A stretch of 58,098 nucleotides of DNA, taken from IMG/VR virus record IMGVR_UViG_3300033143_005075, positions 62,001 through 120,098 of that record, one strand, 5' to 3'. Of this stretch, positions 1 through 58,098 are shown piece after piece. Source of the DNA: an uncultured virus (IMG/VR IMGVR_UViG_3300033143_005075) (taxonomy: Duplodnaviria; Heunggongvirae; Uroviricota; Caudoviricetes). A program made the translations under genes and the position numbers. Every line of letters starts with the position of its first letter. The first letter of the stretch is position 1. The notes beneath the pieces were generated by a model. It was given only the letters and a program-made list of their open reading frames with translations. It was not told where the DNA came from and did no database searches.

Positions 1-131
1 TCAGTGCTCCTCTTTCCTTTAAAGGATCCATCTACTATGACTAGCTCATCTATTAGGTCATAGACAGCATCTATACTGTAGGGCAGTGTCACAATGTTGT
101 TGTAACAAATCCAGCATGCAACAATCTTCAT
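1..131 (-). CDS. GT2-family glycosyltransferase, N-terminal fragment (runs off window edge)
   Basis: Not in the ORF track. Manual translation from ATG at 131 (GGAG RBS upstream) gives MKIVACWICYNNIVTLPYSIDAVYDLIDELVIVDGSFKGKRST, the typical GT-A start (..YN....SI...DE++IVDG....ST). Confidence 0.75.
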   Translation of the reverse strand, partial: MKIVACWICYNNIVTLPYSIDAVYDLIDELVIVDGSFKGKRST

Positions 132-142
132 ATTATTCTCCT

Positions 143-886
143 TTAATCTTCTGTTCCAAATAGACTTCTTATAGGTGCAAATCGACAGTTGTGTTCTGAT
201 GGAAATGTTAACAATGGCTTTGTTGCCCGATCCTTGCTCTTGTAGTGCTTGTATAGCTGTTTCTTATCAAACATCATTTTGTAGTGCCACATACTATATG
301 CACCAACCATGTCCTTGATATCTGCCAGTCGTTTGTTATACTTGTTACTAAAGAGACAACAATCAATTCCATTCAGGTTACGTATATCTTTGAAGACTAT
401 ATCTGGAGTGTTTTTAATAAGTCTTGGTACACTATGATGGCCATTGATTCGTATATGAGGCAAGAACTTATTTCCTGGCACTACTTCATATTGTAGCTGA
501 CTAAAGGATAGAAATGCAGGATTCTTCTCTATCAGATTGTGGAAATCCGTGTGTTCGTGATACAATTCATCTACATCTTTCATTAATATATGCGTGCCCG
601 AACACTTAGATATAGCATATGTTCTACGTTCCATTTCATTAAAGCCATCGGCAGTTCTTTCACGACCAGATACAGTTCTCTTTCTGCCATATCTCTGTCG
701 CATTGGATATAGTTTGATCTTACTAAATCTATTAGCCATTCTATCTAGAAGCTCTGCTGTGCCGTCGGTACTCTCTCCATCGGTAATGATTAACTCATCA
801 ACGAACTGTAGTAAGTTCATGATGGATAACTTTATAATGGGTTTCTCATTATAACTGATCATATATCCGGAGAGCTTTATCTTCAT
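143..886 (-). CDS. GT2-family (GT-A fold) glycosyltransferase
   Basis: Motifs SYNE, DELIITDGESTDGT, RRTYAISKCSG and a DxD motif (KDVDE). Confidence 0.85.
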   Translation of the reverse strand: MKIKLSGYMISYNEKPIIKLSIMNLLQFVDELIITDGESTDGTAELLDRMANRFSKIKLYPMRQRYGRKRTVSGRERTADGFNEMERRTYAISKCSGTHILMKDVDELYHEHTDFHNLIEKNPAFLSFSQLQYEVVPGNKFLPHIRINGHHSVPRLIKNTPDIVFKDIRNLNGIDCCLFSNKYNKRLADIKDMVGAYSMWHYKMMFDKKQLYKHYKSKDRATKPLLTFPSEHNCRFAPIRSLFGTED

Positions 887-1437
887 TTGATTATCTCCAG
901 TATGATTCCATATGATCTCGAACTAAATCTCTCAATGAACCTCATAGTATCGCTATTCATAATCTGTGGTTTTATGTGTGCCATATTCTTGAGGTGGTCT
1001 TTGTATTTAGGATACATATGGACACTGAAATCATATCGATTGAAGAGATCCAGGAAGATAGATAGACTTGGAACGACACAGTCATGTTTATGATTATATC
1101 CTTTAAGAAGATCTTCTATCCGTTGACCATCAGGTCCAAATGGGAACCAGTGTACGGAAGCAATCCTTGCTGTTCTGATTGATTCCGACATGAATTTCGC
1201 TTGGTTGTTCACATGTTCTAACGTAGCAATCGATGTCGTGACATCGAAGCTGTTATCTTTATATGGGAGGTTCGTGCCATCGATTCCATTATTGATATTA
1301 GCATCAGTTACTTTGGCTGTCAGAAACTGTTGCAGTCTTCTGAATCCTCCAATATCCAACACAGTAGAAGGATCATATTTCTTGACATATGAAGCGACAG
1401 CATTATGGATTACTTTAGATACTTCAGGGATATGCAC
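883..1437 (-). CDS. Class I SAM-dependent methyltransferase (type 11-like)
   Basis: Motifs VLDIGG and DGTNLPYKDNSFDVTTSIATLEHV. Confidence 0.85.
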   Translation of the reverse strand: MHIPEVSKVIHNAVASYVKKYDPSTVLDIGGFRRLQQFLTAKVTDANINNGIDGTNLPYKDNSFDVTTSIATLEHVNNQAKFMSESIRTARIASVHWFPFGPDGQRIEDLLKGYNHKHDCVVPSLSIFLDLFNRYDFSVHMYPKYKDHLKNMAHIKPQIMNSDTMRFIERFSSRSYGIILEIIK

Positions 1438-2340
1438 CTAGTCTCCTTCGTGTTTCTTGACAAACTGTAGTATCCCGTCCACCCTGAAATTGATATTGTG
1501 TTGTCTCTTACATCGTTCGTGTGCCCTCTTGCCAATCTCTGCTAGCTGCTCTGGATGTTTCATATAGTGGTTTAACTTGGACAAGATGTCGCTGTATGTG
1601 GTATATGTAATAATTTCCTTGTCATTGAACACCATAGCAATTTCTGGTCGTGCTCTGGTGATAACAGGTACCCCACATGCTGCATACTCGAACATGCGGT
1701 GCGCCAGTGGGCTCCAGTCGTCTTGCACATCCAGTCCTATCTGGCTCTTACCGATAATGCGCAGAAACTTCTCTCCAGTAATAAATCCATGGTTCTCGGG
1801 ATGAGAATTCCATTGGGCACCAAATGCTAGTATTCTATAGGATGTCTCTGATCGTAATTTGTTAACGAATTTGATCCTTGTTTGCTTGTCGTGAAACCAT
1901 GGATGGGTACCCAGTCCGATGACTGATACATCTATATTCTTGGGTGTATCCATTACCTTATGATACCTGAAATCACATGCTGTCTGGTTATAATGCATAG
2001 GAATGGTAGTCTTGTACTTCTCATAGGTACCTATATGGTTGGTGACATATAGATCATAACTCTTAAACCGATCTGGTTTGAAGTAATAGGGATCCGAGAA
2101 ACCAAATCCAACAATGGGTATCTTTATCTTTGCTTTCACTGCAGGACTGAGCAACAGCGCTGAACTGGCTAGCCATATCATTGTTGGAGAGTGTTCCTTA
2201 ATGAGCTGAAGTATCTTGTTCATTTGTGACGTGTCTATCCAGATTATATCTATTCCTCTGCTTTTAACTTCTTCAAATATCGAGCGCTTTGTGCCGTAGT
2301 TGTTGTATGTATACCGGTCGCTAAAGTACAGTATCTTCAT
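1438..2340 (-). CDS. GT-B glycosyltransferase, CgeB/Glyco_trans_1_2-like
   Basis: Motifs FSDPY, DVSVIG, SQIGLD, RMFEYAACG and LAEIGKRAHERC..HN...R. Confidence 0.85.
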   Translation of the reverse strand: MKILYFSDRYTYNNYGTKRSIFEEVKSRGIDIIWIDTSQMNKILQLIKEHSPTMIWLASSALLLSPAVKAKIKIPIVGFGFSDPYYFKPDRFKSYDLYVTNHIGTYEKYKTTIPMHYNQTACDFRYHKVMDTPKNIDVSVIGLGTHPWFHDKQTRIKFVNKLRSETSYRILAFGAQWNSHPENHGFITGEKFLRIIGKSQIGLDVQDDWSPLAHRMFEYAACGVPVITRARPEIAMVFNDKEIITYTTYSDILSKLNHYMKHPEQLAEIGKRAHERCKRQHNINFRVDGILQFVKKHEGD

Positions 2341-2821
2341 GTCTTTCTCCTATCTTCTTGGCGGGATTCCCGGCCCATATTTCATATTGAGGAACATCTT
2401 TTGTGACAATAGCGCCGGCGCCGATTACTGCACCTTGTCCTATGCTTACTCCATCAGTAATAATAGCTGATGCTCCTATCCATACATCATTTGCTATATT
2501 GATACCTTTATGTGTGTTTGGCTGGTTTCTTATCAGAGTATTGCGTTTTATACCGTGGTTCTGTGCATGTATTTGAACTCCAGGACTGATCAGAACATAA
2601 TCTCCAATGGTGATGCCGCCCTGTCCGTGCATAATAGTATTATATCCTACACTGACAAGTTTTCCCATGCGGATGGTTCCTGTACACGTACGGATGATAC
2701 AGTTATGCATGATCTTAGTTCCATTGCCCAGAATAATCTCGCCACCATGTTCATTGTATCCAATGTGTGACTCTGGAGAGATAGTACAATGCGCACCCTT
2801 GATGAGTTTGGCTGTTATCAT
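2321..2821 (-). CDS. Hexapeptide-repeat (left-handed beta-helix) sugar O-acetyltransferase
   Basis: Hexapeptide repeats and DVWIGASAIITDGVSIGQGAVIGAGAIVTKDVP..IWAGNPAKKI. Start moved to 2821 to give an ATGA overlap with the upstream stop. Confidence 0.92.
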   Translation of the reverse strand: MITAKLIKGAHCTISPESHIGYNEHGGEIILGNGTKIMHNCIIRTCTGTIRMGKLVSVGYNTIMHGQGGITIGDYVLISPGVQIHAQNHGIKRNTLIRNQPNTHKGINIANDVWIGASAIITDGVSIGQGAVIGAGAIVTKDVPQYEIWAGNPAKKIGERHEDTVL

Positions 2822-3510
2822 GATTTCACCCATCTGGTATTGCTCTGTCGAGTGAAATGCTTACGTAGAAATGCTAACCCTTTACTCTCCCATACATCAA
2901 TGCTATTCTTGAAATGTCCTGATGATTCTTTCACCTTGAGACTAACTTCTAGTATCAATATGGCATTCTTCTTCATAGCTTTGTGCAATCGTACCAATTC
3001 AGAATAGGGATCATATACATGTTCTAAGACATCTAGACACACGACAATATCATAGTGATCATCCTGTAGAACCGCGTCAGAATATAGTATGTTTGTCTTA
3101 TATCCACGCTTTAGAACACGACTATGTGCAAATCTTAATAGAGGTCCATTAATGTCCATCATGTCTACATAGTTACCACGTTCTAGAAGGACTATGGTGT
3201 GTGTTCCCACACCACTACCATAATCTAAGCATGTTTTATCTTTATGTTTGGTATCTTTAAAATAGTGTCCTCTACGAACAACACTTGTAAACATCAGAGT
3301 CCTGAGGTATGCATGAAAATCCAAACTCTTGAAGTCTTTATATAGATCTATATAGTCCTCTTCATTACGGATAGGAGCACTACCATCATAGATTCTTATA
3401 GAATCTGGCGTGCAAATGCCTAGCTGCTGCACATACCTTAGTGGGATATCTATCAGTGGTCCCAGTTCCTCATCTCTTTCTAGCTGTGTCTCTTCAAGTA
3501 CGCTTTTCAT
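2818..3510 (-). CDS. Class I SAM-dependent methyltransferase
   Basis: Motifs CLDYGSGVG and YDIVVCLDVLEHVYDP. Confidence 0.9.
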   Translation of the reverse strand: MKSVLEETQLERDEELGPLIDIPLRYVQQLGICTPDSIRIYDGSAPIRNEEDYIDLYKDFKSLDFHAYLRTLMFTSVVRRGHYFKDTKHKDKTCLDYGSGVGTHTIVLLERGNYVDMMDINGPLLRFAHSRVLKRGYKTNILYSDAVLQDDHYDIVVCLDVLEHVYDPYSELVRLHKAMKKNAILILEVSLKVKESSGHFKNSIDVWESKGLAFLRKHFTRQSNTRWVKS

Positions 3511-3514
3511 TATC

Positions 3515-4801
3515 TTATCCTCTATTTACTTGCGTATGTTCTTTCAGCCAGTCTCGAAACTCGATTGTTTCAGCATGGAACTCTTCTAGTGTACGATCCT
3601 TGATCTTAAGGATGGGCTTTAGTTCATTCTCTCCACCGGGTCCAAAGAAGTAGAAGTTGTAGTCATCAAGATTCTTGTTAAGGATCTCTACATTGTATTT
3701 GTCAGGATTGTCCCATATATCAGAGCCGGGGATGGGCACGAAGGTGGTGCATGCTATGATAGAGTAGGGGACCCTAGTTAGCCAGTGTTTGTTATCCTCT
3801 ATTGTCTTGGGTGTTTGCCCAGGTGTCCTGATCATCATTAAGATTCGAGTGGTGAACCTGAGCTTGTGAGAGAGTTCGAGCGCTCTGACATTGTCAGCAC
3901 ATGTTGCCCGCTTATCCAATAGCTTTAGGACATCATCGTCGAAACTTTCTACACCAAATGAGAGCTCTTTACACCCGCCATCATACATGGCCTTAAGCAT
4001 GTCCTCTGATAGTGGCTTGGTTCGGCACGATACCCGCCAGTAGATGTCCAGCTTCTGGAGCTCCTTACTAACCTCTATAGCATGTCTTGCATTAGCAGTA
4101 AACATGTCATCAGAAAACCTAAACTGTCGTATACCATACTCATCTATGACTTGTTTGACTTCATCCGCTATTGACTTTGGACTTCTGAGTCGAACCCTAC
4201 TGTTGTGAGTGAAAGAAGGCGCAGAACAGAATGCACACTTGAAGGGACAGCCTCTGGAAGATAGCAGGATTGTGGATTTACCATCGTTAGTGTACTGTTT
4301 CTTGAATGCGAAGATATTTCCACCCATATTCCCATCAAGCATCTCTCTAGCAGGAAATGGCAGAGTATCTAGATCTGTCACAAGTTTCCCATGGTATACT
4401 GGTTTAAGGATGTTGATCTCCATATCTCGCATCATTTCCAGGCATGTTATGTCACCCTCACCTTTTAAGATACTGTCTATATAATTAGTATCAACGAACT
4501 CATCCGCATATGTGCCTGGGCCACCCAGGATCACGTTACATGTAGGATACTTCTGCTTGATCCTCTTGGCAAACCTGTTAGCTGCAAGTAGCTCGAGGCT
4601 TGTCACGGTGATACCATAGACCCTAGACTCTGGAAGATCCTTTATAGCATTATCTATAGAGTACGCGGAGTAGTTCTTCACGACAGTATTATAATCGTTC
4701 TCTTTAAGAACAGCACCTACTGCTAGCAATCCCATGGGTGCCTGTGCGTTGGGCTCATTGAGATATGGATGGGGTAAATATATAAGTATCATGTCATGCA
4801 T
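3515..4801 (-). CDS. Cobalamin-binding radical SAM enzyme (class B methylase-like)
   Basis: B12-binding N-terminal domain (PMGLLAVGAVL, VILGGP), SRGCPFKCAFC CxxxCxxC motif, FSDDMFT and SFGVES. Likely start is MHDMIL at 4801. Confidence 0.92.
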   Translation of the reverse strand: MHDMILIYLPHPYLNEPNAQAPMGLLAVGAVLKENDYNTVVKNYSAYSIDNAIKDLPESRVYGITVTSLELLAANRFAKRIKQKYPTCNVILGGPGTYADEFVDTNYIDSILKGEGDITCLEMMRDMEINILKPVYHGKLVTDLDTLPFPAREMLDGNMGGNIFAFKKQYTNDGKSTILLSSRGCPFKCAFCSAPSFTHNSRVRLRSPKSIADEVKQVIDEYGIRQFRFSDDMFTANARHAIEVSKELQKLDIYWRVSCRTKPLSEDMLKAMYDGGCKELSFGVESFDDDVLKLLDKRATCADNVRALELSHKLRFTTRILMMIRTPGQTPKTIEDNKHWLTRVPYSIIACTTFVPIPGSDIWDNPDKYNVEILNKNLDDYNFYFFGPGGENELKPILKIKDRTLEEFHAETIEFRDWLKEHTQVNRG

Positions 4802-4802
4802 G

Positions 4803-5564
4803 TTATATGTCCTTTGACTTGAATGGACACGCATCCATAAGTTTATTGAGATCTATGTTCACTTTATACTCTTTCATATGAACAGACATGTCTTTGAGTC
4901 TGCCCATATCCGGGGTAAGTCTGACTGATGGGCGACTCACTGAAGCAAAGTAGTCTCTGAATTTGAATCCCTGACCAAAGACTTTATTAGAAAGCTCGAT
5001 CCAGTATGATGGAAGACCGTACGCGTCGCCAGCTATTATTCCATGTAGTGCACTTGAGACGATTCGTTCACATGACAACACATCATCTACAAATCCATTT
5101 ATTGATTGTGTGATATCAATAACCTTGACTTTTGGATTACCTACAAATCGTTTAAGCCATGGATGTTTTACATCTACGTAGTGTGGAATGATGCCCCAAA
5201 CATATTTCTTTTCGACCTTCGGATGATAGTATCTTGGATACAGAAGGGCGGGATCACCATATACTTCTGGACAAGGAACCTTGAGCTGAAGCAGTCTCTG
5301 CCTGGTCATGGGTCCCCTGACTGCTAGAACTTGCTTAGGTGGGCCCTTTTGGAAGTTGTCAGCTGGGAGCATAAATCCACTTCCCCATACTATGGTATTA
5401 CGATCCACAAGATTCATCTGGCTTCCAATTACTGAGTACTTTGGCTTACTTATGTCTGTACATAAAACTGCTTTCTTACCAGAGATTAGTGAAGTTAGAT
5501 ATGGTGAGAGTATGTCTCCCCAATTTGCAAGACCCGCGCACCAACGCATTGGTATTTGATCCAT
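4803..5564 (-). CDS. Polysaccharide pyruvyltransferase (ExoV-like)
   Basis: Motifs NWGD, VWGSG, AVRGPMT, GDPALL, IIPHYVD, SSALHGIIAGDAYGLP and FKFRDY. Confidence 0.9.
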   Translation of the reverse strand: MDQIPMRWCAGLANWGDILSPYLTSLISGKKAVLCTDISKPKYSVIGSQMNLVDRNTIVWGSGFMLPADNFQKGPPKQVLAVRGPMTRQRLLQLKVPCPEVYGDPALLYPRYYHPKVEKKYVWGIIPHYVDVKHPWLKRFVGNPKVKVIDITQSINGFVDDVLSCERIVSSALHGIIAGDAYGLPSYWIELSNKVFGQGFKFRDYFASVSRPSVRLTPDMGRLKDMSVHMKEYKVNIDLNKLMDACPFKSKDI

Positions 5565-5566
5565 GA

Positions 5567-6256
5567 TTATCTCCGTGTCTTATTTAGAATGTAAGCACTA
5601 TTCTTTGCTCCAGTGCCGATATGTTCTACATATTGGTGTGGTAGTGTTGCTAGTTTAAATCCATGATTTGAAAATGTTCCTGTGAATTGTCCCTCGGTGT
5701 TTGGTGGCTTCTTGAATCGACCAGTTTTCCTAACTGCATCCATAGATTGTATACTTGGGTTTAATGTGTAGTGTCCGAACTGTTTACATTTTGCCTTCTT
5801 GTAATCAAACTTTCCCTTATTCTCATCCTTATCCCATAGATGTATGAGACATGATTCGCCCTTGATTATCTTTGGTATGTCACCCATGCCAGGTTTCAAT
5901 ACGACTATCTTTATCCTGGTGGTATTCTTAATGATATGGATTCCTTTGCTTATGAACTTACCTTTCTTGATGAACCGCCAATCATCCTCTAAGTGAAGCA
6001 CATATGGTGTCTTGACATGTTTAAACACATTGTTCAGATTAGCTGCATGTCCTTTCTCTGAAGAACTAAGGACATTCATGAATGGATACAGCTTCTTCAT
6101 TGCTGCAACTTGTTCTTTGGGGGAATGATCATCTGAGACTATCCATTCAGCTATTCTATCTTGGTCTTCGCACATCTCGAGTAATGATGCGATAGTCTTC
6201 TTGAAAAGATGTAATCGCTTACATGTTGTCATTGTTACTGTTACATCTTTAGTCAT
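5567..6256 (-). CDS. GT2-family glycosyltransferase
   Basis: Motifs TMTTCKR, IVSDDHS, YVLHLEDDW, TLNPS and VEHIG. Confidence 0.85.
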   Translation of the reverse strand: MTKDVTVTMTTCKRLHLFKKTIASLLEMCEDQDRIAEWIVSDDHSPKEQVAAMKKLYPFMNVLSSSEKGHAANLNNVFKHVKTPYVLHLEDDWRFIKKGKFISKGIHIIKNTTRIKIVVLKPGMGDIPKIIKGESCLIHLWDKDENKGKFDYKKAKCKQFGHYTLNPSIQSMDAVRKTGRFKKPPNTEGQFTGTFSNHGFKLATLPHQYVEHIGTGAKNSAYILNKTRR

Positions 6257-6259
6257 TAG

Positions 6260-6913
6260 CTACTCCAAGAACCTAATTGCCCGATCGATTTCACATGAAG
6301 GCCCACTGTGGCTACCGGTTTGGCCCATGTGATCTACATATGAATTGATTGTACTACAGATATGCCACTGATCTGTTGTTGCGAGCCAGTAACAGAAGTC
6401 CCAGTCCCATCCTTTATGTTTTGGGCCTTTCTGTGTTGTCTGCTTTCGATACCACTCCCAAGCATCTCTTTTAATAATGCAACCTAACCCACCTATAGAT
6501 ACCTTTCTGACATATCCTTTTGCGTCCCTATTTCCAGCTTTAACTTTATGTGTGTCAGTATTAAACAGGGTACCAAATCCCATTTTTGGGAGATCTTTGA
6601 CCATATTTTCTACAATATTAAAGATATTAGGATGGACAATGCAGTCTGCATCTAGTGCGAATAGATATTCATCCTCACATATAAGAAACTCTTCATTGAT
6701 TGCTCTAGAAGTGGCTTGATATGGTCCTGCTAATGTGCTGTTTTTGGTAATCATGAGGTCCATCTCTTCTATAATTAAAGGATATGCTGTCGTAGACATG
6801 TCATCAAAGAGGTGAAGCTTAATATCAGTCCGGCTACGCATAGCTTCCTTAATAGTTGATAAAGTCAATCTTAAGTAGTTTGGCCGATTCTTAAATGGTA
6901 GAACCACTCTCAT
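6260..6913 (-). CDS. GT-A fold (GT2-like) glycosyltransferase
   Basis: Motifs NRPNYLRLTL, LFDDMST, DxD (LDADC), GWDW and VDHMGQTG. Confidence 0.8.
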   Translation of the reverse strand: MRVVLPFKNRPNYLRLTLSTIKEAMRSRTDIKLHLFDDMSTTAYPLIIEEMDLMITKNSTLAGPYQATSRAINEEFLICEDEYLFALDADCIVHPNIFNIVENMVKDLPKMGFGTLFNTDTHKVKAGNRDAKGYVRKVSIGGLGCIIKRDAWEWYRKQTTQKGPKHKGWDWDFCYWLATTDQWHICSTINSYVDHMGQTGSHSGPSCEIDRAIRFLE

Positions 6914-8043
6914 GTTAACATCTCCTTTACCATTTTAAGTGTCGTATCTTGTCCATAGCTATCAAGTAGCTTCTTCCTCTGTTCTGCAATAATAGCAGGA
7001 CTATCTCTACGTTCATATGCATCACGCATCCAGTTTCTGAGGTCCATGACATCTACATCTGCCCAGTTCATGTAGCAGTTAAAGTAATTATATGCCCAGA
7101 AAGCATTTCTGACAGGTCTCATCCGATATGGGAGCTTCTTCTGATTGTATTCAGTAAGGAAGTCTTCGGGACCACCATATGCTGTAGTGATCACTGGATT
7201 GTTGAACATGATAGCATCTACAATGGGGAGGCCTGTGCCCTCACCGCGGTGGGGGAGAACAAAGCAGTCTCCTAGCTTATGTATTGCTTTCATGGATTCA
7301 TTGCTGAGTTGTTCATGTATCAGAAGTATATCTGGTAGGAGCTCTCGGCCGCATCCCATTTCTATCGTTAGGTTATTAATAGTCTGTATCATTGCCTTTG
7401 TTTCTGCCGGAGAGTGGTCTACTCTGTAGCTCTTCAAAAGTAGAGTAACTGGTTCTGAGGCATCGAACTCGCTGACATATGCCTCGAGCAGTGCATCGGG
7501 GTTCTTTCGTGGGATCCACTGGAAGATTGAATAAAAGCAAAAGTTCTTGGGTCTGAGGTTGTTGATGATTGGATCGAGGTTTGTCTGATTGATGGGCTCA
7601 TCTGCAGATTTGATGTCTTCAGGGAAGAGGGTAGGTGGCAAGACCTTGACTGGGATCTTGACTCCGGATTCTTCGAAGACCTTCTTAATCCGAGTCGCAG
7701 TTACCCAACACTCATCAGCATACTTGTTGAGCTTTGCGACCCAGTCTGTTGGGAGAAGATCAGTCTCCCAGGTAGTGTAGCAGATATTCTTGACGCCGTC
7801 GCGATGGACTTTGTCCATAGCACAGGCTAAGATATGAGAAATTCTTATGTCAGGATCATTGAACTTGTTCTTGAGGCGCTTGCATTCCTGATACTTCCAG
7901 TCATCAGATAGCTTGGTATCATCACTATCTATTTGTGTGACTGAGACATCAAAACCTGCTCTCTTTAGCAGGATGATATTGCGGCGACTGGCATCGCCAT
8001 ACCCACTGTTCTTGAATGCTTCACTGAGGTATTCGACTTTCAT
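6910..8043 (-). CDS. GT4-family (GT-B) glycosyltransferase
   Basis: Motifs SGYG, YTTWETD, QWIPRKN and DCFVLPHRGEGTGLPIVDA...PVITT.YGG. Confidence 0.92.
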   Translation of the reverse strand: MKVEYLSEAFKNSGYGDASRRNIILLKRAGFDVSVTQIDSDDTKLSDDWKYQECKRLKNKFNDPDIRISHILACAMDKVHRDGVKNICYTTWETDLLPTDWVAKLNKYADECWVTATRIKKVFEESGVKIPVKVLPPTLFPEDIKSADEPINQTNLDPIINNLRPKNFCFYSIFQWIPRKNPDALLEAYVSEFDASEPVTLLLKSYRVDHSPAETKAMIQTINNLTIEMGCGRELLPDILLIHEQLSNESMKAIHKLGDCFVLPHRGEGTGLPIVDAIMFNNPVITTAYGGPEDFLTEYNQKKLPYRMRPVRNAFWAYNYFNCYMNWADVDVMDLRNWMRDAYERRDSPAIIAEQRKKLLDSYGQDTTLKMVKEMLT

Positions 8044-8073
8044 CTAAAGCTCTCCTATTCTCTATTTTATGGC

Positions 8074-8102
8074 AGCGTATAGTCTTGTATAGATCTTGTC
8101 AA
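8074..8102 (-). promoter_or_regulatory. Putative sigma70-type promoter of the glycosylation operon
   Basis: Minus strand reads TTGACA, 17 nt, TACGCT in the 78-nt intergenic gap, followed by an AGGAG RBS before the GT4 ATG. Confidence 0.65.
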
Positions 8103-8121
8103 GTCATTTAAGAATAATTCG

Positions 8122-8682
8122 CTATCTTGTGTCTACCACAGCATCTATGCCTGCTCTGTCTGTAGCATCAAAGATTAGCTTCTTCAGCGATCGTCCAGTA
8201 TCAAGATTTGTCTTTGTCGCCACCATCGCCGCCCCCCAGTATCCCGGAAGATTTGCCTCAGATAGCATATATACATTATTGTCATTCGTTGTGACAGCAA
8301 GCGGCCATGTAAATACACTAGAATTATTCTTGATCGTGTTGATATTTGTCTGCGCCTGCACCGATAGGCTGAACACATTCCCGTCAAAAGTAAATCCTTC
8401 GGATATCAAAGAAACAGTCTTATCGTCGATTTCAGCATACCTTGTCTGTTTGTGGGCGGTGAGATCCCCATGGTCCATGATATCTTTCTCACCCTGGGAC
8501 ATCTCTGCCACCAAGCCCGAATCCTCTTTCCAGTACTTCTGAGATACCCCAGATACGTCGCTCAAGTTGGGGTTCTTCAGCCAGTTGACAGTATCTGTAG
8601 GGGTATTCGCACTCATCCTATATTCGGTTACGCGATCTGCGACCAGTGCATCATCTGGATCGTATATAATATAATCGGCCAT
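8122..8682 (-). CDS. Tail-fibre-associated protein (DUF4376-like)
   Basis: KQTRYAEID...EGFTFDGNVFSLS...N pattern, located directly after the fibre genes. Confidence 0.6.
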   Translation of the reverse strand: MADYIIYDPDDALVADRVTEYRMSANTPTDTVNWLKNPNLSDVSGVSQKYWKEDSGLVAEMSQGEKDIMDHGDLTAHKQTRYAEIDDKTVSLISEGFTFDGNVFSLSVQAQTNINTIKNNSSVFTWPLAVTTNDNNVYMLSEANLPGYWGAAMVATKTNLDTGRSLKKLIFDATDRAGIDAVVDTR

Positions 8683-10109
8683 TACGCATTCCTCCTGAAT
8701 TTTAGTTCTGTTCCCACCGCAGTTGGTGAATCTACATATAATAAATCAATACTACCTGCCAAATCTATCAATTTATTGCCGTTATAATTTAGTAGGGCTG
8801 TTCGTGCGTTGAGTGTGTCTGATACATAAACTCGATTGTGGATAGAGGTAATTTCTCTCAACGATGAAAACTGCCCAACTCCTGAACCACTTGAACCATA
8901 AGACAGCAATAGGGAATAATCAGACAAATCAAAAAACGCTATACGGGCGTTAGCATTATCAAGAACATATATAATCCCGTTGGCAATATGAAGACCTCGT
9001 GGACCATCTAAGTTACTCGACCCGAATGTCGTATTGGCTGATAGGTCCGATTGATTTAAGACAACCACCTGATCCCCAATAAATGACGCGATGAATATTT
9101 TACTATCTGCTACTCCGATCCCCCTCGGGGATGACACAACGGCTCCCGAATTTGCATCCCACGTCAATCCGGATTCTACCCACACGCATACCCGATTATT
9201 GCCTTCATCTGTTATATATATCTTCCCATTGTCGATTGTTATTCCTATGGGGCCCGAAAAGTTCTCATCACCAGCTCCCGTCGATCCAAAATTCGATTCC
9301 CATGCCAACGTGGACTCGTTCCATACAGTAACACGATCATTACCAAAATCAACTACATAGATTTTACCGTTTGAAATGGCAATCCCTCTTGGATCGCGGA
9401 ACTGCCCATTCCCTAGTCCATTAGCACCAAATGAAGTGATATATGACAAGTCGGTTTCATCCCATACAGTAATTTTATCACCAGAAGCTAATGGAGGCGA
9501 TTCTGCTATATAAATCTTTCCGTTGGAAATTGCAACACCATACGGGTGGACCGTTCCGACTGTATCCCTCCAAACTATAGGCGTTGGTTCATTCAGTGCC
9601 CATCTATATTCTAATCCATAATGTATTCCATCTGTACCTCTACATGCATATATTGTTGCCACTTCATCTGCCGGTAGAACTCTATTATATATTCGCAGAT
9701 CATCAATGACTCCGTGAAAGTTATTAGTTCCATAGCCAGCATCACCAACCCGTAAATAATCATTAGTAACCGCTCCCGTCGTTTGTGTGTCCGATATATC
9801 AAATACACCGTTAATGAATATGCCATTTACGCCTGCATTAGTATAATAACAAGCGACATGATACCACTGTGTAGTAGACGTTATCGTTGCATTACTTTCA
9901 GTTCCTTTTGCTTTATGTCTGCGTAAGATAGTTTGTATTTCATTACTGGTGTTAAATCTAATTAAGAAGTTATCCTCTACATAAATTAATGTATGAATAG
10001 ATCCGATATTGTCTCTTTTGACCCAAAAGCATATAGTTCCATCAGTTGGCACAGTAATGACTGCGTCACTTACAAGAGCTTGACTCACACCATCAAATTG
10101 CATAGCCAT
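8682..10109 (-). CDS. LamG/concanavalin-like protein with an inserted NHL-repeat beta-propeller
   Basis: LamG motifs TICFWVK, WYHVACY, FINGV and FHGVIDDLRIYNRVL. NHL repeats such as GQFRDPRGIAISNGKIYVVDFGNDRV and NFSGPIGITIDNGKIYITDEGNNRV. Confidence 0.88.
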   Translation of the reverse strand: MAMQFDGVSQALVSDAVITVPTDGTICFWVKRDNIGSIHTLIYVEDNFLIRFNTSNEIQTILRRHKAKGTESNATITSTTQWYHVACYYTNAGVNGIFINGVFDISDTQTTGAVTNDYLRVGDAGYGTNNFHGVIDDLRIYNRVLPADEVATIYACRGTDGIHYGLEYRWALNEPTPIVWRDTVGTVHPYGVAISNGKIYIAESPPLASGDKITVWDETDLSYITSFGANGLGNGQFRDPRGIAISNGKIYVVDFGNDRVTVWNESTLAWESNFGSTGAGDENFSGPIGITIDNGKIYITDEGNNRVCVWVESGLTWDANSGAVVSSPRGIGVADSKIFIASFIGDQVVVLNQSDLSANTTFGSSNLDGPRGLHIANGIIYVLDNANARIAFFDLSDYSLLLSYGSSGSGVGQFSSLREITSIHNRVYVSDTLNARTALLNYNGNKLIDLAGSIDLLYVDSPTAVGTELKFRRNA

Positions 10110-13100
10110 TATGTGAAACTCACCTTCAGCTCAAGAAGATTCCAGTCATCCACGAGTGTATCGCTTCCGCTTCCTGTATTACGAGTCAGTTCTATCTGAG
10201 CAATCCTTCCTGCGACAAGGGACAACGTGGTCAACGCAATCGTCTGAGTATCATATTGAAAATATTCATTTGACGTTCCCATTGTAATTGCTGTCATATC
10301 GGTTCCTGCCGACCACGATTCAACGACTCCGTTATCTGGCATCTCTCGGACATACAGTTTTGGCACAACCCCAAGATTAGAAGCCGCTCCTGTTTCAGGT
10401 CTGGACCTAAGTGAGATAACTATATTAGTTGCACCAGTCGGAATTTCTATAATCATTCCGACTCCCTCTTCAGATGTATCATCAAATTCACGGACAGTTA
10501 ATGCACTGTTGTTACTATCTGCAAACGCCCTAGTTGAATTATTTACTGCCCAATCTGCTGTATTTGGGCTGTCAAACTGATCTGCGAAGAAATGGAATGT
10601 TGGGAATATTAGTTTGCTTACTTGAACTCGCTTCTTCACATAGCCTGCAGCCGAATCTTCAATGACAAGCAAATCTGTACTGGCTGGAGTGGTCTTTTCT
10701 GTTATTCCGCTGATCTCGAATGCTTCATTGTCGTGGATAGCATCTGCATCGGCAGCACTGAGTGTATCATCGATCCAGTCTGATCCATTGTAGATAAGAG
10801 CTGCGCCGGATGTCGGTGCTGAGATGACCACATCTGATAGATCATCTAGGGTATGTCCATGTCCTGTATCTGCCTTGCCCGCAAGTTCTCCACTGATCTG
10901 GTTCGCCGACCAGAGATCGGTGTCTCCATACCCTGAGTCATTTATCGTTCGATGCTTGGTATCATCAGCGAGATGTGTGTCATATCCGTCGTGGTCGTAC
11001 GTACTTTCATGTGATGCTACAGCTCCGGAGACTTCGTAGTCGGCGTCATGGTCATGGCCGGATATTGCAAAGTTATCATGGTCCCAGGCAGACTCATGTG
11101 TGGCCACGGCGCCAGATACTTCCGTATTGGAATCTACATATGCCTTGGTGGCAGCATCCTGATCTTGCATAGGATCGGCGATGTCCCGAAGTATACCGCC
11201 GACGAAATCGTTGACTCCGCCTTCCATTAGTTGGTATGTTGAATTTATGCCTTTGAGGTCGTACGGAGTGGACTCTCCCTCTGTATCATTATCATAGATG
11301 ATATTGTTGTCACAATTTGCTAACTCTTCAATACCTACTGTAGTATGATTGAGCAGGTGATTACCAGCAACAATACAATTGTTGCTGCCAGTCATAACGA
11401 TACCCTTACCAGCAATTGAATCCCCATTGATAAAGTTGCCCATTATTCGTAGTCGATCGGCTCCCGTGCATGTTATATCATTAGTACCAGAGCCAATAAT
11501 AGTATTCCCACGGATAAACATGTTATCCCCAGATCCGAACGATATGCCAACAAGACCAACGTAGTTGATATAACAATTCATTACACGAAGGCTACTAGTA
11601 GCCAATGCGACAATCCCATTACCTCCAGTTCTATTGATCGTGACATTATCAACAATGGTGTCGTCAGATATGGCAAGGGTTATTCCATGCTTTGTGTTAC
11701 CACTGCCCGACGCACCCCAAATAACAAAATTAGCAAAAGTAAGTTCATTCTTTCCACCTGCTGCTAAAAATACGTCAAAGTTCGGTTGGACAGAAGCTCC
11801 ATTCAGAGTGATGTCATTACCGCCGCTGGCCAACACTTCGTCATCGTTGAATCCAGCGGAATTACTCAGGTCGGTAAACCAAACAGTACCGGTTGTGGCC
11901 GTATCATAGACAATCCTACGGACGATGGCAGTATAGGAGTTGACGCTTCCAGTAATCGTATCATCAACTGATAGCGTACTAGTGGCATCGTCAAATGCCG
12001 CACGATTACTAGCCCATAACTGAGTAGCTCTTCCAGCACCAATGATTTTGGTCTTGGAGTAATCTATAGTTATTTCTGCCGTAATATCATAATCTCCAGC
12101 AGGAAGATATATCTCTCCACCCATGGACCCTAATGTATCAATAGCTGCATTAATACCAGCAGAATCATATGTCACTGGCATAGCAAATCTATTGGGAATA
12201 TTATATCCAATGGCCGTAATGTCTCCACTAGCGACAAAGTCACCACTAATGGTTAAGTCATTATCGAGATATGTGTGAGTATGAGCAGCAGCTGGGAAGT
12301 CACTGAGCTGTGCTCTCTTCTTGGCCCATGTTGCTTCGCTATCCTCGATAAGAACTATGTCTGTGCCTATTGGAGATACTTTCTGGGTAATGGCTTGAAT
12401 CTCGCTGGGCACGTTATCGTGAATAGCATTCGGATCCGTTCCACCAGCGCCGCTGACTGTGTCATTCACCCATTCTGCACCATTGTATAGCAGAACTTCA
12501 CCTGATGCAGGGCCGGACAGAGTAACATCAGTCAGCTCATCAAGTTCTGTTGCTCCTGTGCCACCAGAGACATTCTCGAGCTCTCCGCTTATCTTCTCGG
12601 CTGACCACAGATCTGTGGGCCCGTAGCCGGAGTCGTTGATCTCCCGATGTTTGTCAGCATCTGCCACGTGGGTATCATAACCATCGTGATCATATGAGCT
12701 CTCATGAGTATCTACTGCACCCGAAACCTCCGCACCTACATCATTGTGATCAAGATTATGAGGATTGCCTGTGGTTGTGGTTCTATGTGCTGAGTTAGTC
12801 GCTATGTCACCATGGGCATAAGTGCCTTCGTGTGCAGTTACAGCTCCCGATGTCTCATAATCTGCATCATGATCGTGACTCACCACTGAGAAGTTATCAT
12901 GATCCCAGGCAGATTCATGTGCAGACACTACTGTAACTGCAGCACCTGAAGCCTCGAAAAGGCTATCTGATTCATCTTCTGTGTAGTATCTCTCGTCATG
13001 GTTGTGACTGGTATCTGACTTTCCAGCTAGTTCACCACTTATCTGATCAGCTGACCATAGGTCGGTGACACTATATCCAGAATCATTAATTGTTCTGTGC

Positions 13101-15253
13101 TTTGTATCGTCAGCAATATGTGTGTCGTAACCATCGTGGTCATATGCACTTTCGTGTGTAGTTACTGCGCCAGATACTTCGTAATCTGCATCATGATCAT
13201 GTCCGGATATTGAGAAACTATCATGGTCCCAGGTGCTCTCATGAGTTGAGACTGCGCTTGCTGCTGTCCCTGCTGGATCCGCACCAACATCAGATGCATC
13301 TAAGCTATGTGGGTTACCTGTTGTGACATTTGCGTGAGTGATCGCTCCGGAAACATTGTTTCCTATGTCGATCTTGATGTATTCGTTGCCACCATCGTTT
13401 TCTTCTGAGACAACAATATCTCCGGCATCTCCACTGATTTTGTTGGACAGATAATCGCTAGTTGTATCATTACTGGATATCTTGACCTTCTCGTCTAGAT
13501 CACCCTCCACACTGGCAAGTTCACCGCTGATCTTGTCCGCGCTCCAGAGGTCAGTCACGCCATATCCAGTATCATTGATCTCTCGATGCTTATCAGCATC
13601 AGCTAAATGGGTATCGTATCCATCGTGATCATATGCGGATTCATGTGTATTCACAGCACCGGAGACTTCATAATCAGCATCATGGTCATGGCTAACGATT
13701 GAGAAATTGTCGTGATCCCAGGTTGATTCATGGCTATCCACTGCACCAGATGTTTCGTATAGATCATCATGGGTATGCGAAGTGTCCGATTTGCCAGCTA
13801 GTTCTCCACTGATTTGATCAGCTGACCACAGATCAGTAGAGCCATATCCTGAATCATTAATCTCTCTGTGTTTGTCAGTATCATCAATGTGTGATCTGAT
13901 CTGGGCTGGGGTGGTTGCATTTGTTCCATCGGTAAGGCTTCCGGAAATAGTAAGGTCCCCACTGAGGTATCCATTCCCAAGGGAGTCAATGTGTGCAACT
14001 TCATCATCATTGTAGTTCTCAAATGCAATATGGGTTGCACCAGCGTTGTCTCCCATTCGGAGATCTATATCCTGCCCACTAGCGGCAGAGACATACCAAT
14101 CCTTGATCCCTGTCGAAACAAGGATTACTCCAAGTGATATGTGTTTGGTTACGACCACACCAGCACTTTTGACTGCTCCTGTGGGTATCACATTGGTTAG
14201 AGCACCCGCAGTAGAGGGATACAGTTTGTCGCCTGTATTCCAACTATTTGTATTGACACCATTCAGTATGCCTTCTCGTCTGATAAGAATGCTTTGGCCA
14301 TGAGTTCTTGTCTCAGCTGCTAATGCATAAATGCCCGTTTTTGCTGGGTCTGTATTATCACACAGACCCACCTGAGGTGTCATGCCTGTGGATCCGTTGA
14401 TGTATACTGCTTGTCCCTTGGTAATGCCACCAGCTTCATTTACTCTTGCATCGATTGTTACAGCATTGGATACTGAGGTACCGATGTTAGTGATGTTCGA
14501 TCCATCTCCATATAGAGTAATGCCAGTCAGATCTCCACTGACATCCAGATTTCCATCTATAAAGGCATTGCCACCATCTATCCATTCGGTTCCATTATAG
14601 GTAAGAAGTTCTCCTGATACAGGTGCAGATATAGTTACATCATTCAGCTCACTGAGTTGATCACTGTTTACGAGTTCACCGCTTATCTTCTGTGCACTCC
14701 AGAGATCGGTAGCATCGTATCCTGAATCATTAATTTCTCTGTGTAGTTCTCCGCTGGCAAGGTGCGTATCATAGCTGTCATGATCATGTGTGATTTCATG
14801 GGATGCAACTGCGCCAGATACCTCATAATCAGCATCATGATCATGACTGGATAGAGCAAAGCTATCATGATTCCAAGCCACTTCATGTGTATCTACAGCA
14901 CCAGACACTTCATATAGATCGTTATGTGTGTGGCCAGCAAGAGCAAGATCACCAGAGGCAAGACCACCAATACTATCTACATCGTCGACCACACCATTTT
15001 GATTCATATCATATGTGGTTCTCGACATGATATTTTCATTGCTAACTGATGTTATAGAATTACCAAACTCGTCTACAACGGTAATTCCACTGATATCAAT
15101 TGCGTCCTGAATATCAACAGAGTTGTTGATTTCATCCTGTGAGAACTCCAGTAGAAGATCGTAGCCGGTAGTCGGGTGTGAGAAACTTCTTGCTCCCAAG
15201 TCGTCGAATACAACAGGATCTGGTGCCCCTGTGGTAGTTATTCTGAATGCCAT
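10109..15253 (-). CDS. Long tail fibre/tailspike, 1714 aa, with His/Asp-rich repeats and a right-handed beta-helix (pectin-lyase-like) domain
   Basis: Repeats HDHDADYEVSGAV..HE and HREINDSGY...DLWSA.QISGEL. INAAIDTL...GGEIYLPAGDY...IIGAG followed by PbH1-like repeats. ADP...QDAATKAYVD and L.DV.I..P.SG..L.YNG..W motifs. Confidence 0.85.
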   Translation of the reverse strand: MAFRITTTGAPDPVVFDDLGARSFSHPTTGYDLLLEFSQDEINNSVDIQDAIDISGITVVDEFGNSITSVSNENIMSRTTYDMNQNGVVDDVDSIGGLASGDLALAGHTHNDLYEVSGAVDTHEVAWNHDSFALSSHDHDADYEVSGAVASHEITHDHDSYDTHLASGELHREINDSGYDATDLWSAQKISGELVNSDQLSELNDVTISAPVSGELLTYNGTEWIDGGNAFIDGNLDVSGDLTGITLYGDGSNITNIGTSVSNAVTIDARVNEAGGITKGQAVYINGSTGMTPQVGLCDNTDPAKTGIYALAAETRTHGQSILIRREGILNGVNTNSWNTGDKLYPSTAGALTNVIPTGAVKSAGVVVTKHISLGVILVSTGIKDWYVSAASGQDIDLRMGDNAGATHIAFENYNDDEVAHIDSLGNGYLSGDLTISGSLTDGTNATTPAQIRSHIDDTDKHREINDSGYGSTDLWSADQISGELAGKSDTSHTHDDLYETSGAVDSHESTWDHDNFSIVSHDHDADYEVSGAVNTHESAYDHDGYDTHLADADKHREINDTGYGVTDLWSADKISGELASVEGDLDEKVKISSNDTTSDYLSNKISGDAGDIVVSEENDGGNEYIKIDIGNNVSGAITHANVTTGNPHSLDASDVGADPAGTAASAVSTHESTWDHDSFSISGHDHDADYEVSGAVTTHESAYDHDGYDTHIADDTKHRTINDSGYSVTDLWSADQISGELAGKSDTSHNHDERYYTEDESDSLFEASGAAVTVVSAHESAWDHDNFSVVSHDHDADYETSGAVTAHEGTYAHGDIATNSAHRTTTTGNPHNLDHNDVGAEVSGAVDTHESSYDHDGYDTHVADADKHREINDSGYGPTDLWSAEKISGELENVSGGTGATELDELTDVTLSGPASGEVLLYNGAEWVNDTVSGAGGTDPNAIHDNVPSEIQAITQKVSPIGTDIVLIEDSEATWAKKRAQLSDFPAAAHTHTYLDNDLTISGDFVASGDITAIGYNIPNRFAMPVTYDSAGINAAIDTLGSMGGEIYLPAGDYDITAEITIDYSKTKIIGAGRATQLWASNRAAFDDATSTLSVDDTITGSVNSYTAIVRRIVYDTATTGTVWFTDLSNSAGFNDDEVLASGGNDITLNGASVQPNFDVFLAAGGKNELTFANFVIWGASGSGNTKHGITLAISDDTIVDNVTINRTGGNGIVALATSSLRVMNCYINYVGLVGISFGSGDNMFIRGNTIIGSGTNDITCTGADRLRIMGNFINGDSIAGKGIVMTGSNNCIVAGNHLLNHTTVGIEELANCDNNIIYDNDTEGESTPYDLKGINSTYQLMEGGVNDFVGGILRDIADPMQDQDAATKAYVDSNTEVSGAVATHESAWDHDNFAISGHDHDADYEVSGAVASHESTYDHDGYDTHLADDTKHRTINDSGYGDTDLWSANQISGELAGKADTGHGHTLDDLSDVVISAPTSGAALIYNGSDWIDDTLSAADADAIHDNEAFEISGITEKTTPASTDLLVIEDSAAGYVKKRVQVSKLIFPTFHFFADQFDSPNTADWAVNNSTRAFADSNNSALTVREFDDTSEEGVGMIIEIPTGATNIVISLRSRPETGAASNLGVVPKLYVREMPDNGVVESWSAGTDMTAITMGTSNEYFQYDTQTIALTTLSLVAGRIAQIELTRNTGSGSDTLVDDWNLLELKVSFT

Positions 15254-16935
15254 TAGCCGATTCTCCTCGTAAAGAACGCAGTCACTGAGGGCCTATTCAC
15301 TGCTGTTCCGCTCATGTATAACTGTACTCTATCCCCGGCATCGAAGTCAACATTCTGAGTGAAATCATGATTTTCATATGCATTCGTAATATTGAGCCAA
15401 GCTAGAACAGTTATACCATCATTCTTCCTAACCTCAGTATTCCATATATCGTTATTTGCTCCTCCCACCATTGTTATTCCAGCTAGCGTGGAATCAAACG
15501 GAAGAGAGAAACCCCCGAGGTTCATCGGTATGTCTCCAGGCCCCCTCAGATATTGATTCGTGGTGTTGGGTGCATCCATTCCTGCCGATATCTGAATCAA
15601 GAAGCTCTGTTGTAATTGTCCACTGATTTGCTGTGCACTCCACAGATCTGTATCGGCATATCCTGCATCATCTATAGTTCTATGAAGCTCACCGCTTGCT
15701 AGATGGTCATCATATGCCTCATGGTCGTAGGCAAACTCATGACCAGTGACAGCTCCTGATGCTTCGTAATCTGCATCATGATCATGGTCCAATGCCGCGT
15801 AGTCAGCATCGTGATTATGACCCGACAACGCGAAGTTATCGTGGTCCCAAGCGGCTTCGTGTCCCGCCACTGCGCCTGACGTTTCATAAATGTCATCGTG
15901 GACATGCCCTGAAGCTGCAAAGAGACCATCTGCCTCAGCCTCTGTGTAATAGAGGTCATTGTGGCTGTGCCCAGTGTCAGACTTACTTACCAATTCACCA
16001 CTAATCTGCTCGGCACTCCATAGATCGATCGATCCGTAGCCGGCATCATCGATGGTGCGGTGGATTTCGCCACTCGCTATGTGTGTATCATATAAGTCGT
16101 GATCATATGATGCCTCGTGAGCATCCACTGATCCGGTGCCACCACTGACATCCTCTCCATTGGTCCATTGAGATCCATTATACTTGAGAATCTCTCCTGA
16201 TACGGGAGAACCGATCGTGACATCAGAGAGATCATTGATAGCATGAGCATGTCCTGACAGTGCAAAGTCATCGTGATCGTATGCTGATTCGTGAGCAGCT
16301 ACTGCTCCCGACGCTTCAAAGAGTCCGTCCGCTTCAGTTTCGGTATAATATCTATCGTCGTGGAGGTGACCCGAGGCGGAGAATAAGCCATCGGCTTCTG
16401 CTTCTGTATAATATCTGTTGTCATGTATGTGTCCCGATTCTGCATATTCATCATGTGTGTGACCTGATGGCTCGAAGAGACCATTGGCTTCAGTCTCAGT
16501 ATAATATCTATCATCATGAAGATGTGTTGTATCAGACTTACTTACCAGCTCACCACTTATCTGTTCGGCGCTCCATAGATCAGTATCTCCGTAAGCAGAA
16601 TCGTTGATCTGCCTGTGGAGTTCTCCGCTGACTAGGTGCTGATCATATGCATCGTGATCATAGATCGACTCGTGTCCAGCAATTGCGCCAGTGCCGCTTA
16701 TGTCCTGATCATTTACCCAGTATGTGCCATCATACTTCAGAACTTCTCCGGATATCGGAGAAGAGATCAAGACTGGGGCGAGCATGTATCCGAGAGAGTT
16801 CCAAGCAGTGGAGCCATCCCCAAGCTTTAACTTGTCGGTGTCGGTCTCGTATCCGTATTCACCAACAGCTAGGGTTGGATTGACGCTTGTCCAATTGCTT
16901 GCAGTGTCCCGCCTAATTTGTATCTGTTGTGCCAT
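15253..16935 (-). CDS. Tail fibre protein with Mtd_N (major tropism determinant N-terminal)-like domain and His-rich repeats
   Basis: N-terminus QIQIRRDTASNWTSVNPTLAVGEYGYETDTDKLKLGDGSTAWNSLGY, plus HxHDDRYYTETE repeats. Confidence 0.88.
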   Translation of the reverse strand: MAQQIQIRRDTASNWTSVNPTLAVGEYGYETDTDKLKLGDGSTAWNSLGYMLAPVLISSPISGEVLKYDGTYWVNDQDISGTGAIAGHESIYDHDAYDQHLVSGELHRQINDSAYGDTDLWSAEQISGELVSKSDTTHLHDDRYYTETEANGLFEPSGHTHDEYAESGHIHDNRYYTEAEADGLFSASGHLHDDRYYTETEADGLFEASGAVAAHESAYDHDDFALSGHAHAINDLSDVTIGSPVSGEILKYNGSQWTNGEDVSGGTGSVDAHEASYDHDLYDTHIASGEIHRTIDDAGYGSIDLWSAEQISGELVSKSDTGHSHNDLYYTEAEADGLFAASGHVHDDIYETSGAVAGHEAAWDHDNFALSGHNHDADYAALDHDHDADYEASGAVTGHEFAYDHEAYDDHLASGELHRTIDDAGYADTDLWSAQQISGQLQQSFLIQISAGMDAPNTTNQYLRGPGDIPMNLGGFSLPFDSTLAGITMVGGANNDIWNTEVRKNDGITVLAWLNITNAYENHDFTQNVDFDAGDRVQLYMSGTAVNRPSVTAFFTRRIG

Positions 16936-17772
16936 TTAGAAGCTCGCTGCTGCACCACCGTCTACGTTTTGTACAAAGTAGACTGTATCCGCGCGTCCTC
17001 CGTCAATATTTTGATCACCAGCGTCCCCAGTATCCACTGCATTAAGCCACTGACTACCATCAAACTTGAGAATCTCTCCTGAGATAACACCTGCAGTATC
17101 AACATCAAGGAGATCATCTATATATTGCGTACTCCCTCCACCAGAGATAGTGTCGAGTTCTCCACTAATCTTTTCGGCACTCCAGAGGTCCTCTGCTCCA
17201 TATCCGGAGTCGTCGATCCGTCTGTGAATTTCTCCACTGGCAACGTGAACATCATAGGCATCGTGATCATATGATGATTCATGTGCTGACACTGCTGAGG
17301 CTGCAGTGCCCGCGGGATCAGCGCCAGCATCTGCTGCATCGATGTTATGTGGGTTTCCGGTAGTTGTGTTGCGGTGTGCACTATTTGAAGCGATGTCCCC
17401 GTGTACATATGTGCCTTCATGGGTTGACATTGTGCCTGATGCTTCAAATAACCCATCTGATTCATCTTCAGTATAGTATCGGTCATCATGTATATGTCCA
17501 GAAGTTGCATATTCATCATGTACATGACCTGAAAGGGCATAGTCATCATGAGTGTGTCCTGTGTCGGACTTATCATCCAGGAGGTCATCTGTCTCTGTCT
17601 TTGTATAGAAATCGCCAGAGATAGCGATCTGGCTTATAGACTCATTAACCCAACCGCTAAGATCTTCATCGTAAACAAGAACTTCGCCGCTTGTTGGTGA
17701 CTCAATAATAACATCATCAAGGTCCTCGATGGAGAAGTCAGTTAAATTTATGATGAGATCATCGCGAGCCAT
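16936..17772 (-). CDS. Short fibre/adaptor protein with His-rich repeats and C-terminal DGG motifs
   Basis: Shares HxHDDRYYTE, TTGNPH and DLWSAEKISGEL repeats with its neighbours. Ends NIDGG...NVDGG. Confidence 0.75.
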   Translation of the reverse strand: MARDDLIINLTDFSIEDLDDVIIESPTSGEVLVYDEDLSGWVNESISQIAISGDFYTKTETDDLLDDKSDTGHTHDDYALSGHVHDEYATSGHIHDDRYYTEDESDGLFEASGTMSTHEGTYVHGDIASNSAHRNTTTGNPHNIDAADAGADPAGTAASAVSAHESSYDHDAYDVHVASGEIHRRIDDSGYGAEDLWSAEKISGELDTISGGGSTQYIDDLLDVDTAGVISGEILKFDGSQWLNAVDTGDAGDQNIDGGRADTVYFVQNVDGGAAASF

Positions 17773-17791
17773 CTAATTCTCTGTATTGTTC

Positions 17792-17995
17792 TTAGATCTT
17801 ATCAATCAGGTTCAGGATAACTTCTTTGATCTTATCATCAACTTGCTGATCGATAGCGCCTGCATTGATCTTCTTCTGTAGCTCAGGAATCAGCTTCTTT
17901 TTGGCCCATTTCCTCAAAGCTGGTTTCGCGGCTTTCAATGCTGGAAAGACTATGATTGTCCAGATCTTACCAAGGAATTTGATTGTCTTGTTCAT
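17792..17995 (-). CDS. Small basic/amphipathic hypothetical protein
   Basis: 67 aa ORF with AGGAG RBS, packed between operon genes. Confidence 0.6.
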   Translation of the reverse strand: MNKTIKFLGKIWTIIVFPALKAAKPALRKWAKKKLIPELQKKINAGAIDQQVDDKIKEVILNLIDKI

Positions 17996-18005
17996 GTTGT
18001 TCTCC

Positions 18006-18296
18006 TTATTTTAGCATAAAGAACACGAAGTTGATTAGTATTGTTGCTCCAACCAATACGAGCGAAAGGATGGTAAGATCACGTTTGTGTTGTGCTTCAT
18101 GACTTTCCATCCATGATATAGTTTTGATCATGAATTTATTGAGCTTGTCGATATCCTCATCATAGATCTCAAATCTCTTGTTATATGTCTCTTTTAGTTG
18201 CTTAAAGAGCTTAAGAATTTGAAGTTCTATAGATGTTGATATCGCTGATAGGATAGATTCTCGTTTGAATTCATTGGGAGTTTGGTCTTCTGCCAT
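18006..18296 (-). CDS. Coiled-coil protein with C-terminal TM helix (holin/XhlA-like)
   Basis: AGGAGG RBS; C-terminal hydrophobic segment LTILSLVLVGATILINFVFFML. Confidence 0.55.
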   Translation of the reverse strand: MAEDQTPNEFKRESILSAISTSIELQILKLFKQLKETYNKRFEIYDEDIDKLNKFMIKTISWMESHEAQHKRDLTILSLVLVGATILINFVFFMLK

Positions 18297-18344
18297 CTAC
18301 TTCCTCCTGTGATTTATGTCGCAATGATTCTATAGCCAATATTA

Positions 18345-20756
18345 TTATACCACGACGATGGCTATTTTTACCTTGTTTCCAGGATCTACAGGATCGACAG
18401 CATCCACGTTCACGCCCAGGATATCACCAGGTACAACAGTTATAATATCTGGTGTATCACTGATATCAGACAGAGATCCAGAGATGATTTGTGGTCGTTT
18501 ATCCTGGTCGGTAAAGATTGTTGTGTCATTTAGGTCAATATCGATATCCAGATTCCCACCTACTGGTCCCTTAGCTGTAGCTCTTACCAGAGAGATATCT
18601 CCAGAGAAGGCAACTTCCGCCTCCTGGATTGCCGTGCCTGACACGGCATCACCAGGAATGAAGAAGCTATATACCTGAGAGTGCTTGTCTGAGTCAGCAG
18701 AATGCGTATTGACATCACCACTGACGGTATCTATGTAAGCAGCATTTGTTGCAATGCTTGCGACGTTTGCTGTAATACCTGCAGTATTATCATCGAGGTA
18801 AGTTTGGGCATCGCCTATTGAACTAAATCCTTCTGTATCTCTACTAGAGAAATCAGTCTGCGCGAAGTCCCACCATTTCATATTATCCATCTGGCCGTAA
18901 AAACCTGTATACCCACCAGTATCTGTTCCAATATACATTGTCCCAGCAGTCATGTCCTCATCGACCCATGCTGTATTATCTGAGCCGACTTCTACACCAT
19001 TCAGATAGATTCTACGTTTCTTTGTGCTATGTGTGCGATCCCATACGAATGCAATATGTGCTAACTCACCATCAGCAATATCTAATCCAGGAAGTTCACC
19101 AGACCATGCATATGATCCACCAGCATCATTAAGATTCCAATAAATACCACCGCCACTTCCTTGGAATCTAAAATGTTGCTCATATGCACTGTTCCAATAC
19201 CACAGAAACTTCGGTGGACCACCGGCATCATATGCACCATTAACGATATTAAATCCAACAGGCCTGATCCACATCTCGATACAACCTTGTGCATGATCAA
19301 ACGAAGGAGATACTGTTGGAAATGATATGTCTTTTGCCTCATCCACCACTGTAGTTCTAGCACCATTGTCAAACTTTCCAGTTTCGTATGCAACTGTCGC
19401 AGTCAGAGTTGTAGTAGGACCGACCTCCGGACTGGTGATCTCTCCGGGAGTACCCATCTTACTCCAGTAATTTAATGTGCTTGGAGGACTTCCCTGTATG
19501 GTGACAGGAAGGTCACCTGCATCTGCCTCGGAATATGCTCCGGTTCCGTCCCCCAGGAGAACACCGCTAACTGAATCTTCAGCATCACTAATAGATCCGA
19601 TCTCAGTTGCTACATGTCCACTTATCTGGTCAGCACTCCATAAATCAGTATCAGCATATTCTGAATCATTGATCTCTCTGTGAAGCTCGCTACTGGCGAG
19701 ATGATTAGCAACAGTGGCGAATCCTTCTATGTCTTTTCCTGAGAAATCAGTTTGTGCAAAATCCCACCATTTCATATTATCCATCTGGCCTTCGAGAATA
19801 CGAGTTCCACCAGTGGCGCTTCCTATAGTCATCGTAGCGCCAGTCATGTCCTCATCACTCCACTGGTCATTGTTTGATCCAACTTCAATTCCATTCAGGT
19901 AAACTCTACGTTTCTTGGTGAGGTGTGTGCGATCCCAGACTAATGCAATATGAGCAAGTTCACCATCAGCAATATCTAATCCAGGAAGTTCATCATCCCA
20001 ATGAGTTTGACCGGCAGCAGAATTGGTTTGCCAACCGATGCCAATCACGCCGAATTTAAAATAGTGCACATAGTTATGTGGTGCTGGACTCATCCACTGC
20101 CATAAATACTTGCCTTCGCCATCGCCGGCATCATTAATACCATTAACAATATTGTATCCTACGGGACGGATCCACATTTCAATACAGCCTTGTGCAAAAT
20201 CGAAAGATGGAGATATAGTAGGGAACGATATGGGTTTTTCCTCATCTGCTACTGTACCCCGCACGCCATTATCAAACTTGCCAGTTTCGTATACAACTGT
20301 CGCGTCCAATGTCGTAACCGGGCCAACCACTGGATTGGTAATCTCTATAGTAGACCCCATCTTGCTCCAGTAGTTTAATGTGTCTGGAAGAGAAGAGATC
20401 TCGGCGGCATCATAGTCTCCGCTTACTGCTTCAATAATACCTTGTCGACCGAATATACTGGTGATCTGATCGGTATGATCCCACTTGGTCCAGACAGAAC
20501 CATTGAATGCAGCAGAGTCGCCCGCTACCCAGTCTGTGATTCCGTCTAAGTTCGTGCTACCACCGACATTCACGTAGTAGACATCTCCCTTGGTACCAGC
20601 ACCACTAGCTAGTGCTGGAGTGTTGGTAGTAGCGTCCCAGGTGGATACATAGTTATATGCAGTTGATGCAATGCCAGATATGGCATCATCGACATAGCCC
20701 TTTGTGGCTATGCCGAAAATAGTATTATTGACTTTGTGACCTATAATGCTGCCCAT
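18345..20756 (-). CDS. Tail fibre/receptor-binding protein with two LamG-like domains
   Basis: Fibre N-terminal motifs ATKGYVD and TWDATTNTP...GDVYYV...W..GD, and TSIFGRQG. Two ~220 aa LamG-like units (CIEMWIRP, AHIA.VWD, YLNG.EV, QMDNMKWW). Confidence 0.82.
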   Translation of the reverse strand: MGSIIGHKVNNTIFGIATKGYVDDAISGIASTAYNYVSTWDATTNTPALASGAGTKGDVYYVNVGGSTNLDGITDWVAGDSAAFNGSVWTKWDHTDQITSIFGRQGIIEAVSGDYDAAEISSLPDTLNYWSKMGSTIEITNPVVGPVTTLDATVVYETGKFDNGVRGTVADEEKPISFPTISPSFDFAQGCIEMWIRPVGYNIVNGINDAGDGEGKYLWQWMSPAPHNYVHYFKFGVIGIGWQTNSAAGQTHWDDELPGLDIADGELAHIALVWDRTHLTKKRRVYLNGIEVGSNNDQWSDEDMTGATMTIGSATGGTRILEGQMDNMKWWDFAQTDFSGKDIEGFATVANHLASSELHREINDSEYADTDLWSADQISGHVATEIGSISDAEDSVSGVLLGDGTGAYSEADAGDLPVTIQGSPPSTLNYWSKMGTPGEITSPEVGPTTTLTATVAYETGKFDNGARTTVVDEAKDISFPTVSPSFDHAQGCIEMWIRPVGFNIVNGAYDAGGPPKFLWYWNSAYEQHFRFQGSGGGIYWNLNDAGGSYAWSGELPGLDIADGELAHIAFVWDRTHSTKKRRIYLNGVEVGSDNTAWVDEDMTAGTMYIGTDTGGYTGFYGQMDNMKWWDFAQTDFSSRDTEGFSSIGDAQTYLDDNTAGITANVASIATNAAYIDTVSGDVNTHSADSDKHSQVYSFFIPGDAVSGTAIQEAEVAFSGDISLVRATAKGPVGGNLDIDIDLNDTTIFTDQDKRPQIISGSLSDISDTPDIITVVPGDILGVNVDAVDPVDPGNKVKIAIVVV

Positions 20757-20768
20757 GTCAAGCTCCTG

Positions 20769-21014
20769 TTAACTCACGAATTCCCAGGGCCACACAATCT
20801 GTGTGTTGGCATCTGGGTATGTGAATCTCTTTCTCGCAATATGTCCCCCGAGTTCAGCATCGATCTGGGTTGTATTGCCACCACTGCTGGTGATAGTAAG
20901 CTTGGGATCAAAAGCGGTCAAAATATCGCCTTCACCACTATTAGCATTGCCGCTATTTGACTTGAAGAACCTTCTCAGTTCTTCCATATCTGTAGGATTA
21001 TCGAGTGGTGCCAT
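20769..21014 (-). CDS. Hypothetical protein (81 aa)
   Basis: AAGGAG RBS, first gene after a strong promoter. Confidence 0.7.
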   Translation of the reverse strand: MAPLDNPTDMEELRRFFKSNSGNANSGEGDILTAFDPKLTITSSGGNTTQIDAELGGHIARKRFTYPDANTQIVWPWEFVS

Positions 21015-21040
21015 ATGTATGCTCCTTGTTTAGCTAATAT

Positions 21041-21069
21041 ATTATATCATATCTATTTAGGGGCGTCAA
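21041..21069 (-). promoter_or_regulatory. Near-consensus sigma70/sigmaA promoter with extended -10
   Basis: Minus strand reads TTGACG-cccctaaatagatatga (17 nt)-TATAAT with TGn before the -10; AAGGAG RBS at 21022-21027. Confidence 0.85.
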
Positions 21070-21070
21070 C

Positions 21071-21367
21071 TTACTCGTGATTCTTGTCCAGAATCGCCTG
21101 TATTTTGACATCTGTGGCCGCAGATTGTGATACAAGCTTATTTACAGCCTGTTCTGTGCGGTCATTGCTCATTCTAGTATCATGGATCTCAGTCTTGATC
21201 TCTTCAAGCTTAGATAAGATCTTATCTGAATCGCCATTGCCGTTCTTCTTCCCCTTTAGCCAATCGAAGATGATCTTGAGTAGGATGCCGGTTCCAAGAC
21301 TACCGCCGGCAAGACCACTTATGCCGAGTATATTACCGAGTCCATTTGTTGTTGCTGGGTCTGGCAT
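21071..21367 (-). CDS. Small membrane protein (N-terminal TM plus coiled coil), holin-like
   Basis: ILGISGLAGGSLGTGILLKIIFDWL followed by heptad-like repeats. Start moved to ATG 21367, which has an AGGAG RBS. Confidence 0.55.
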   Translation of the reverse strand: MPDPATTNGLGNILGISGLAGGSLGTGILLKIIFDWLKGKKNGNGDSDKILSKLEEIKTEIHDTRMSNDRTEQAVNKLVSQSAATDVKIQAILDKNHE

Positions 21368-21368
21368 A

Positions 21369-21842
21369 TTATTCTCCTGAGAAGTCCGCGGCAAAGTCTT
21401 TTACTAGCTGCCTATCTGATAGATCAGTGATCTGCTGATAAAATTGAATGATTTTGTCCCGTATTGTTTTGCGCTGTGTTAGAAGTGTTGTATACTGTGT
21501 TGGTGTCAACGTGGTTGCAATACTGAGCTCTAATTCTTCGCGATGACGGTCGACTTTCCATTGTGTCTTCTGCATAATATGTATACCAGCTTTGAATACA
21601 CGATCTTTCATGCGTTGTTTCAGGTTATCCATTGGATCGCGTTCATCTTCTGTTCGCTCAACGATAGCAGATCCATTCCATTTAAGACGAGGATTCGTAT
21701 TCTTATCACGCAGGTTCAAGTTAAAATGTCTGCCGCCATTTGAGTTAACTTCTATCTCTCCACCAGATGGTTTCCTGAATGCATCTGAGAAACTATCGAT
21801 TACCAAGTCATCATTATCAACAACAATATAATGTTTAGCCAT
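21369..21842 (-). CDS. Tail fibre assembly chaperone-like protein (XkdW-like)
   Basis: LKWNGSAIVERTEDE and KTQWKVDRHREELELSIATTLT..QY..LL..RK.IRD pattern; follows a fibre gene. Confidence 0.6.
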   Translation of the reverse strand: MAKHYIVVDNDDLVIDSFSDAFRKPSGGEIEVNSNGGRHFNLNLRDKNTNPRLKWNGSAIVERTEDERDPMDNLKQRMKDRVFKAGIHIMQKTQWKVDRHREELELSIATTLTPTQYTTLLTQRKTIRDKIIQFYQQITDLSDRQLVKDFAADFSGE

Positions 21843-21853
21843 TTCATTTCTCC

Positions 21854-22837
21854 TTATAATTCAGCATCAGCAGTGAAATGAGCATAAATTTGATCATCAG
21901 CATCCCCACCGGTATGTGCTGTAATAGAAAAACCACTACTTCCAGCAACTATAAATCCATATGGAGTATCCTGGTTATCAATACCATTACGAGCCTGACC
22001 AAGAGTGCCGGATGCTGGTGCATAAATCTTGATTGTCGTACCTCCTGGTTTTTTACTAACTTTATAAGAAACTTCAATTGACCAATGCCCATTTGTTGTT
22101 CCGATAGTACCGACTGCACCAGCAGCTCCAACATCAGTTGCAAATTTATCCATCTCATAACTCTTTTCGTAATATCGCTGACAAGCTAGTAACTCTTCTC
22201 CGAATGTTCTTGGCTGATAGTCAAGCAATTCACCTTCGTTTAATTGTGCTTGTGCAAATCTAATACTCCCAGAAGTTGTAGCGAACTCTATCAGAATTTC
22301 AAGGTAATCATCACCGCCCGATATTGTCTTTCCAGATACACTTGGAACATCGAATGTGCATGTATGGTATGTCCAGGCGTTAATCGTCGCGACACTTGAT
22401 TGTATGACTGTCGTGTCTGCGGAGCTACCTCCACTACCGTAATTCTGCACCAACTTTAACGTATAGTTAATAGCACCATATGTTCGTATCCAGAAACCCA
22501 AAGACGCAGTTTGACCGGCAAGTGTCAGCACACCTTCTACTCGTTGAGCTATTTTACCATCCTCACCATCTAAGGACAAACGTAGATAATGCTTCGGTTC
22601 GTTTGGGACATCTGTCTGCCCGTTAGTAAAATCCTGCCGCGACATATACTCACCACTGGTACCTCCGCTCACTAACCAGCGGTCAGCAAGATAGACCAGA
22701 CTGGTCGTCAAGACCTTACTCGTCTCTCTCTGCCAAACATCAAAGTTGCTATTAATTAGCAAATTCTTTGGTCCTATGTTATCGATTAGAGCCTTGTTTT
22801 TGAGAATATCGTTCAGGATTTCTCCTTTATTAAACAT
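21854..22837 (-). CDS. Phage tail fibre/carbohydrate-binding-like protein
   Basis: Motifs KNLLINSNFDVWQR, ADRW, QRVEG, AQAQLNEG and EELLACQRYYEK. Start moved to ATG 22837 (AGGAGG RBS, overlaps upstream stop). Confidence 0.8.
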   Translation of the reverse strand: MFNKGEILNDILKNKALIDNIGPKNLLINSNFDVWQRETSKVLTTSLVYLADRWLVSGGTSGEYMSRQDFTNGQTDVPNEPKHYLRLSLDGEDGKIAQRVEGVLTLAGQTASLGFWIRTYGAINYTLKLVQNYGSGGSSADTTVIQSSVATINAWTYHTCTFDVPSVSGKTISGGDDYLEILIEFATTSGSIRFAQAQLNEGELLDYQPRTFGEELLACQRYYEKSYEMDKFATDVGAAGAVGTIGTTNGHWSIEVSYKVSKKPGGTTIKIYAPASGTLGQARNGIDNQDTPYGFIVAGSSGFSITAHTGGDADDQIYAHFTADAEL

Positions 22838-23258
22838 GTCTTGCCTCCTGTACAGGTCTTCCAATATAAGTAATCTCGGAGCCCCATGCTGTTTCTTTCT
22901 TTTCAGTCATCACTAGATGACTGAAACGCATAACTCTTTTTGCACCATGCTCTGTTGGTGGAATCATAATGATCCTACTAAATCTGTCTCTCTTGGTGAA
23001 GAAGTCGTAGTCCCGACTTCTTCTGGTGTACCAGATCTGAATCTCGTGATGTTCATTATCATATACATGAGTCCGAACCCCACGAATTCCAAAGCAGTCT
23101 TTAGGTCTGCCTGTGTTCGTAGGGTAAAATATGAGTATTGGCATGTTCTTGCTGGAGATTCCGACTTTGTCTTCGTTGTCAGAGAGAGCAGTCTTGAACT
23201 CATTTGTGCCAAAGATGTATTGGAAGATCTTCTTCCATTGTTCTAATATATTGATCAT
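22830..23258 (-). CDS. Hypothetical protein (142 aa)
   Basis: GAGGGAG RBS; fills the operon slot. Confidence 0.6.
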   Translation of the reverse strand: MINILEQWKKIFQYIFGTNEFKTALSDNEDKVGISSKNMPILIFYPTNTGRPKDCFGIRGVRTHVYDNEHHEIQIWYTRRSRDYDFFTKRDRFSRIIMIPPTEHGAKRVMRFSHLVMTEKKETAWGSEITYIGRPVQEARHV

Positions 23259-23289
23259 TTACAGTTGTGCTCCCTCAGATAGTTATCTG

Positions 23290-24576
23290 TTATAATTTGT
23301 ATCTCATTTGTTTGTCAGTCAAGAGATCTGCTTTCTTAAGACTGAGTGGCATCTCATACTGAATACCTTTGTCCTTGTTAACTAGCATCAATGTCTGTTG
23401 TGGTTCTGAGACTGAGAACAGAGCTCCCAGACTGTACTCATTCCCACCAATGATAGAAGGATTAACAAATACCTTACCTTGTGTACGGTTGATAAGCCCG
23501 CCGGAATGGAAGTGTCCCAAACATATATGATCGAAAGGCTTTTCTCGCTGAGTTTGTAGGATCTCAACCAGTTTCTTCGTTGCTCTCTCGATGCCATACC
23601 AAGGGATTCCGGCCCATCCACGAATGTTATCACCATGTAGGATAAGGAATCTCTGGCCTTGGACATCTACAATTCTGAAGATCGAATGGTTGAATGAAGT
23701 GGTTACATTCTCTTGTCCTCTCAGATCCTTCTCGAGAGCTCTGTACATGACATAGTCCCAATTGACATATGCTTGTTTGTATGACTTCTTCTTTGTCATC
23801 CGTCCATGATTTCCAGGAACTCCAGTAATACTTATTTCGTACTTACTAGCAAGCTCACATGTAGCTTGTGCAAGTAGACTAGACCCCATGAAGGTACAAT
23901 CAACGATGTTAGGATTATTTGTCTCTCTTAATTCATCATGGATGTTTCCGCTTGCCATATCTCCTAGCATGAAGATATGAAGCTTCTTTACCTTGAACGG
24001 ATCCAGATTCTCAAAGACATTGTCTACGAGATATTGGATACGCTTCGCGGCAACTGTCATGTTATATTCATTGATTCCGCACATCTCTTCCATATCTACA
24101 ACTTCACCAAAGTGTGAATCAGAGAGTAATAGAATCGCTTCACCATCCAACTTACCCTTTATCATTGGAGGCTTCGGAACTGTCTTAATAATAGGCAACA
24201 TTCCAATGGCATCAGTTACCTTTCGTACAAGAACTGCTTCGAGAGTCTTGGCTTTGTCAATCTTCAGGACTCTCTTAGTAAGATTATCAACTGTCGAACG
24301 GAGTGCTCGATTCTCTTCTTCCAGTTCTTGTGGTACTCCTCCTGTCTTTGGTCTTGTCCCGATGACATTACCGTCTCTGTCAAACTGCAACCATCTTGAG
24401 AGATAGCTAGTTAGTTTTCTAGAGTTGCCAACGATTTTGTGTGCAGTCGTGACACTAAAATCGAACCTCGTAGCAACTTCTGCGAGGTTCGGAGCACGCC
24501 TCAGGGCCTTTGCCAGTGCAATCAGTTGTGTCTTATATGCACTGATATCTTTAGGATGTTCTTGTTTGTGTCCCAT
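23290..24576 (-). CDS. Calcineurin-like metallophosphoesterase (Mre11/DNA-pol small-subunit-like) with N-terminal HTH-like and coiled-coil region
   Basis: All five metal-binding motifs are present: LSDSHFG, LGDM, PGNHGR, LHGD and GHFH. Confidence 0.88.
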   Translation of the reverse strand: MGHKQEHPKDISAYKTQLIALAKALRRAPNLAEVATRFDFSVTTAHKIVGNSRKLTSYLSRWLQFDRDGNVIGTRPKTGGVPQELEEENRALRSTVDNLTKRVLKIDKAKTLEAVLVRKVTDAIGMLPIIKTVPKPPMIKGKLDGEAILLLSDSHFGEVVDMEEMCGINEYNMTVAAKRIQYLVDNVFENLDPFKVKKLHIFMLGDMASGNIHDELRETNNPNIVDCTFMGSSLLAQATCELASKYEISITGVPGNHGRMTKKKSYKQAYVNWDYVMYRALEKDLRGQENVTTSFNHSIFRIVDVQGQRFLILHGDNIRGWAGIPWYGIERATKKLVEILQTQREKPFDHICLGHFHSGGLINRTQGKVFVNPSIIGGNEYSLGALFSVSEPQQTLMLVNKDKGIQYEMPLSLKKADLLTDKQMRYKL

Positions 24577-24612
24577 TCGGTATCCTTAGAAATAGATTGG
24601 TGTATCTGTGTT

Positions 24613-24858
24613 CTATTTCTTTTTGAGTTCGCGTGCAGTATCAGTGATCGTGTGTCCGGTAATCAGTGTGATTCCCATTGTCGTAACTACGGGCACCATC
24701 TTTATGATGATTGCCTTAGTTGCAGGATCTGTGACCAGCTGGGAAACCAGAATTGTTACTGCATCGATAACAATAGTTCCGATACCAACCATTAATTTAA
24801 ATTTCTTCCACCATGGCTTTGCTTTGGATACTTCTACTTTGGTTGTTTCGTCTGGCAT
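24613..24858 (-). CDS. Two-TM small membrane protein, holin-like
   Basis: KPWWKK followed by two hydrophobic segments and a basic C-terminus; AGGAGG RBS. Confidence 0.6.
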   Translation of the reverse strand: MPDETTKVEVSKAKPWWKKFKLMVGIGTIVIDAVTILVSQLVTDPATKAIIIKMVPVVTTMGITLITGHTITDTARELKKK

Positions 24859-24869
24859 CTTCTATCCTC

Positions 24870-27800
24870 CTATAGATCTTGACGTCCATATGGACGAATT
24901 GGGGCTACTGGTTCTCTTAGTGTAAACCAGTTGATATTATAATCTCCTGGAACTCCGACGATCCTGAGTTGATCACCGTTTCCAGAAGTTGCTCTCTGTA
25001 TGCTGGTTGCGACGCCGCTAGGGACGGAATCATCCAACTCGTAGTGCTGTGCTAGAGTTATGCGGTTGATATCGAGGTCATCTACTTCACTGACATAGCC
25101 TGATTGTTCGTAGGTAGCATCAGCAATCGTTAGTGCGCTATTCCCGCGAGCCATTAGCATTGAGTCTGGGAATATAGCATAGTTAATGTAATGTGGCGTA
25201 GGATAACCACTTATGTCATTGTCATGAATCCTGGCGCTGATACCTATGAGCTCACCACTTGTACCAAGGGATTCTTGGTATGCGGTGAGTGCTTTATCAT
25301 TCTCCCAATCATCATGATAGATATTAGATAGGAGGATTGCTGGATATGTAACGTCTCCATCGTACATTTTGTCAGAGAAGTTAATCGGCAGGATCTGTGA
25401 TGTATCAGCATCATAACCGGCTTTGATCGTACCATATTCGATCATATCTGTTTCAGCGATTGCTAACCACCTGAAACCTTGCAACGTGTCAGTAGCAGCA
25501 ATGTATCCCTCGGTATTTCTGTCCGAGAAATCAAGCTTCTGATAATCCCAGAACTTATAATTATCAAGAACACCTTCCCACCACACATTCCCACCTTCAT
25601 TACCATACCCGACACGAAATTCTCGTGTCGAAGAATCAGTCGCAGCTGCCCATGCAACATTGCGTGAAGCTACTTCTATGCCATTGAAGAATACTCGCTG
25701 TTTCTTCGTGGCATGGCTCCTGTCCCAAGTAAACGCAAGATGAGCCCAAGTACCATCTGGGATATCAATAGCAGCAATGACTGATATCCACTGATCCGCG
25801 GCGCCATTAAGCCATTCCAGCCCATTAGTTGTATGAAATCTAACATAAACATAGTGACCGCCTGAACCAGGAACCTTCCACTCAAAGATTGAATATGCAC
25901 CATTAGGTCCACCAACAGACTTCGAATCTACGATACTAAATCCAACAGGCTTAACCCATACCTCAAAACATCCTAAATCAGTATTGAATGCAGGATACGG
26001 TAGAGCATGATATACACCATTAAAAACCGATCCAGCATAATCCATTCCCACTCCCCTCCCAAACTTTCCTACAGGGAAGGTCGGTGAATTTAAAATAGTA
26101 CCGGGGGGACCAACTTCAGGATTAGTTATTGATGCAACATCCTCAGTTTTACTCCAGAGAGATAATGTACTGGGTAGGCGTTTGTCCGTTGAGATATGTA
26201 TTGTGCACTGATTGTTACTGATGTATTCGATAGCTGGTACTGGGTCTACAGGATCTGCAGGATAGACACCAATGGGCTGAATGAATACTGCATAATCAGG
26301 TACTCCAATATCATGTCTTAGGATGATCCTTTCATTCGACCAGTCCTCTCCATAAATCCTTGTCTTCCAAATAATACCAGTCTTAATCCGTGGGCGCAAG
26401 ACTGGATGGAAATCTCTTTCGTCAGACAATAGAGCAATCTTTGATGTAGTATCCTTTGCTGCTATGAATACATATAGAGGAACGAAGTCATCCCAAGAAC
26501 CTTGACCATTGATCATCTTATATGATTCCCACCCGAGTGGGCTTAGTGCTTCCCATCTCTCAGTGGATTCATATTTCTGACCCCTGGTATCGATCTTAAG
26601 TGTGGACTTGTTGACTCCCATCCAGATCAATTGATAATCACCATTATCCCATGTGCTCATATTCAAACTATATGGTGATGTCATGTCTGGGACGTCTACA
26701 AACACTCCATTGATCAGTACACGGCCGCCACTGATCTCCATAGATGCAATATGACTCGTAGCTTCCTTAGCTAGGTTAGGCATTCCAGACAGTGAGAGAG
26801 TAAAGTCTGCTTGATCTTGGACATCAAATCCATAGAGAGGTCTGTCCTTTGTCCATAGAACGTTTGCTCCAAGACTCTTATTCTGTGCAGGCAATGCCAT
26901 CGTTGGCTTAATGCTACCTGACAGAGTGGTCTGGCCAGACAGGATCTCTACTGCGGCAAGAGGGGCATACCCATCTCCTGCCTCAGGTACGACTGGAAGA
27001 CCATATGATCCGGAGACAACATCTACGGTACCGTCTTTCGCAGTACGGATTATGTCGAATCTGGTATCTGTATCAGCAGCAGGAACAGTAATGATAGTAG
27101 GTTCTGTTCGTACCAATGCACCATCAACGATCGCGTCCATTGCTTTAACATATGCCTTCATGGTGTCATCACGGAAGTCGAACATGAATCGATCATGTTC
27201 GAACTGTACGACACCATTTGTGAGGCCTTTTCTGGCTTCTTCATCACGCCGACCAACTCTTAGGTCAACGATCTGATTATCTGGTAGCACCGTGGTAGCA
27301 CCACTGGTGCCGAAGTGGTCGAACTCATCGTTCTCTGGTCTGATGACTACTTCATAGAGGGGCTCATCTGTGGTCGCAATGATATTAGTAGTGGTCTCAG
27401 AAAGTTCATCCTCAGGAGTGCCCTTACGAATGAGTACTCGATCATTGTTGGATGTGCCTTGTTTGAGGACAACCACATCACGTCTGTACTGAAAGTATAC
27501 ATAGTAGAATGTGACAGCTGCGGGATTAGCAGAGAAGTTGGTGATCTCACCTGTCTCAGGATCGAAATCGAAATCACCATCATTCCATGTATAGTTGACT
27601 TTAGCTGGGCTGGTTCCGGTTGTACCAATAATAGTTCTTGCTACTGGACCGGCGCCCAGATCTGGAGTAACAGCGTTGCCCTTAATATGATGGTGATCTA
27701 GAGTACATGAGCCAGTGGATGCATTTTGAAGTTCACCACCTGTCCAATCATTAGTATCATCACTTGCAGTCATATTACCAACGATGTCTTCATCAATAGA

Positions 27801-28286
27801 ATCAAATATATGCGATGTTTCATCGTCTACTACTACAACTGCACTAGTTGTTTTTCCAAGTCCAAGTACGCCGGTACCACCACTGATCTCCATCTGAATG
27901 GTAGGGATCGTTGATGTATTATTACTATCAAATTCATGTGCTTCCTCATCACTAGTTGTCTGGTGATCAGGATCAGGAAGAACAATTCCGCCACCCATCT
28001 GGGCGAAGAAATAATATGTTAGAAATGTAGTAGTACTTGCATTCAGCTGTTCGAATACTGACTCAAATGCGTCACCAATATTGTTCTTGGTACCAAGTTT
28101 ATCGGAATGAATATCACCAAAGAATTCATAGATTTCTGCAAAGATACTCTCATATGAATTAAAGAGCTCCCCTCTTAGAGCATTCTTAAGAACGAACGCA
28201 TCATTCTGATGCTGAGTCCCGACATAGCCCTCACCTGGAGGAGTAGCTGAAAAGTTTAGTGGAAGTTGTAAACGTTTCTCTGCCAT
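24870..28286 (-). CDS. Large virion/fibre-attachment protein with an inserted LamG-like domain
   Basis: PAADTDTRFDII...G.P..P......LA.V-type repeats typical of tail proteins; LamG-like unit at about 25503-26171. Confidence 0.7.
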   Translation of the reverse strand: MAEKRLQLPLNFSATPPGEGYVGTQHQNDAFVLKNALRGELFNSYESIFAEIYEFFGDIHSDKLGTKNNIGDAFESVFEQLNASTTTFLTYYFFAQMGGGIVLPDPDHQTTSDEEAHEFDSNNTSTIPTIQMEISGGTGVLGLGKTTSAVVVVDDETSHIFDSIDEDIVGNMTASDDTNDWTGGELQNASTGSCTLDHHHIKGNAVTPDLGAGPVARTIIGTTGTSPAKVNYTWNDGDFDFDPETGEITNFSANPAAVTFYYVYFQYRRDVVVLKQGTSNNDRVLIRKGTPEDELSETTTNIIATTDEPLYEVVIRPENDEFDHFGTSGATTVLPDNQIVDLRVGRRDEEARKGLTNGVVQFEHDRFMFDFRDDTMKAYVKAMDAIVDGALVRTEPTIITVPAADTDTRFDIIRTAKDGTVDVVSGSYGLPVVPEAGDGYAPLAAVEILSGQTTLSGSIKPTMALPAQNKSLGANVLWTKDRPLYGFDVQDQADFTLSLSGMPNLAKEATSHIASMEISGGRVLINGVFVDVPDMTSPYSLNMSTWDNGDYQLIWMGVNKSTLKIDTRGQKYESTERWEALSPLGWESYKMINGQGSWDDFVPLYVFIAAKDTTSKIALLSDERDFHPVLRPRIKTGIIWKTRIYGEDWSNERIILRHDIGVPDYAVFIQPIGVYPADPVDPVPAIEYISNNQCTIHISTDKRLPSTLSLWSKTEDVASITNPEVGPPGTILNSPTFPVGKFGRGVGMDYAGSVFNGVYHALPYPAFNTDLGCFEVWVKPVGFSIVDSKSVGGPNGAYSIFEWKVPGSGGHYVYVRFHTTNGLEWLNGAADQWISVIAAIDIPDGTWAHLAFTWDRSHATKKQRVFFNGIEVASRNVAWAAATDSSTREFRVGYGNEGGNVWWEGVLDNYKFWDYQKLDFSDRNTEGYIAATDTLQGFRWLAIAETDMIEYGTIKAGYDADTSQILPINFSDKMYDGDVTYPAILLSNIYHDDWENDKALTAYQESLGTSGELIGISARIHDNDISGYPTPHYINYAIFPDSMLMARGNSALTIADATYEQSGYVSEVDDLDINRITLAQHYELDDSVPSGVATSIQRATSGNGDQLRIVGVPGDYNINWFTLREPVAPIRPYGRQDL

Positions 28287-28298
28287 AATGTTCCTCGC

Positions 28299-29480
28299 TT
28301 ATACCCAGCGAACCTTCGCACCGTACACAATGGGTGTACTAGCGATTGCAGTGGGTGTTTGCATTTTGAATAGTAGATATATATTACTGGGTGAATCGGA
28401 GAAGATGATCGGATTTGGTGGTAGTAGAGGCATCGTATCTGATCTATATAGTGGATTTGGATCCAATGCCAGCATCCGTTCCTTATCTGTATACACAGAT
28501 AGCACAGTGTTGCTATCAGCAATCCAATTTGGGACTAGCTCAGAGAAACCAGTTTTCCCAGCAGGAACTGGGAACTTTAGGCATATATACGAGAGATTGC
28601 TATAAGTGTTTGCCTCGATGGAGAGATGTCTTACTCCAAGGAGGAACTGATATGGAATCGTGGCACTACGAGTTCTTTGTTTAACTCCAAACCGTATTGC
28701 TTTACAGTTTGTTGGATATATCGGAAGGATCTGTCGTTGAGCATTGGTTATTGGAACACTATATTCTGTGCCATCAATCTTACGTAGTGTTCCGTATCCT
28801 CCTCCTGGAGAATCAATCTCTAGACTTGTAAGATCGATACCCATCTCTGGAACAGGGATAATCTTGATCATGTTGATCTCTTTCTCTGCTTCCATGCGTA
28901 CAGTGAAGATCTGTTCGATATCAGAGATGGCTGGATTACTTGTAAATACTTTAGTGATAAATGCTGATGCTGCGTTATCATCCAATATTCGACTCACATC
29001 ATTCTCAATGATTCTATCAACCTTAGGGAGGAAACGATTGCTGGTAATGTAGTATTCGAGATAGTCCTCTATGTTTTGTGGGAGGATATATGTTCCTGTA
29101 TTTGGATCCAGGTGTAAGAATTCTCTATGCTGGACTGTAATGGCTAAGGTGGTCGCACCATATGTGGTATCTAGTTCGGCTTTTTGTGTGTCTGAAGTTT
29201 CTGTGATGGTTGGATATAGAACATTATCTGGATCAAAGAAGGATAGATAGGTCTGTGAATCTGTCACACCACTGAGAGAGTTCTGAATGATGTTCATCTG
29301 TGCAATGAGCGCATCATTCGAGGCGCCAGCCGCATCAACTTGCGCTTCTAGATTTGTATCAAGCTGAGAGAGACCAGTGTAGAGTTCACTGACATCATCT
29401 CCAATAGCCCTGAAGAAGCCATTCAGCTTCCTAGAATCTGTTTGTTCTCCACGTACTAGCTCTTGAAAATTGAATATCAC
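28299..29480 (-). CDS. Putative baseplate/virion structural protein (paralogue family member)
   Basis: N-terminal RGEQTDSRKLNGFF..I..D+..LY helix; C-terminal STPIVYG strand. Confidence 0.6.
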   Translation of the reverse strand: MIFNFQELVRGEQTDSRKLNGFFRAIGDDVSELYTGLSQLDTNLEAQVDAAGASNDALIAQMNIIQNSLSGVTDSQTYLSFFDPDNVLYPTITETSDTQKAELDTTYGATTLAITVQHREFLHLDPNTGTYILPQNIEDYLEYYITSNRFLPKVDRIIENDVSRILDDNAASAFITKVFTSNPAISDIEQIFTVRMEAEKEINMIKIIPVPEMGIDLTSLEIDSPGGGYGTLRKIDGTEYSVPITNAQRQILPIYPTNCKAIRFGVKQRTRSATIPYQFLLGVRHLSIEANTYSNLSYICLKFPVPAGKTGFSELVPNWIADSNTVLSVYTDKERMLALDPNPLYRSDTMPLLPPNPIIFSDSPSNIYLLFKMQTPTAIASTPIVYGAKVRWV

Positions 29481-29482
29481 GG

Positions 29483-30184
29483 CTAGACTCCTATTGTATG
29501 AACGAATCTTTCATGAAGATCCAAAAAGGTCCGCATCGTTTCTTCGCTTGGAATGATGGTTTCTGAATACTCTTCCAGTTCGGCTTCCTTATTGTAAAGG
29601 AAGAACAAATCATTTGAAATCTCTCTGAAAGTATCTCCATATTTGAATGACTCATTGTGTCCTCTGTATCTGAGATTTCTACTACTGATACAGGGTCTGA
29701 ATCGTTTGTCATACCTTTCACGGGGCACCGGAACATATGATCCTGTGTAATCTGTCCAATAACACGTTCCATTGTACGTATATTGCATATTATACAGTAC
29801 GATAAGGTCTGTGTCAACCACAGGATCGAGTACGAAATCTCTTCCAGCTAGGAATATAGGCGTTATATCGACAGTTTCGTGGACTGCCTTCATATCCTCC
29901 AGCATGCTTAGACCACCCATAAAGAGGGTGGTAGACATGTATCTACAGAGTGACATATACTGCAAGAATGGGTGAGAACTACTGAGTTCTGACAGATATT
30001 GGGTAACGTCAGGGTCACTTGGATCTATAATCCATTTGTGTAGGATAAATGAATCACCAGTTACTGCCTTATCAAAGTTCTTGTCAAATGAGATCTTAGC
30101 TATCCACTCATAACCACAGATAGGACTTTCCAGGAGATCAACCTGCTGGAATTCGAGGATTTGTGTATCTATGGGAAGAGACAT
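29483..30184 (-). CDS. Putative virion structural protein
   Basis: Contains YRGHNESFKY...F..I.NDL..LY, resembling the N-termini of neighbouring genes. Confidence 0.55.
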   Translation of the reverse strand: MSLPIDTQILEFQQVDLLESPICGYEWIAKISFDKNFDKAVTGDSFILHKWIIDPSDPDVTQYLSELSSSHPFLQYMSLCRYMSTTLFMGGLSMLEDMKAVHETVDITPIFLAGRDFVLDPVVDTDLIVLYNMQYTYNGTCYWTDYTGSYVPVPRERYDKRFRPCISSRNLRYRGHNESFKYGDTFREISNDLFFLYNKEAELEEYSETIIPSEETMRTFLDLHERFVHTIGV

Positions 30185-30192
30185 GTTCCCTC

Positions 30193-32847
30193 CTACAGTA
30201 ACAATAACTCGATCCTGTTAAGGATCGGAGTTTGATATGTCTTCTTACCTTCTCTGGTAAGATTTGCTTTTACGTATATCTGGGTTACTGCTTCACTGTC
30301 CTCTTCCTTTCTCTTGGTATTGAGGAACAGTGAGTATTTGTCTGGTATGATTTCATAGTAATCAAAGTCACCATCTGCAGTATAGATTGCTCGCTTTCCA
30401 ATGATATCTATGCCCTTTACATGTGACTCATATATATTGATCTGTTCAGGTAGAGATTCTGGAACATAGTTTAATAAGATCTTTCCTCCGCTATAAGCAA
30501 AGGATCTGTGGTCCTTTGGTCCTACCTGATTTGACAATGCTTTGGTACTTACTAGCCTTAAAGGCTTTTCGAATGCTCGCATTTCTTCGTATTCACCTAG
30601 ATTGATTCCTGCAATAGATACATCGGAAGTGAGTTGATTTACGTCCAGTCTATTGTTGGGATCAGTCTTATATGGTTGTGTCGTTCGTACGTTATGCCAG
30701 CCACTTTTCATCAGATATGTTGTCATGTTGCTGACATTGATACCATCGATCACGTGAAGATTCCCAGCCTGGATTTCTTCTTCTGTAAATGGATAAATAA
30801 CGATCTCTGTTTCTACAGAGTAGAAGACATTGGTTGTATAGATGTTGTACTTCTCTCTAGATTTGGTAGTATAAGAGAAGGAGACATATGCAGTTCTTTT
30901 GGCTCTTCTTGGCATAGTTGATGAGGATGAACCACTACCAACATTAACAGTAATGGCTTGAGTGGTTCCTTCTCCCACGGATGTTCCTATCTCTGTATTC
31001 TCTGATAGGCTAACTAGTCTTCCAATCGGATCTACGAAGAAATTACCATCTGGAATAGTTTCTTCATCAGGACTGTGTCTCATCTCAAAGCTATCAGGAT
31101 CCACTTCGAGAACAAACTTTCCACTCTGTTCGAGTGTTCTAATCAATACGGGATAAGTCACATATGTTGTTGTATTAATTTGTGCTCCACTGGGACCTGA
31201 TAACAGAAGAGTTTTCCCATTTCTACTAATGATATCTAATTTGTATACTCCATCTGTAACGTAGATATCATCATTTGCTGGTATATATTGTAGTTCGATT
31301 GTGAGATCTGACTTGATAACTTTAGCTTCATTATCTATCCTGGTATAGATCTCGAGGGATTCTACTCCCCCAGTTGCTACATCTGTAAAGACGTACTTGA
31401 CGTTCTCTATTTCTGTCTTTATCTCAAGGATAGAATTATCTATAGCATATGTATCATATCCGCGCATGAGACGAATGGATGGAAGATCAGCAGAAACCTC
31501 TGCAGAACCAGAGATATCTAAGACATCACCAGAGACAAAGTCAGATAAACCGGCCTTCTCAATAATATTATATAGAGGCTTGTTTCCATAATCCTCCAGT
31601 GGCTGTAGTGTGCTCCATCTGGAGCTATCATTCTCAGTGATATCATCAATAGAGATTGTGCTTTTGAGACCTAGGGAGATAACATTCCGCGGCGATTCCT
31701 TTTCATTGATTGGATCTATTCCAATCCAGCGAGTTCCATCACTGCTGACAAAGTAGTCAACATCTGCCCCACGAGGAACATAGTGATCAACCTTCAGCAT
31801 CACATCACCGACTGACATTCCAGCAGAAATGGCTGTGCTTTGCACAATACCTTCACTCTGGAATGCTGTGTTCTCAAGTAGGATGCGCTTGATACTAAAT
31901 GTAAATCTTCGTTCGTTATCCAGTATTAGATCAGGACCCACTTTGTGCATGAATAGTTCAATCGTTGATGCATCAATACCTTCGAATGTAAATGTATAAA
32001 TTCCAGTAGCAGCAAGAAACTCTGGCACTATCTCTTTTTGATCACCTGTACCATAAATGGCTTCTGCTCTTAAAGTCACAGCATCTGGATTAGCCATCTC
32101 AATTGTGATTGAATTAATGGTCTTATTGTATCCATCCTTATTAAGTCGCATCTGGATACTACCACCAATCTCATTCAGAGAGTTAGAGTAGTCTATTGCT
32201 GTGATATTTACTATGTCATCACTCGCTGGTCTGAGAATAAGATATGGTAATTTATCTGTACCGTATGGGACATTGTTGTCAAAAGATATAGTGACATCGG
32301 ATTTATCCAGATCTCTAATGTTAACTTGACCAACATTAGACTTTGCAGCTAGTGAACACACATGGTTCTCTAGATCAATAAGTGCTGTAGTATTGGTTGT
32401 ATCGATATGCTGAGCAGATGAGAAATCTATTGTAAGTGTCTTAGCTGCTGCACGAAGTCTGGTGCTGGCGCGTCTTATAAGCGCATTCAGCTTGTCACCA
32501 ATGTCCTTTATGAATGTAAAGATCTTCTCACTGGCTTTATCTGCCTTATCGATAGTGGTCTGTATCCAATCGATAGTACCATCGACAACATCTGTATCAT
32601 TTCTTAGTCCAGTTATATTATCATTATGTAATGCAAAAAGAGGTCTCTTAGGTTCTTCGTCTGATTCTACAGCCAGTTTCTCAAATGTATATCCTGGAAA
32701 TAGGGGTTTGCCCAACAGATCTGATACTTTGATGTGAGTAATCATTGCCTGCAGCTTAGTTAACAACAGGTCAGTCTCACCTCGATTATAAACAGCAATC
32801 TCATGCTGTATAAGCAGATCTTCTTGCAGTTCTTTAATAATTGACAT
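30193..32847 (-). CDS. Putative baseplate/virion structural protein (paralogue family member), 884 aa
   Basis: N-terminal coiled coil, VDYFVSSDG..W, C-terminal QTPILNRI. Confidence 0.6.
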   Translation of the reverse strand: MSIIKELQEDLLIQHEIAVYNRGETDLLLTKLQAMITHIKVSDLLGKPLFPGYTFEKLAVESDEEPKRPLFALHNDNITGLRNDTDVVDGTIDWIQTTIDKADKASEKIFTFIKDIGDKLNALIRRASTRLRAAAKTLTIDFSSAQHIDTTNTTALIDLENHVCSLAAKSNVGQVNIRDLDKSDVTISFDNNVPYGTDKLPYLILRPASDDIVNITAIDYSNSLNEIGGSIQMRLNKDGYNKTINSITIEMANPDAVTLRAEAIYGTGDQKEIVPEFLAATGIYTFTFEGIDASTIELFMHKVGPDLILDNERRFTFSIKRILLENTAFQSEGIVQSTAISAGMSVGDVMLKVDHYVPRGADVDYFVSSDGTRWIGIDPINEKESPRNVISLGLKSTISIDDITENDSSRWSTLQPLEDYGNKPLYNIIEKAGLSDFVSGDVLDISGSAEVSADLPSIRLMRGYDTYAIDNSILEIKTEIENVKYVFTDVATGGVESLEIYTRIDNEAKVIKSDLTIELQYIPANDDIYVTDGVYKLDIISRNGKTLLLSGPSGAQINTTTYVTYPVLIRTLEQSGKFVLEVDPDSFEMRHSPDEETIPDGNFFVDPIGRLVSLSENTEIGTSVGEGTTQAITVNVGSGSSSSTMPRRAKRTAYVSFSYTTKSREKYNIYTTNVFYSVETEIVIYPFTEEEIQAGNLHVIDGINVSNMTTYLMKSGWHNVRTTQPYKTDPNNRLDVNQLTSDVSIAGINLGEYEEMRAFEKPLRLVSTKALSNQVGPKDHRSFAYSGGKILLNYVPESLPEQINIYESHVKGIDIIGKRAIYTADGDFDYYEIIPDKYSLFLNTKRKEEDSEAVTQIYVKANLTREGKKTYQTPILNRIELLLL

Positions 32848-34382
32848 TATTCAGCCACCTGATCTGTTTTGATCTTAAGTTTTAGTGAGTAAATAACTGG
32901 CGTATCCTTGTTTGAATCTGCTGCAGCCATCTCAATCTTCAGATATACTTTCTTCTGTTCCTTTATCTCTGGAAGATATAGATATTCATTAATGAGCTCA
33001 TCACCATTCAGAACAATTCTTGTTGGATAATTGACATTGAATGAGTTCACTGCACCTGTTGCATTTCTTACCTGATGCCATTCTTCTTCATCAAATGAGA
33101 TAAAGAACTTCAATAGCTCTCTTCCTGAATCTGGTACAGTTGTTTCTGCATTGATCTCGACTGAGATAATGTTATCTTCAGTCTTGATTGCATTTGATTG
33201 CCACAGTGTATTGGTTCCAAATATCGCTTCTGTCACTGAAATGTTATCTACTATTGTTTCTACTACTGGAATGGCTTTCTTTTCAACCTCTTCCAGATCA
33301 CTATCACCTACATCTACTACAATTTGATTTGGTCCAAAGATCTCTTTTGCTAGGTTCATTGCTTCCAGAGTTTCGGAGAAGTTTAGGATACTTACGGTCT
33401 CCTTGGATTCTCGCTCCTTCAGCTTTAGAACATTATATGTGGGATAAGTTACAAATTCGTTTCTCAATCTGAAATTCAGTGCATTCGTCTTTCTATCACC
33501 AATGATAAGACCATTTCTTGGAACCACAGTCAATGTCGTTGTTCCTCCAAGAAAGTCAACGTGTGTTCTTGATGCATTTGTATCTATAGTAATAATGTTG
33601 GCACTGTGCAGCCTTGGCATCTTTACCATGATGTCGACTTGAGATTCTGCCTGCCATCCTATTGTTTGTACAATGAAGTCAGTGTTTGAAGAACCATCAA
33701 ATGCATTACTGAGTCCGTAGTCTCTGCCCCAGCGAATGGAATCAAGTGGAGCAATGAGGCGGCCGATAAATGATCCACGGAAGAGATCTTTATCTCTGAC
33801 ATCTTCCATGTCATTCAGTTTTGTAATCATTGCATTAGATGGCTGAACTACCTTAAGACTTGGTGTTAATGCAAGTGTCTTTTTTGATACTATTGGTAAT
33901 GTCATGGTGTGGTCTGCAATAATATTACTAATGTTCTCTTTATAATTGAAGTTGAAATTGATTACCTTCAGTTCATGTGTATGAATAGAAGCATTGGTGC
34001 TTCTTTCTTTGACTTGTTCTTCGATGTTATCGATAGAAGAAGTCGAGGTCTCAATCATTTGACTTGACTTATTTATTGCAGTGGTGAATTTATCGAGCAC
34101 TGTATTAAACTTATCTGTCATCTCTTCAAGAACATCTCGAGACACAGTCATCACTTTATGTATCTGATTTTGCATATCATTTAGATGCTTTGATTGTAAA
34201 GGATCTGTGAAGCGAACATCACTAATCGTAAACTCTGGAAATCCACCTGTCTCTACTAGATGATTGAGCTGTCTAAGAATCTTTTCGGCCATTCTGATGT
34301 CCACTAATGGACCAGTCTGGTTGACTAGCTCTTCCAGTTCAGTCTTGATCTCGTCGATTTGATATTGTATAAGCGTTGTCAT
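32847..34382 (-). CDS. Putative baseplate/virion structural protein (paralogue family member), 511 aa
   Basis: N-terminal coiled coil, SNAFDG (discoidin-like start), KFFISFDEEEW, C-terminal DTPVIYSL. Confidence 0.6.
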   Translation of the reverse strand: MTTLIQYQIDEIKTELEELVNQTGPLVDIRMAEKILRQLNHLVETGGFPEFTISDVRFTDPLQSKHLNDMQNQIHKVMTVSRDVLEEMTDKFNTVLDKFTTAINKSSQMIETSTSSIDNIEEQVKERSTNASIHTHELKVINFNFNYKENISNIIADHTMTLPIVSKKTLALTPSLKVVQPSNAMITKLNDMEDVRDKDLFRGSFIGRLIAPLDSIRWGRDYGLSNAFDGSSNTDFIVQTIGWQAESQVDIMVKMPRLHSANIITIDTNASRTHVDFLGGTTTLTVVPRNGLIIGDRKTNALNFRLRNEFVTYPTYNVLKLKERESKETVSILNFSETLEAMNLAKEIFGPNQIVVDVGDSDLEEVEKKAIPVVETIVDNISVTEAIFGTNTLWQSNAIKTEDNIISVEINAETTVPDSGRELLKFFISFDEEEWHQVRNATGAVNSFNVNYPTRIVLNGDELINEYLYLPEIKEQKKVYLKIEMAAADSNKDTPVIYSLKLKIKTDQVAE

Positions 34383-34384
34383 CT

Positions 34385-37075
34385 TTATGCCTTATCGATA
34401 AAGTTGCTATAGTCATAGATGGCCGGCGTGGCCGTATCAATGCTTCTATCTGTTCTGTATAGTTTTATTACAGAAGCTAAGATATCGGGGAGCACATAGT
34501 ATCTTACTGTAATCTCAAGATCTATATTTGTATTGAAGTATACACGATTTGCCTCTACATAATATTCGTAGTTTCTCCTGGCTGGACTAAACTCTGTAAA
34601 CTCAGGCTTCGTATTACCCACATAGTCAGTAAGGTTTCGTGCTCTTTTGCCTCTGATGGTAATGATAACCGGTTCATATACTACATCATTATTATACTCA
34701 AGCACAAAGATTCCATCTCCCTCTCTCCAGATTGGAGGAACAGTAGATGTGTCACCAATGATTCGCGGATCGATATAGATCCCAAACTCCAGAGTAATGA
34801 CGTTATCTTCATCGGTACCAAAGAAAAGTTCTGTCCTGTTCTGTTCAGCAATGTTACTTTGCTGAGCACCAACATCTCCACTGAGTGGGATATATGATGT
34901 CTTCATAATACCATCGATACCAGAGTGCAGAGGTGTTGTGAATGCATTCTTATCATTACCGGGATATGATGTATCTGTATCATACTCGGATGTGATCAAA
35001 GGTCTTCCCGACATATATACATGTAGAGAACCTGGTATGTAATCATATGCAGTATTGAATGATGTACCTCCGCCTCCACTGATATTCTCATTGATAATAC
35101 CATAGTAGATCGCTCTTTGCGGAGGAGTAACATATTCTCCTGAGATTCCATAAAGATATGGTGCAACTAGATCTACATATGGAGGGAATATGGAATCATT
35201 CATGCTCTTCTTACTCTTTATACCATATCCAAACTCGGGGATATCTCCAGATGCACTAGATGGGATGAGGAACGGGTGTGCTTCATCATTAGTGATGCTG
35301 TAAGAAACGAAGTCACCATTCTGTGTCTCTATGATCATTCTCTGAAGATTACCATCTTCAAGCTGGTTGCGAAGATTTGGCTTTCCACCTATATCCACAA
35401 TGTTAAGTGTGTTAGGACTATATGGATTTCCAAGATCGTTGACTGAAGCAACTTTATATTTGATCGTAACGAAGTCACCAAGACCCAGTGTATATGAGTT
35501 GTCAAATGTGATACCATATGCCATTTGTGATGTTGCATATGGTTTACGAATCGAATAGTTGGCGCCACCAACAATCGACCCATTTCTAGTTACTTCAATG
35601 TTTATTGCAGAATCTAGAAATAGATCTGTGTTATATGTCTTAACAGTTGTATCATTTATAGTGATGATATCTGTCATCCATTCATCATTTGAATCGAATC
35701 GATGTACATCACCGCCTACTTCAAGATAATAATTTGCAAGTGTTCCATCAGGGACATTGTCATTCTTAACAAGAGTAACCGCTGTAATGTCACCACGTCC
35801 ACCGAATGTCTGTGATCTATATATATTATCATCCTGATATCTATTATTATATATCCTAAGATCGAACATGCCAATGTTGTACCAATATGTGGATGTCAAA
35901 TCTCCCTTGTTACCGTCCTCTGAGTTCAAGTCTAGATTAAGAGTATCAATAGCATTTTGGATGAGCACTTTGATCTTCTTATCGATACTCTCTCGGACAA
36001 TAGTTGGCACAACCTGGTTGAAACCGCTAGTATTCTGTGTGCTATTCTTACCTATTTCATGAAGGACATCACTAAAGCTTCTTGTCTCTCCACTAAAGAA
36101 TAGTCTGCTGGCCATGTCTGCAGCTATCTTCTTGATCTTATACTTCTCTTGCTTGACCTTAATCATAATACTGCGTGCATCGACCTGCTCGAAATTAAAG
36201 TTAAAGTTTCGATAGTTGAACACATCGGTTCGTGTGTTGATCTCTGTCCAGTTAGTAGAATCGGAACTTGTATTAATATCACTAACATAGAAGATTCCTT
36301 CTATGGTAAGAGCATGGGATGAAAACTGCCCAAATGAAATATTATTGATCCATTTTGCTGCTGGAAGAACAATGATAATTGCATATTCTATTCCTGCAGG
36401 AGAATCAGATATGATATCCATGTCCATTGTATTGACAAATGATTCAGCAGCAAGTGTTTCATTATTGATGACGGTCAAAGCGCCCCGGGTGACTGGCTTC
36501 AGATATAGATCATATCCAAGTTCATCTTTGACAATATCATCGACATTCACGGTGTTTAATGTAATAACTCCAGCGGTATCCTTGTTAATCGTGGATGAGT
36601 CGCGAATTGGATATGTATTATCATCAGAAGTAAATGAGTTATGTATAACCTCATCAAATTCCACATGGAGATTGCTCAATGCCTCCAGACTCTGGATACG
36701 ACTTGTCTGATCATCTACTTTGCTAATCATCTTACTAATAACTCTGTCCATCATGATGACTGTCTGGGTTAGAATCGTTACGAAGCTCGAGAGATTATCA
36801 TATAGCACAGCAAGGTCGATTTGGATATTCTCAATCATCTCATTGTAGTTATTAGATCGTAGCTTCTGAGATTCAAATTCAAATGGAACAGATGCTTGCC
36901 CATTGACTCTGACTTGATCCATCGCTGTTTCTATATGCTGTGTTACCTCACTGAGAATTGGGGCAATTTGGGTCTCAGGACTACTTATAGTCTTGAATAG
37001 ATATGCCTTGATCTCTTTGAGATAATTCTCAATATAAGGTTGCTTATAATATCTCGGTTCTAATATGTCAGCCAC
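34385..37075 (-). CDS. Putative baseplate/virion structural protein (paralogue family member), 896 aa
   Basis: SNNYNEMIENIQIDLAVLYD helix; C-terminal ATPAIYDY. Confidence 0.6.
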   Translation of the reverse strand: MADILEPRYYKQPYIENYLKEIKAYLFKTISSPETQIAPILSEVTQHIETAMDQVRVNGQASVPFEFESQKLRSNNYNEMIENIQIDLAVLYDNLSSFVTILTQTVIMMDRVISKMISKVDDQTSRIQSLEALSNLHVEFDEVIHNSFTSDDNTYPIRDSSTINKDTAGVITLNTVNVDDIVKDELGYDLYLKPVTRGALTVINNETLAAESFVNTMDMDIISDSPAGIEYAIIIVLPAAKWINNISFGQFSSHALTIEGIFYVSDINTSSDSTNWTEINTRTDVFNYRNFNFNFEQVDARSIMIKVKQEKYKIKKIAADMASRLFFSGETRSFSDVLHEIGKNSTQNTSGFNQVVPTIVRESIDKKIKVLIQNAIDTLNLDLNSEDGNKGDLTSTYWYNIGMFDLRIYNNRYQDDNIYRSQTFGGRGDITAVTLVKNDNVPDGTLANYYLEVGGDVHRFDSNDEWMTDIITINDTTVKTYNTDLFLDSAINIEVTRNGSIVGGANYSIRKPYATSQMAYGITFDNSYTLGLGDFVTIKYKVASVNDLGNPYSPNTLNIVDIGGKPNLRNQLEDGNLQRMIIETQNGDFVSYSITNDEAHPFLIPSSASGDIPEFGYGIKSKKSMNDSIFPPYVDLVAPYLYGISGEYVTPPQRAIYYGIINENISGGGGTSFNTAYDYIPGSLHVYMSGRPLITSEYDTDTSYPGNDKNAFTTPLHSGIDGIMKTSYIPLSGDVGAQQSNIAEQNRTELFFGTDEDNVITLEFGIYIDPRIIGDTSTVPPIWREGDGIFVLEYNNDVVYEPVIITIRGKRARNLTDYVGNTKPEFTEFSPARRNYEYYVEANRVYFNTNIDLEITVRYYVLPDILASVIKLYRTDRSIDTATPAIYDYSNFIDKA

Positions 37076-39102
37076 TATGCACTCTCCACATATTCGATAC
37101 TAAAATGGCACCCTGCTCTGAGATACTTTCGAACTCTGTTTCGGATAAAGGTTTCTACATACTCTTCCACATCATGATCAGGATCATTCCTAAGCAATCT
37201 GATGAGCTTTGTGTCATATTGCTTCATCTTCTCGATCAATTCAGTACGGATTGTTTCTGGAATGCGCACAACTGCAATGTTGTCAAGATTATAATTGAAG
37301 GCATTCCAATGTGCAATATCCAGGTTATGACGAATATCAGGATGGAGATGTTCCAGATATGTCTCAGACTCTCTCACTCCTCCACCTGCTCTTCTGATAT
37401 CAATGAACTCCAAGCTTGCTGCAGTTACTGGGGAAGTTACAGATACCACACCAAGAATGATTGGATGTAACTCATCACCGGCGCCGCTATCGATGTATTC
37501 TGGAATAAGATTATACAGATTGCTTTGTCCTAAATCATCTGTTTCGACAATGTAATCAATTGCGCCATCGATGGTTTGCTTATAACTCGGTACAGTTTCG
37601 AAGAGCATTTCTGGATGCTTATATATGTTCAGATGGAAGATACTTCTTCCCATCGATGCTTTCAGTTCACTCTGAGGTAACATATATATCACAGCATATT
37701 TATCCACGATATAATCTGAGACTAAGTCAAAGATTCTATATGCGTTAACACAGAGCTTATCATATGGAACATATTTATGCATTGTCTTGTATGTAATTAT
37801 TGTATTCCCATGATGGAATGGGAAGTTTGATTGAAGATGAATGATTCCATTTTTGGAATCAATGTCAGTAATGAATGATGTTATATCTATATTGTTTGTT
37901 CTGATGCTGATTCCAGAGAAACCAGTCGAGTTTCTGATTGATAGAATATTATTATACTTTGTCTTAATCTTACCCGCGGTGAGCATCTGAGCAATCTCAG
38001 TGTGCTCTTTAATGATAAAGCCATTTGTTCTCTGGAAGGAATTCTCCTCCAGTAGGTTGTATGTATATCCATCAATGATTGTATCTTGTGATGCTGTCTC
38101 TATGAACCACATCTGATCATGTGGTACATCCTGTGGTTCTAGGAGACCAATCTTTGAGTTCCTTCTGGCTACTTGCTTCACATATATAGTATCATGGTCA
38201 TTGAGTTTAGTTGAGATCGAATAGTCTGTCTCGATGACATACTTCATATCATTCCTATCTTCAGATGTAAATGCATCGATCTCTTCATAGATAGTGATTG
38301 GATTAATAATCTCCTCGCGTTCTTCTGTAACAATGTTCTCATCCACTGTACGATACTTTACTATGAATGTCTCATCTTTCTGAGGAGTCTCCTTTAGATA
38401 TATTGTACAGAAATATAAGTCATTGAGTGTTGGATTGATTGTGTCTTCAGCAAATTCATCTGCTCCGCCTGGGTTGGTTTTGAATCTATCTAATACAATC
38501 ATGAATTCATCTTTTGGAAGGTCATCTCCCTCTTGATCAATCACAGTGATGTCATGATTAATAGCATAGAAGCTAATCCTAATGGTTTCAGTATTATATG
38601 TAGCGACACTAAGTTTGATGGATCTGCGCCCAAGATCTAGCACATAATCATCTGTATCTATTGTAGTCCATGATGCACCATCCAGCCATTGGACTATTAC
38701 TGTATTTCTTACCACGAGTTCTTCTGATGTCTGAGGTACAAAGCTATATTCAGTACCCTCAGTAACATCAGTGTGTTTGATGTTTCCGATTCTTGCTGTA
38801 GTGTTATGATATCTCTCTGAGACAGAATACTGATACCATAGCGGTATCCGTCTTCCTTCACTATATACATATTGTGACTGATTGGTGATCATAATATCAT
38901 TGGTCGCATTAGGGAAAGACAATGCGCCACTTGGACTTGAATCTGTCTGTATTGTGCCAGTTAGTACGGGGAGTAGATTATCTGGATACGTGATAGACTT
39001 GTCCTGGATCTGAATACAGTCCTGTGACTTGAGCCGTGTCGCTTTTACAAATGCGATATTCACGTTATCGTTATTTAATCTATTAGCGATAATGGGCTTC
39101 AT
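37075..39102 (-). CDS. Putative virion structural protein, 675 aa
   Basis: Long beta-rich ORF in the baseplate block, with C-terminal DIRRAGGG motif. Confidence 0.55.
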   Translation of the reverse strand: MKPIIANRLNNDNVNIAFVKATRLKSQDCIQIQDKSITYPDNLLPVLTGTIQTDSSPSGALSFPNATNDIMITNQSQYVYSEGRRIPLWYQYSVSERYHNTTARIGNIKHTDVTEGTEYSFVPQTSEELVVRNTVIVQWLDGASWTTIDTDDYVLDLGRRSIKLSVATYNTETIRISFYAINHDITVIDQEGDDLPKDEFMIVLDRFKTNPGGADEFAEDTINPTLNDLYFCTIYLKETPQKDETFIVKYRTVDENIVTEEREEIINPITIYEEIDAFTSEDRNDMKYVIETDYSISTKLNDHDTIYVKQVARRNSKIGLLEPQDVPHDQMWFIETASQDTIIDGYTYNLLEENSFQRTNGFIIKEHTEIAQMLTAGKIKTKYNNILSIRNSTGFSGISIRTNNIDITSFITDIDSKNGIIHLQSNFPFHHGNTIITYKTMHKYVPYDKLCVNAYRIFDLVSDYIVDKYAVIYMLPQSELKASMGRSIFHLNIYKHPEMLFETVPSYKQTIDGAIDYIVETDDLGQSNLYNLIPEYIDSGAGDELHPIILGVVSVTSPVTAASLEFIDIRRAGGGVRESETYLEHLHPDIRHNLDIAHWNAFNYNLDNIAVVRIPETIRTELIEKMKQYDTKLIRLLRNDPDHDVEEYVETFIRNRVRKYLRAGCHFSIEYVESA

Positions 39103-39788
39103 AATGTAATGATCACCTGTTCTATATCGTTGATCTGCGTTCTTGCATTCATAATGAACTCAGGATCTATAATATTTGTAGAGAATGTAATATTAGACCC
39201 TGGTACTAGTTTCTGGTGAGTGTTTACAAGCACGTATCTAAGATAGTTTATCGCTGATACGATCTGAGTAAATAGTGATTTATCTACTACAGATGAGGTC
39301 GTAACTTCTGCTGATTCACTCAGTGCACCAAGTCTGCCTACTGGCCAAAGAGTCTTCTCCAGATGAAGATCTAATTCTGCAGCATTGATGGCTGTGATTA
39401 AGTTCGTTAGATGTACCTTCTTTAGAGGACACAATATCCAGTTGTATTTGGTTGGTAGTATCTTCTTTCCAATATAGAAGTTATTTTGTCCTATCTTTAT
39501 TGGAAGATAGTCAATCATAATCCATCCTAACATGTCAGATACTATGCTAAATCTACCCTGTCCTTCTTCTTGAGTGGTAACCAATATTCCATTCAGATAT
39601 ACTCTCAGAGAATAATCCTTTGCAATGTATTTAGTTACATGGATGGCGCCCACTTCATGTAATCCAATAGTGACATATGGAACTATTATTGCTTCCGGCA
39701 CTTCGCCCACAACCTTGGTATACCAAAGGCTTGTTCGTCCTATCTCAAGTGCTTCCAGTCCTGTCTCTCCGCCGAGCCAGTTAGTCAT
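39099..39788 (-). CDS. Putative virion structural protein, 229 aa
   Basis: Translationally coupled on both sides; SLRVYLNG beta motif. Confidence 0.55.
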   Translation of the reverse strand: MTNWLGGETGLEALEIGRTSLWYTKVVGEVPEAIIVPYVTIGLHEVGAIHVTKYIAKDYSLRVYLNGILVTTQEEGQGRFSIVSDMLGWIMIDYLPIKIGQNNFYIGKKILPTKYNWILCPLKKVHLTNLITAINAAELDLHLEKTLWPVGRLGALSESAEVTTSSVVDKSLFTQIVSAINYLRYVLVNTHQKLVPGSNITFSTNIIDPEFIMNARTQINDIEQVIITL

Positions 39789-41865
39789 AATTTACTCCAA
39801 TTAGGTCAGCTGTGTGTGAAATTAGCATTTCCCAGCCAACATAACCACCACTTAGTGCTGCATTGAAAGTCACATGTGCATGACCTTCCCCATCATACCA
39901 CAGTTCTGATCCTCTGTCAGTTACCAAAGGTTCAGAAAATGAGGTCAGTCCTGGTACATGGTGCGCATCAGAGAAATCAGTTGCAGTATATAATCTCACC
40001 ATTTGTTCGCCACCGTATGGGTATGTATTAAGCTCTATTTCTGGAGTAGCTCCGGAGAAGTCCACATACTGGAATTTTGTAGCTATATTAGGTATAGAGA
40101 ACCCATCTACTGGTGTATCAACATATCCATCGATGGATGTTCCAACTGACAGGATCCGAAAGTTGAGGATGTCTGAGATTGTTGGTGTTCCTGAGATGGA
40201 TAGCCTGATTGCATTATCAGTTGTATAGTTATTGAAGTTATGTATCCTGATTGGGAGTTCAGCGCTTCCGAATATGTCTGTCTCAGCATATTTGACTAAG
40301 CCTATGTCACCAGAGACATCGAAGTATGCTCTGGCTGGCATTGCATATGTCTGGACTGCCTCGATCGCTCTGAAGAGTCCGATCTGATATGAGTCAAATA
40401 TATCCCCAGAATATGATTCATCAAGGATGGCCTTATGCTCGATGCTTCTTACCCTGTTTCCAGATGGATATGATAAAACTTCATATTCATCAAGTGATTG
40501 TGTAGATGATATTATGTCACCTGATAAGTTCTCGAGGTATTTCTCAATGTCGAATCTGACTATGACACCACTGAGAGGTGCGCCATCTTCATCGCGTATA
40601 TTAGCTACGACATGTATAAGATTTGTATCACCAGAGACTACTTCTGTAGAGACTACTGGTTGGATCACGCTCTGAGTGAGATACCCAGCAATGCTATATG
40701 GATCTTTCTCTTGTGACTGAATCGCAAAGATCCTATCTCCATCCTCCCATGTCAGCGGAGAGAGATCAGTATCTGGGAGAATACATTTATCTTCACCCAG
40801 TTCTTCATATGTAACCACTAAACTGCCTGAGGTTATTGTCTGTACTGTGCCACTGTGGTCATAATAGTTTGTTGCGATAGGATTACCAGAGAGCTCTCTA
40901 TCCTCGATCTCAGTACCACTGATATATACTCTAGACAAACCTTCGGCTTTATGGAATGGAGATAGAGGTGTAACATTATCATTCCATTCTTCAGAGTGAT
41001 GATCATGGAATTGGTCACTCTCAAAGATCAGATGACCAGACACGAGACCACTTTGGCATCCGGCCGTCAGAGGATCTATGGTTCCAACTCTGATCATGAT
41101 TGGAGCATAGTCATTTGGTGTACCTGATAATACAGAACCAGATATGTGATCTGGGAAGACCTCAGTTACCTTAGATCCATATAGATATGTTTCCTGTCCA
41201 TCCAGATATAGATAGCCATCCTGTAATTCAGGAGCATAGTTATAGATATTGCCATGATCAATTGATTGTTCACGAATTAAACCAGTGAGTATATCACCAC
41301 TAATCGTGAACTGTCCTGGTCCAATGACATCATTAGGATCAAAGTTCATGATCCTGATCATATTGAGATCATCTTCAAATCCTATTCCACATCGTGCTTC
41401 GGAGTTTGTCTCACCAGATTTATCATAGTATGTATTGAAGACTCTAGTAAATCCTGAACGTACGTCTTTGGCATCTAACCAGCTTTCATCTGCTCTTATA
41501 TGTCCCCAGTTAGATATATTAATAGCTTCAAGGCTTGTAATCCGATCAGTCATGTTTGCTGTAGGTTCTCCACTTAGGAAGAAACCATTAGCATCGTTAT
41601 AGAGAAATCCTTCATCATTCAAATAGTGTATACGAATATGATCTGCATCTGTATCAGTATATCCAAGTGTAGCGTCTCTGAGATTAGCGAGAAGATCTAA
41701 TAGCTCTTGAGTTGGATCACCATTCTCATCCAGGAGGCTTTCTACATCAGGGATAGAATCCAAGCTATCTATTCCGGCATGGAAATCGAAACCTGCGGCA
41801 GCATTCTGGAACTCAGAATTGTTCTTTACCAGATACTCAAGTATAATATGTCCACTTAGATCCAT
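39781..41865 (-). CDS. Putative baseplate protein with Ig-like (Big_1-like) domain, Ser-Gly rich
   Basis: VVANIRDEDGAPLSGVIVRF...AETDIFGSA pattern; about 22 SG dipeptides by manual count. Confidence 0.6.
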   Translation of the reverse strand: MDLSGHIILEYLVKNNSEFQNAAAGFDFHAGIDSLDSIPDVESLLDENGDPTQELLDLLANLRDATLGYTDTDADHIRIHYLNDEGFLYNDANGFFLSGEPTANMTDRITSLEAINISNWGHIRADESWLDAKDVRSGFTRVFNTYYDKSGETNSEARCGIGFEDDLNMIRIMNFDPNDVIGPGQFTISGDILTGLIREQSIDHGNIYNYAPELQDGYLYLDGQETYLYGSKVTEVFPDHISGSVLSGTPNDYAPIMIRVGTIDPLTAGCQSGLVSGHLIFESDQFHDHHSEEWNDNVTPLSPFHKAEGLSRVYISGTEIEDRELSGNPIATNYYDHSGTVQTITSGSLVVTYEELGEDKCILPDTDLSPLTWEDGDRIFAIQSQEKDPYSIAGYLTQSVIQPVVSTEVVSGDTNLIHVVANIRDEDGAPLSGVIVRFDIEKYLENLSGDIISSTQSLDEYEVLSYPSGNRVRSIEHKAILDESYSGDIFDSYQIGLFRAIEAVQTYAMPARAYFDVSGDIGLVKYAETDIFGSAELPIRIHNFNNYTTDNAIRLSISGTPTISDILNFRILSVGTSIDGYVDTPVDGFSIPNIATKFQYVDFSGATPEIELNTYPYGGEQMVRLYTATDFSDAHHVPGLTSFSEPLVTDRGSELWYDGEGHAHVTFNAALSGGYVGWEMLISHTADLIGVNYD

Positions 41866-43967
41866 ATAAGTGCATCCTCATTCACCTTTAATGTATCATT
41901 CTCTATTCTAAACATCTCTGTTTCACCTGAATAGAACATAAACTTTGAATAAAGATATGCGCTATCTCGATATACCTTATCTTCAGTGATTGTATCCCAC
42001 CATACAGGAACATCGTTATGTCTTAAGAGTGTTCCGCTGATTCGCTCACTTGCCGGTGCTGATGATAATCGATATGTCAGTGGATCAGTTATAATATATG
42101 GTGATGATCTCAAAGATCTTGCGATTCCATAATGGATACCCTGTGGGTCCATTGTCCATGGATTATCATATACATCTAAGCATGTTTCTTTTAGACTACT
42201 ATTGTTCTCTCCTGGATGCCTCTCTAATCCGCGCTCGAGCGCGTATTCATCGAAGACATTCCACAGATGGAAATATGTTTGAAGCATTGTTGCTTCTGGA
42301 TATGGTGTGAGAGAATCATATTTCTCTCTAAACACTAGGTTGCTTTTAGTCGTTCGTTCATTAACATCTCTCGAATAGACATCCACAAGAGGATAAAGAA
42401 ACTTTAGATTATCACCATCTATTGTCATTAATCTATCTGAATCTATAGAACCAAGAGAGGTAACGCCAGACGAGAGACCTTCTCCATCCCTGATACGAAT
42501 ATCTGGATCCCCATTCATAATGTTTCCTGCATGTACTGGGAGCTTTACAAGCGATGCTTCTGGATTAGATATACTAGTCTCAATGAGATATATCCATGTC
42601 TTTCCATTGATGATGACTAGAACATATATAAGATTATCGATATATGTAATCCCGCGGAATTGTGTATTCTTGTGTTCATAGGGAAGGATGATTTTAAACT
42701 TATCTCTATTAATACCAATTGCGTCATATTTTACTGCCCAGATGCAACGATTTATTTCATCCAAGTAATAGAATACTCCAAGTGATGGATCATATGCTGA
42801 ATCAATATACCCTTCGTCAAAATTAGTAAGCAAGTGTCCAAATGTCTCGTTCCTAAATGATTCCATTGATAAATCAATCCGCACATCTGGACCAACTGCA
42901 TTCCTATAGAATGAAGTAGTTCCAGCATATCCATCTCTTGGAATCTGGAAGGTGATCGAATATGCACCAGCTGCTCCGAATTCCAGGATATCGCCACCAT
43001 CTGGTCTTATTGTATTAGCAAGAGTTTGTACTCTGAGGAGATCTAGTTCATCAATGACTTCGTCTCCATTGAGATCATATTGTGCATACAATTCATCCCA
43101 TGCGACAGGGTCATCAGAACGCTTTATTCCAAGATGTGGAATAATTAGTTGTTCTTCTCGTGCATCTATGATACCATCATTATCTAGATCATCTCTGGTC
43201 TCGTATACTGTTTTCCAGTCTTGTGTATTTGTCCAGGTCGTTAAGTCTTCTCCATCAGAAGTAACATTGTCTATTGTTCTGGTTATAGTTGGCATAGATC
43301 CTAGATGATAATCTAGCACCATTCTTGAACCCGATATTGCAGCTTCAAAGTCAACAGTTATATCAGTATACATTGGATCTACAAATGTTCTGAGACCAAG
43401 CTCAGCTTCTGCAATATTACTAAACTGTTCTGGTATTGTAATGCCGTGTGCATATGAAGGCTCAACGGTTTCCCCGGATAGTTCACCAGAGACGGTCGTT
43501 ATTAGATACTCTCCTGCTGTAGTGTCATACTCGCCCATTTGCGGGACGCCAGATAATCCAAGGCTATCAATTGGGAGTGATCCAGAGACGAAGAATCCAG
43601 TTGGATTTGCAATTCTGAAATTATCAGGTGTAACTTCGGTAATACCGATTGCTACACCAGAGATATTTCCATTTACTGAGTCAACAGCATTTAGATATTG
43701 ATCTGAAGATCCATATTGATTTGGATGGTTAGATATATCATCTTCATCAGACACCCATGCTTTGTATGGAAAGGCATCTGGATCAGCAGTTGCTAACGTC
43801 AAGCTTCGCTCGAGTTCTGGTAGCATTAGTTCCAGATCATCTAATAGTAGACTGAATGGATTGATCATCCTACGCGCAAAAGAGTTTAGATCTCTCTTTG
43901 CTGCGGACCAACCAGGCCAATCTTTTAGTATCTGACTCGTAAATAGTGATGCAGTTGATCTAGGCAC
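41856..43967 (-). CDS. Putative baseplate wedge-like protein with dockerin-like Ca-binding pair
   Basis: Follows the baseplate J-like gene. WNVFDEYALERGLERHPGENN..L motif, plus DLDNDGIID and DLNGDEVIDELD. Confidence 0.6.
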   Translation of the reverse strand: MPRSTASLFTSQILKDWPGWSAAKRDLNSFARRMINPFSLLLDDLELMLPELERSLTLATADPDAFPYKAWVSDEDDISNHPNQYGSSDQYLNAVDSVNGNISGVAIGITEVTPDNFRIANPTGFFVSGSLPIDSLGLSGVPQMGEYDTTAGEYLITTVSGELSGETVEPSYAHGITIPEQFSNIAEAELGLRTFVDPMYTDITVDFEAAISGSRMVLDYHLGSMPTITRTIDNVTSDGEDLTTWTNTQDWKTVYETRDDLDNDGIIDAREEQLIIPHLGIKRSDDPVAWDELYAQYDLNGDEVIDELDLLRVQTLANTIRPDGGDILEFGAAGAYSITFQIPRDGYAGTTSFYRNAVGPDVRIDLSMESFRNETFGHLLTNFDEGYIDSAYDPSLGVFYYLDEINRCIWAVKYDAIGINRDKFKIILPYEHKNTQFRGITYIDNLIYVLVIINGKTWIYLIETSISNPEASLVKLPVHAGNIMNGDPDIRIRDGEGLSSGVTSLGSIDSDRLMTIDGDNLKFLYPLVDVYSRDVNERTTKSNLVFREKYDSLTPYPEATMLQTYFHLWNVFDEYALERGLERHPGENNSSLKETCLDVYDNPWTMDPQGIHYGIARSLRSSPYIITDPLTYRLSSAPASERISGTLLRHNDVPVWWDTITEDKVYRDSAYLYSKFMFYSGETEMFRIENDTLKVNEDALIWI

Positions 43968-43976
43968 ACGTTATCC

Positions 43977-45116
43977 TTATGAGACGAACATAACAGCATC
44001 GTCTTCTCTTGATATAATGAACTTCTGGTCAGAAGCAGAACGTTGTGAAGATAACACACATCGTCTCTCGTTAAGGAAGAGACATCTAGTATTATGTCTA
44101 GTTACATTGGGAACATTATCGATTGTTTCATCAAGTGTTGTTATATTTAGTTGGGATCCGGAAGGGATCGCATCTATATAATCCTTGATCACAATCATAA
44201 CATCTGACTTTGTGCTTTCAATGATGCTTTCATCATCAACATCCAATTGTAACTGTATCTTTATTACCAGATATTCTGATCGAATCACTCTTGCATATGG
44301 AGTAATAGATCTGATAACACCATCTGCGGCATCGAGAGTGGTGTCAGAGATGATTGGTTCTCCTGTCACTAATCTAACACCGAGTGTTCCTACCCCGAAT
44401 GCATCTGTTACATATTCTGCATCTAGAATACCTAAAGTCTTCAGAGCGAATGTGATCGCACTATCATTTGTGCCATTCGAGTTTACTCTGTCATATAATC
44501 GATCTCGTAGAGAGTTATCATCCTCCAGAGTGGATTCCAGTTCTATGGGCTGGTTATTTGTGCATAATATTGTTACTTCTATGTTGGGATCCATCTCAGA
44601 TATAATTACTGGTGTTACTTGATGTTCAGTTATTGCATTCTCTGGAATATAAAGTGCAGATGCGTCTGTTCCTTGTATTCTTACAAATGCGGAATGGGAA
44701 TCAGCATCGAAAACCGCAGCATCTAATGTAATGAAATTAGTAACACCATCCGAGACATTCTGTCCAGCTGGAATTTCGAATCCTGTTCTATCAATTGTAT
44801 AATCTTTTGCTGTGATTTCATTTGGAAGATAGAATCTAAAGTTGCCATATGTATAGTCCGCTGCTGGTATACTGGTCTTTCTTATCACACCGAACCCTCT
44901 GGCTATCTCATCTAGATCTATTCCAAATGCACTAGATATTCTATGTGACTGATGTATATCAAATAGAGTTGCATAGAGATCTGTGATTCTTATCTGGAAT
45001 GGGTACATTATGAGACTTAATACAGATGCATCCTCAGTATTGATAATACCTGAGGCTTGCCATTCCCCTATAATTCTTTCTGTGACATCTTCCGCTGAGA
45101 GAAAACTGAAAGCCAT
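43977..45116 (-). CDS. Baseplate J-like wedge protein
   Basis: Motifs SSAFGIDLDEIARGFGVIRK, IPAG..V......F.T, EDDNSLRDR and GT..AI. Confidence 0.85.
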   Translation of the reverse strand: MAFSFLSAEDVTERIIGEWQASGIINTEDASVLSLIMYPFQIRITDLYATLFDIHQSHRISSAFGIDLDEIARGFGVIRKTSIPAADYTYGNFRFYLPNEITAKDYTIDRTGFEIPAGQNVSDGVTNFITLDAAVFDADSHSAFVRIQGTDASALYIPENAITEHQVTPVIISEMDPNIEVTILCTNNQPIELESTLEDDNSLRDRLYDRVNSNGTNDSAITFALKTLGILDAEYVTDAFGVGTLGVRLVTGEPIISDTTLDAADGVIRSITPYARVIRSEYLVIKIQLQLDVDDESIIESTKSDVMIVIKDYIDAIPSGSQLNITTLDETIDNVPNVTRHNTRCLFLNERRCVLSSQRSASDQKFIISREDDAVMFVS

Positions 45117-45125
45117 GACCTACTC

Positions 45126-46157
45126 CTATAATAATGGGCTTGTTCTATATTGTATAATATATGTTCCTGGATTAAGATATCTTTCCAGTATAATATCATG
45201 TACTACATTTTCGGTAGCAAAAGAGAAAGCAAGATATTCAGGAGGTGGTAATTCTCTTTCGGTTTCTACGATACCAGTTGCTCTAATGATAATATCTTCA
45301 TAGTCAATAACATATCCTAATGCTTCGTGTGTATCTCCAAATGTAAGATCAAATCCATCTATGCTATCTTCAATATATTCATATGGTGATGGGTCTAGTC
45401 CTGTTTTAGTTAGTGTGACTCCGCTCACACTAAATGATGATAGGATAATCTTCTCATCCTTTAAGATGGGAATCTCATCATCGAGTGATATCGATAGAAA
45501 CTCTTGTGGAACCAGTGTACCAGAAGGATAGTCTATTCCTTCCTGTGCCATCACAATCGTACCAGAGATAGTTTGTAGATTTGTAACAATATCTTCTTCA
45601 TTAACAGTGACAGCATCTGTTGAATTAAATACGAGAACTGATGAGATATCTGGATTGTATTTAACTCTGATCTTATTGTCTCTCTCAGTGATTGTCACTG
45701 TCTCGATTATTGTTACTGTACTGGATGTGTCATATATATCTGAATTGAACTTATCTGGAATATTCTGTATAAATCCATTATTCATCAGAATATTTCCAGC
45801 GATAACGAGAGACTCTCCTTTATTGTCTTGTTCTTCTATGGTTATTTCCATCTTTAGATCTTTGATATCAGTCGGATAGACATCAACATCAATAATATGT
45901 TCACTGAATGCATCTAGAAATGAGATCTTATCGAGAAAGTCGCTTCTAATAATCTCTGCAGATGCCTTTGTATTTGGTAAGCCAAGATAATCTCGTATAC
46001 CAAATGCCATTGATGGATCAGTTGGAACGTCTTCTGCTTCTGAACGAAGAAATCGTAGCATATTTTGGTATACTAGATTTAGTCCTTCAACGATTATGAG
46101 ATCTCCATTGAATGCAATATCTCCAGTATCAGAAAGAAGAATATCAGCAAGTACCAT
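45126..46157 (-). CDS. Baseplate wedge/sheath-initiator gp25-like protein with C-terminal extension
   Basis: N-terminal DILLSDTGDIAFNGDLIIVEG...Q..LRFL.SE.....P..AFG+.DY+G.PN; directly upstream of baseplate J. Confidence 0.7.
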   Translation of the reverse strand: MVLADILLSDTGDIAFNGDLIIVEGLNLVYQNMLRFLRSEAEDVPTDPSMAFGIRDYLGLPNTKASAEIIRSDFLDKISFLDAFSEHIIDVDVYPTDIKDLKMEITIEEQDNKGESLVIAGNILMNNGFIQNIPDKFNSDIYDTSSTVTIIETVTITERDNKIRVKYNPDISSVLVFNSTDAVTVNEEDIVTNLQTISGTIVMAQEGIDYPSGTLVPQEFLSISLDDEIPILKDEKIILSSFSVSGVTLTKTGLDPSPYEYIEDSIDGFDLTFGDTHEALGYVIDYEDIIIRATGIVETERELPPPEYLAFSFATENVVHDIILERYLNPGTYIIQYRTSPLL

Positions 46158-47018
46158 CTATACTTTTCTCCATTCATTTACAAGATCTATTGCCAATTCT
46201 ACACCTAGCGCTAAAGGAACAATGGCTAGAATCCAATCTAATGAAGGTAGAAACTTTGGATGAGGAGCTAGTATTGGTCCCTGTATTGGGGGATTATCCA
46301 TAGGTGCCACTTCGACTCCTAGTCCCTGCATCTTTCTAACGGGAGAACTTGTGTTCATATTAATTCGTCCAGACATAATCACATCACCATGATCAACAAC
46401 AACACCGGTACCGCCTTCTGAAGTGAGCTTTACTGCGGCGTTTGGTCCGCCATGTACTTCTATTCGTGGATTCGCTGATTTGATACTGGGTGATCTTCCT
46501 GATTCATCAAATCTCTTCTCTCTAATGTTGAAAGCATTTGGAAGTGTAATATTCTTATCAGCTGCTCTTCGTTTCAGTTTATTTATTGCCTCTTTCAGAT
46601 TGCGCGGAACAGCTGGGCAATTCATCTGTATATTAGCAATGTTCTCTACGAATGATTGGTTCGAGTCAAAGCTGAATACCTTCTTGAAGTCAGATCCAAA
46701 TGATCCAGGAAGAGATGGTTCCATTTCCACATTATCAGTCGTTGGATTTGGTAGAACAGTTGCCTGTAGCCTTGCATTAAAATCAGAAGAAGGTTGAATA
46801 GTCTCCTCGCCTCCTGCAGTTGGCGGAAAGAGTACATGAAATTTAGTGCCCGCGGCGAACGTGTTTCCTTTGTCTGCTTTCGATGTGTTATTATATGGAA
46901 CATCATAAAATGCTGTGCTGTCGATAAGAAGGTCAACTGTGCCTTGTCCAGAATCTGGATGGTGACCACATTGTTGTCCTTGGCTTATATATGGAGGACC
47001 AACTTCAGGAGGAGGCAC
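46158..47018 (-). CDS. Putative baseplate spike/assembly protein (5' end uncertain)
   Basis: Lies between the hub and gp25-like genes; beta-strand-rich segment GTGVVVDHGDVIMSGRIN. The GTG start lacks an RBS. Confidence 0.45.
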   Translation of the reverse strand: MPPPEVGPPYISQGQQCGHHPDSGQGTVDLLIDSTAFYDVPYNNTSKADKGNTFAAGTKFHVLFPPTAGGEETIQPSSDFNARLQATVLPNPTTDNVEMEPSLPGSFGSDFKKVFSFDSNQSFVENIANIQMNCPAVPRNLKEAINKLKRRAADKNITLPNAFNIREKRFDESGRSPSIKSANPRIEVHGGPNAAVKLTSEGGTGVVVDHGDVIMSGRINMNTSSPVRKMQGLGVEVAPMDNPPIQGPILAPHPKFLPSLDWILAIVPLALGVELAIDLVNEWRKV

Positions 47019-47161
47019 ATTTCCAGTGAGCCAGATTTCCCCGATGAGAATAGACGGATGTTCTTATTTTCGAATCTGTCTGCCACCTATTCCTCCGTTA
47101 GATCCAGATTTCTCATTATAACCGCCAAATTGGACATTGTCAACCGTCGAGATATCAACGA

Positions 47162-50101
47162 TTAGTTGCCTCTGATGTTCCTAAATAACTTACCAGTTTC
47201 TGCTATAAGATCTTGTGTCCCACCTATAATCTCACCTATAGGTTGGAACATCTTGTAGAATTTGTGTGCTAGCAGCTCTGGTATACCCTTGAAGTCCTTC
47301 TTTTGCATACCTTCCAGATTTCCGATAAATGGTTCTCCCTTATGGACTAAGCCCGATATGGTAATTGGATTCTGGTTGAAATAGAACTCACCCAGGGATG
47401 TCCAAGCTCCTTGCATCCACTTTGTATCTCCAAATACCAGAGATCCTACTTTGTTCATGATTCCAAATTTCATCATTGCTATTGGAACCGATAGGAAGAG
47501 TCCAAATCCTGCATTTATAGCACTTTGACCACGCATGCCGTCTATGATTCCTCCTGTAACATTAGTGAGATTACCCATGAGATTTTGATTGATCACAGTG
47601 GCGCCGCCAATAGAGAGATCTAAACTGAAAGTACCTTGAAGCGTAGTAAGCGCAGCTTCTAATACGTTTATCTTAGCATTGGCTGCACTTGGTGTGTTTA
47701 TGATCTTACCGAAAGCATTTGCCATCTGTGTGACACTCTTCCCATTTTTGGTTATACTAAAGAGACGATTAGCTAGGGTGGCTATCTCTTGGGCTGCCGC
47801 GGATGTCGTTTTCTTTGAGGTTCCTTTTATTAGAGAATTTGCAATGTCATCAATAATTGAAATTGCATTGCCTGGTGATTTTGCCTTTAAAATCCAGCCT
47901 GTTGCTTTCTGTAGCAGCGCAGGACTAACACCTTTGAATCCTGTTAATGCTTTGGTACCCATTGCTGCAAAGAGTTTCTTAGCGATTCCTCTCGCTAAGA
48001 AACCTCCTACTTTGCTGAGAATCTTTCCACCAAAGACGGCTAGACCAACTTGCAGTGCACCCTCACCAATCCATGCTACAGCACGCATTGCTGATGTTGA
48101 TCCACTGAAGAGCTTCTTTCCGAAATCTCTGCGCACTGTGGTATGTACATCAGGAACCACAATCGTCACTGCTCCAGTTTCTTTTGAGATTCTATGTGTT
48201 ACTTCCTTAACACCAATTAGTCCCCACATGTCATTAACATTATCATAGATTAGAATAGTATCATGAGGCCTGATACCTGGATCAAGAGTGAGTATGAGTT
48301 CTCCTCCGTAATAGTCTTTGATCAGGTTCGCAAGAATTGAGTTCCCAATGATGTACTCAAATGAATCAAACCAGAACATGTTTCTGATCATGGCATTCTT
48401 CTGGAATGTCGCATATGTTTTCACAGCAGAAGCTTCCAGTGTTGGTGATGCTGATACAGTTATATTCTTGCGCTGATTTGGCTTATCAATATTTCCTAAA
48501 GAAATATTACCAAATGTTGACCCAAAGATTGTTGTTCCTAAGTCACCTGTGACAATGGTGGCTCGTGCAATCCATCCAAGTGCTGTCTCAAAGAGGAATG
48601 ATAGATCAACACGATTGAAGCCCGACTCGAGACGTATGTCATTTTTAATGATGTCCTTTGCTGTTGTCTTCATGTGTGACTTTGAAACTGACGTGAATCC
48701 AGGACAAGCAGCAGCTAATTGCCAAGACATCATAAGGCATACCATAGGAAGAGATCTGCTAAGAACCCACGCTTCTTTTTCAAGTTTCGCATTCTTTTCA
48801 GAATGCTTACCCAATGTGTCTTTAGTACTCTGATCTATATGGAGATTCTCAATACCGAGAGATTGTTGATTCGAAAGGGCACTTGCTTCTTCAATACTCA
48901 TTCGTCCAATTTCATGGATGTCCTTGTAATATAAATTACGAGTACGGATACCTTCTACAATGAACTCAGCGCGTTGGCCATAATTAATGACTCCGATATC
49001 CATCAATGATTGTGAGATAAAATGCTTTACCATTTTATGCACTGGTCGTGTTGCATCTGTTTCATCAATGACATTACTTTGTTCTTTCCATTCTTTTTCT
49101 AGTAACTCTTTTACCATCTTGTATGCTTTATCTTCTCTTCTAGCTGATTCTTGTAATAGTTTGATATATGGATAATATCTCATTGTCGAGACAGCATTTT
49201 CAAGCGTATATTGATATACGCCATCATCTGTATCCATAACCATAGTCTCATCTTCATCAAAAGGTCTGGTCATGAAATGGTATCCGGGCTTCTGGAGAGT
49301 GAAATCTTGGAGAGCGTCCCATGATGTTTCATTATATATTAGCCATCTTCTTGGAGAAAAGAATACAGTTTGGTCATCAGTAAGATTTATGTTCGCAAGT
49401 CTGCTATCAATTATGGACATGTTCATGCCAAGTGCATTTCCTGCTGACTCAGCTAACATCGTCTTGAATCTCCTATTGATAATATTCTGATATTGAAATG
49501 CTTCTACTCTATTCCCATATAGAGATCCCAAGAATGGAGAAGCGCCCCCCAGATGTTTCATCTCTTTGTTCTGATCCAGGATATTCGAAACAAGTCCTAA
49601 GTCTGTATGTGTCCTGCTACCCAATGAAGTAAGATTCAAAAGCGATCCGAAGTCTTCGCCCGCTCCCGTTCCTATTGGTCTAGTTAATTGTGAACCCCAA
49701 CTTTGTGCTGTTATAGTTAATATATCTGACCCTTGAATTTCTGCTATCTCTCCTGAGAATACAATAGACTCTGGTCCAAGGTGTGCATTGTATCCCATTC
49801 TGATTTGTATCATGGCGCCTGGTCTTAGCATTAGGGCTGTGAAGTTCTCTTCGTCTGATGGATATGCTGCAAATGGATTTTCAACCTGAAGTCTTTCTCC
49901 TGCTACATTAGACAGTTTACCATAGAGATTTGAAACCTTGATCACAGCAACACTGGATGCTCTTTTGCGACTTGAGTTCATACTGATATCAATGACTGCA
50001 CCATAAGAATAGAAATCATTCGCAAACAGAAGTTCTTTTCCATCTTCTTCAATGATATATAGTTTGAATGTTGGCATTGATAATCCAAAGCTATTCGGCA
50101 T
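47162..50101 (-). CDS. Baseplate hub (gp27/gpD/VgrG-like) protein, possibly the C-terminal part of the upstream giant ORF
   Basis: LRPGAMIQIRMGY......VFSGEIAEI......ITAQSWG, TSWDALQ, and YGGELILTLDPGIRPHD.I...D....G...V.EVTH.IS..G.VT hub-type motifs. Confidence 0.7.
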   Translation of the reverse strand: MPNSFGLSMPTFKLYIIEEDGKELLFANDFYSYGAVIDISMNSSRKRASSVAVIKVSNLYGKLSNVAGERLQVENPFAAYPSDEENFTALMLRPGAMIQIRMGYNAHLGPESIVFSGEIAEIQGSDILTITAQSWGSQLTRPIGTGAGEDFGSLLNLTSLGSRTHTDLGLVSNILDQNKEMKHLGGASPFLGSLYGNRVEAFQYQNIINRRFKTMLAESAGNALGMNMSIIDSRLANINLTDDQTVFFSPRRWLIYNETSWDALQDFTLQKPGYHFMTRPFDEDETMVMDTDDGVYQYTLENAVSTMRYYPYIKLLQESARREDKAYKMVKELLEKEWKEQSNVIDETDATRPVHKMVKHFISQSLMDIGVINYGQRAEFIVEGIRTRNLYYKDIHEIGRMSIEEASALSNQQSLGIENLHIDQSTKDTLGKHSEKNAKLEKEAWVLSRSLPMVCLMMSWQLAAACPGFTSVSKSHMKTTAKDIIKNDIRLESGFNRVDLSFLFETALGWIARATIVTGDLGTTIFGSTFGNISLGNIDKPNQRKNITVSASPTLEASAVKTYATFQKNAMIRNMFWFDSFEYIIGNSILANLIKDYYGGELILTLDPGIRPHDTILIYDNVNDMWGLIGVKEVTHRISKETGAVTIVVPDVHTTVRRDFGKKLFSGSTSAMRAVAWIGEGALQVGLAVFGGKILSKVGGFLARGIAKKLFAAMGTKALTGFKGVSPALLQKATGWILKAKSPGNAISIIDDIANSLIKGTSKKTTSAAAQEIATLANRLFSITKNGKSVTQMANAFGKIINTPSAANAKINVLEAALTTLQGTFSLDLSIGGATVINQNLMGNLTNVTGGIIDGMRGQSAINAGFGLFLSVPIAMMKFGIMNKVGSLVFGDTKWMQGAWTSLGEFYFNQNPITISGLVHKGEPFIGNLEGMQKKDFKGIPELLAHKFYKMFQPIGEIIGGTQDLIAETGKLFRNIRGN

Positions 50102-53100
50102 TCTAGATCTAATGCTATTTTATCAACTCTATCTCTAAGCCTTTTAGTTGATAGTTGTCTATCAACTCTGTTTCTGAGCGTCATAAAGTCTTTTATAACG
50201 TTAGTAGATGATCGATAATTGCCTCCGGGTTGCGGATTCGTGAGGTGTGGATAATCTTTTAGTGAGTCAGTAAGTGTGAATAATGTATTCGATGTTGATG
50301 ATTTCTTAATGTTGAACTTTTTAGATTTCCATTTATTACCTTTCTTCTCTAGAGAATTTGACGGATCCAGATTATTTCCACCAGCTTGCATTGCTTCATA
50401 GATAAGATCTGTCCTTAAATCTATATCTTTCACGAGCTTCACGTACTTAATATCCCGTCCTCCTTTAGTTACGTCATTTCCTGTTATAAATGCTCTTCTT
50501 TTCCTTGTATCAGTTCCGATAAGCATTTCAATCGCCATCTGCCTGGCGATTCTTGTTCTTTCCAGATCTCCAGCAAAAGTGTCTTTCGTGAGTTGGTCAT
50601 CTAGACCATCTCTTAATTCAAGAAGCTTGTGTCTATATTGTGTCTCTCCGGGCTTTAAACGTTGAGCTGCTAGACCAGTCCCTGGATCATCTGCACTACT
50701 AATTGCATCTTGAGTTAGTTGTGCAGCTTGTAATGATTCATTAACGAGATCACTCATAAAGTCATATACTTTATCGACAGACTTTGGATCTTTGTAGACA
50801 AAGAAATCAGGTGTAGTAAATAATCCTAACCATGGTAGTGGTGTGTTCTTTTGTCTTCCTGTGACAAGTATAGGGAGTGGTCTGTCTCCATATGCATTAT
50901 ATGTATCATAGTACTGGGTTCCTCTTCCATCAGAACTGAGATACAGATAATCATAAAATGCTAGCGTTGATGGTGATAACAAGTGAACGATATCTTCGAA
51001 TATTATTCTGTCCGAGATACTAGCTTGAAATGTCGTAATATTAGGACTCTCAGTTAAATGTATACGATCATCTTTCTCGTCTCTTTGTCTCAATCCCAAG
51101 AACGGACTGACCATTGAGTTATGAAGTATATCAGCAAACTTGATCATCATCAGAATATCATATGGAATCTGACTTTCTGCACCAAGAATATCGGTGAGAT
51201 ATTGTTGGACTGCTCCTATGACGGATGATACAACACCAAGACCCAATCCAAGTATTCCACCAACTATTGCTCCAGGTAACCATAGCCCTGAACCTACTAG
51301 TAAAGATGCACCAACAGCTGCAAGAATACCGGTAGGGAGTGCAGTCAATCCAAGCATGCCAGCAATACTTTGTTCATTTGTGCTCCATCTTGCAAGTTTA
51401 TCAAAGTCTGAACTATTAAATGTTTCAGATGGAATAGAGAACATATCTGTATATGTATATTTTTTAGCATACGTAATTCCATTCGTAATTCTATCTATCG
51501 TAACCTTACTTTTATCAGGCTCAAAGACATGTGAGTTCTTATATGTATTGGTTCCTGCGATCGCACCAGCTAATCCATATCTAGGATCTTGTATTAGCTT
51601 TTTGAATGGTGTCAGTAGATCCTTGAACTTACCATACTCTTTCCATGTGGTTTGTCTAGTCCTAACGCTTTTGAAATAGTTATCAGTGATAATATTATTG
51701 AATCCGCGGGCCAATTCAATTCTATCGCCAATTGTTGGGCGATTACTTGAACTTCGTAGATATCTCTGAAATCTTTTTGTTCTTTTTATATAGTCATTAG
51801 TACTATGTATACCAAAGTGGTTGTATGCTTTTATGGCGTCCTCATTATTACTATCCGTTATTTCTTTTGGTGATGGGATACGTCTTTGTCCTCTTGTGCG
51901 TCTTATGTGTATGTCCTCTTGTGCATAATAATATGGCGACATAAGAAACGGAAGCTGATAAAAGTTCAGGACAGCAGATACTGTTGGAATCCATGTTCCA
52001 ACATCAGGAATAAGATTATCCCGAATCTGTGCCATTAAGTTATGAAGGACTGCTTTATCCTTAAATAGATCACCAAGACTTTTAGCATCGTTTGTGTATT
52101 TTGTGTAATAATCTTCGTCGCTATCTCCAGAGAGCATTGTGAGATATATCAATATGGTTGAAAGGAAAGTACTATGTAGTTCTTTTTCCTGAGCATCATC
52201 ATCTATATCTCTATCTGATCTACCAAGTGCATGTGACCAAAACTTTGCATATTTATTTGCATGAAGAGACGTCCAGAAAGCCTTTAGTCTTGCTGGTTCG
52301 GCTGTTGCTTGTGTCCAATTTGATCGCTTTTCTGATGTTACTCCTCCAGTTATTAAGGATCCTCCAACATTGATTAGTACATTCTCTGCTCTTCTTAGAA
52401 GATTTCTGAGAAGAGACTGAATCTGTGCTTCGGCTGTAGTTCTCGTTGGATTTTCTATGTATGTTTGGAGTATGGGGACAGTGAGCTCCTTAGCTACATA
52501 ACTAAACATGATGTCTAGTGTCTTATCGTACATATGTGTATCTGTGGCATCATGTCCATTCGCTATCGCTTGTTGTTCCATTGTGTTATATGCTTCTTCT
52601 AGATTTGCTATAAGTGCGACAATAGCGAGCTTCGCTGCGATCTTTTCACCACGAGATGAGATATTCATAATGATATCTTGAATCCCTCTAGTTTTGAGTT
52701 CTTTTTCACCTATTTGTATTACATATGATGGAACGGTACATGCATCTCTCAAGAGTAATGCTCGGTCATATTCTTGAGACACGCGGCGAGGTGTCTCTCT
52801 GTCTGACTGATGAATGTCAACACCACGCATTGCTAATCGTATTGAGAATGTATTAAACTTCTCTGGAAGACTCTGTATCTCAATATCAGTGATAACACAT
52901 CCATATAGACCTACCATATTTGCGATATTGTTCTGGATAAGCATTGGAGTATCAAGACCGCTCTTGCTAATTTGAGGTTCTTTACCATTGATAGCAGTAT
53001 TGAGCTTATTTACGAGGTGTCTTCTGTGTCGATCTCTAGTAAGTAGATTATTAAGTTGTTTATGTCTGGAACTGGATTCTTCAGTACCAGCTGGTCTTCG

Positions 53101-56100
53101 AAGTGGATTGACATTCTTGATCAGGTTATATTTCTTCATCATGATATTGAGTTCAGTTGCTGCTTCTGCAATGTTTTCTACCAAGAACATATCATCTGTG
53201 ATGAAGTCAATAGTTAGTTGGGTCGAACTTCCTCCAAGACACTGTGGGAATGGATATTCATGTCCCTCCATATATACTGGTACAATATTATTCTCTTGTG
53301 CTATTTTGAAGTTCGTAATCGTAGTCACATTAGTCTCTCTGTCTTTGGAATTCTCGATATTAATTTCTTTCCAAAAGAAGAGATCCGGTATGAAACTATC
53401 AAATAAGGTGAGAACACTACTTAGCAGTGCATCCTTCAAAATAGATACTTCACTTGATATCCTGAAATTTGGTGTTTCAAAAATATCACTTGTAATAATA
53501 GTGTGATAGACATCGCCTTCTGGTACACTATCTAATATTGCTCTATCAGTTAGTACTTGTCTTTGATTTATAATATTACCATCAACATTGCGTTTAATTA
53601 TGAATGTTGGCATGGTCTTTAACTTTACAATTGCTCTTCCATAATGATTAAATAGATTTGATAGTTCTAACACACTGTTTTCTGCTTGTGTTGTTTCTAT
53701 ATCAACATTTAAGTTTTGGAATTTGCTCTTCTCTTTTGCACTCTGATCTTTCTTATAATCTGTTACAATACCACTGAATATCCCACGAATTTCCTGCGTC
53801 AACCTATCTTGAGTTGAACTTGAATTGTTCAAAATAGTATCTATTAATTTCATTGTGATGCTTATTTTTCGTCTAACATCATCATTTACTATATTCTTAT
53901 CTCTATCCTGTTCTGCAAATCTTTTCATTCTCCACATGAGAAGGTAAAGAAGACCAGCTATATATGTACCTATGTACAAATAGCTCTGAAATCTAGGGCT
54001 GCGGCTTGGATTTCTTTGGTCAACTGCTCCGTCATTTGGATTAATCGTTCCTTGTTTATGCACAGCACGAACGATTCTATTATATGAAGCTTCTGTTGGT
54101 GGTTGATGCACAGTCACGAGTTCAGGATATTTCTTCAGTTGCTTTACTATACTTATTATTAGTTCTTTTGCTGCTATTCCATCGGCTGCGCCAGTTGATG
54201 ATGCTGTTATCGAACTATCTGTTGGAATAGTATTTCCAAGATCTTCCGCCATCTTATTGATTTTAGCACTTAATTGCCTATCTATGTATGCTTTGATATC
54301 CGCATTGTGTGGACAGTAACAGTCTGCACAATTTGTTGGATTATATAATTTGGATGTCTCTGGATCATTTGCAACGCTATTAATAAATTGCCTATATTCT
54401 GCACTGGTTCCTGGCATGAAACCTGAGATTATCTCTCGTATTCCATTTAAGACGATATCATTAATAGTTCTAAAAGCAGCACGGCTAAGTTTATCTTCTT
54501 GAGTTGCTGCAAATGTGCTCGATCTGAGACTACGGAAGAAGATTTTGATGTTGTTCCTTCTTCCTTCTTCGCCTGATTTGATATATGGCTGTAGTAATGG
54601 GAATTCTACGTGTTGTTCATATGGTTTGTGATATAAGTAACTTGGAACTCTCTCGAGTATATCAAGATACTTATCTGGATCGACATACTCTGCGAGAAGA
54701 GAAGTATAATATTTAATGAATGGTCTGGAGAGCGATAGACTATCAACTGTCAATCCTCTTTGTGCAGGATTGGAACCACCACCTGACATAACTTTTATAT
54801 CTCTAGTGACCTCGGATGATTCTATATCATCTCGTAAAATCGGAGTACCGCCATTTAGTATCTTCTCATAATATGTGATATCTTGACCTTCGTATCCTAC
54901 TATTTTATCTAGAAGATTGTTTGCTGCTGCATGGTCAAGTCTAACAAGCATTCCATTTGTGGAATTAGGATTTGGTGTATATGTAACAGCACTGGGGGTT
55001 ATTATGCTACTGTCATATAGCATTTCTTCTACAGCATTCCTATAATTAATAAAACCAATACCTTTCTCTGACATTCTTTTACAGAATGTATTGTGTACTC
55101 TATATAGTGTATTCGATGGTAATAGCGCACTTTTAATCTTCTGCACTTCTGATATAATTTTGGTTGCATCAGCATCCGAACCTAATCTTTTGTATGCTAA
55201 TCTATATGCAACTTCAGTAGTTGCAGAATATCGATGATATTCGCTAATAAGTATTTGTGCGTACTTCTTATTAATGATTGGCGGCATTACTATAAATGTA
55301 TTAGTATCAATTTCAGCCTTTGGTTTCCCAGACTTTATATCCATTGTATTAGGATTATCAGAAGTAAATGCTATATTATGTTTAGTTAATATTGTTCCCT
55401 TTCTGTCACTAACAGTAATTTCCTGTGTCTTGTTGATCGGATGCATATTACTTCTATCTATTGCATCAATAGTTAAGAATCTGATATAAGCTTCGGTCTG
55501 TCCTGATGCATAAAATCCATTATCGTATGCATTTTGGAACCGAGCCTCAAATGATTTCTGAAGATCTTTAATAAATGGCTTTGGGTCTGCAGATGTCTTT
55601 GGTAAGTTTCTCTTAATAAGAGCACCAAGATTTGTTGTAAACAATACTTCAGAATTAAGGAATAGTTTTCTGAATATCCTTTGGATTACTAATAATGGTA
55701 TTGTTGATTTATCCACCCCTGTAATAGTTACTGTTGCATCTTTTGTTCCTGTGCTGTTTTCAGATGATACACGCGCTGGCATCACAGGTGAAGTATACAT
55801 CCATTCACCAAAGACACCTCTGCTTTGCATGTTTCTGTGTTCGCTTACCCATGGCAAATCATTTATCTCTGCACTGATGCCTGATACTATGTTACTTGAT
55901 TGGTTTCTGATTTCAATCATTGTCAGGAATGGGTCAATAACATTAGTAGGGTTAATGATTGGCCAGATATCACCGTTAGTATTGAAATTCTTCCATCTCT
56001 TTGATGCATTCAACCATGCGGGTGCACGTCGTGGATCAGATGTGCTAGGAGAAAGGACTCCATTACGTGCATTTATTTGCGCTATATTAAAATTTGCCGC

Positions 56101-58024
56101 TGTAAGTTTATTCCACGACAGTTTAAATGCTTCTGTTAATTCGCGTCTGCTATATGCAGATTCAGTATATACTGATAGATCCGTACAGAACACATATGAA
56201 AGATCAGCAGTTTTTAGAGAATCTATAGGTCCCACTAATCGTTCATCTGGTAACTTGATCTTCCCTTTATCAAGATATGTATCTGATTCTCGTATCGGTA
56301 GTAATAATCCTCTGGTATACAAGAATGCTAGATAAGTATACGTTGTTGTTGTTGTGTCTCGATTAGGAGTTCTAACCAATAAGATGTACGCATCTTTATC
56401 AATAAACTCATCGTCTCCTGGATTTACGAAATATGTATTATCTTCTCTTCCAATATATAAAGGCATAGCTAATACTGAATATTTACCTAGATCAATTTTT
56501 CTATGGTTTGTTGCATTCTTGAATGATATCGTTATTGCTTTTTCTTTTGGTATAATTGTATCAACAATGGTTTTAGATCCATTTGTATCATTCTTACGAT
56601 ATTCATTTAGTCGGCAGAAATGCGTGAACCAACCAAGCTGTTCCAGTGCGGATTGTGTGTCATATAGAAATCTGATTCTGCCAGTTTCGCTTACAGGATC
56701 CAAGTCCATGACCTGGATCCTTAAGTTGAGTTCAATAGTATCAACCAGAGATGGCACTGGTGCGATTGATATTGATCGGATTGCATACATGAATTTAACT
56801 TTAGAATAGACTTCATCTCTAGCTGCTTTAAGGTCTTTTCTGTGTGCTTCTCCTTTTTGTGTGGAGAAGTCTTTTATGTTGTTGTCTGTGAGTACCTTTC
56901 TGAGAAGAGTCTGATCGACTGCAAAGTATGTTGGTAGATGTGACTGGAGCGGGATTAGCATCCTTGTGATTTCTTTGTTCCTGATCTGAGTAAATGGAAA
57001 AGCCTGGTACTGTGCTAAGATATGACGTAGTTCATAGTTGATCTGGTCTTTACCAGAAAAGATAATAGTGAGATTTGCTTCTCTATTTGATGTCTGTTTC
57101 CTTAGCGTCAATGATTCTTTTGTTCGTAGTGTGTCTGCGGTAACGACTTCTTTTCTATCTGTTAGACTGATGTTAGTAATTGGTGCGGTTATGTGAACTG
57201 CACCAATTTGAAGTATTGTTTCTTTGATCCTTTTATTATCAGCAATAATATCGTTTGTCTTGTTAGATAAATGATCCTGCATGAATTTAGTATATTTTGT
57301 TGTCCATAATTCTCTTTCATCTGATTTCATGTGGCCGATTGCTTCACGTACTGTACCACCATGATTTATAATCTGTTCAATTATTTCAGTGAGTGTTTCG
57401 TCGCTTAGTTCAGACTTCGCAAATGCTCCTGTCTTTTCTGTGAGCGTTCTGAGTTCAGGATATGGTCCTCCGCGGAGGCCGCCAGCTGGGGCTTTTCTGA
57501 GATTTGCATTTTCTTTATTAGGACAATGTTGATATGCCGGACATCTGGTACACCAATCATTGGGTTCAGTTATGATAACAGTTGGATCATTTGAATCGTT
57601 CGGAATTCCATCTGTTAAGAATTTATATGCTGCAGAAAGTCTGCTATTTACCTTGTCTCTTCTAGCAAGATAATCTGCTGGTCTTACTTCGTTTCCAACT
57701 GGAACAACAGTGGTATAGTGGGGATTCGGATCATCTGGTAAGAGGAAGAAGTCATATCGGAGAGTTGGTGCTATGCCGTCTACCTTATATAGGTCACCAA
57801 GTGCGATATCATAAACCATAACCTGTTCTGATTTCCAGCTGATTGGGCCAAACTGTTTCTTTCCAGACTTAAGATCCATAAACTGGTGGACATGTGATGC
57901 AATAGGATTACCACCGGCATCCAAGAGACGCTTCAAGATTAAGTCAATAGATCCAGTCAGTTTATATTCGCCATCTGGAGAACTGATTGTCTTATCAAAT
58001 CGCTTTTCCTTGTCTATTACTTGC
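49978..58024 (-). CDS. Giant (>2680 aa) virion/baseplate protein with N-terminal Cas4/RecB-like nuclease; 5'-truncated
   Basis: The frame stays open upstream of the tracked start 57936 as far as the 58025 repeat junction (..QVIDKEKRFDKTISSPDGEYKLTGSIDLILKR..). Tube/Dit-like segments LRHILAQYQAFPF and PFPQCLGG; Gly-rich hydrophobic hairpin near the C-terminus. Confidence 0.7.
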
Positions 58025-58098
58025 CATCTGATTTCATGTGGCCGATTGCTTCACGTACTGTACCACCATGATTTATAATCTGTTCAATTATTTCAGTG
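58025..58098. repeat. Exact 74-bp direct copy of 57318-57391 at the window end
   Basis: catctgatttcatgtggccg...tgttcaattatttcagtg is identical at both positions. Confidence 0.95.

Follow-up and report, generated by a model that had tools for sequence, protein, structure and literature searches.

The window analysed here, a stretch of 58,098 nucleotides (positions 62,001 to 120,098 of IMG/VR record IMGVR_UViG_3300033143_005075), comes from a complete 234-kb jumbo phage, uncultured and myovirus-like, and makes up the distal-tail half of its late region. The minus strand carries every gene of the window, and the tail genes directly adjoin a ten-enzyme glycan operon on the same strand. The tail genes are listed below with their Ser-Gly (SG) counts and the expectations from composition; 36 ORFs were examined in this manner.

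49978..57936, minus strand: giant tail protein, 2652 aa (SG 12, expected 9.6)
47162..50101, minus strand: hub-like protein, 979 aa (SG 4, expected 6.7; not enriched)
41856..43967, minus strand: baseplate protein, 703 aa (SG 9, expected 3.7; mild excess)
39781..41865, minus strand: outer baseplate protein, 694 aa, non-repetitive (SG 22, expected 5.3)
34385..37075, minus strand: baseplate protein, 896 aa (SG 8, expected 4.2; weak)
30193..32847, minus strand: virion structural protein, 884 aa (SG 8, expected 4.3; not significant)
24870..28286, minus strand: Laminin_G_3 (ConA-like lectin) domain protein, 1138 aa (SG 13, expected 6.7)
21854..22864, minus strand: tail-fibre tip protein, 336 aa, PHROG 4492 (SG 8, expected 2.8)
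18345..20756, minus strand: tail protein with Laminin_G_3 domains, 803 aa (SG 12, expected 7.1)
16936..17772, minus strand: fibre paralogue, 278 aa (SG 11, expected 2.9)
15253..16935, minus strand: fibre with an Mtd_N-type N-terminus and repeated modules, 560 aa (SG 20, expected 4.8)
10109..15253, minus strand: fibre with His-x-His/PTR-like modules and a right-handed β-helix domain, 1714 aa (SG 47, expected 16.2)
8682..10109, minus strand: Laminin_G_3 and NHL β-propeller protein, 475 aa (SG 6, expected 4.0; not enriched)
8122..8682, minus strand: DUF4376 tail protein directly upstream of the glycan operon, 186 aa

The 979-aa protein was used as the anchor for locating the tail module in relatives. 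Beta_helix is found at residues 1175-1323 of the 1714-aa fibre. The 278-aa paralogue, which has the same modules as the 560-aa fibre, has no match among GenBank phages, while the 560-aa fibre has 1059 homologues at E<=1e-3, many of them with Pfam PF12789. The 475-aa protein is the last large tail gene.

The operon occupies positions 143-8043, and its genes are co-oriented and tightly packed.

6910..8043, minus strand: GT-B glycosyltransferase (Glycos_transf_1), 377 aa, first operon gene
6260..6913, minus strand: GT2 glycosyltransferase, 217 aa
5567..6256, minus strand: GT2 glycosyltransferase, 229 aa
4803..5564, minus strand: polysaccharide pyruvyl transferase, 253 aa (PS_pyruv_trans, E 8e-12)
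3515..4834, minus strand: B12-binding radical SAM enzyme (class-B methylase type), 439 aa
2818..3510, minus strand: SAM methyltransferase, 230 aa
2321..2833, minus strand: hexapeptide-repeat (sugar) acetyltransferase, 170 aa
1438..2340, minus strand: Glyco_trans_1_2 glycosyltransferase, 300 aa (E 6.7e-25)
883..1437, minus strand: SAM methyltransferase, 184 aa
143..886, minus strand: GT2 glycosyltransferase, 247 aa

An earlier note on this DNA had placed six glycosyltransferases (GTs) and five modifying enzymes beside the fibre genes. The adjacency and the five modifiers (a pyruvyl transferase, a B12-radical-SAM enzyme, two SAM methyltransferases and a hexapeptide acetyltransferase) stand, but the window holds five Pfam GTs; beyond the left edge of the window the operon continues with a sixth GT, a weak GT2 match (E 2e-4), and three unknown ORFs. 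No transmembrane (TM) segment is found in any of the ten enzymes. A search of ORFs from the remainder of the 234-kb genome turned up no flippase, polymerase, initiating phosphoglycosyl transferase or ThyA-like hydroxymethylase, and no nucleotide-sugar gene was found among the phage ORFs searched. Full-length orthologues of the 377-aa GT-B are encoded in six relatives, in each case downstream of the fibre genes (G002, G004, G006, G007, G010 and G012; 31-34% identity, E 2e-47 to 6e-65).

The operon might have nothing to do with the virion. Late in infection it may modify host envelope glycans, such as lipid-linked intermediates of O-antigen, capsule or teichoic acid that the host's own machinery exports, or some other acceptor in the cytoplasm, with SG unrelated to it; if so, it could stop progeny from sticking to debris or exclude competitors. 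GT1, GT2, pyruvyl transferase, WcaF/WbbJ-like acetyltransferase and methylases are the typical set of a surface-polysaccharide cluster. Peripheral GTs acting on lipid-linked acceptors also have no TM segments, and the ten enzymes fit this pattern. The missing initiating transferase, flippase, polymerase and nucleotide-sugar genes among the ORFs searched weigh against this reading, as does the GT-B, whose conserved placement directly behind the fibre genes, in the same orientation, speaks for a tail-linked function. We regard the host envelope as a possible target, though short of a probable one.

The Ser-Gly excess is real. The manual counts of the earlier note (SG 47, 22, 13, 12 and 12 in the 1714-, 694-, 1138-, 803- and 2652-aa proteins, and five GS in the 694-aa protein) proved exact on recount, and its statement that SG is enriched in fibre and outer-baseplate proteins is borne out, the outer tail and fibre proteins having two to four times the expected number. 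In the 1714-, 694-, 560- and 278-aa proteins, 20,000 shuffles never yield as many SG as observed. Elsewhere the observed count is reached by 64 (336 aa), 156 (703 aa), 221 (1138 aa), 844 (803 aa) and 1084 (896 aa) of the shuffles, so that four proteins are extreme and five only mildly enriched. In the 896-aa protein, six of the eight SG fall within residues 609-732, as had been noticed. Pooled SG is 78 against 23.9 expected in the fibres (observed/expected, O/E, 3.3; about 4 in the 694-aa protein), 93 against 58.0 in 15 other structural proteins, and 12 against 10.3 in 11 enzymes. Ranked by over-representation, SG comes first among dipeptides in the fibres, in the 694-aa protein and in the remaining tail proteins taken together; in the enzymes it does not. 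The excess is limited to distal-tail proteins and is not seen in the capsid, the giant proteins or the enzymes (major capsid protein, 2 against 1.2 expected), and the 2652-aa protein, an internal negative control, is at background, as the earlier note had stated for it and for the enzymes.

The excess is specific to Ser and to the order of the two residues, with TG depleted and GS at expectation. The 694-aa protein has five GS and one TG beside its 22 SG (TG O/E 0.25, and 0.64 in its family; DG 1.0), and the 1714-aa fibre has 13 GS; the 803-aa protein also has 12 GS and thus no asymmetry. Both AGY and TCN codons encode the serines, so a DNA motif as the source of SG was rejected. The proposed flanks are partly upheld: [IVLA] precedes 112 of 179 SG sites (63%; background 29%), whereas the acidic flank is only weakly true, D/E/T following in 35% of the sites (background 23%).

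The 78 fibre sites represent 35 contexts, and 50 of them sit in seven recurrent modules. With repeat copies masked, the fibres keep 21 SG against 10.1 expected (GS 9), and the enrichment thus outlasts correction for composition and repeats. In agreement with the earlier claim, no internal sequence repeat is detectable in the 694-aa protein: its best 15-residue window scores 32 (shuffle mean 29.8, maximum 41), whereas the positive control, the repetitive 560-aa fibre, reaches 82.

The AF2 model of the 694-aa protein has a mean pLDDT of 49.9, with residues ~414-681 at 60-85, and its C-terminal half is predicted to be a tandem β-sandwich. All eight SG sites at 432-672 are placed in inter-strand loops. 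Just ahead of that stretch is a ninth site (411), in a loop modelled with low confidence. SG is the first loop residue in just two of the nine modelled sites.

Within the 694-aa family, 17 of 18 members have SG at z>=3.7. Their 219 SG sites are spread over 85 alignment columns (40 singletons), and members keep 11-22 sites each; such turnover with kept density looks like selection on motif density, judging from the alignment. One family member, P0011, is SG-poor (3 SG) and has SG-normal neighbours. SG serines are better conserved than other serines in three alignments (0.73 vs 0.36, 0.52 vs 0.25 and 0.38 vs 0.20). At aligned SG positions of 13 homologues, the residues that most often stand in place of Ser are D (20), T (20), N (13), G (13) and A (11), all of them common in turns, and relatives read DG or NG at whole aligned sites. 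Several SG sites are directly beside His-x-His motifs (SGHxH, 10 copies), which in T4 gp37 face the fibre axis. Ser precedes GHxH in 10 of 14 cases here and in 17 of 159 in non-redundant homologues, where Thr (81), Val (19) and Ala (13) also occur.

Homologues from phages without GTs had been expected to lack SG at aligned positions. This holds for the extra SG in the present phage: its 336-aa protein has eight SG against a mean of 3.6 in eight homologues, including one GS-to-SG swap. It fails for four of the eight sites, which are common to cultured-phage homologues (the other four being unique to this phage). A GT-less Moorella phage has a 694-family homologue with 18 SG against 7.0 expected. 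Of five checked cultured-phage genomes with a homologue of the 336-aa protein, four have no GT1/GT2 match and one has a sub-threshold GT1 match. PTR-type fibres are generally SG-rich to a moderate degree (48 non-redundant homologues, 367 against 213.5 pooled, O/E 1.72). No SG excess is found in T4 baseplate and fibre proteins (14 of 14 at z between -1.3 and 1.7), and no ORF has it among 148 in Bacillus phage 0305phi8-36 and 153 in KLEB27-3.

The tail-module SG:GS ratio is 1.5-2.6 in all eight GT-bearing genomes and 0.8-1.25 in all five GT-less ones. The expected co-occurrence with GTs is therefore seen insofar as SG exceeds GS in GT-bearing lineages alone. However, seven GT-bearing relatives form one clade of the terminase tree (support 95/99) and two other clades hold the GT-less genomes, which reduces the co-occurrence to about two against two independent lineages. 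These seven relatives have only 1.35-1.64-fold SG excess and do not have the [IVLA]-S-G context (19-42%; background 27-29%).

With the three dipeptides taken together, the [S/D/N]-Gly excess of the tail module amounts to 1.51 in this phage, compared with 1.48 for 0305phi8-36 and 1.51 for Moorella phage MTATph1; the latter two have no match to four GT families. What differs is the residue used: SG, DG and NG O/E are 2.47, 0.86 and 1.19 here, whereas DG is 1.83/1.75 and NG 1.57/1.28 in 0305phi8-36/MTATph1. Deamidation and isoaspartate formation affect Asn-Gly and Asp-Gly more readily than any other sequence, and long-lived extracellular tail fibres might avoid these pairs by placing Ser before Gly. 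The equal totals, the lower DG and NG values here and the DG or NG of homologues at aligned sites agree with such a code for chemical stability. Against it, NG shows no depletion in this phage, the Thr and Ala replaced before GHxH are left unexplained, and the idea does not say why other phages tolerate NG and DG; we give it little chance.

The glycosylation proposed earlier would work as follows. A soluble GT would put the first sugar on Ser of exposed [V/I/L/A]-S-G loops in the cytoplasm, the 377-aa GT-B being the best candidate for this step; fibre and outer-baseplate proteins would be the acceptors, and the remaining enzymes would extend and decorate the glycans into a sugar-coated tail apparatus. 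The specificity for Ser, order and neighbours in distal tail proteins only, the roughly doubled conservation of SG serines, the density kept through turnover, and the gain of SG in this phage (336-aa protein; Ser before GHxH) speak for such a sequon. So do the compact operon without TM segments or an export and initiation set among the ORFs searched, the GT-B orthologues in six relatives, the SG:GS separation, and P0011, which indicates that the trait varies between lineages. Precedents are Mycobacterium phage virion glycans and loop recognition by Aah, described in the papers cited below. Contrary to a sequon, the GT association comes down to the few lineages above and to relatives with weak enrichment and no [IVLA]-S-G context, half of the SG sites of the 336-aa protein are older than any GT, and an SG-rich homologue exists in the GT-less Moorella phage. 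Loop location, DG/NG swaps with an unchanged [S/D/N]-Gly total, and the PTR-fibre excess fit structure equally well, and few modelled sites start a loop. Soluble GTs could equally act on host lipid-linked intermediates. Moreover, about 180 acceptor sites, many in trimeric fibre modules beside metal-binding His, would need access before folding. Both the sequon and the sugar-coated tail are rather unlikely in our judgement.

We consider it most likely, with about an even chance of being right, that the SG excess is a lineage-specific structural turn code. SG would mark loop or turn positions between β-strands of β-rich baseplate-periphery and fibre proteins, a typical site running from a hydrophobic last strand residue to Ser, Gly and often Asp, Glu or Thr. 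Other phages would use Asp-Gly, Asn-Gly, Thr-Gly or Ala-Gly at the same kind of position, and this lineage would have settled on Ser-Gly and increased its number through duplicated modules in the fibres and through gains at individual sites in non-repetitive proteins. Ser was presumably chosen for structural or historical reasons and not as an acceptor. The loop location, the D/N/T/G/A replacements and the four shared sites of the 336-aa protein favour this turn code, as do the PTR-fibre excess, the equal [S/D/N]-Gly total, the Moorella homologue, the module copies and the SGHxH adjacency. On the sequence evidence, turn building fits at least as well as sugar attachment. Generic turns do not, however, predict the Ser-only specificity, the lack of excess in T4, 0305phi8-36 and KLEB27-3, the doubled conservation, the density kept despite turnover, the Ser bias before GHxH or the outer-tail restriction, and no structural reason for Ser over Asp, Asn or Thr was found. 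Under the turn code, the operon is a real feature separate from the SG signature: its soluble late-region enzymes would build a methylated, acetylated and pyruvylated heteroglycan on some cytoplasm-accessible acceptor. Modification of the host envelope by the operon is compatible with the turn code.

The acceptor site of animal proteoglycan xylosyltransferase is an acidic-flanked Ser-Gly. The analogy drawn with it does not hold beyond Ser-Gly itself, the -1 residue here being hydrophobic instead of acidic and D/E/T standing at +1 in only 35% of the sites; no family related to xylosyltransferase was found, and the likeness is superficial. In Mycobacterium phages, according to PMC12619734 (citing Freeman 2023), glycans are located at the C-termini of capsid and tail-tube subunits. 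As here, tailed phages have their own glycosyltransferases, virion proteins are the proposed acceptors and a shielding role is proposed. The candidate signal of the present phage is instead in fibres and outer baseplate and absent from the major capsid protein, and its operon is a good deal bigger, including pyruvyl, methyl and acetyl transferases. According to PMC3835316, Aah and TibC are cytoplasmic enzymes that O-glycosylate many Ser of β-rich fibrous adhesins (AIDA-I, TibA, Ag43), and Aah recognises a strand-loop-strand structure in which the acceptor opens the loop. Aah has no sequence consensus there, whereas the dipeptide signal here is sharp and seldom at the first loop residue; the ten operon enzymes match GT1 and GT2 families and none matches a heptosyltransferase family. 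Mimivirus fibrils, according to PMC8456856, carry self-made polysaccharides with pyruvate ketals, O-methyl and N-acetyl groups on external fibres, decorations that the present operon could add. Mimivirus is a eukaryotic giant virus with glycans determined by NMR and virus-encoded sugar-nucleotide pathways, whereas no sugar-nucleotide gene was found among the ORFs searched in this phage. Ser/Asx-Gly β-turns and His-x-His fibre repeats (PF12789 PTR, PF03406) share the inter-strand loops and the GHxH modules, homologues of which occur in >1000 metagenomic proteins; compared with these systems, the degree of SG enrichment and the Ser-only specificity are what is unusual here.

The window covers bases 62001–120098 of a 120-kb record, and the complete genome of this phage is found in IMG/VR as contig G001, 234,008 bp with direct terminal repeats. 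Upstream of the window, it encodes the terminase, portal, protease, major head protein, sheath, and three giant proteins (1491–2570 aa); with 25–27% identity, the major head protein resembles its counterparts in Bacillus jumbo phages of the 0305phi8-36 type, in Moorella phage MTATph1, and in Acinetobacter phage ME3. Every large ORF of the window is carried on the minus strand. In the order of transcription, the window starts with a 2652-aa protein, the 979-aa hub-like protein, and a baseplate-J-like wedge protein, followed by large baseplate proteins of 703, 694, 675, 896, 511, and 884 aa. Two proteins with lectin domains (1138 and 803 aa) and the 336-aa fibre tip come next, ahead of three fibre paralogues of 278, 560, and 1714 aa; a Laminin_G/NHL protein and a tail protein with DUF4376 then lead to the glycan operon. 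The four giant ORFs (1491, 2570, 2054, and 2652 aa) stand in series between the tail tube/sheath and baseplate genes (G001 95–120 kb and window 49978–57936), and none of them matches a Pfam family or departs from background in its number of Ser-Gly dipeptides (SG).

Several other genes should be noted. A 428-aa calcineurin-like metallophosphoesterase (window 23290–24576, minus strand; PHROG 284 'exonuclease', E 2e-49) lies in the middle of the tail-fibre module, an odd location for a nuclease-type enzyme, and has homologues in three related phage contigs (G002, G003, and G006). Residues 260–314 of the 703-aa baseplate protein (41856–43967, minus strand) give a sub-threshold match to the calcium-binding family Dockerin_1 (19.9 bits against a cut-off of 22.9). 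Outside the window, a 1250-aa helicase (L003:4011–7763, plus strand, corresponding to 44011–47763 of the 120-kb record G000) contains an intein (Intein_splicing, residues 516–867), and intein/HINT domains also occur in the terminases of several relatives (P0141, P0143, P0161, P0169, and P0183). A single 1208-aa ORF (L001:3147–6773, plus strand; G000 3147–6773) has motifs of both Rpb2 domain 6 (beta) and Rpb1 domain 2 (beta-prime), and resembles a phage RNA polymerase of the multisubunit type in fused form. The early region (G001 7–57 kb) contains genes for ClpP, NAD synthase, RtcB, a second RNA ligase, and Fic, NADAR, and isochorismatase-family proteins. The anaerobic ribonucleotide reductase and its activase encoded in the replication region suggest an anaerobic host.

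The SG counts made by hand in the earlier note were exact on recount, and its claim that SG is enriched beyond composition was borne out by shuffling each protein 20,000 times and counting the shuffles that reached the observed number. No shuffle did so for the 1714-aa fibre (47 SG, shuffle maximum 35), the 694-aa protein (22, maximum 15), the 560-aa fibre (20, maximum 14), or the 278-aa fibre (11, maximum 10). The enrichment is mild in the 336-, 703-, and 1138-aa proteins (64, 156, and 221 shuffles, respectively). Of the proteins named as enriched, the 1714- and 694-aa ones thus stand out strongly and the 1138-aa one mildly, while the 803- and 896-aa proteins barely exceed chance (844 and 1084 shuffles), the former having as many GS as SG.

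No dipeptide is more over-represented than SG in the fibres (78 against 23.9 expected), in the 694-aa protein (22 against 5.3), and in 15 other structural proteins pooled (93 against 58.0), whereas 11 enzymes are at expectation (12 against 10.3). GS is at expectation in all protein groups. The observed/expected ratio (O/E) of SG is 1.19 for 63 ORFs of the replication half, and the head, sheath, and giant proteins are at or near background, with a weak enrichment in the sheath (7 against 3.1). Neither the major head protein (2 against 1.2) nor the proteins of the tail-tube region show enrichment of the candidate motif. The SG excess is confirmed, and T4, 0305phi8-36, and KLEB27-3 demonstrate that it is no general feature of phage tails. 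SG sites are spread over all six Ser and four Gly codons in near-background proportions, which rules out a DNA-level motif and places the effect at the protein level. The residue preceding Ser is V/I/L/A in 63% of the sites (29% in the background), and D/E/T follows Gly in 35% (23% in the background). This context does not match the acidic-flanked Ser-Gly of proteoglycans, to which the earlier note had likened the sites, and no xylosyltransferase family was found.

Tandem repeats had been dismissed as the explanation. This holds for the 694-aa protein, in which a window-score test that readily picks up the fibre repeats finds no internal repeats, and in part for the fibres: 50 of their 78 SG sites fall in seven recurrent modules, and 21 SG against 10.1 expected are left after masking repeat copies. 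The window-score scan with this positive control was used since BLAST self-comparison was uninformative, giving no off-diagonal HSPs even in the repetitive fibres.

The 694-aa protein (39781–41865, minus strand) has 17 metagenomic homologues with 21–58% identity, of which 16 are SG-rich (z 3.7–9.0). The 17 together have 275 SG against 79.1 expected (3.48), with ratios of 0.64 for TG, 1.0 for DG, 1.36 for NG, and 0.51 for GG. Ser is about twice as conserved at SG sites as elsewhere in three alignments of growing depth (0.73 vs 0.36, 0.52 vs 0.25, and 0.38 vs 0.20). In 14 aligned members, 219 SG are distributed over 85 columns, 40 of which are singletons, and distant members with 11–22 SG have only 4–10 sites in common with the window protein, so that a conserved SG core goes with turnover at constant density. 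One member, P0011 (positions 5319–7088 of L232, an 11.9-kb metagenome contig), has 3 SG without excess, and all seven ORFs of the contig, itself and six neighbours, are SG-normal; in the sister member P0009 (13 SG), the neighbouring ORF is SG-enriched as well. The P0011 protein is also present on a 137-kb contig of another collection, which would be the natural negative control; the SG-rich members P0004 and P0013 are encoded on contigs of 29 and 34 kb. The family has no match in GenBank phages or in a GTDB genome scan, IMG/VR gave only this phage, and metagenome scans returned nothing or only contigs of 11.9 and 7.3 kb.

Several comparisons speak for a structural reading of the SG sites, the first being their positions in the AF2 model of the 694-aa protein, which bear on whether they occupy turns. 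The model is poor overall (mean pLDDT 49.9) and usable at residues ~414–681, which form tandem beta-sandwiches. Every SG site within this C-terminal part is in an inter-strand loop, and a ninth (411) is in a low-confidence loop just before it. Among the nine modelled sites, two (518 and 558) are the first loop residue, three are in the middle, and three are at the end. Foldseek with this model gave only weak similarities to tandem Ig-like folds, with none reaching E ≤ 1e-3; the ESM Atlas gave no usable match for this protein or the 648-aa ORF, and solved structures include no relative of the 694-aa family, the fibre modules, or the 377-aa glycosyltransferase (GT).

When SG sites are aligned with homologues, DG or NG is often found instead. 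The 336-aa fibre tip, with homologues in cultured Stenotrophomonas, Ralstonia, Rhizobium, and other phages, has 8 SG (z 3.4) against 2–6 (z −0.6 to 1.9) in the homologues. The earlier note expected homologues from GT-less phages to lack aligned SG, and the result is divided: four of the eight sites are unique to this phage, one by a swap of GS to SG, and the other four are common to the homologues. Among five of the homologues' genomes checked, four have no GT1/GT2 match and the fifth has a sub-threshold GT1 match. The fibre repeat region matches 1059 proteins at E ≤ 1e-3, and most of the 120 matches listed carry PF12789 as a precomputed domain; the three fibres themselves match neither PF12789 (PTR) nor PF03406 (Phage_fiber_2) at E ≤ 0.01. 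In 48 non-redundant fibre homologues, the pooled SG O/E is 1.72 (above 2 in 15 and above 3 in 2), compared with 3.3 in this phage. The residue before GHxH is T in 81, V in 19, S in 17, and A in 13 of 159 homologous sites, as against S in 10, T in 3, and A in 1 here.

The total excess of [S/D/N]-Gly in the tail module is as high in the Moorella phage (1.51) as in this phage (1.51); it is 1.48 in 0305phi8-36 and is missing from T4 (1.02). The GT-less 0305phi8-36 and Moorella phage MTATph1 have DG O/E of 1.83 and 1.75, respectively, with Asp or Asn before Gly where this phage has Ser. The residue favoured before Gly thus seems to differ between lineages. A Ser-Gly turn code specific to this lineage, with the operon as a separate feature, has in our estimation about an even chance of being correct, and is somewhat likelier than a glycosylation sequon.

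The glycan operon shares the strand of the fibre genes and follows directly behind them; its ORFs overlap or abut.

Glycan operon: window 143–8043, minus strand, ten enzymes, in order from the 377-aa GT-B
GT-B of family GT1 (377 aa, 6910–8043)
GT2
GT2
pyruvyl transferase
B12-radical-SAM enzyme
methyltransferase
hexapeptide acetyltransferase
Glyco_trans_1_2 GT
second methyltransferase
third GT2

The six GTs and five modifying enzymes reported earlier become five Pfam GTs and five modifying enzymes within the window; a weak GT2 lies to the left of it, followed by three ORFs of unknown function. No operon protein has a TM-like segment, and all NCBIfam matches are far below the equivalog cut-offs. 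The Glyco_trans_1_2 GT has no match in cultured phages, and the radical SAM enzyme aligns with three records, two of which are the same Streptomyces phage, over no more than 51% of its length. A 913-aa GT1-domain protein is also encoded in the replication region, on the opposite strand and distant from the operon (L003:14368–17109, plus strand; G000 54368–57109). We infer solely from its position that the operon is expressed with the virion genes; a promoter/terminator scan of 1–10500 stayed at chance level and was uninformative on co-transcription.

Two other roles for such an operon were considered. No initiating phosphoglycosyl transferase, flippase/transporter, or polymerase was matched by Pfam in 36 window ORFs, 45 ORFs of the left 62 kb, and 90 other ORFs of the genome, the ORFs searched elsewhere in the genome yielded no sugar-nucleotide enzyme, and no Thymidylat_synt-type dCMP/dUMP hydroxymethylase was detected among the scanned ORFs of at least 100 aa (E ≤ 1e-3 and 1e-6). 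These absences argue against an autonomous surface-polysaccharide pathway, whether of the Wzx/Wzy or the ABC type, and against glycosylation of hydroxymethylated bases in phage DNA. Host machinery could substitute for the missing surface-polysaccharide functions, and the operon may possibly act on host lipid-linked intermediates.

Relatives were compared for co-occurrence of GTs and SG enrichment. A terminase alignment gave 76 IMG/VR loci, from which sixteen long contigs were used together with three cultured relatives. GT status was assigned by Pfam GT1 and GT2 searches, with two further GT families for the cultured relatives. Tail modules were taken to comprise the ORFs of ≥250 aa found on one strand with the counterpart of the 979-aa protein and up to 40 kb downstream of it, ending at the first GT. 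Five contigs whose downstream DNA was too short received no GT class (SG O/E 1.22–1.58), and two fell outside the comparison (G009 without a hub homologue and G020 with <3 kb downstream).

Ser-Gly in the tail modules of this phage and its relatives (genome; GT status; SG O/E; SG:GS)
this phage; GT-bearing; 2.47; 179:70
G002; GT-bearing; 1.61; 81:41
G012; GT-bearing; 1.64; 95:49
G010; GT-bearing; 1.52; 105:68
G004; GT-bearing; 1.44; 69:42
G014; GT-bearing; 1.41; 26:16
G007; GT-bearing; 1.39; 80:53
G006; GT-bearing; 1.35; 63:39
G003; GT-less; 1.11; 80:87
G005; GT-less; 1.28; 76:61
0305phi8-36; GT-less; 1.01; 45:46
Moorella phage; GT-less; 1.47; 79:66
KLEB27-3; GT-less; 1.19; 71:89

The direction agrees with the sequon reading, but the GT-bearing relatives are without the [IVLA]-S-G context. 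In the terminase tree, moreover, all seven of these relatives group in a single clade (95/99), the GT-less genomes belong to two others, and this phage is alone on a long branch, so that the comparison amounts to about two lineages against two and the co-occurrence in 13 genomes was not used as a probability. A firm by-product is the placement of the GT-B gene. In G002, G004, G006, G007, G010, and G012, full-length orthologues of the 377-aa protein (31–34% identity) follow the fibre module on its own strand, and this position is kept across phages whose terminases are only ~30% identical. In G006, the orthologue is the only GT1/GT2-type gene found.

The enrichment and the operon on which the earlier note had built sequon-directed glycosylation were both upheld. 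The sequon itself, with the SG serines as candidate acceptors, is live but unproven, and we consider it rather unlikely. An explicit form of it would be an autonomous cytoplasmic protein-glycosylation system of a jumbo phage, in which a minimal [V/I/L/A]-Ser-Gly loop sequon would direct a pyruvylated, methylated, and acetylated heteroglycan to ~180 serines of at least eight fibre and outer-baseplate proteins, with the fibre-adjacent GT-B as the initiating protein O-glycosyltransferase; we consider this unlikely. Should the SG serines prove to be acceptors, phage tail fibres would have their first glycosylation system defined by a sequon. This would have consequences for host recognition, for the protection of virions against proteases, and for the question of why GT clusters are so frequent in large phages, and would provide a simple sequence signature to find glycosylated virions in metagenomes. 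If they are not, distal tail proteins of different lineages share an overall excess of turns of a small polar residue and Gly and choose different residues for it, Ser here and Asp/Asn in 0305phi8-36-like phages. This would be a warning that such excesses next to GT genes should be read as sequons only under phylogenetic control. The conserved GT-B gene behind the fibre genes is a concrete experimental target.

At the level of titles and abstract openings, searches on virion and tail-fibre glycosylation in phages turned up neither a paper on a Ser-Gly sequon nor one on glycosylated phage tail fibres. Mycobacteriophage virion glycans, as outlined in PMC12619734, are located at the C-termini of capsid and tail-tube proteins. 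This phage resembles that system in encoding GTs positioned with virion genes, but its acceptors would not correspond, the SG motif not being enriched in the major head protein or the tail-tube region. The nearest mechanistic analogue of the candidate tail glycosylation is Aah/TibC, which, according to the outline in PMC3835316, recognise strand-loop-strand motifs in beta-rich adhesins. The ten operon enzymes include no member of the autotransporter heptosyltransferase family; in Pfam and NCBIfam scans, they matched GT1/GT2, pyruvyl transferase, radical SAM, methyltransferase, and hexapeptide families and no others. The glycan decorations predicted here have their nearest analogue in the fibril polysaccharides of Mimivirus, as summarized in PMC8456856.
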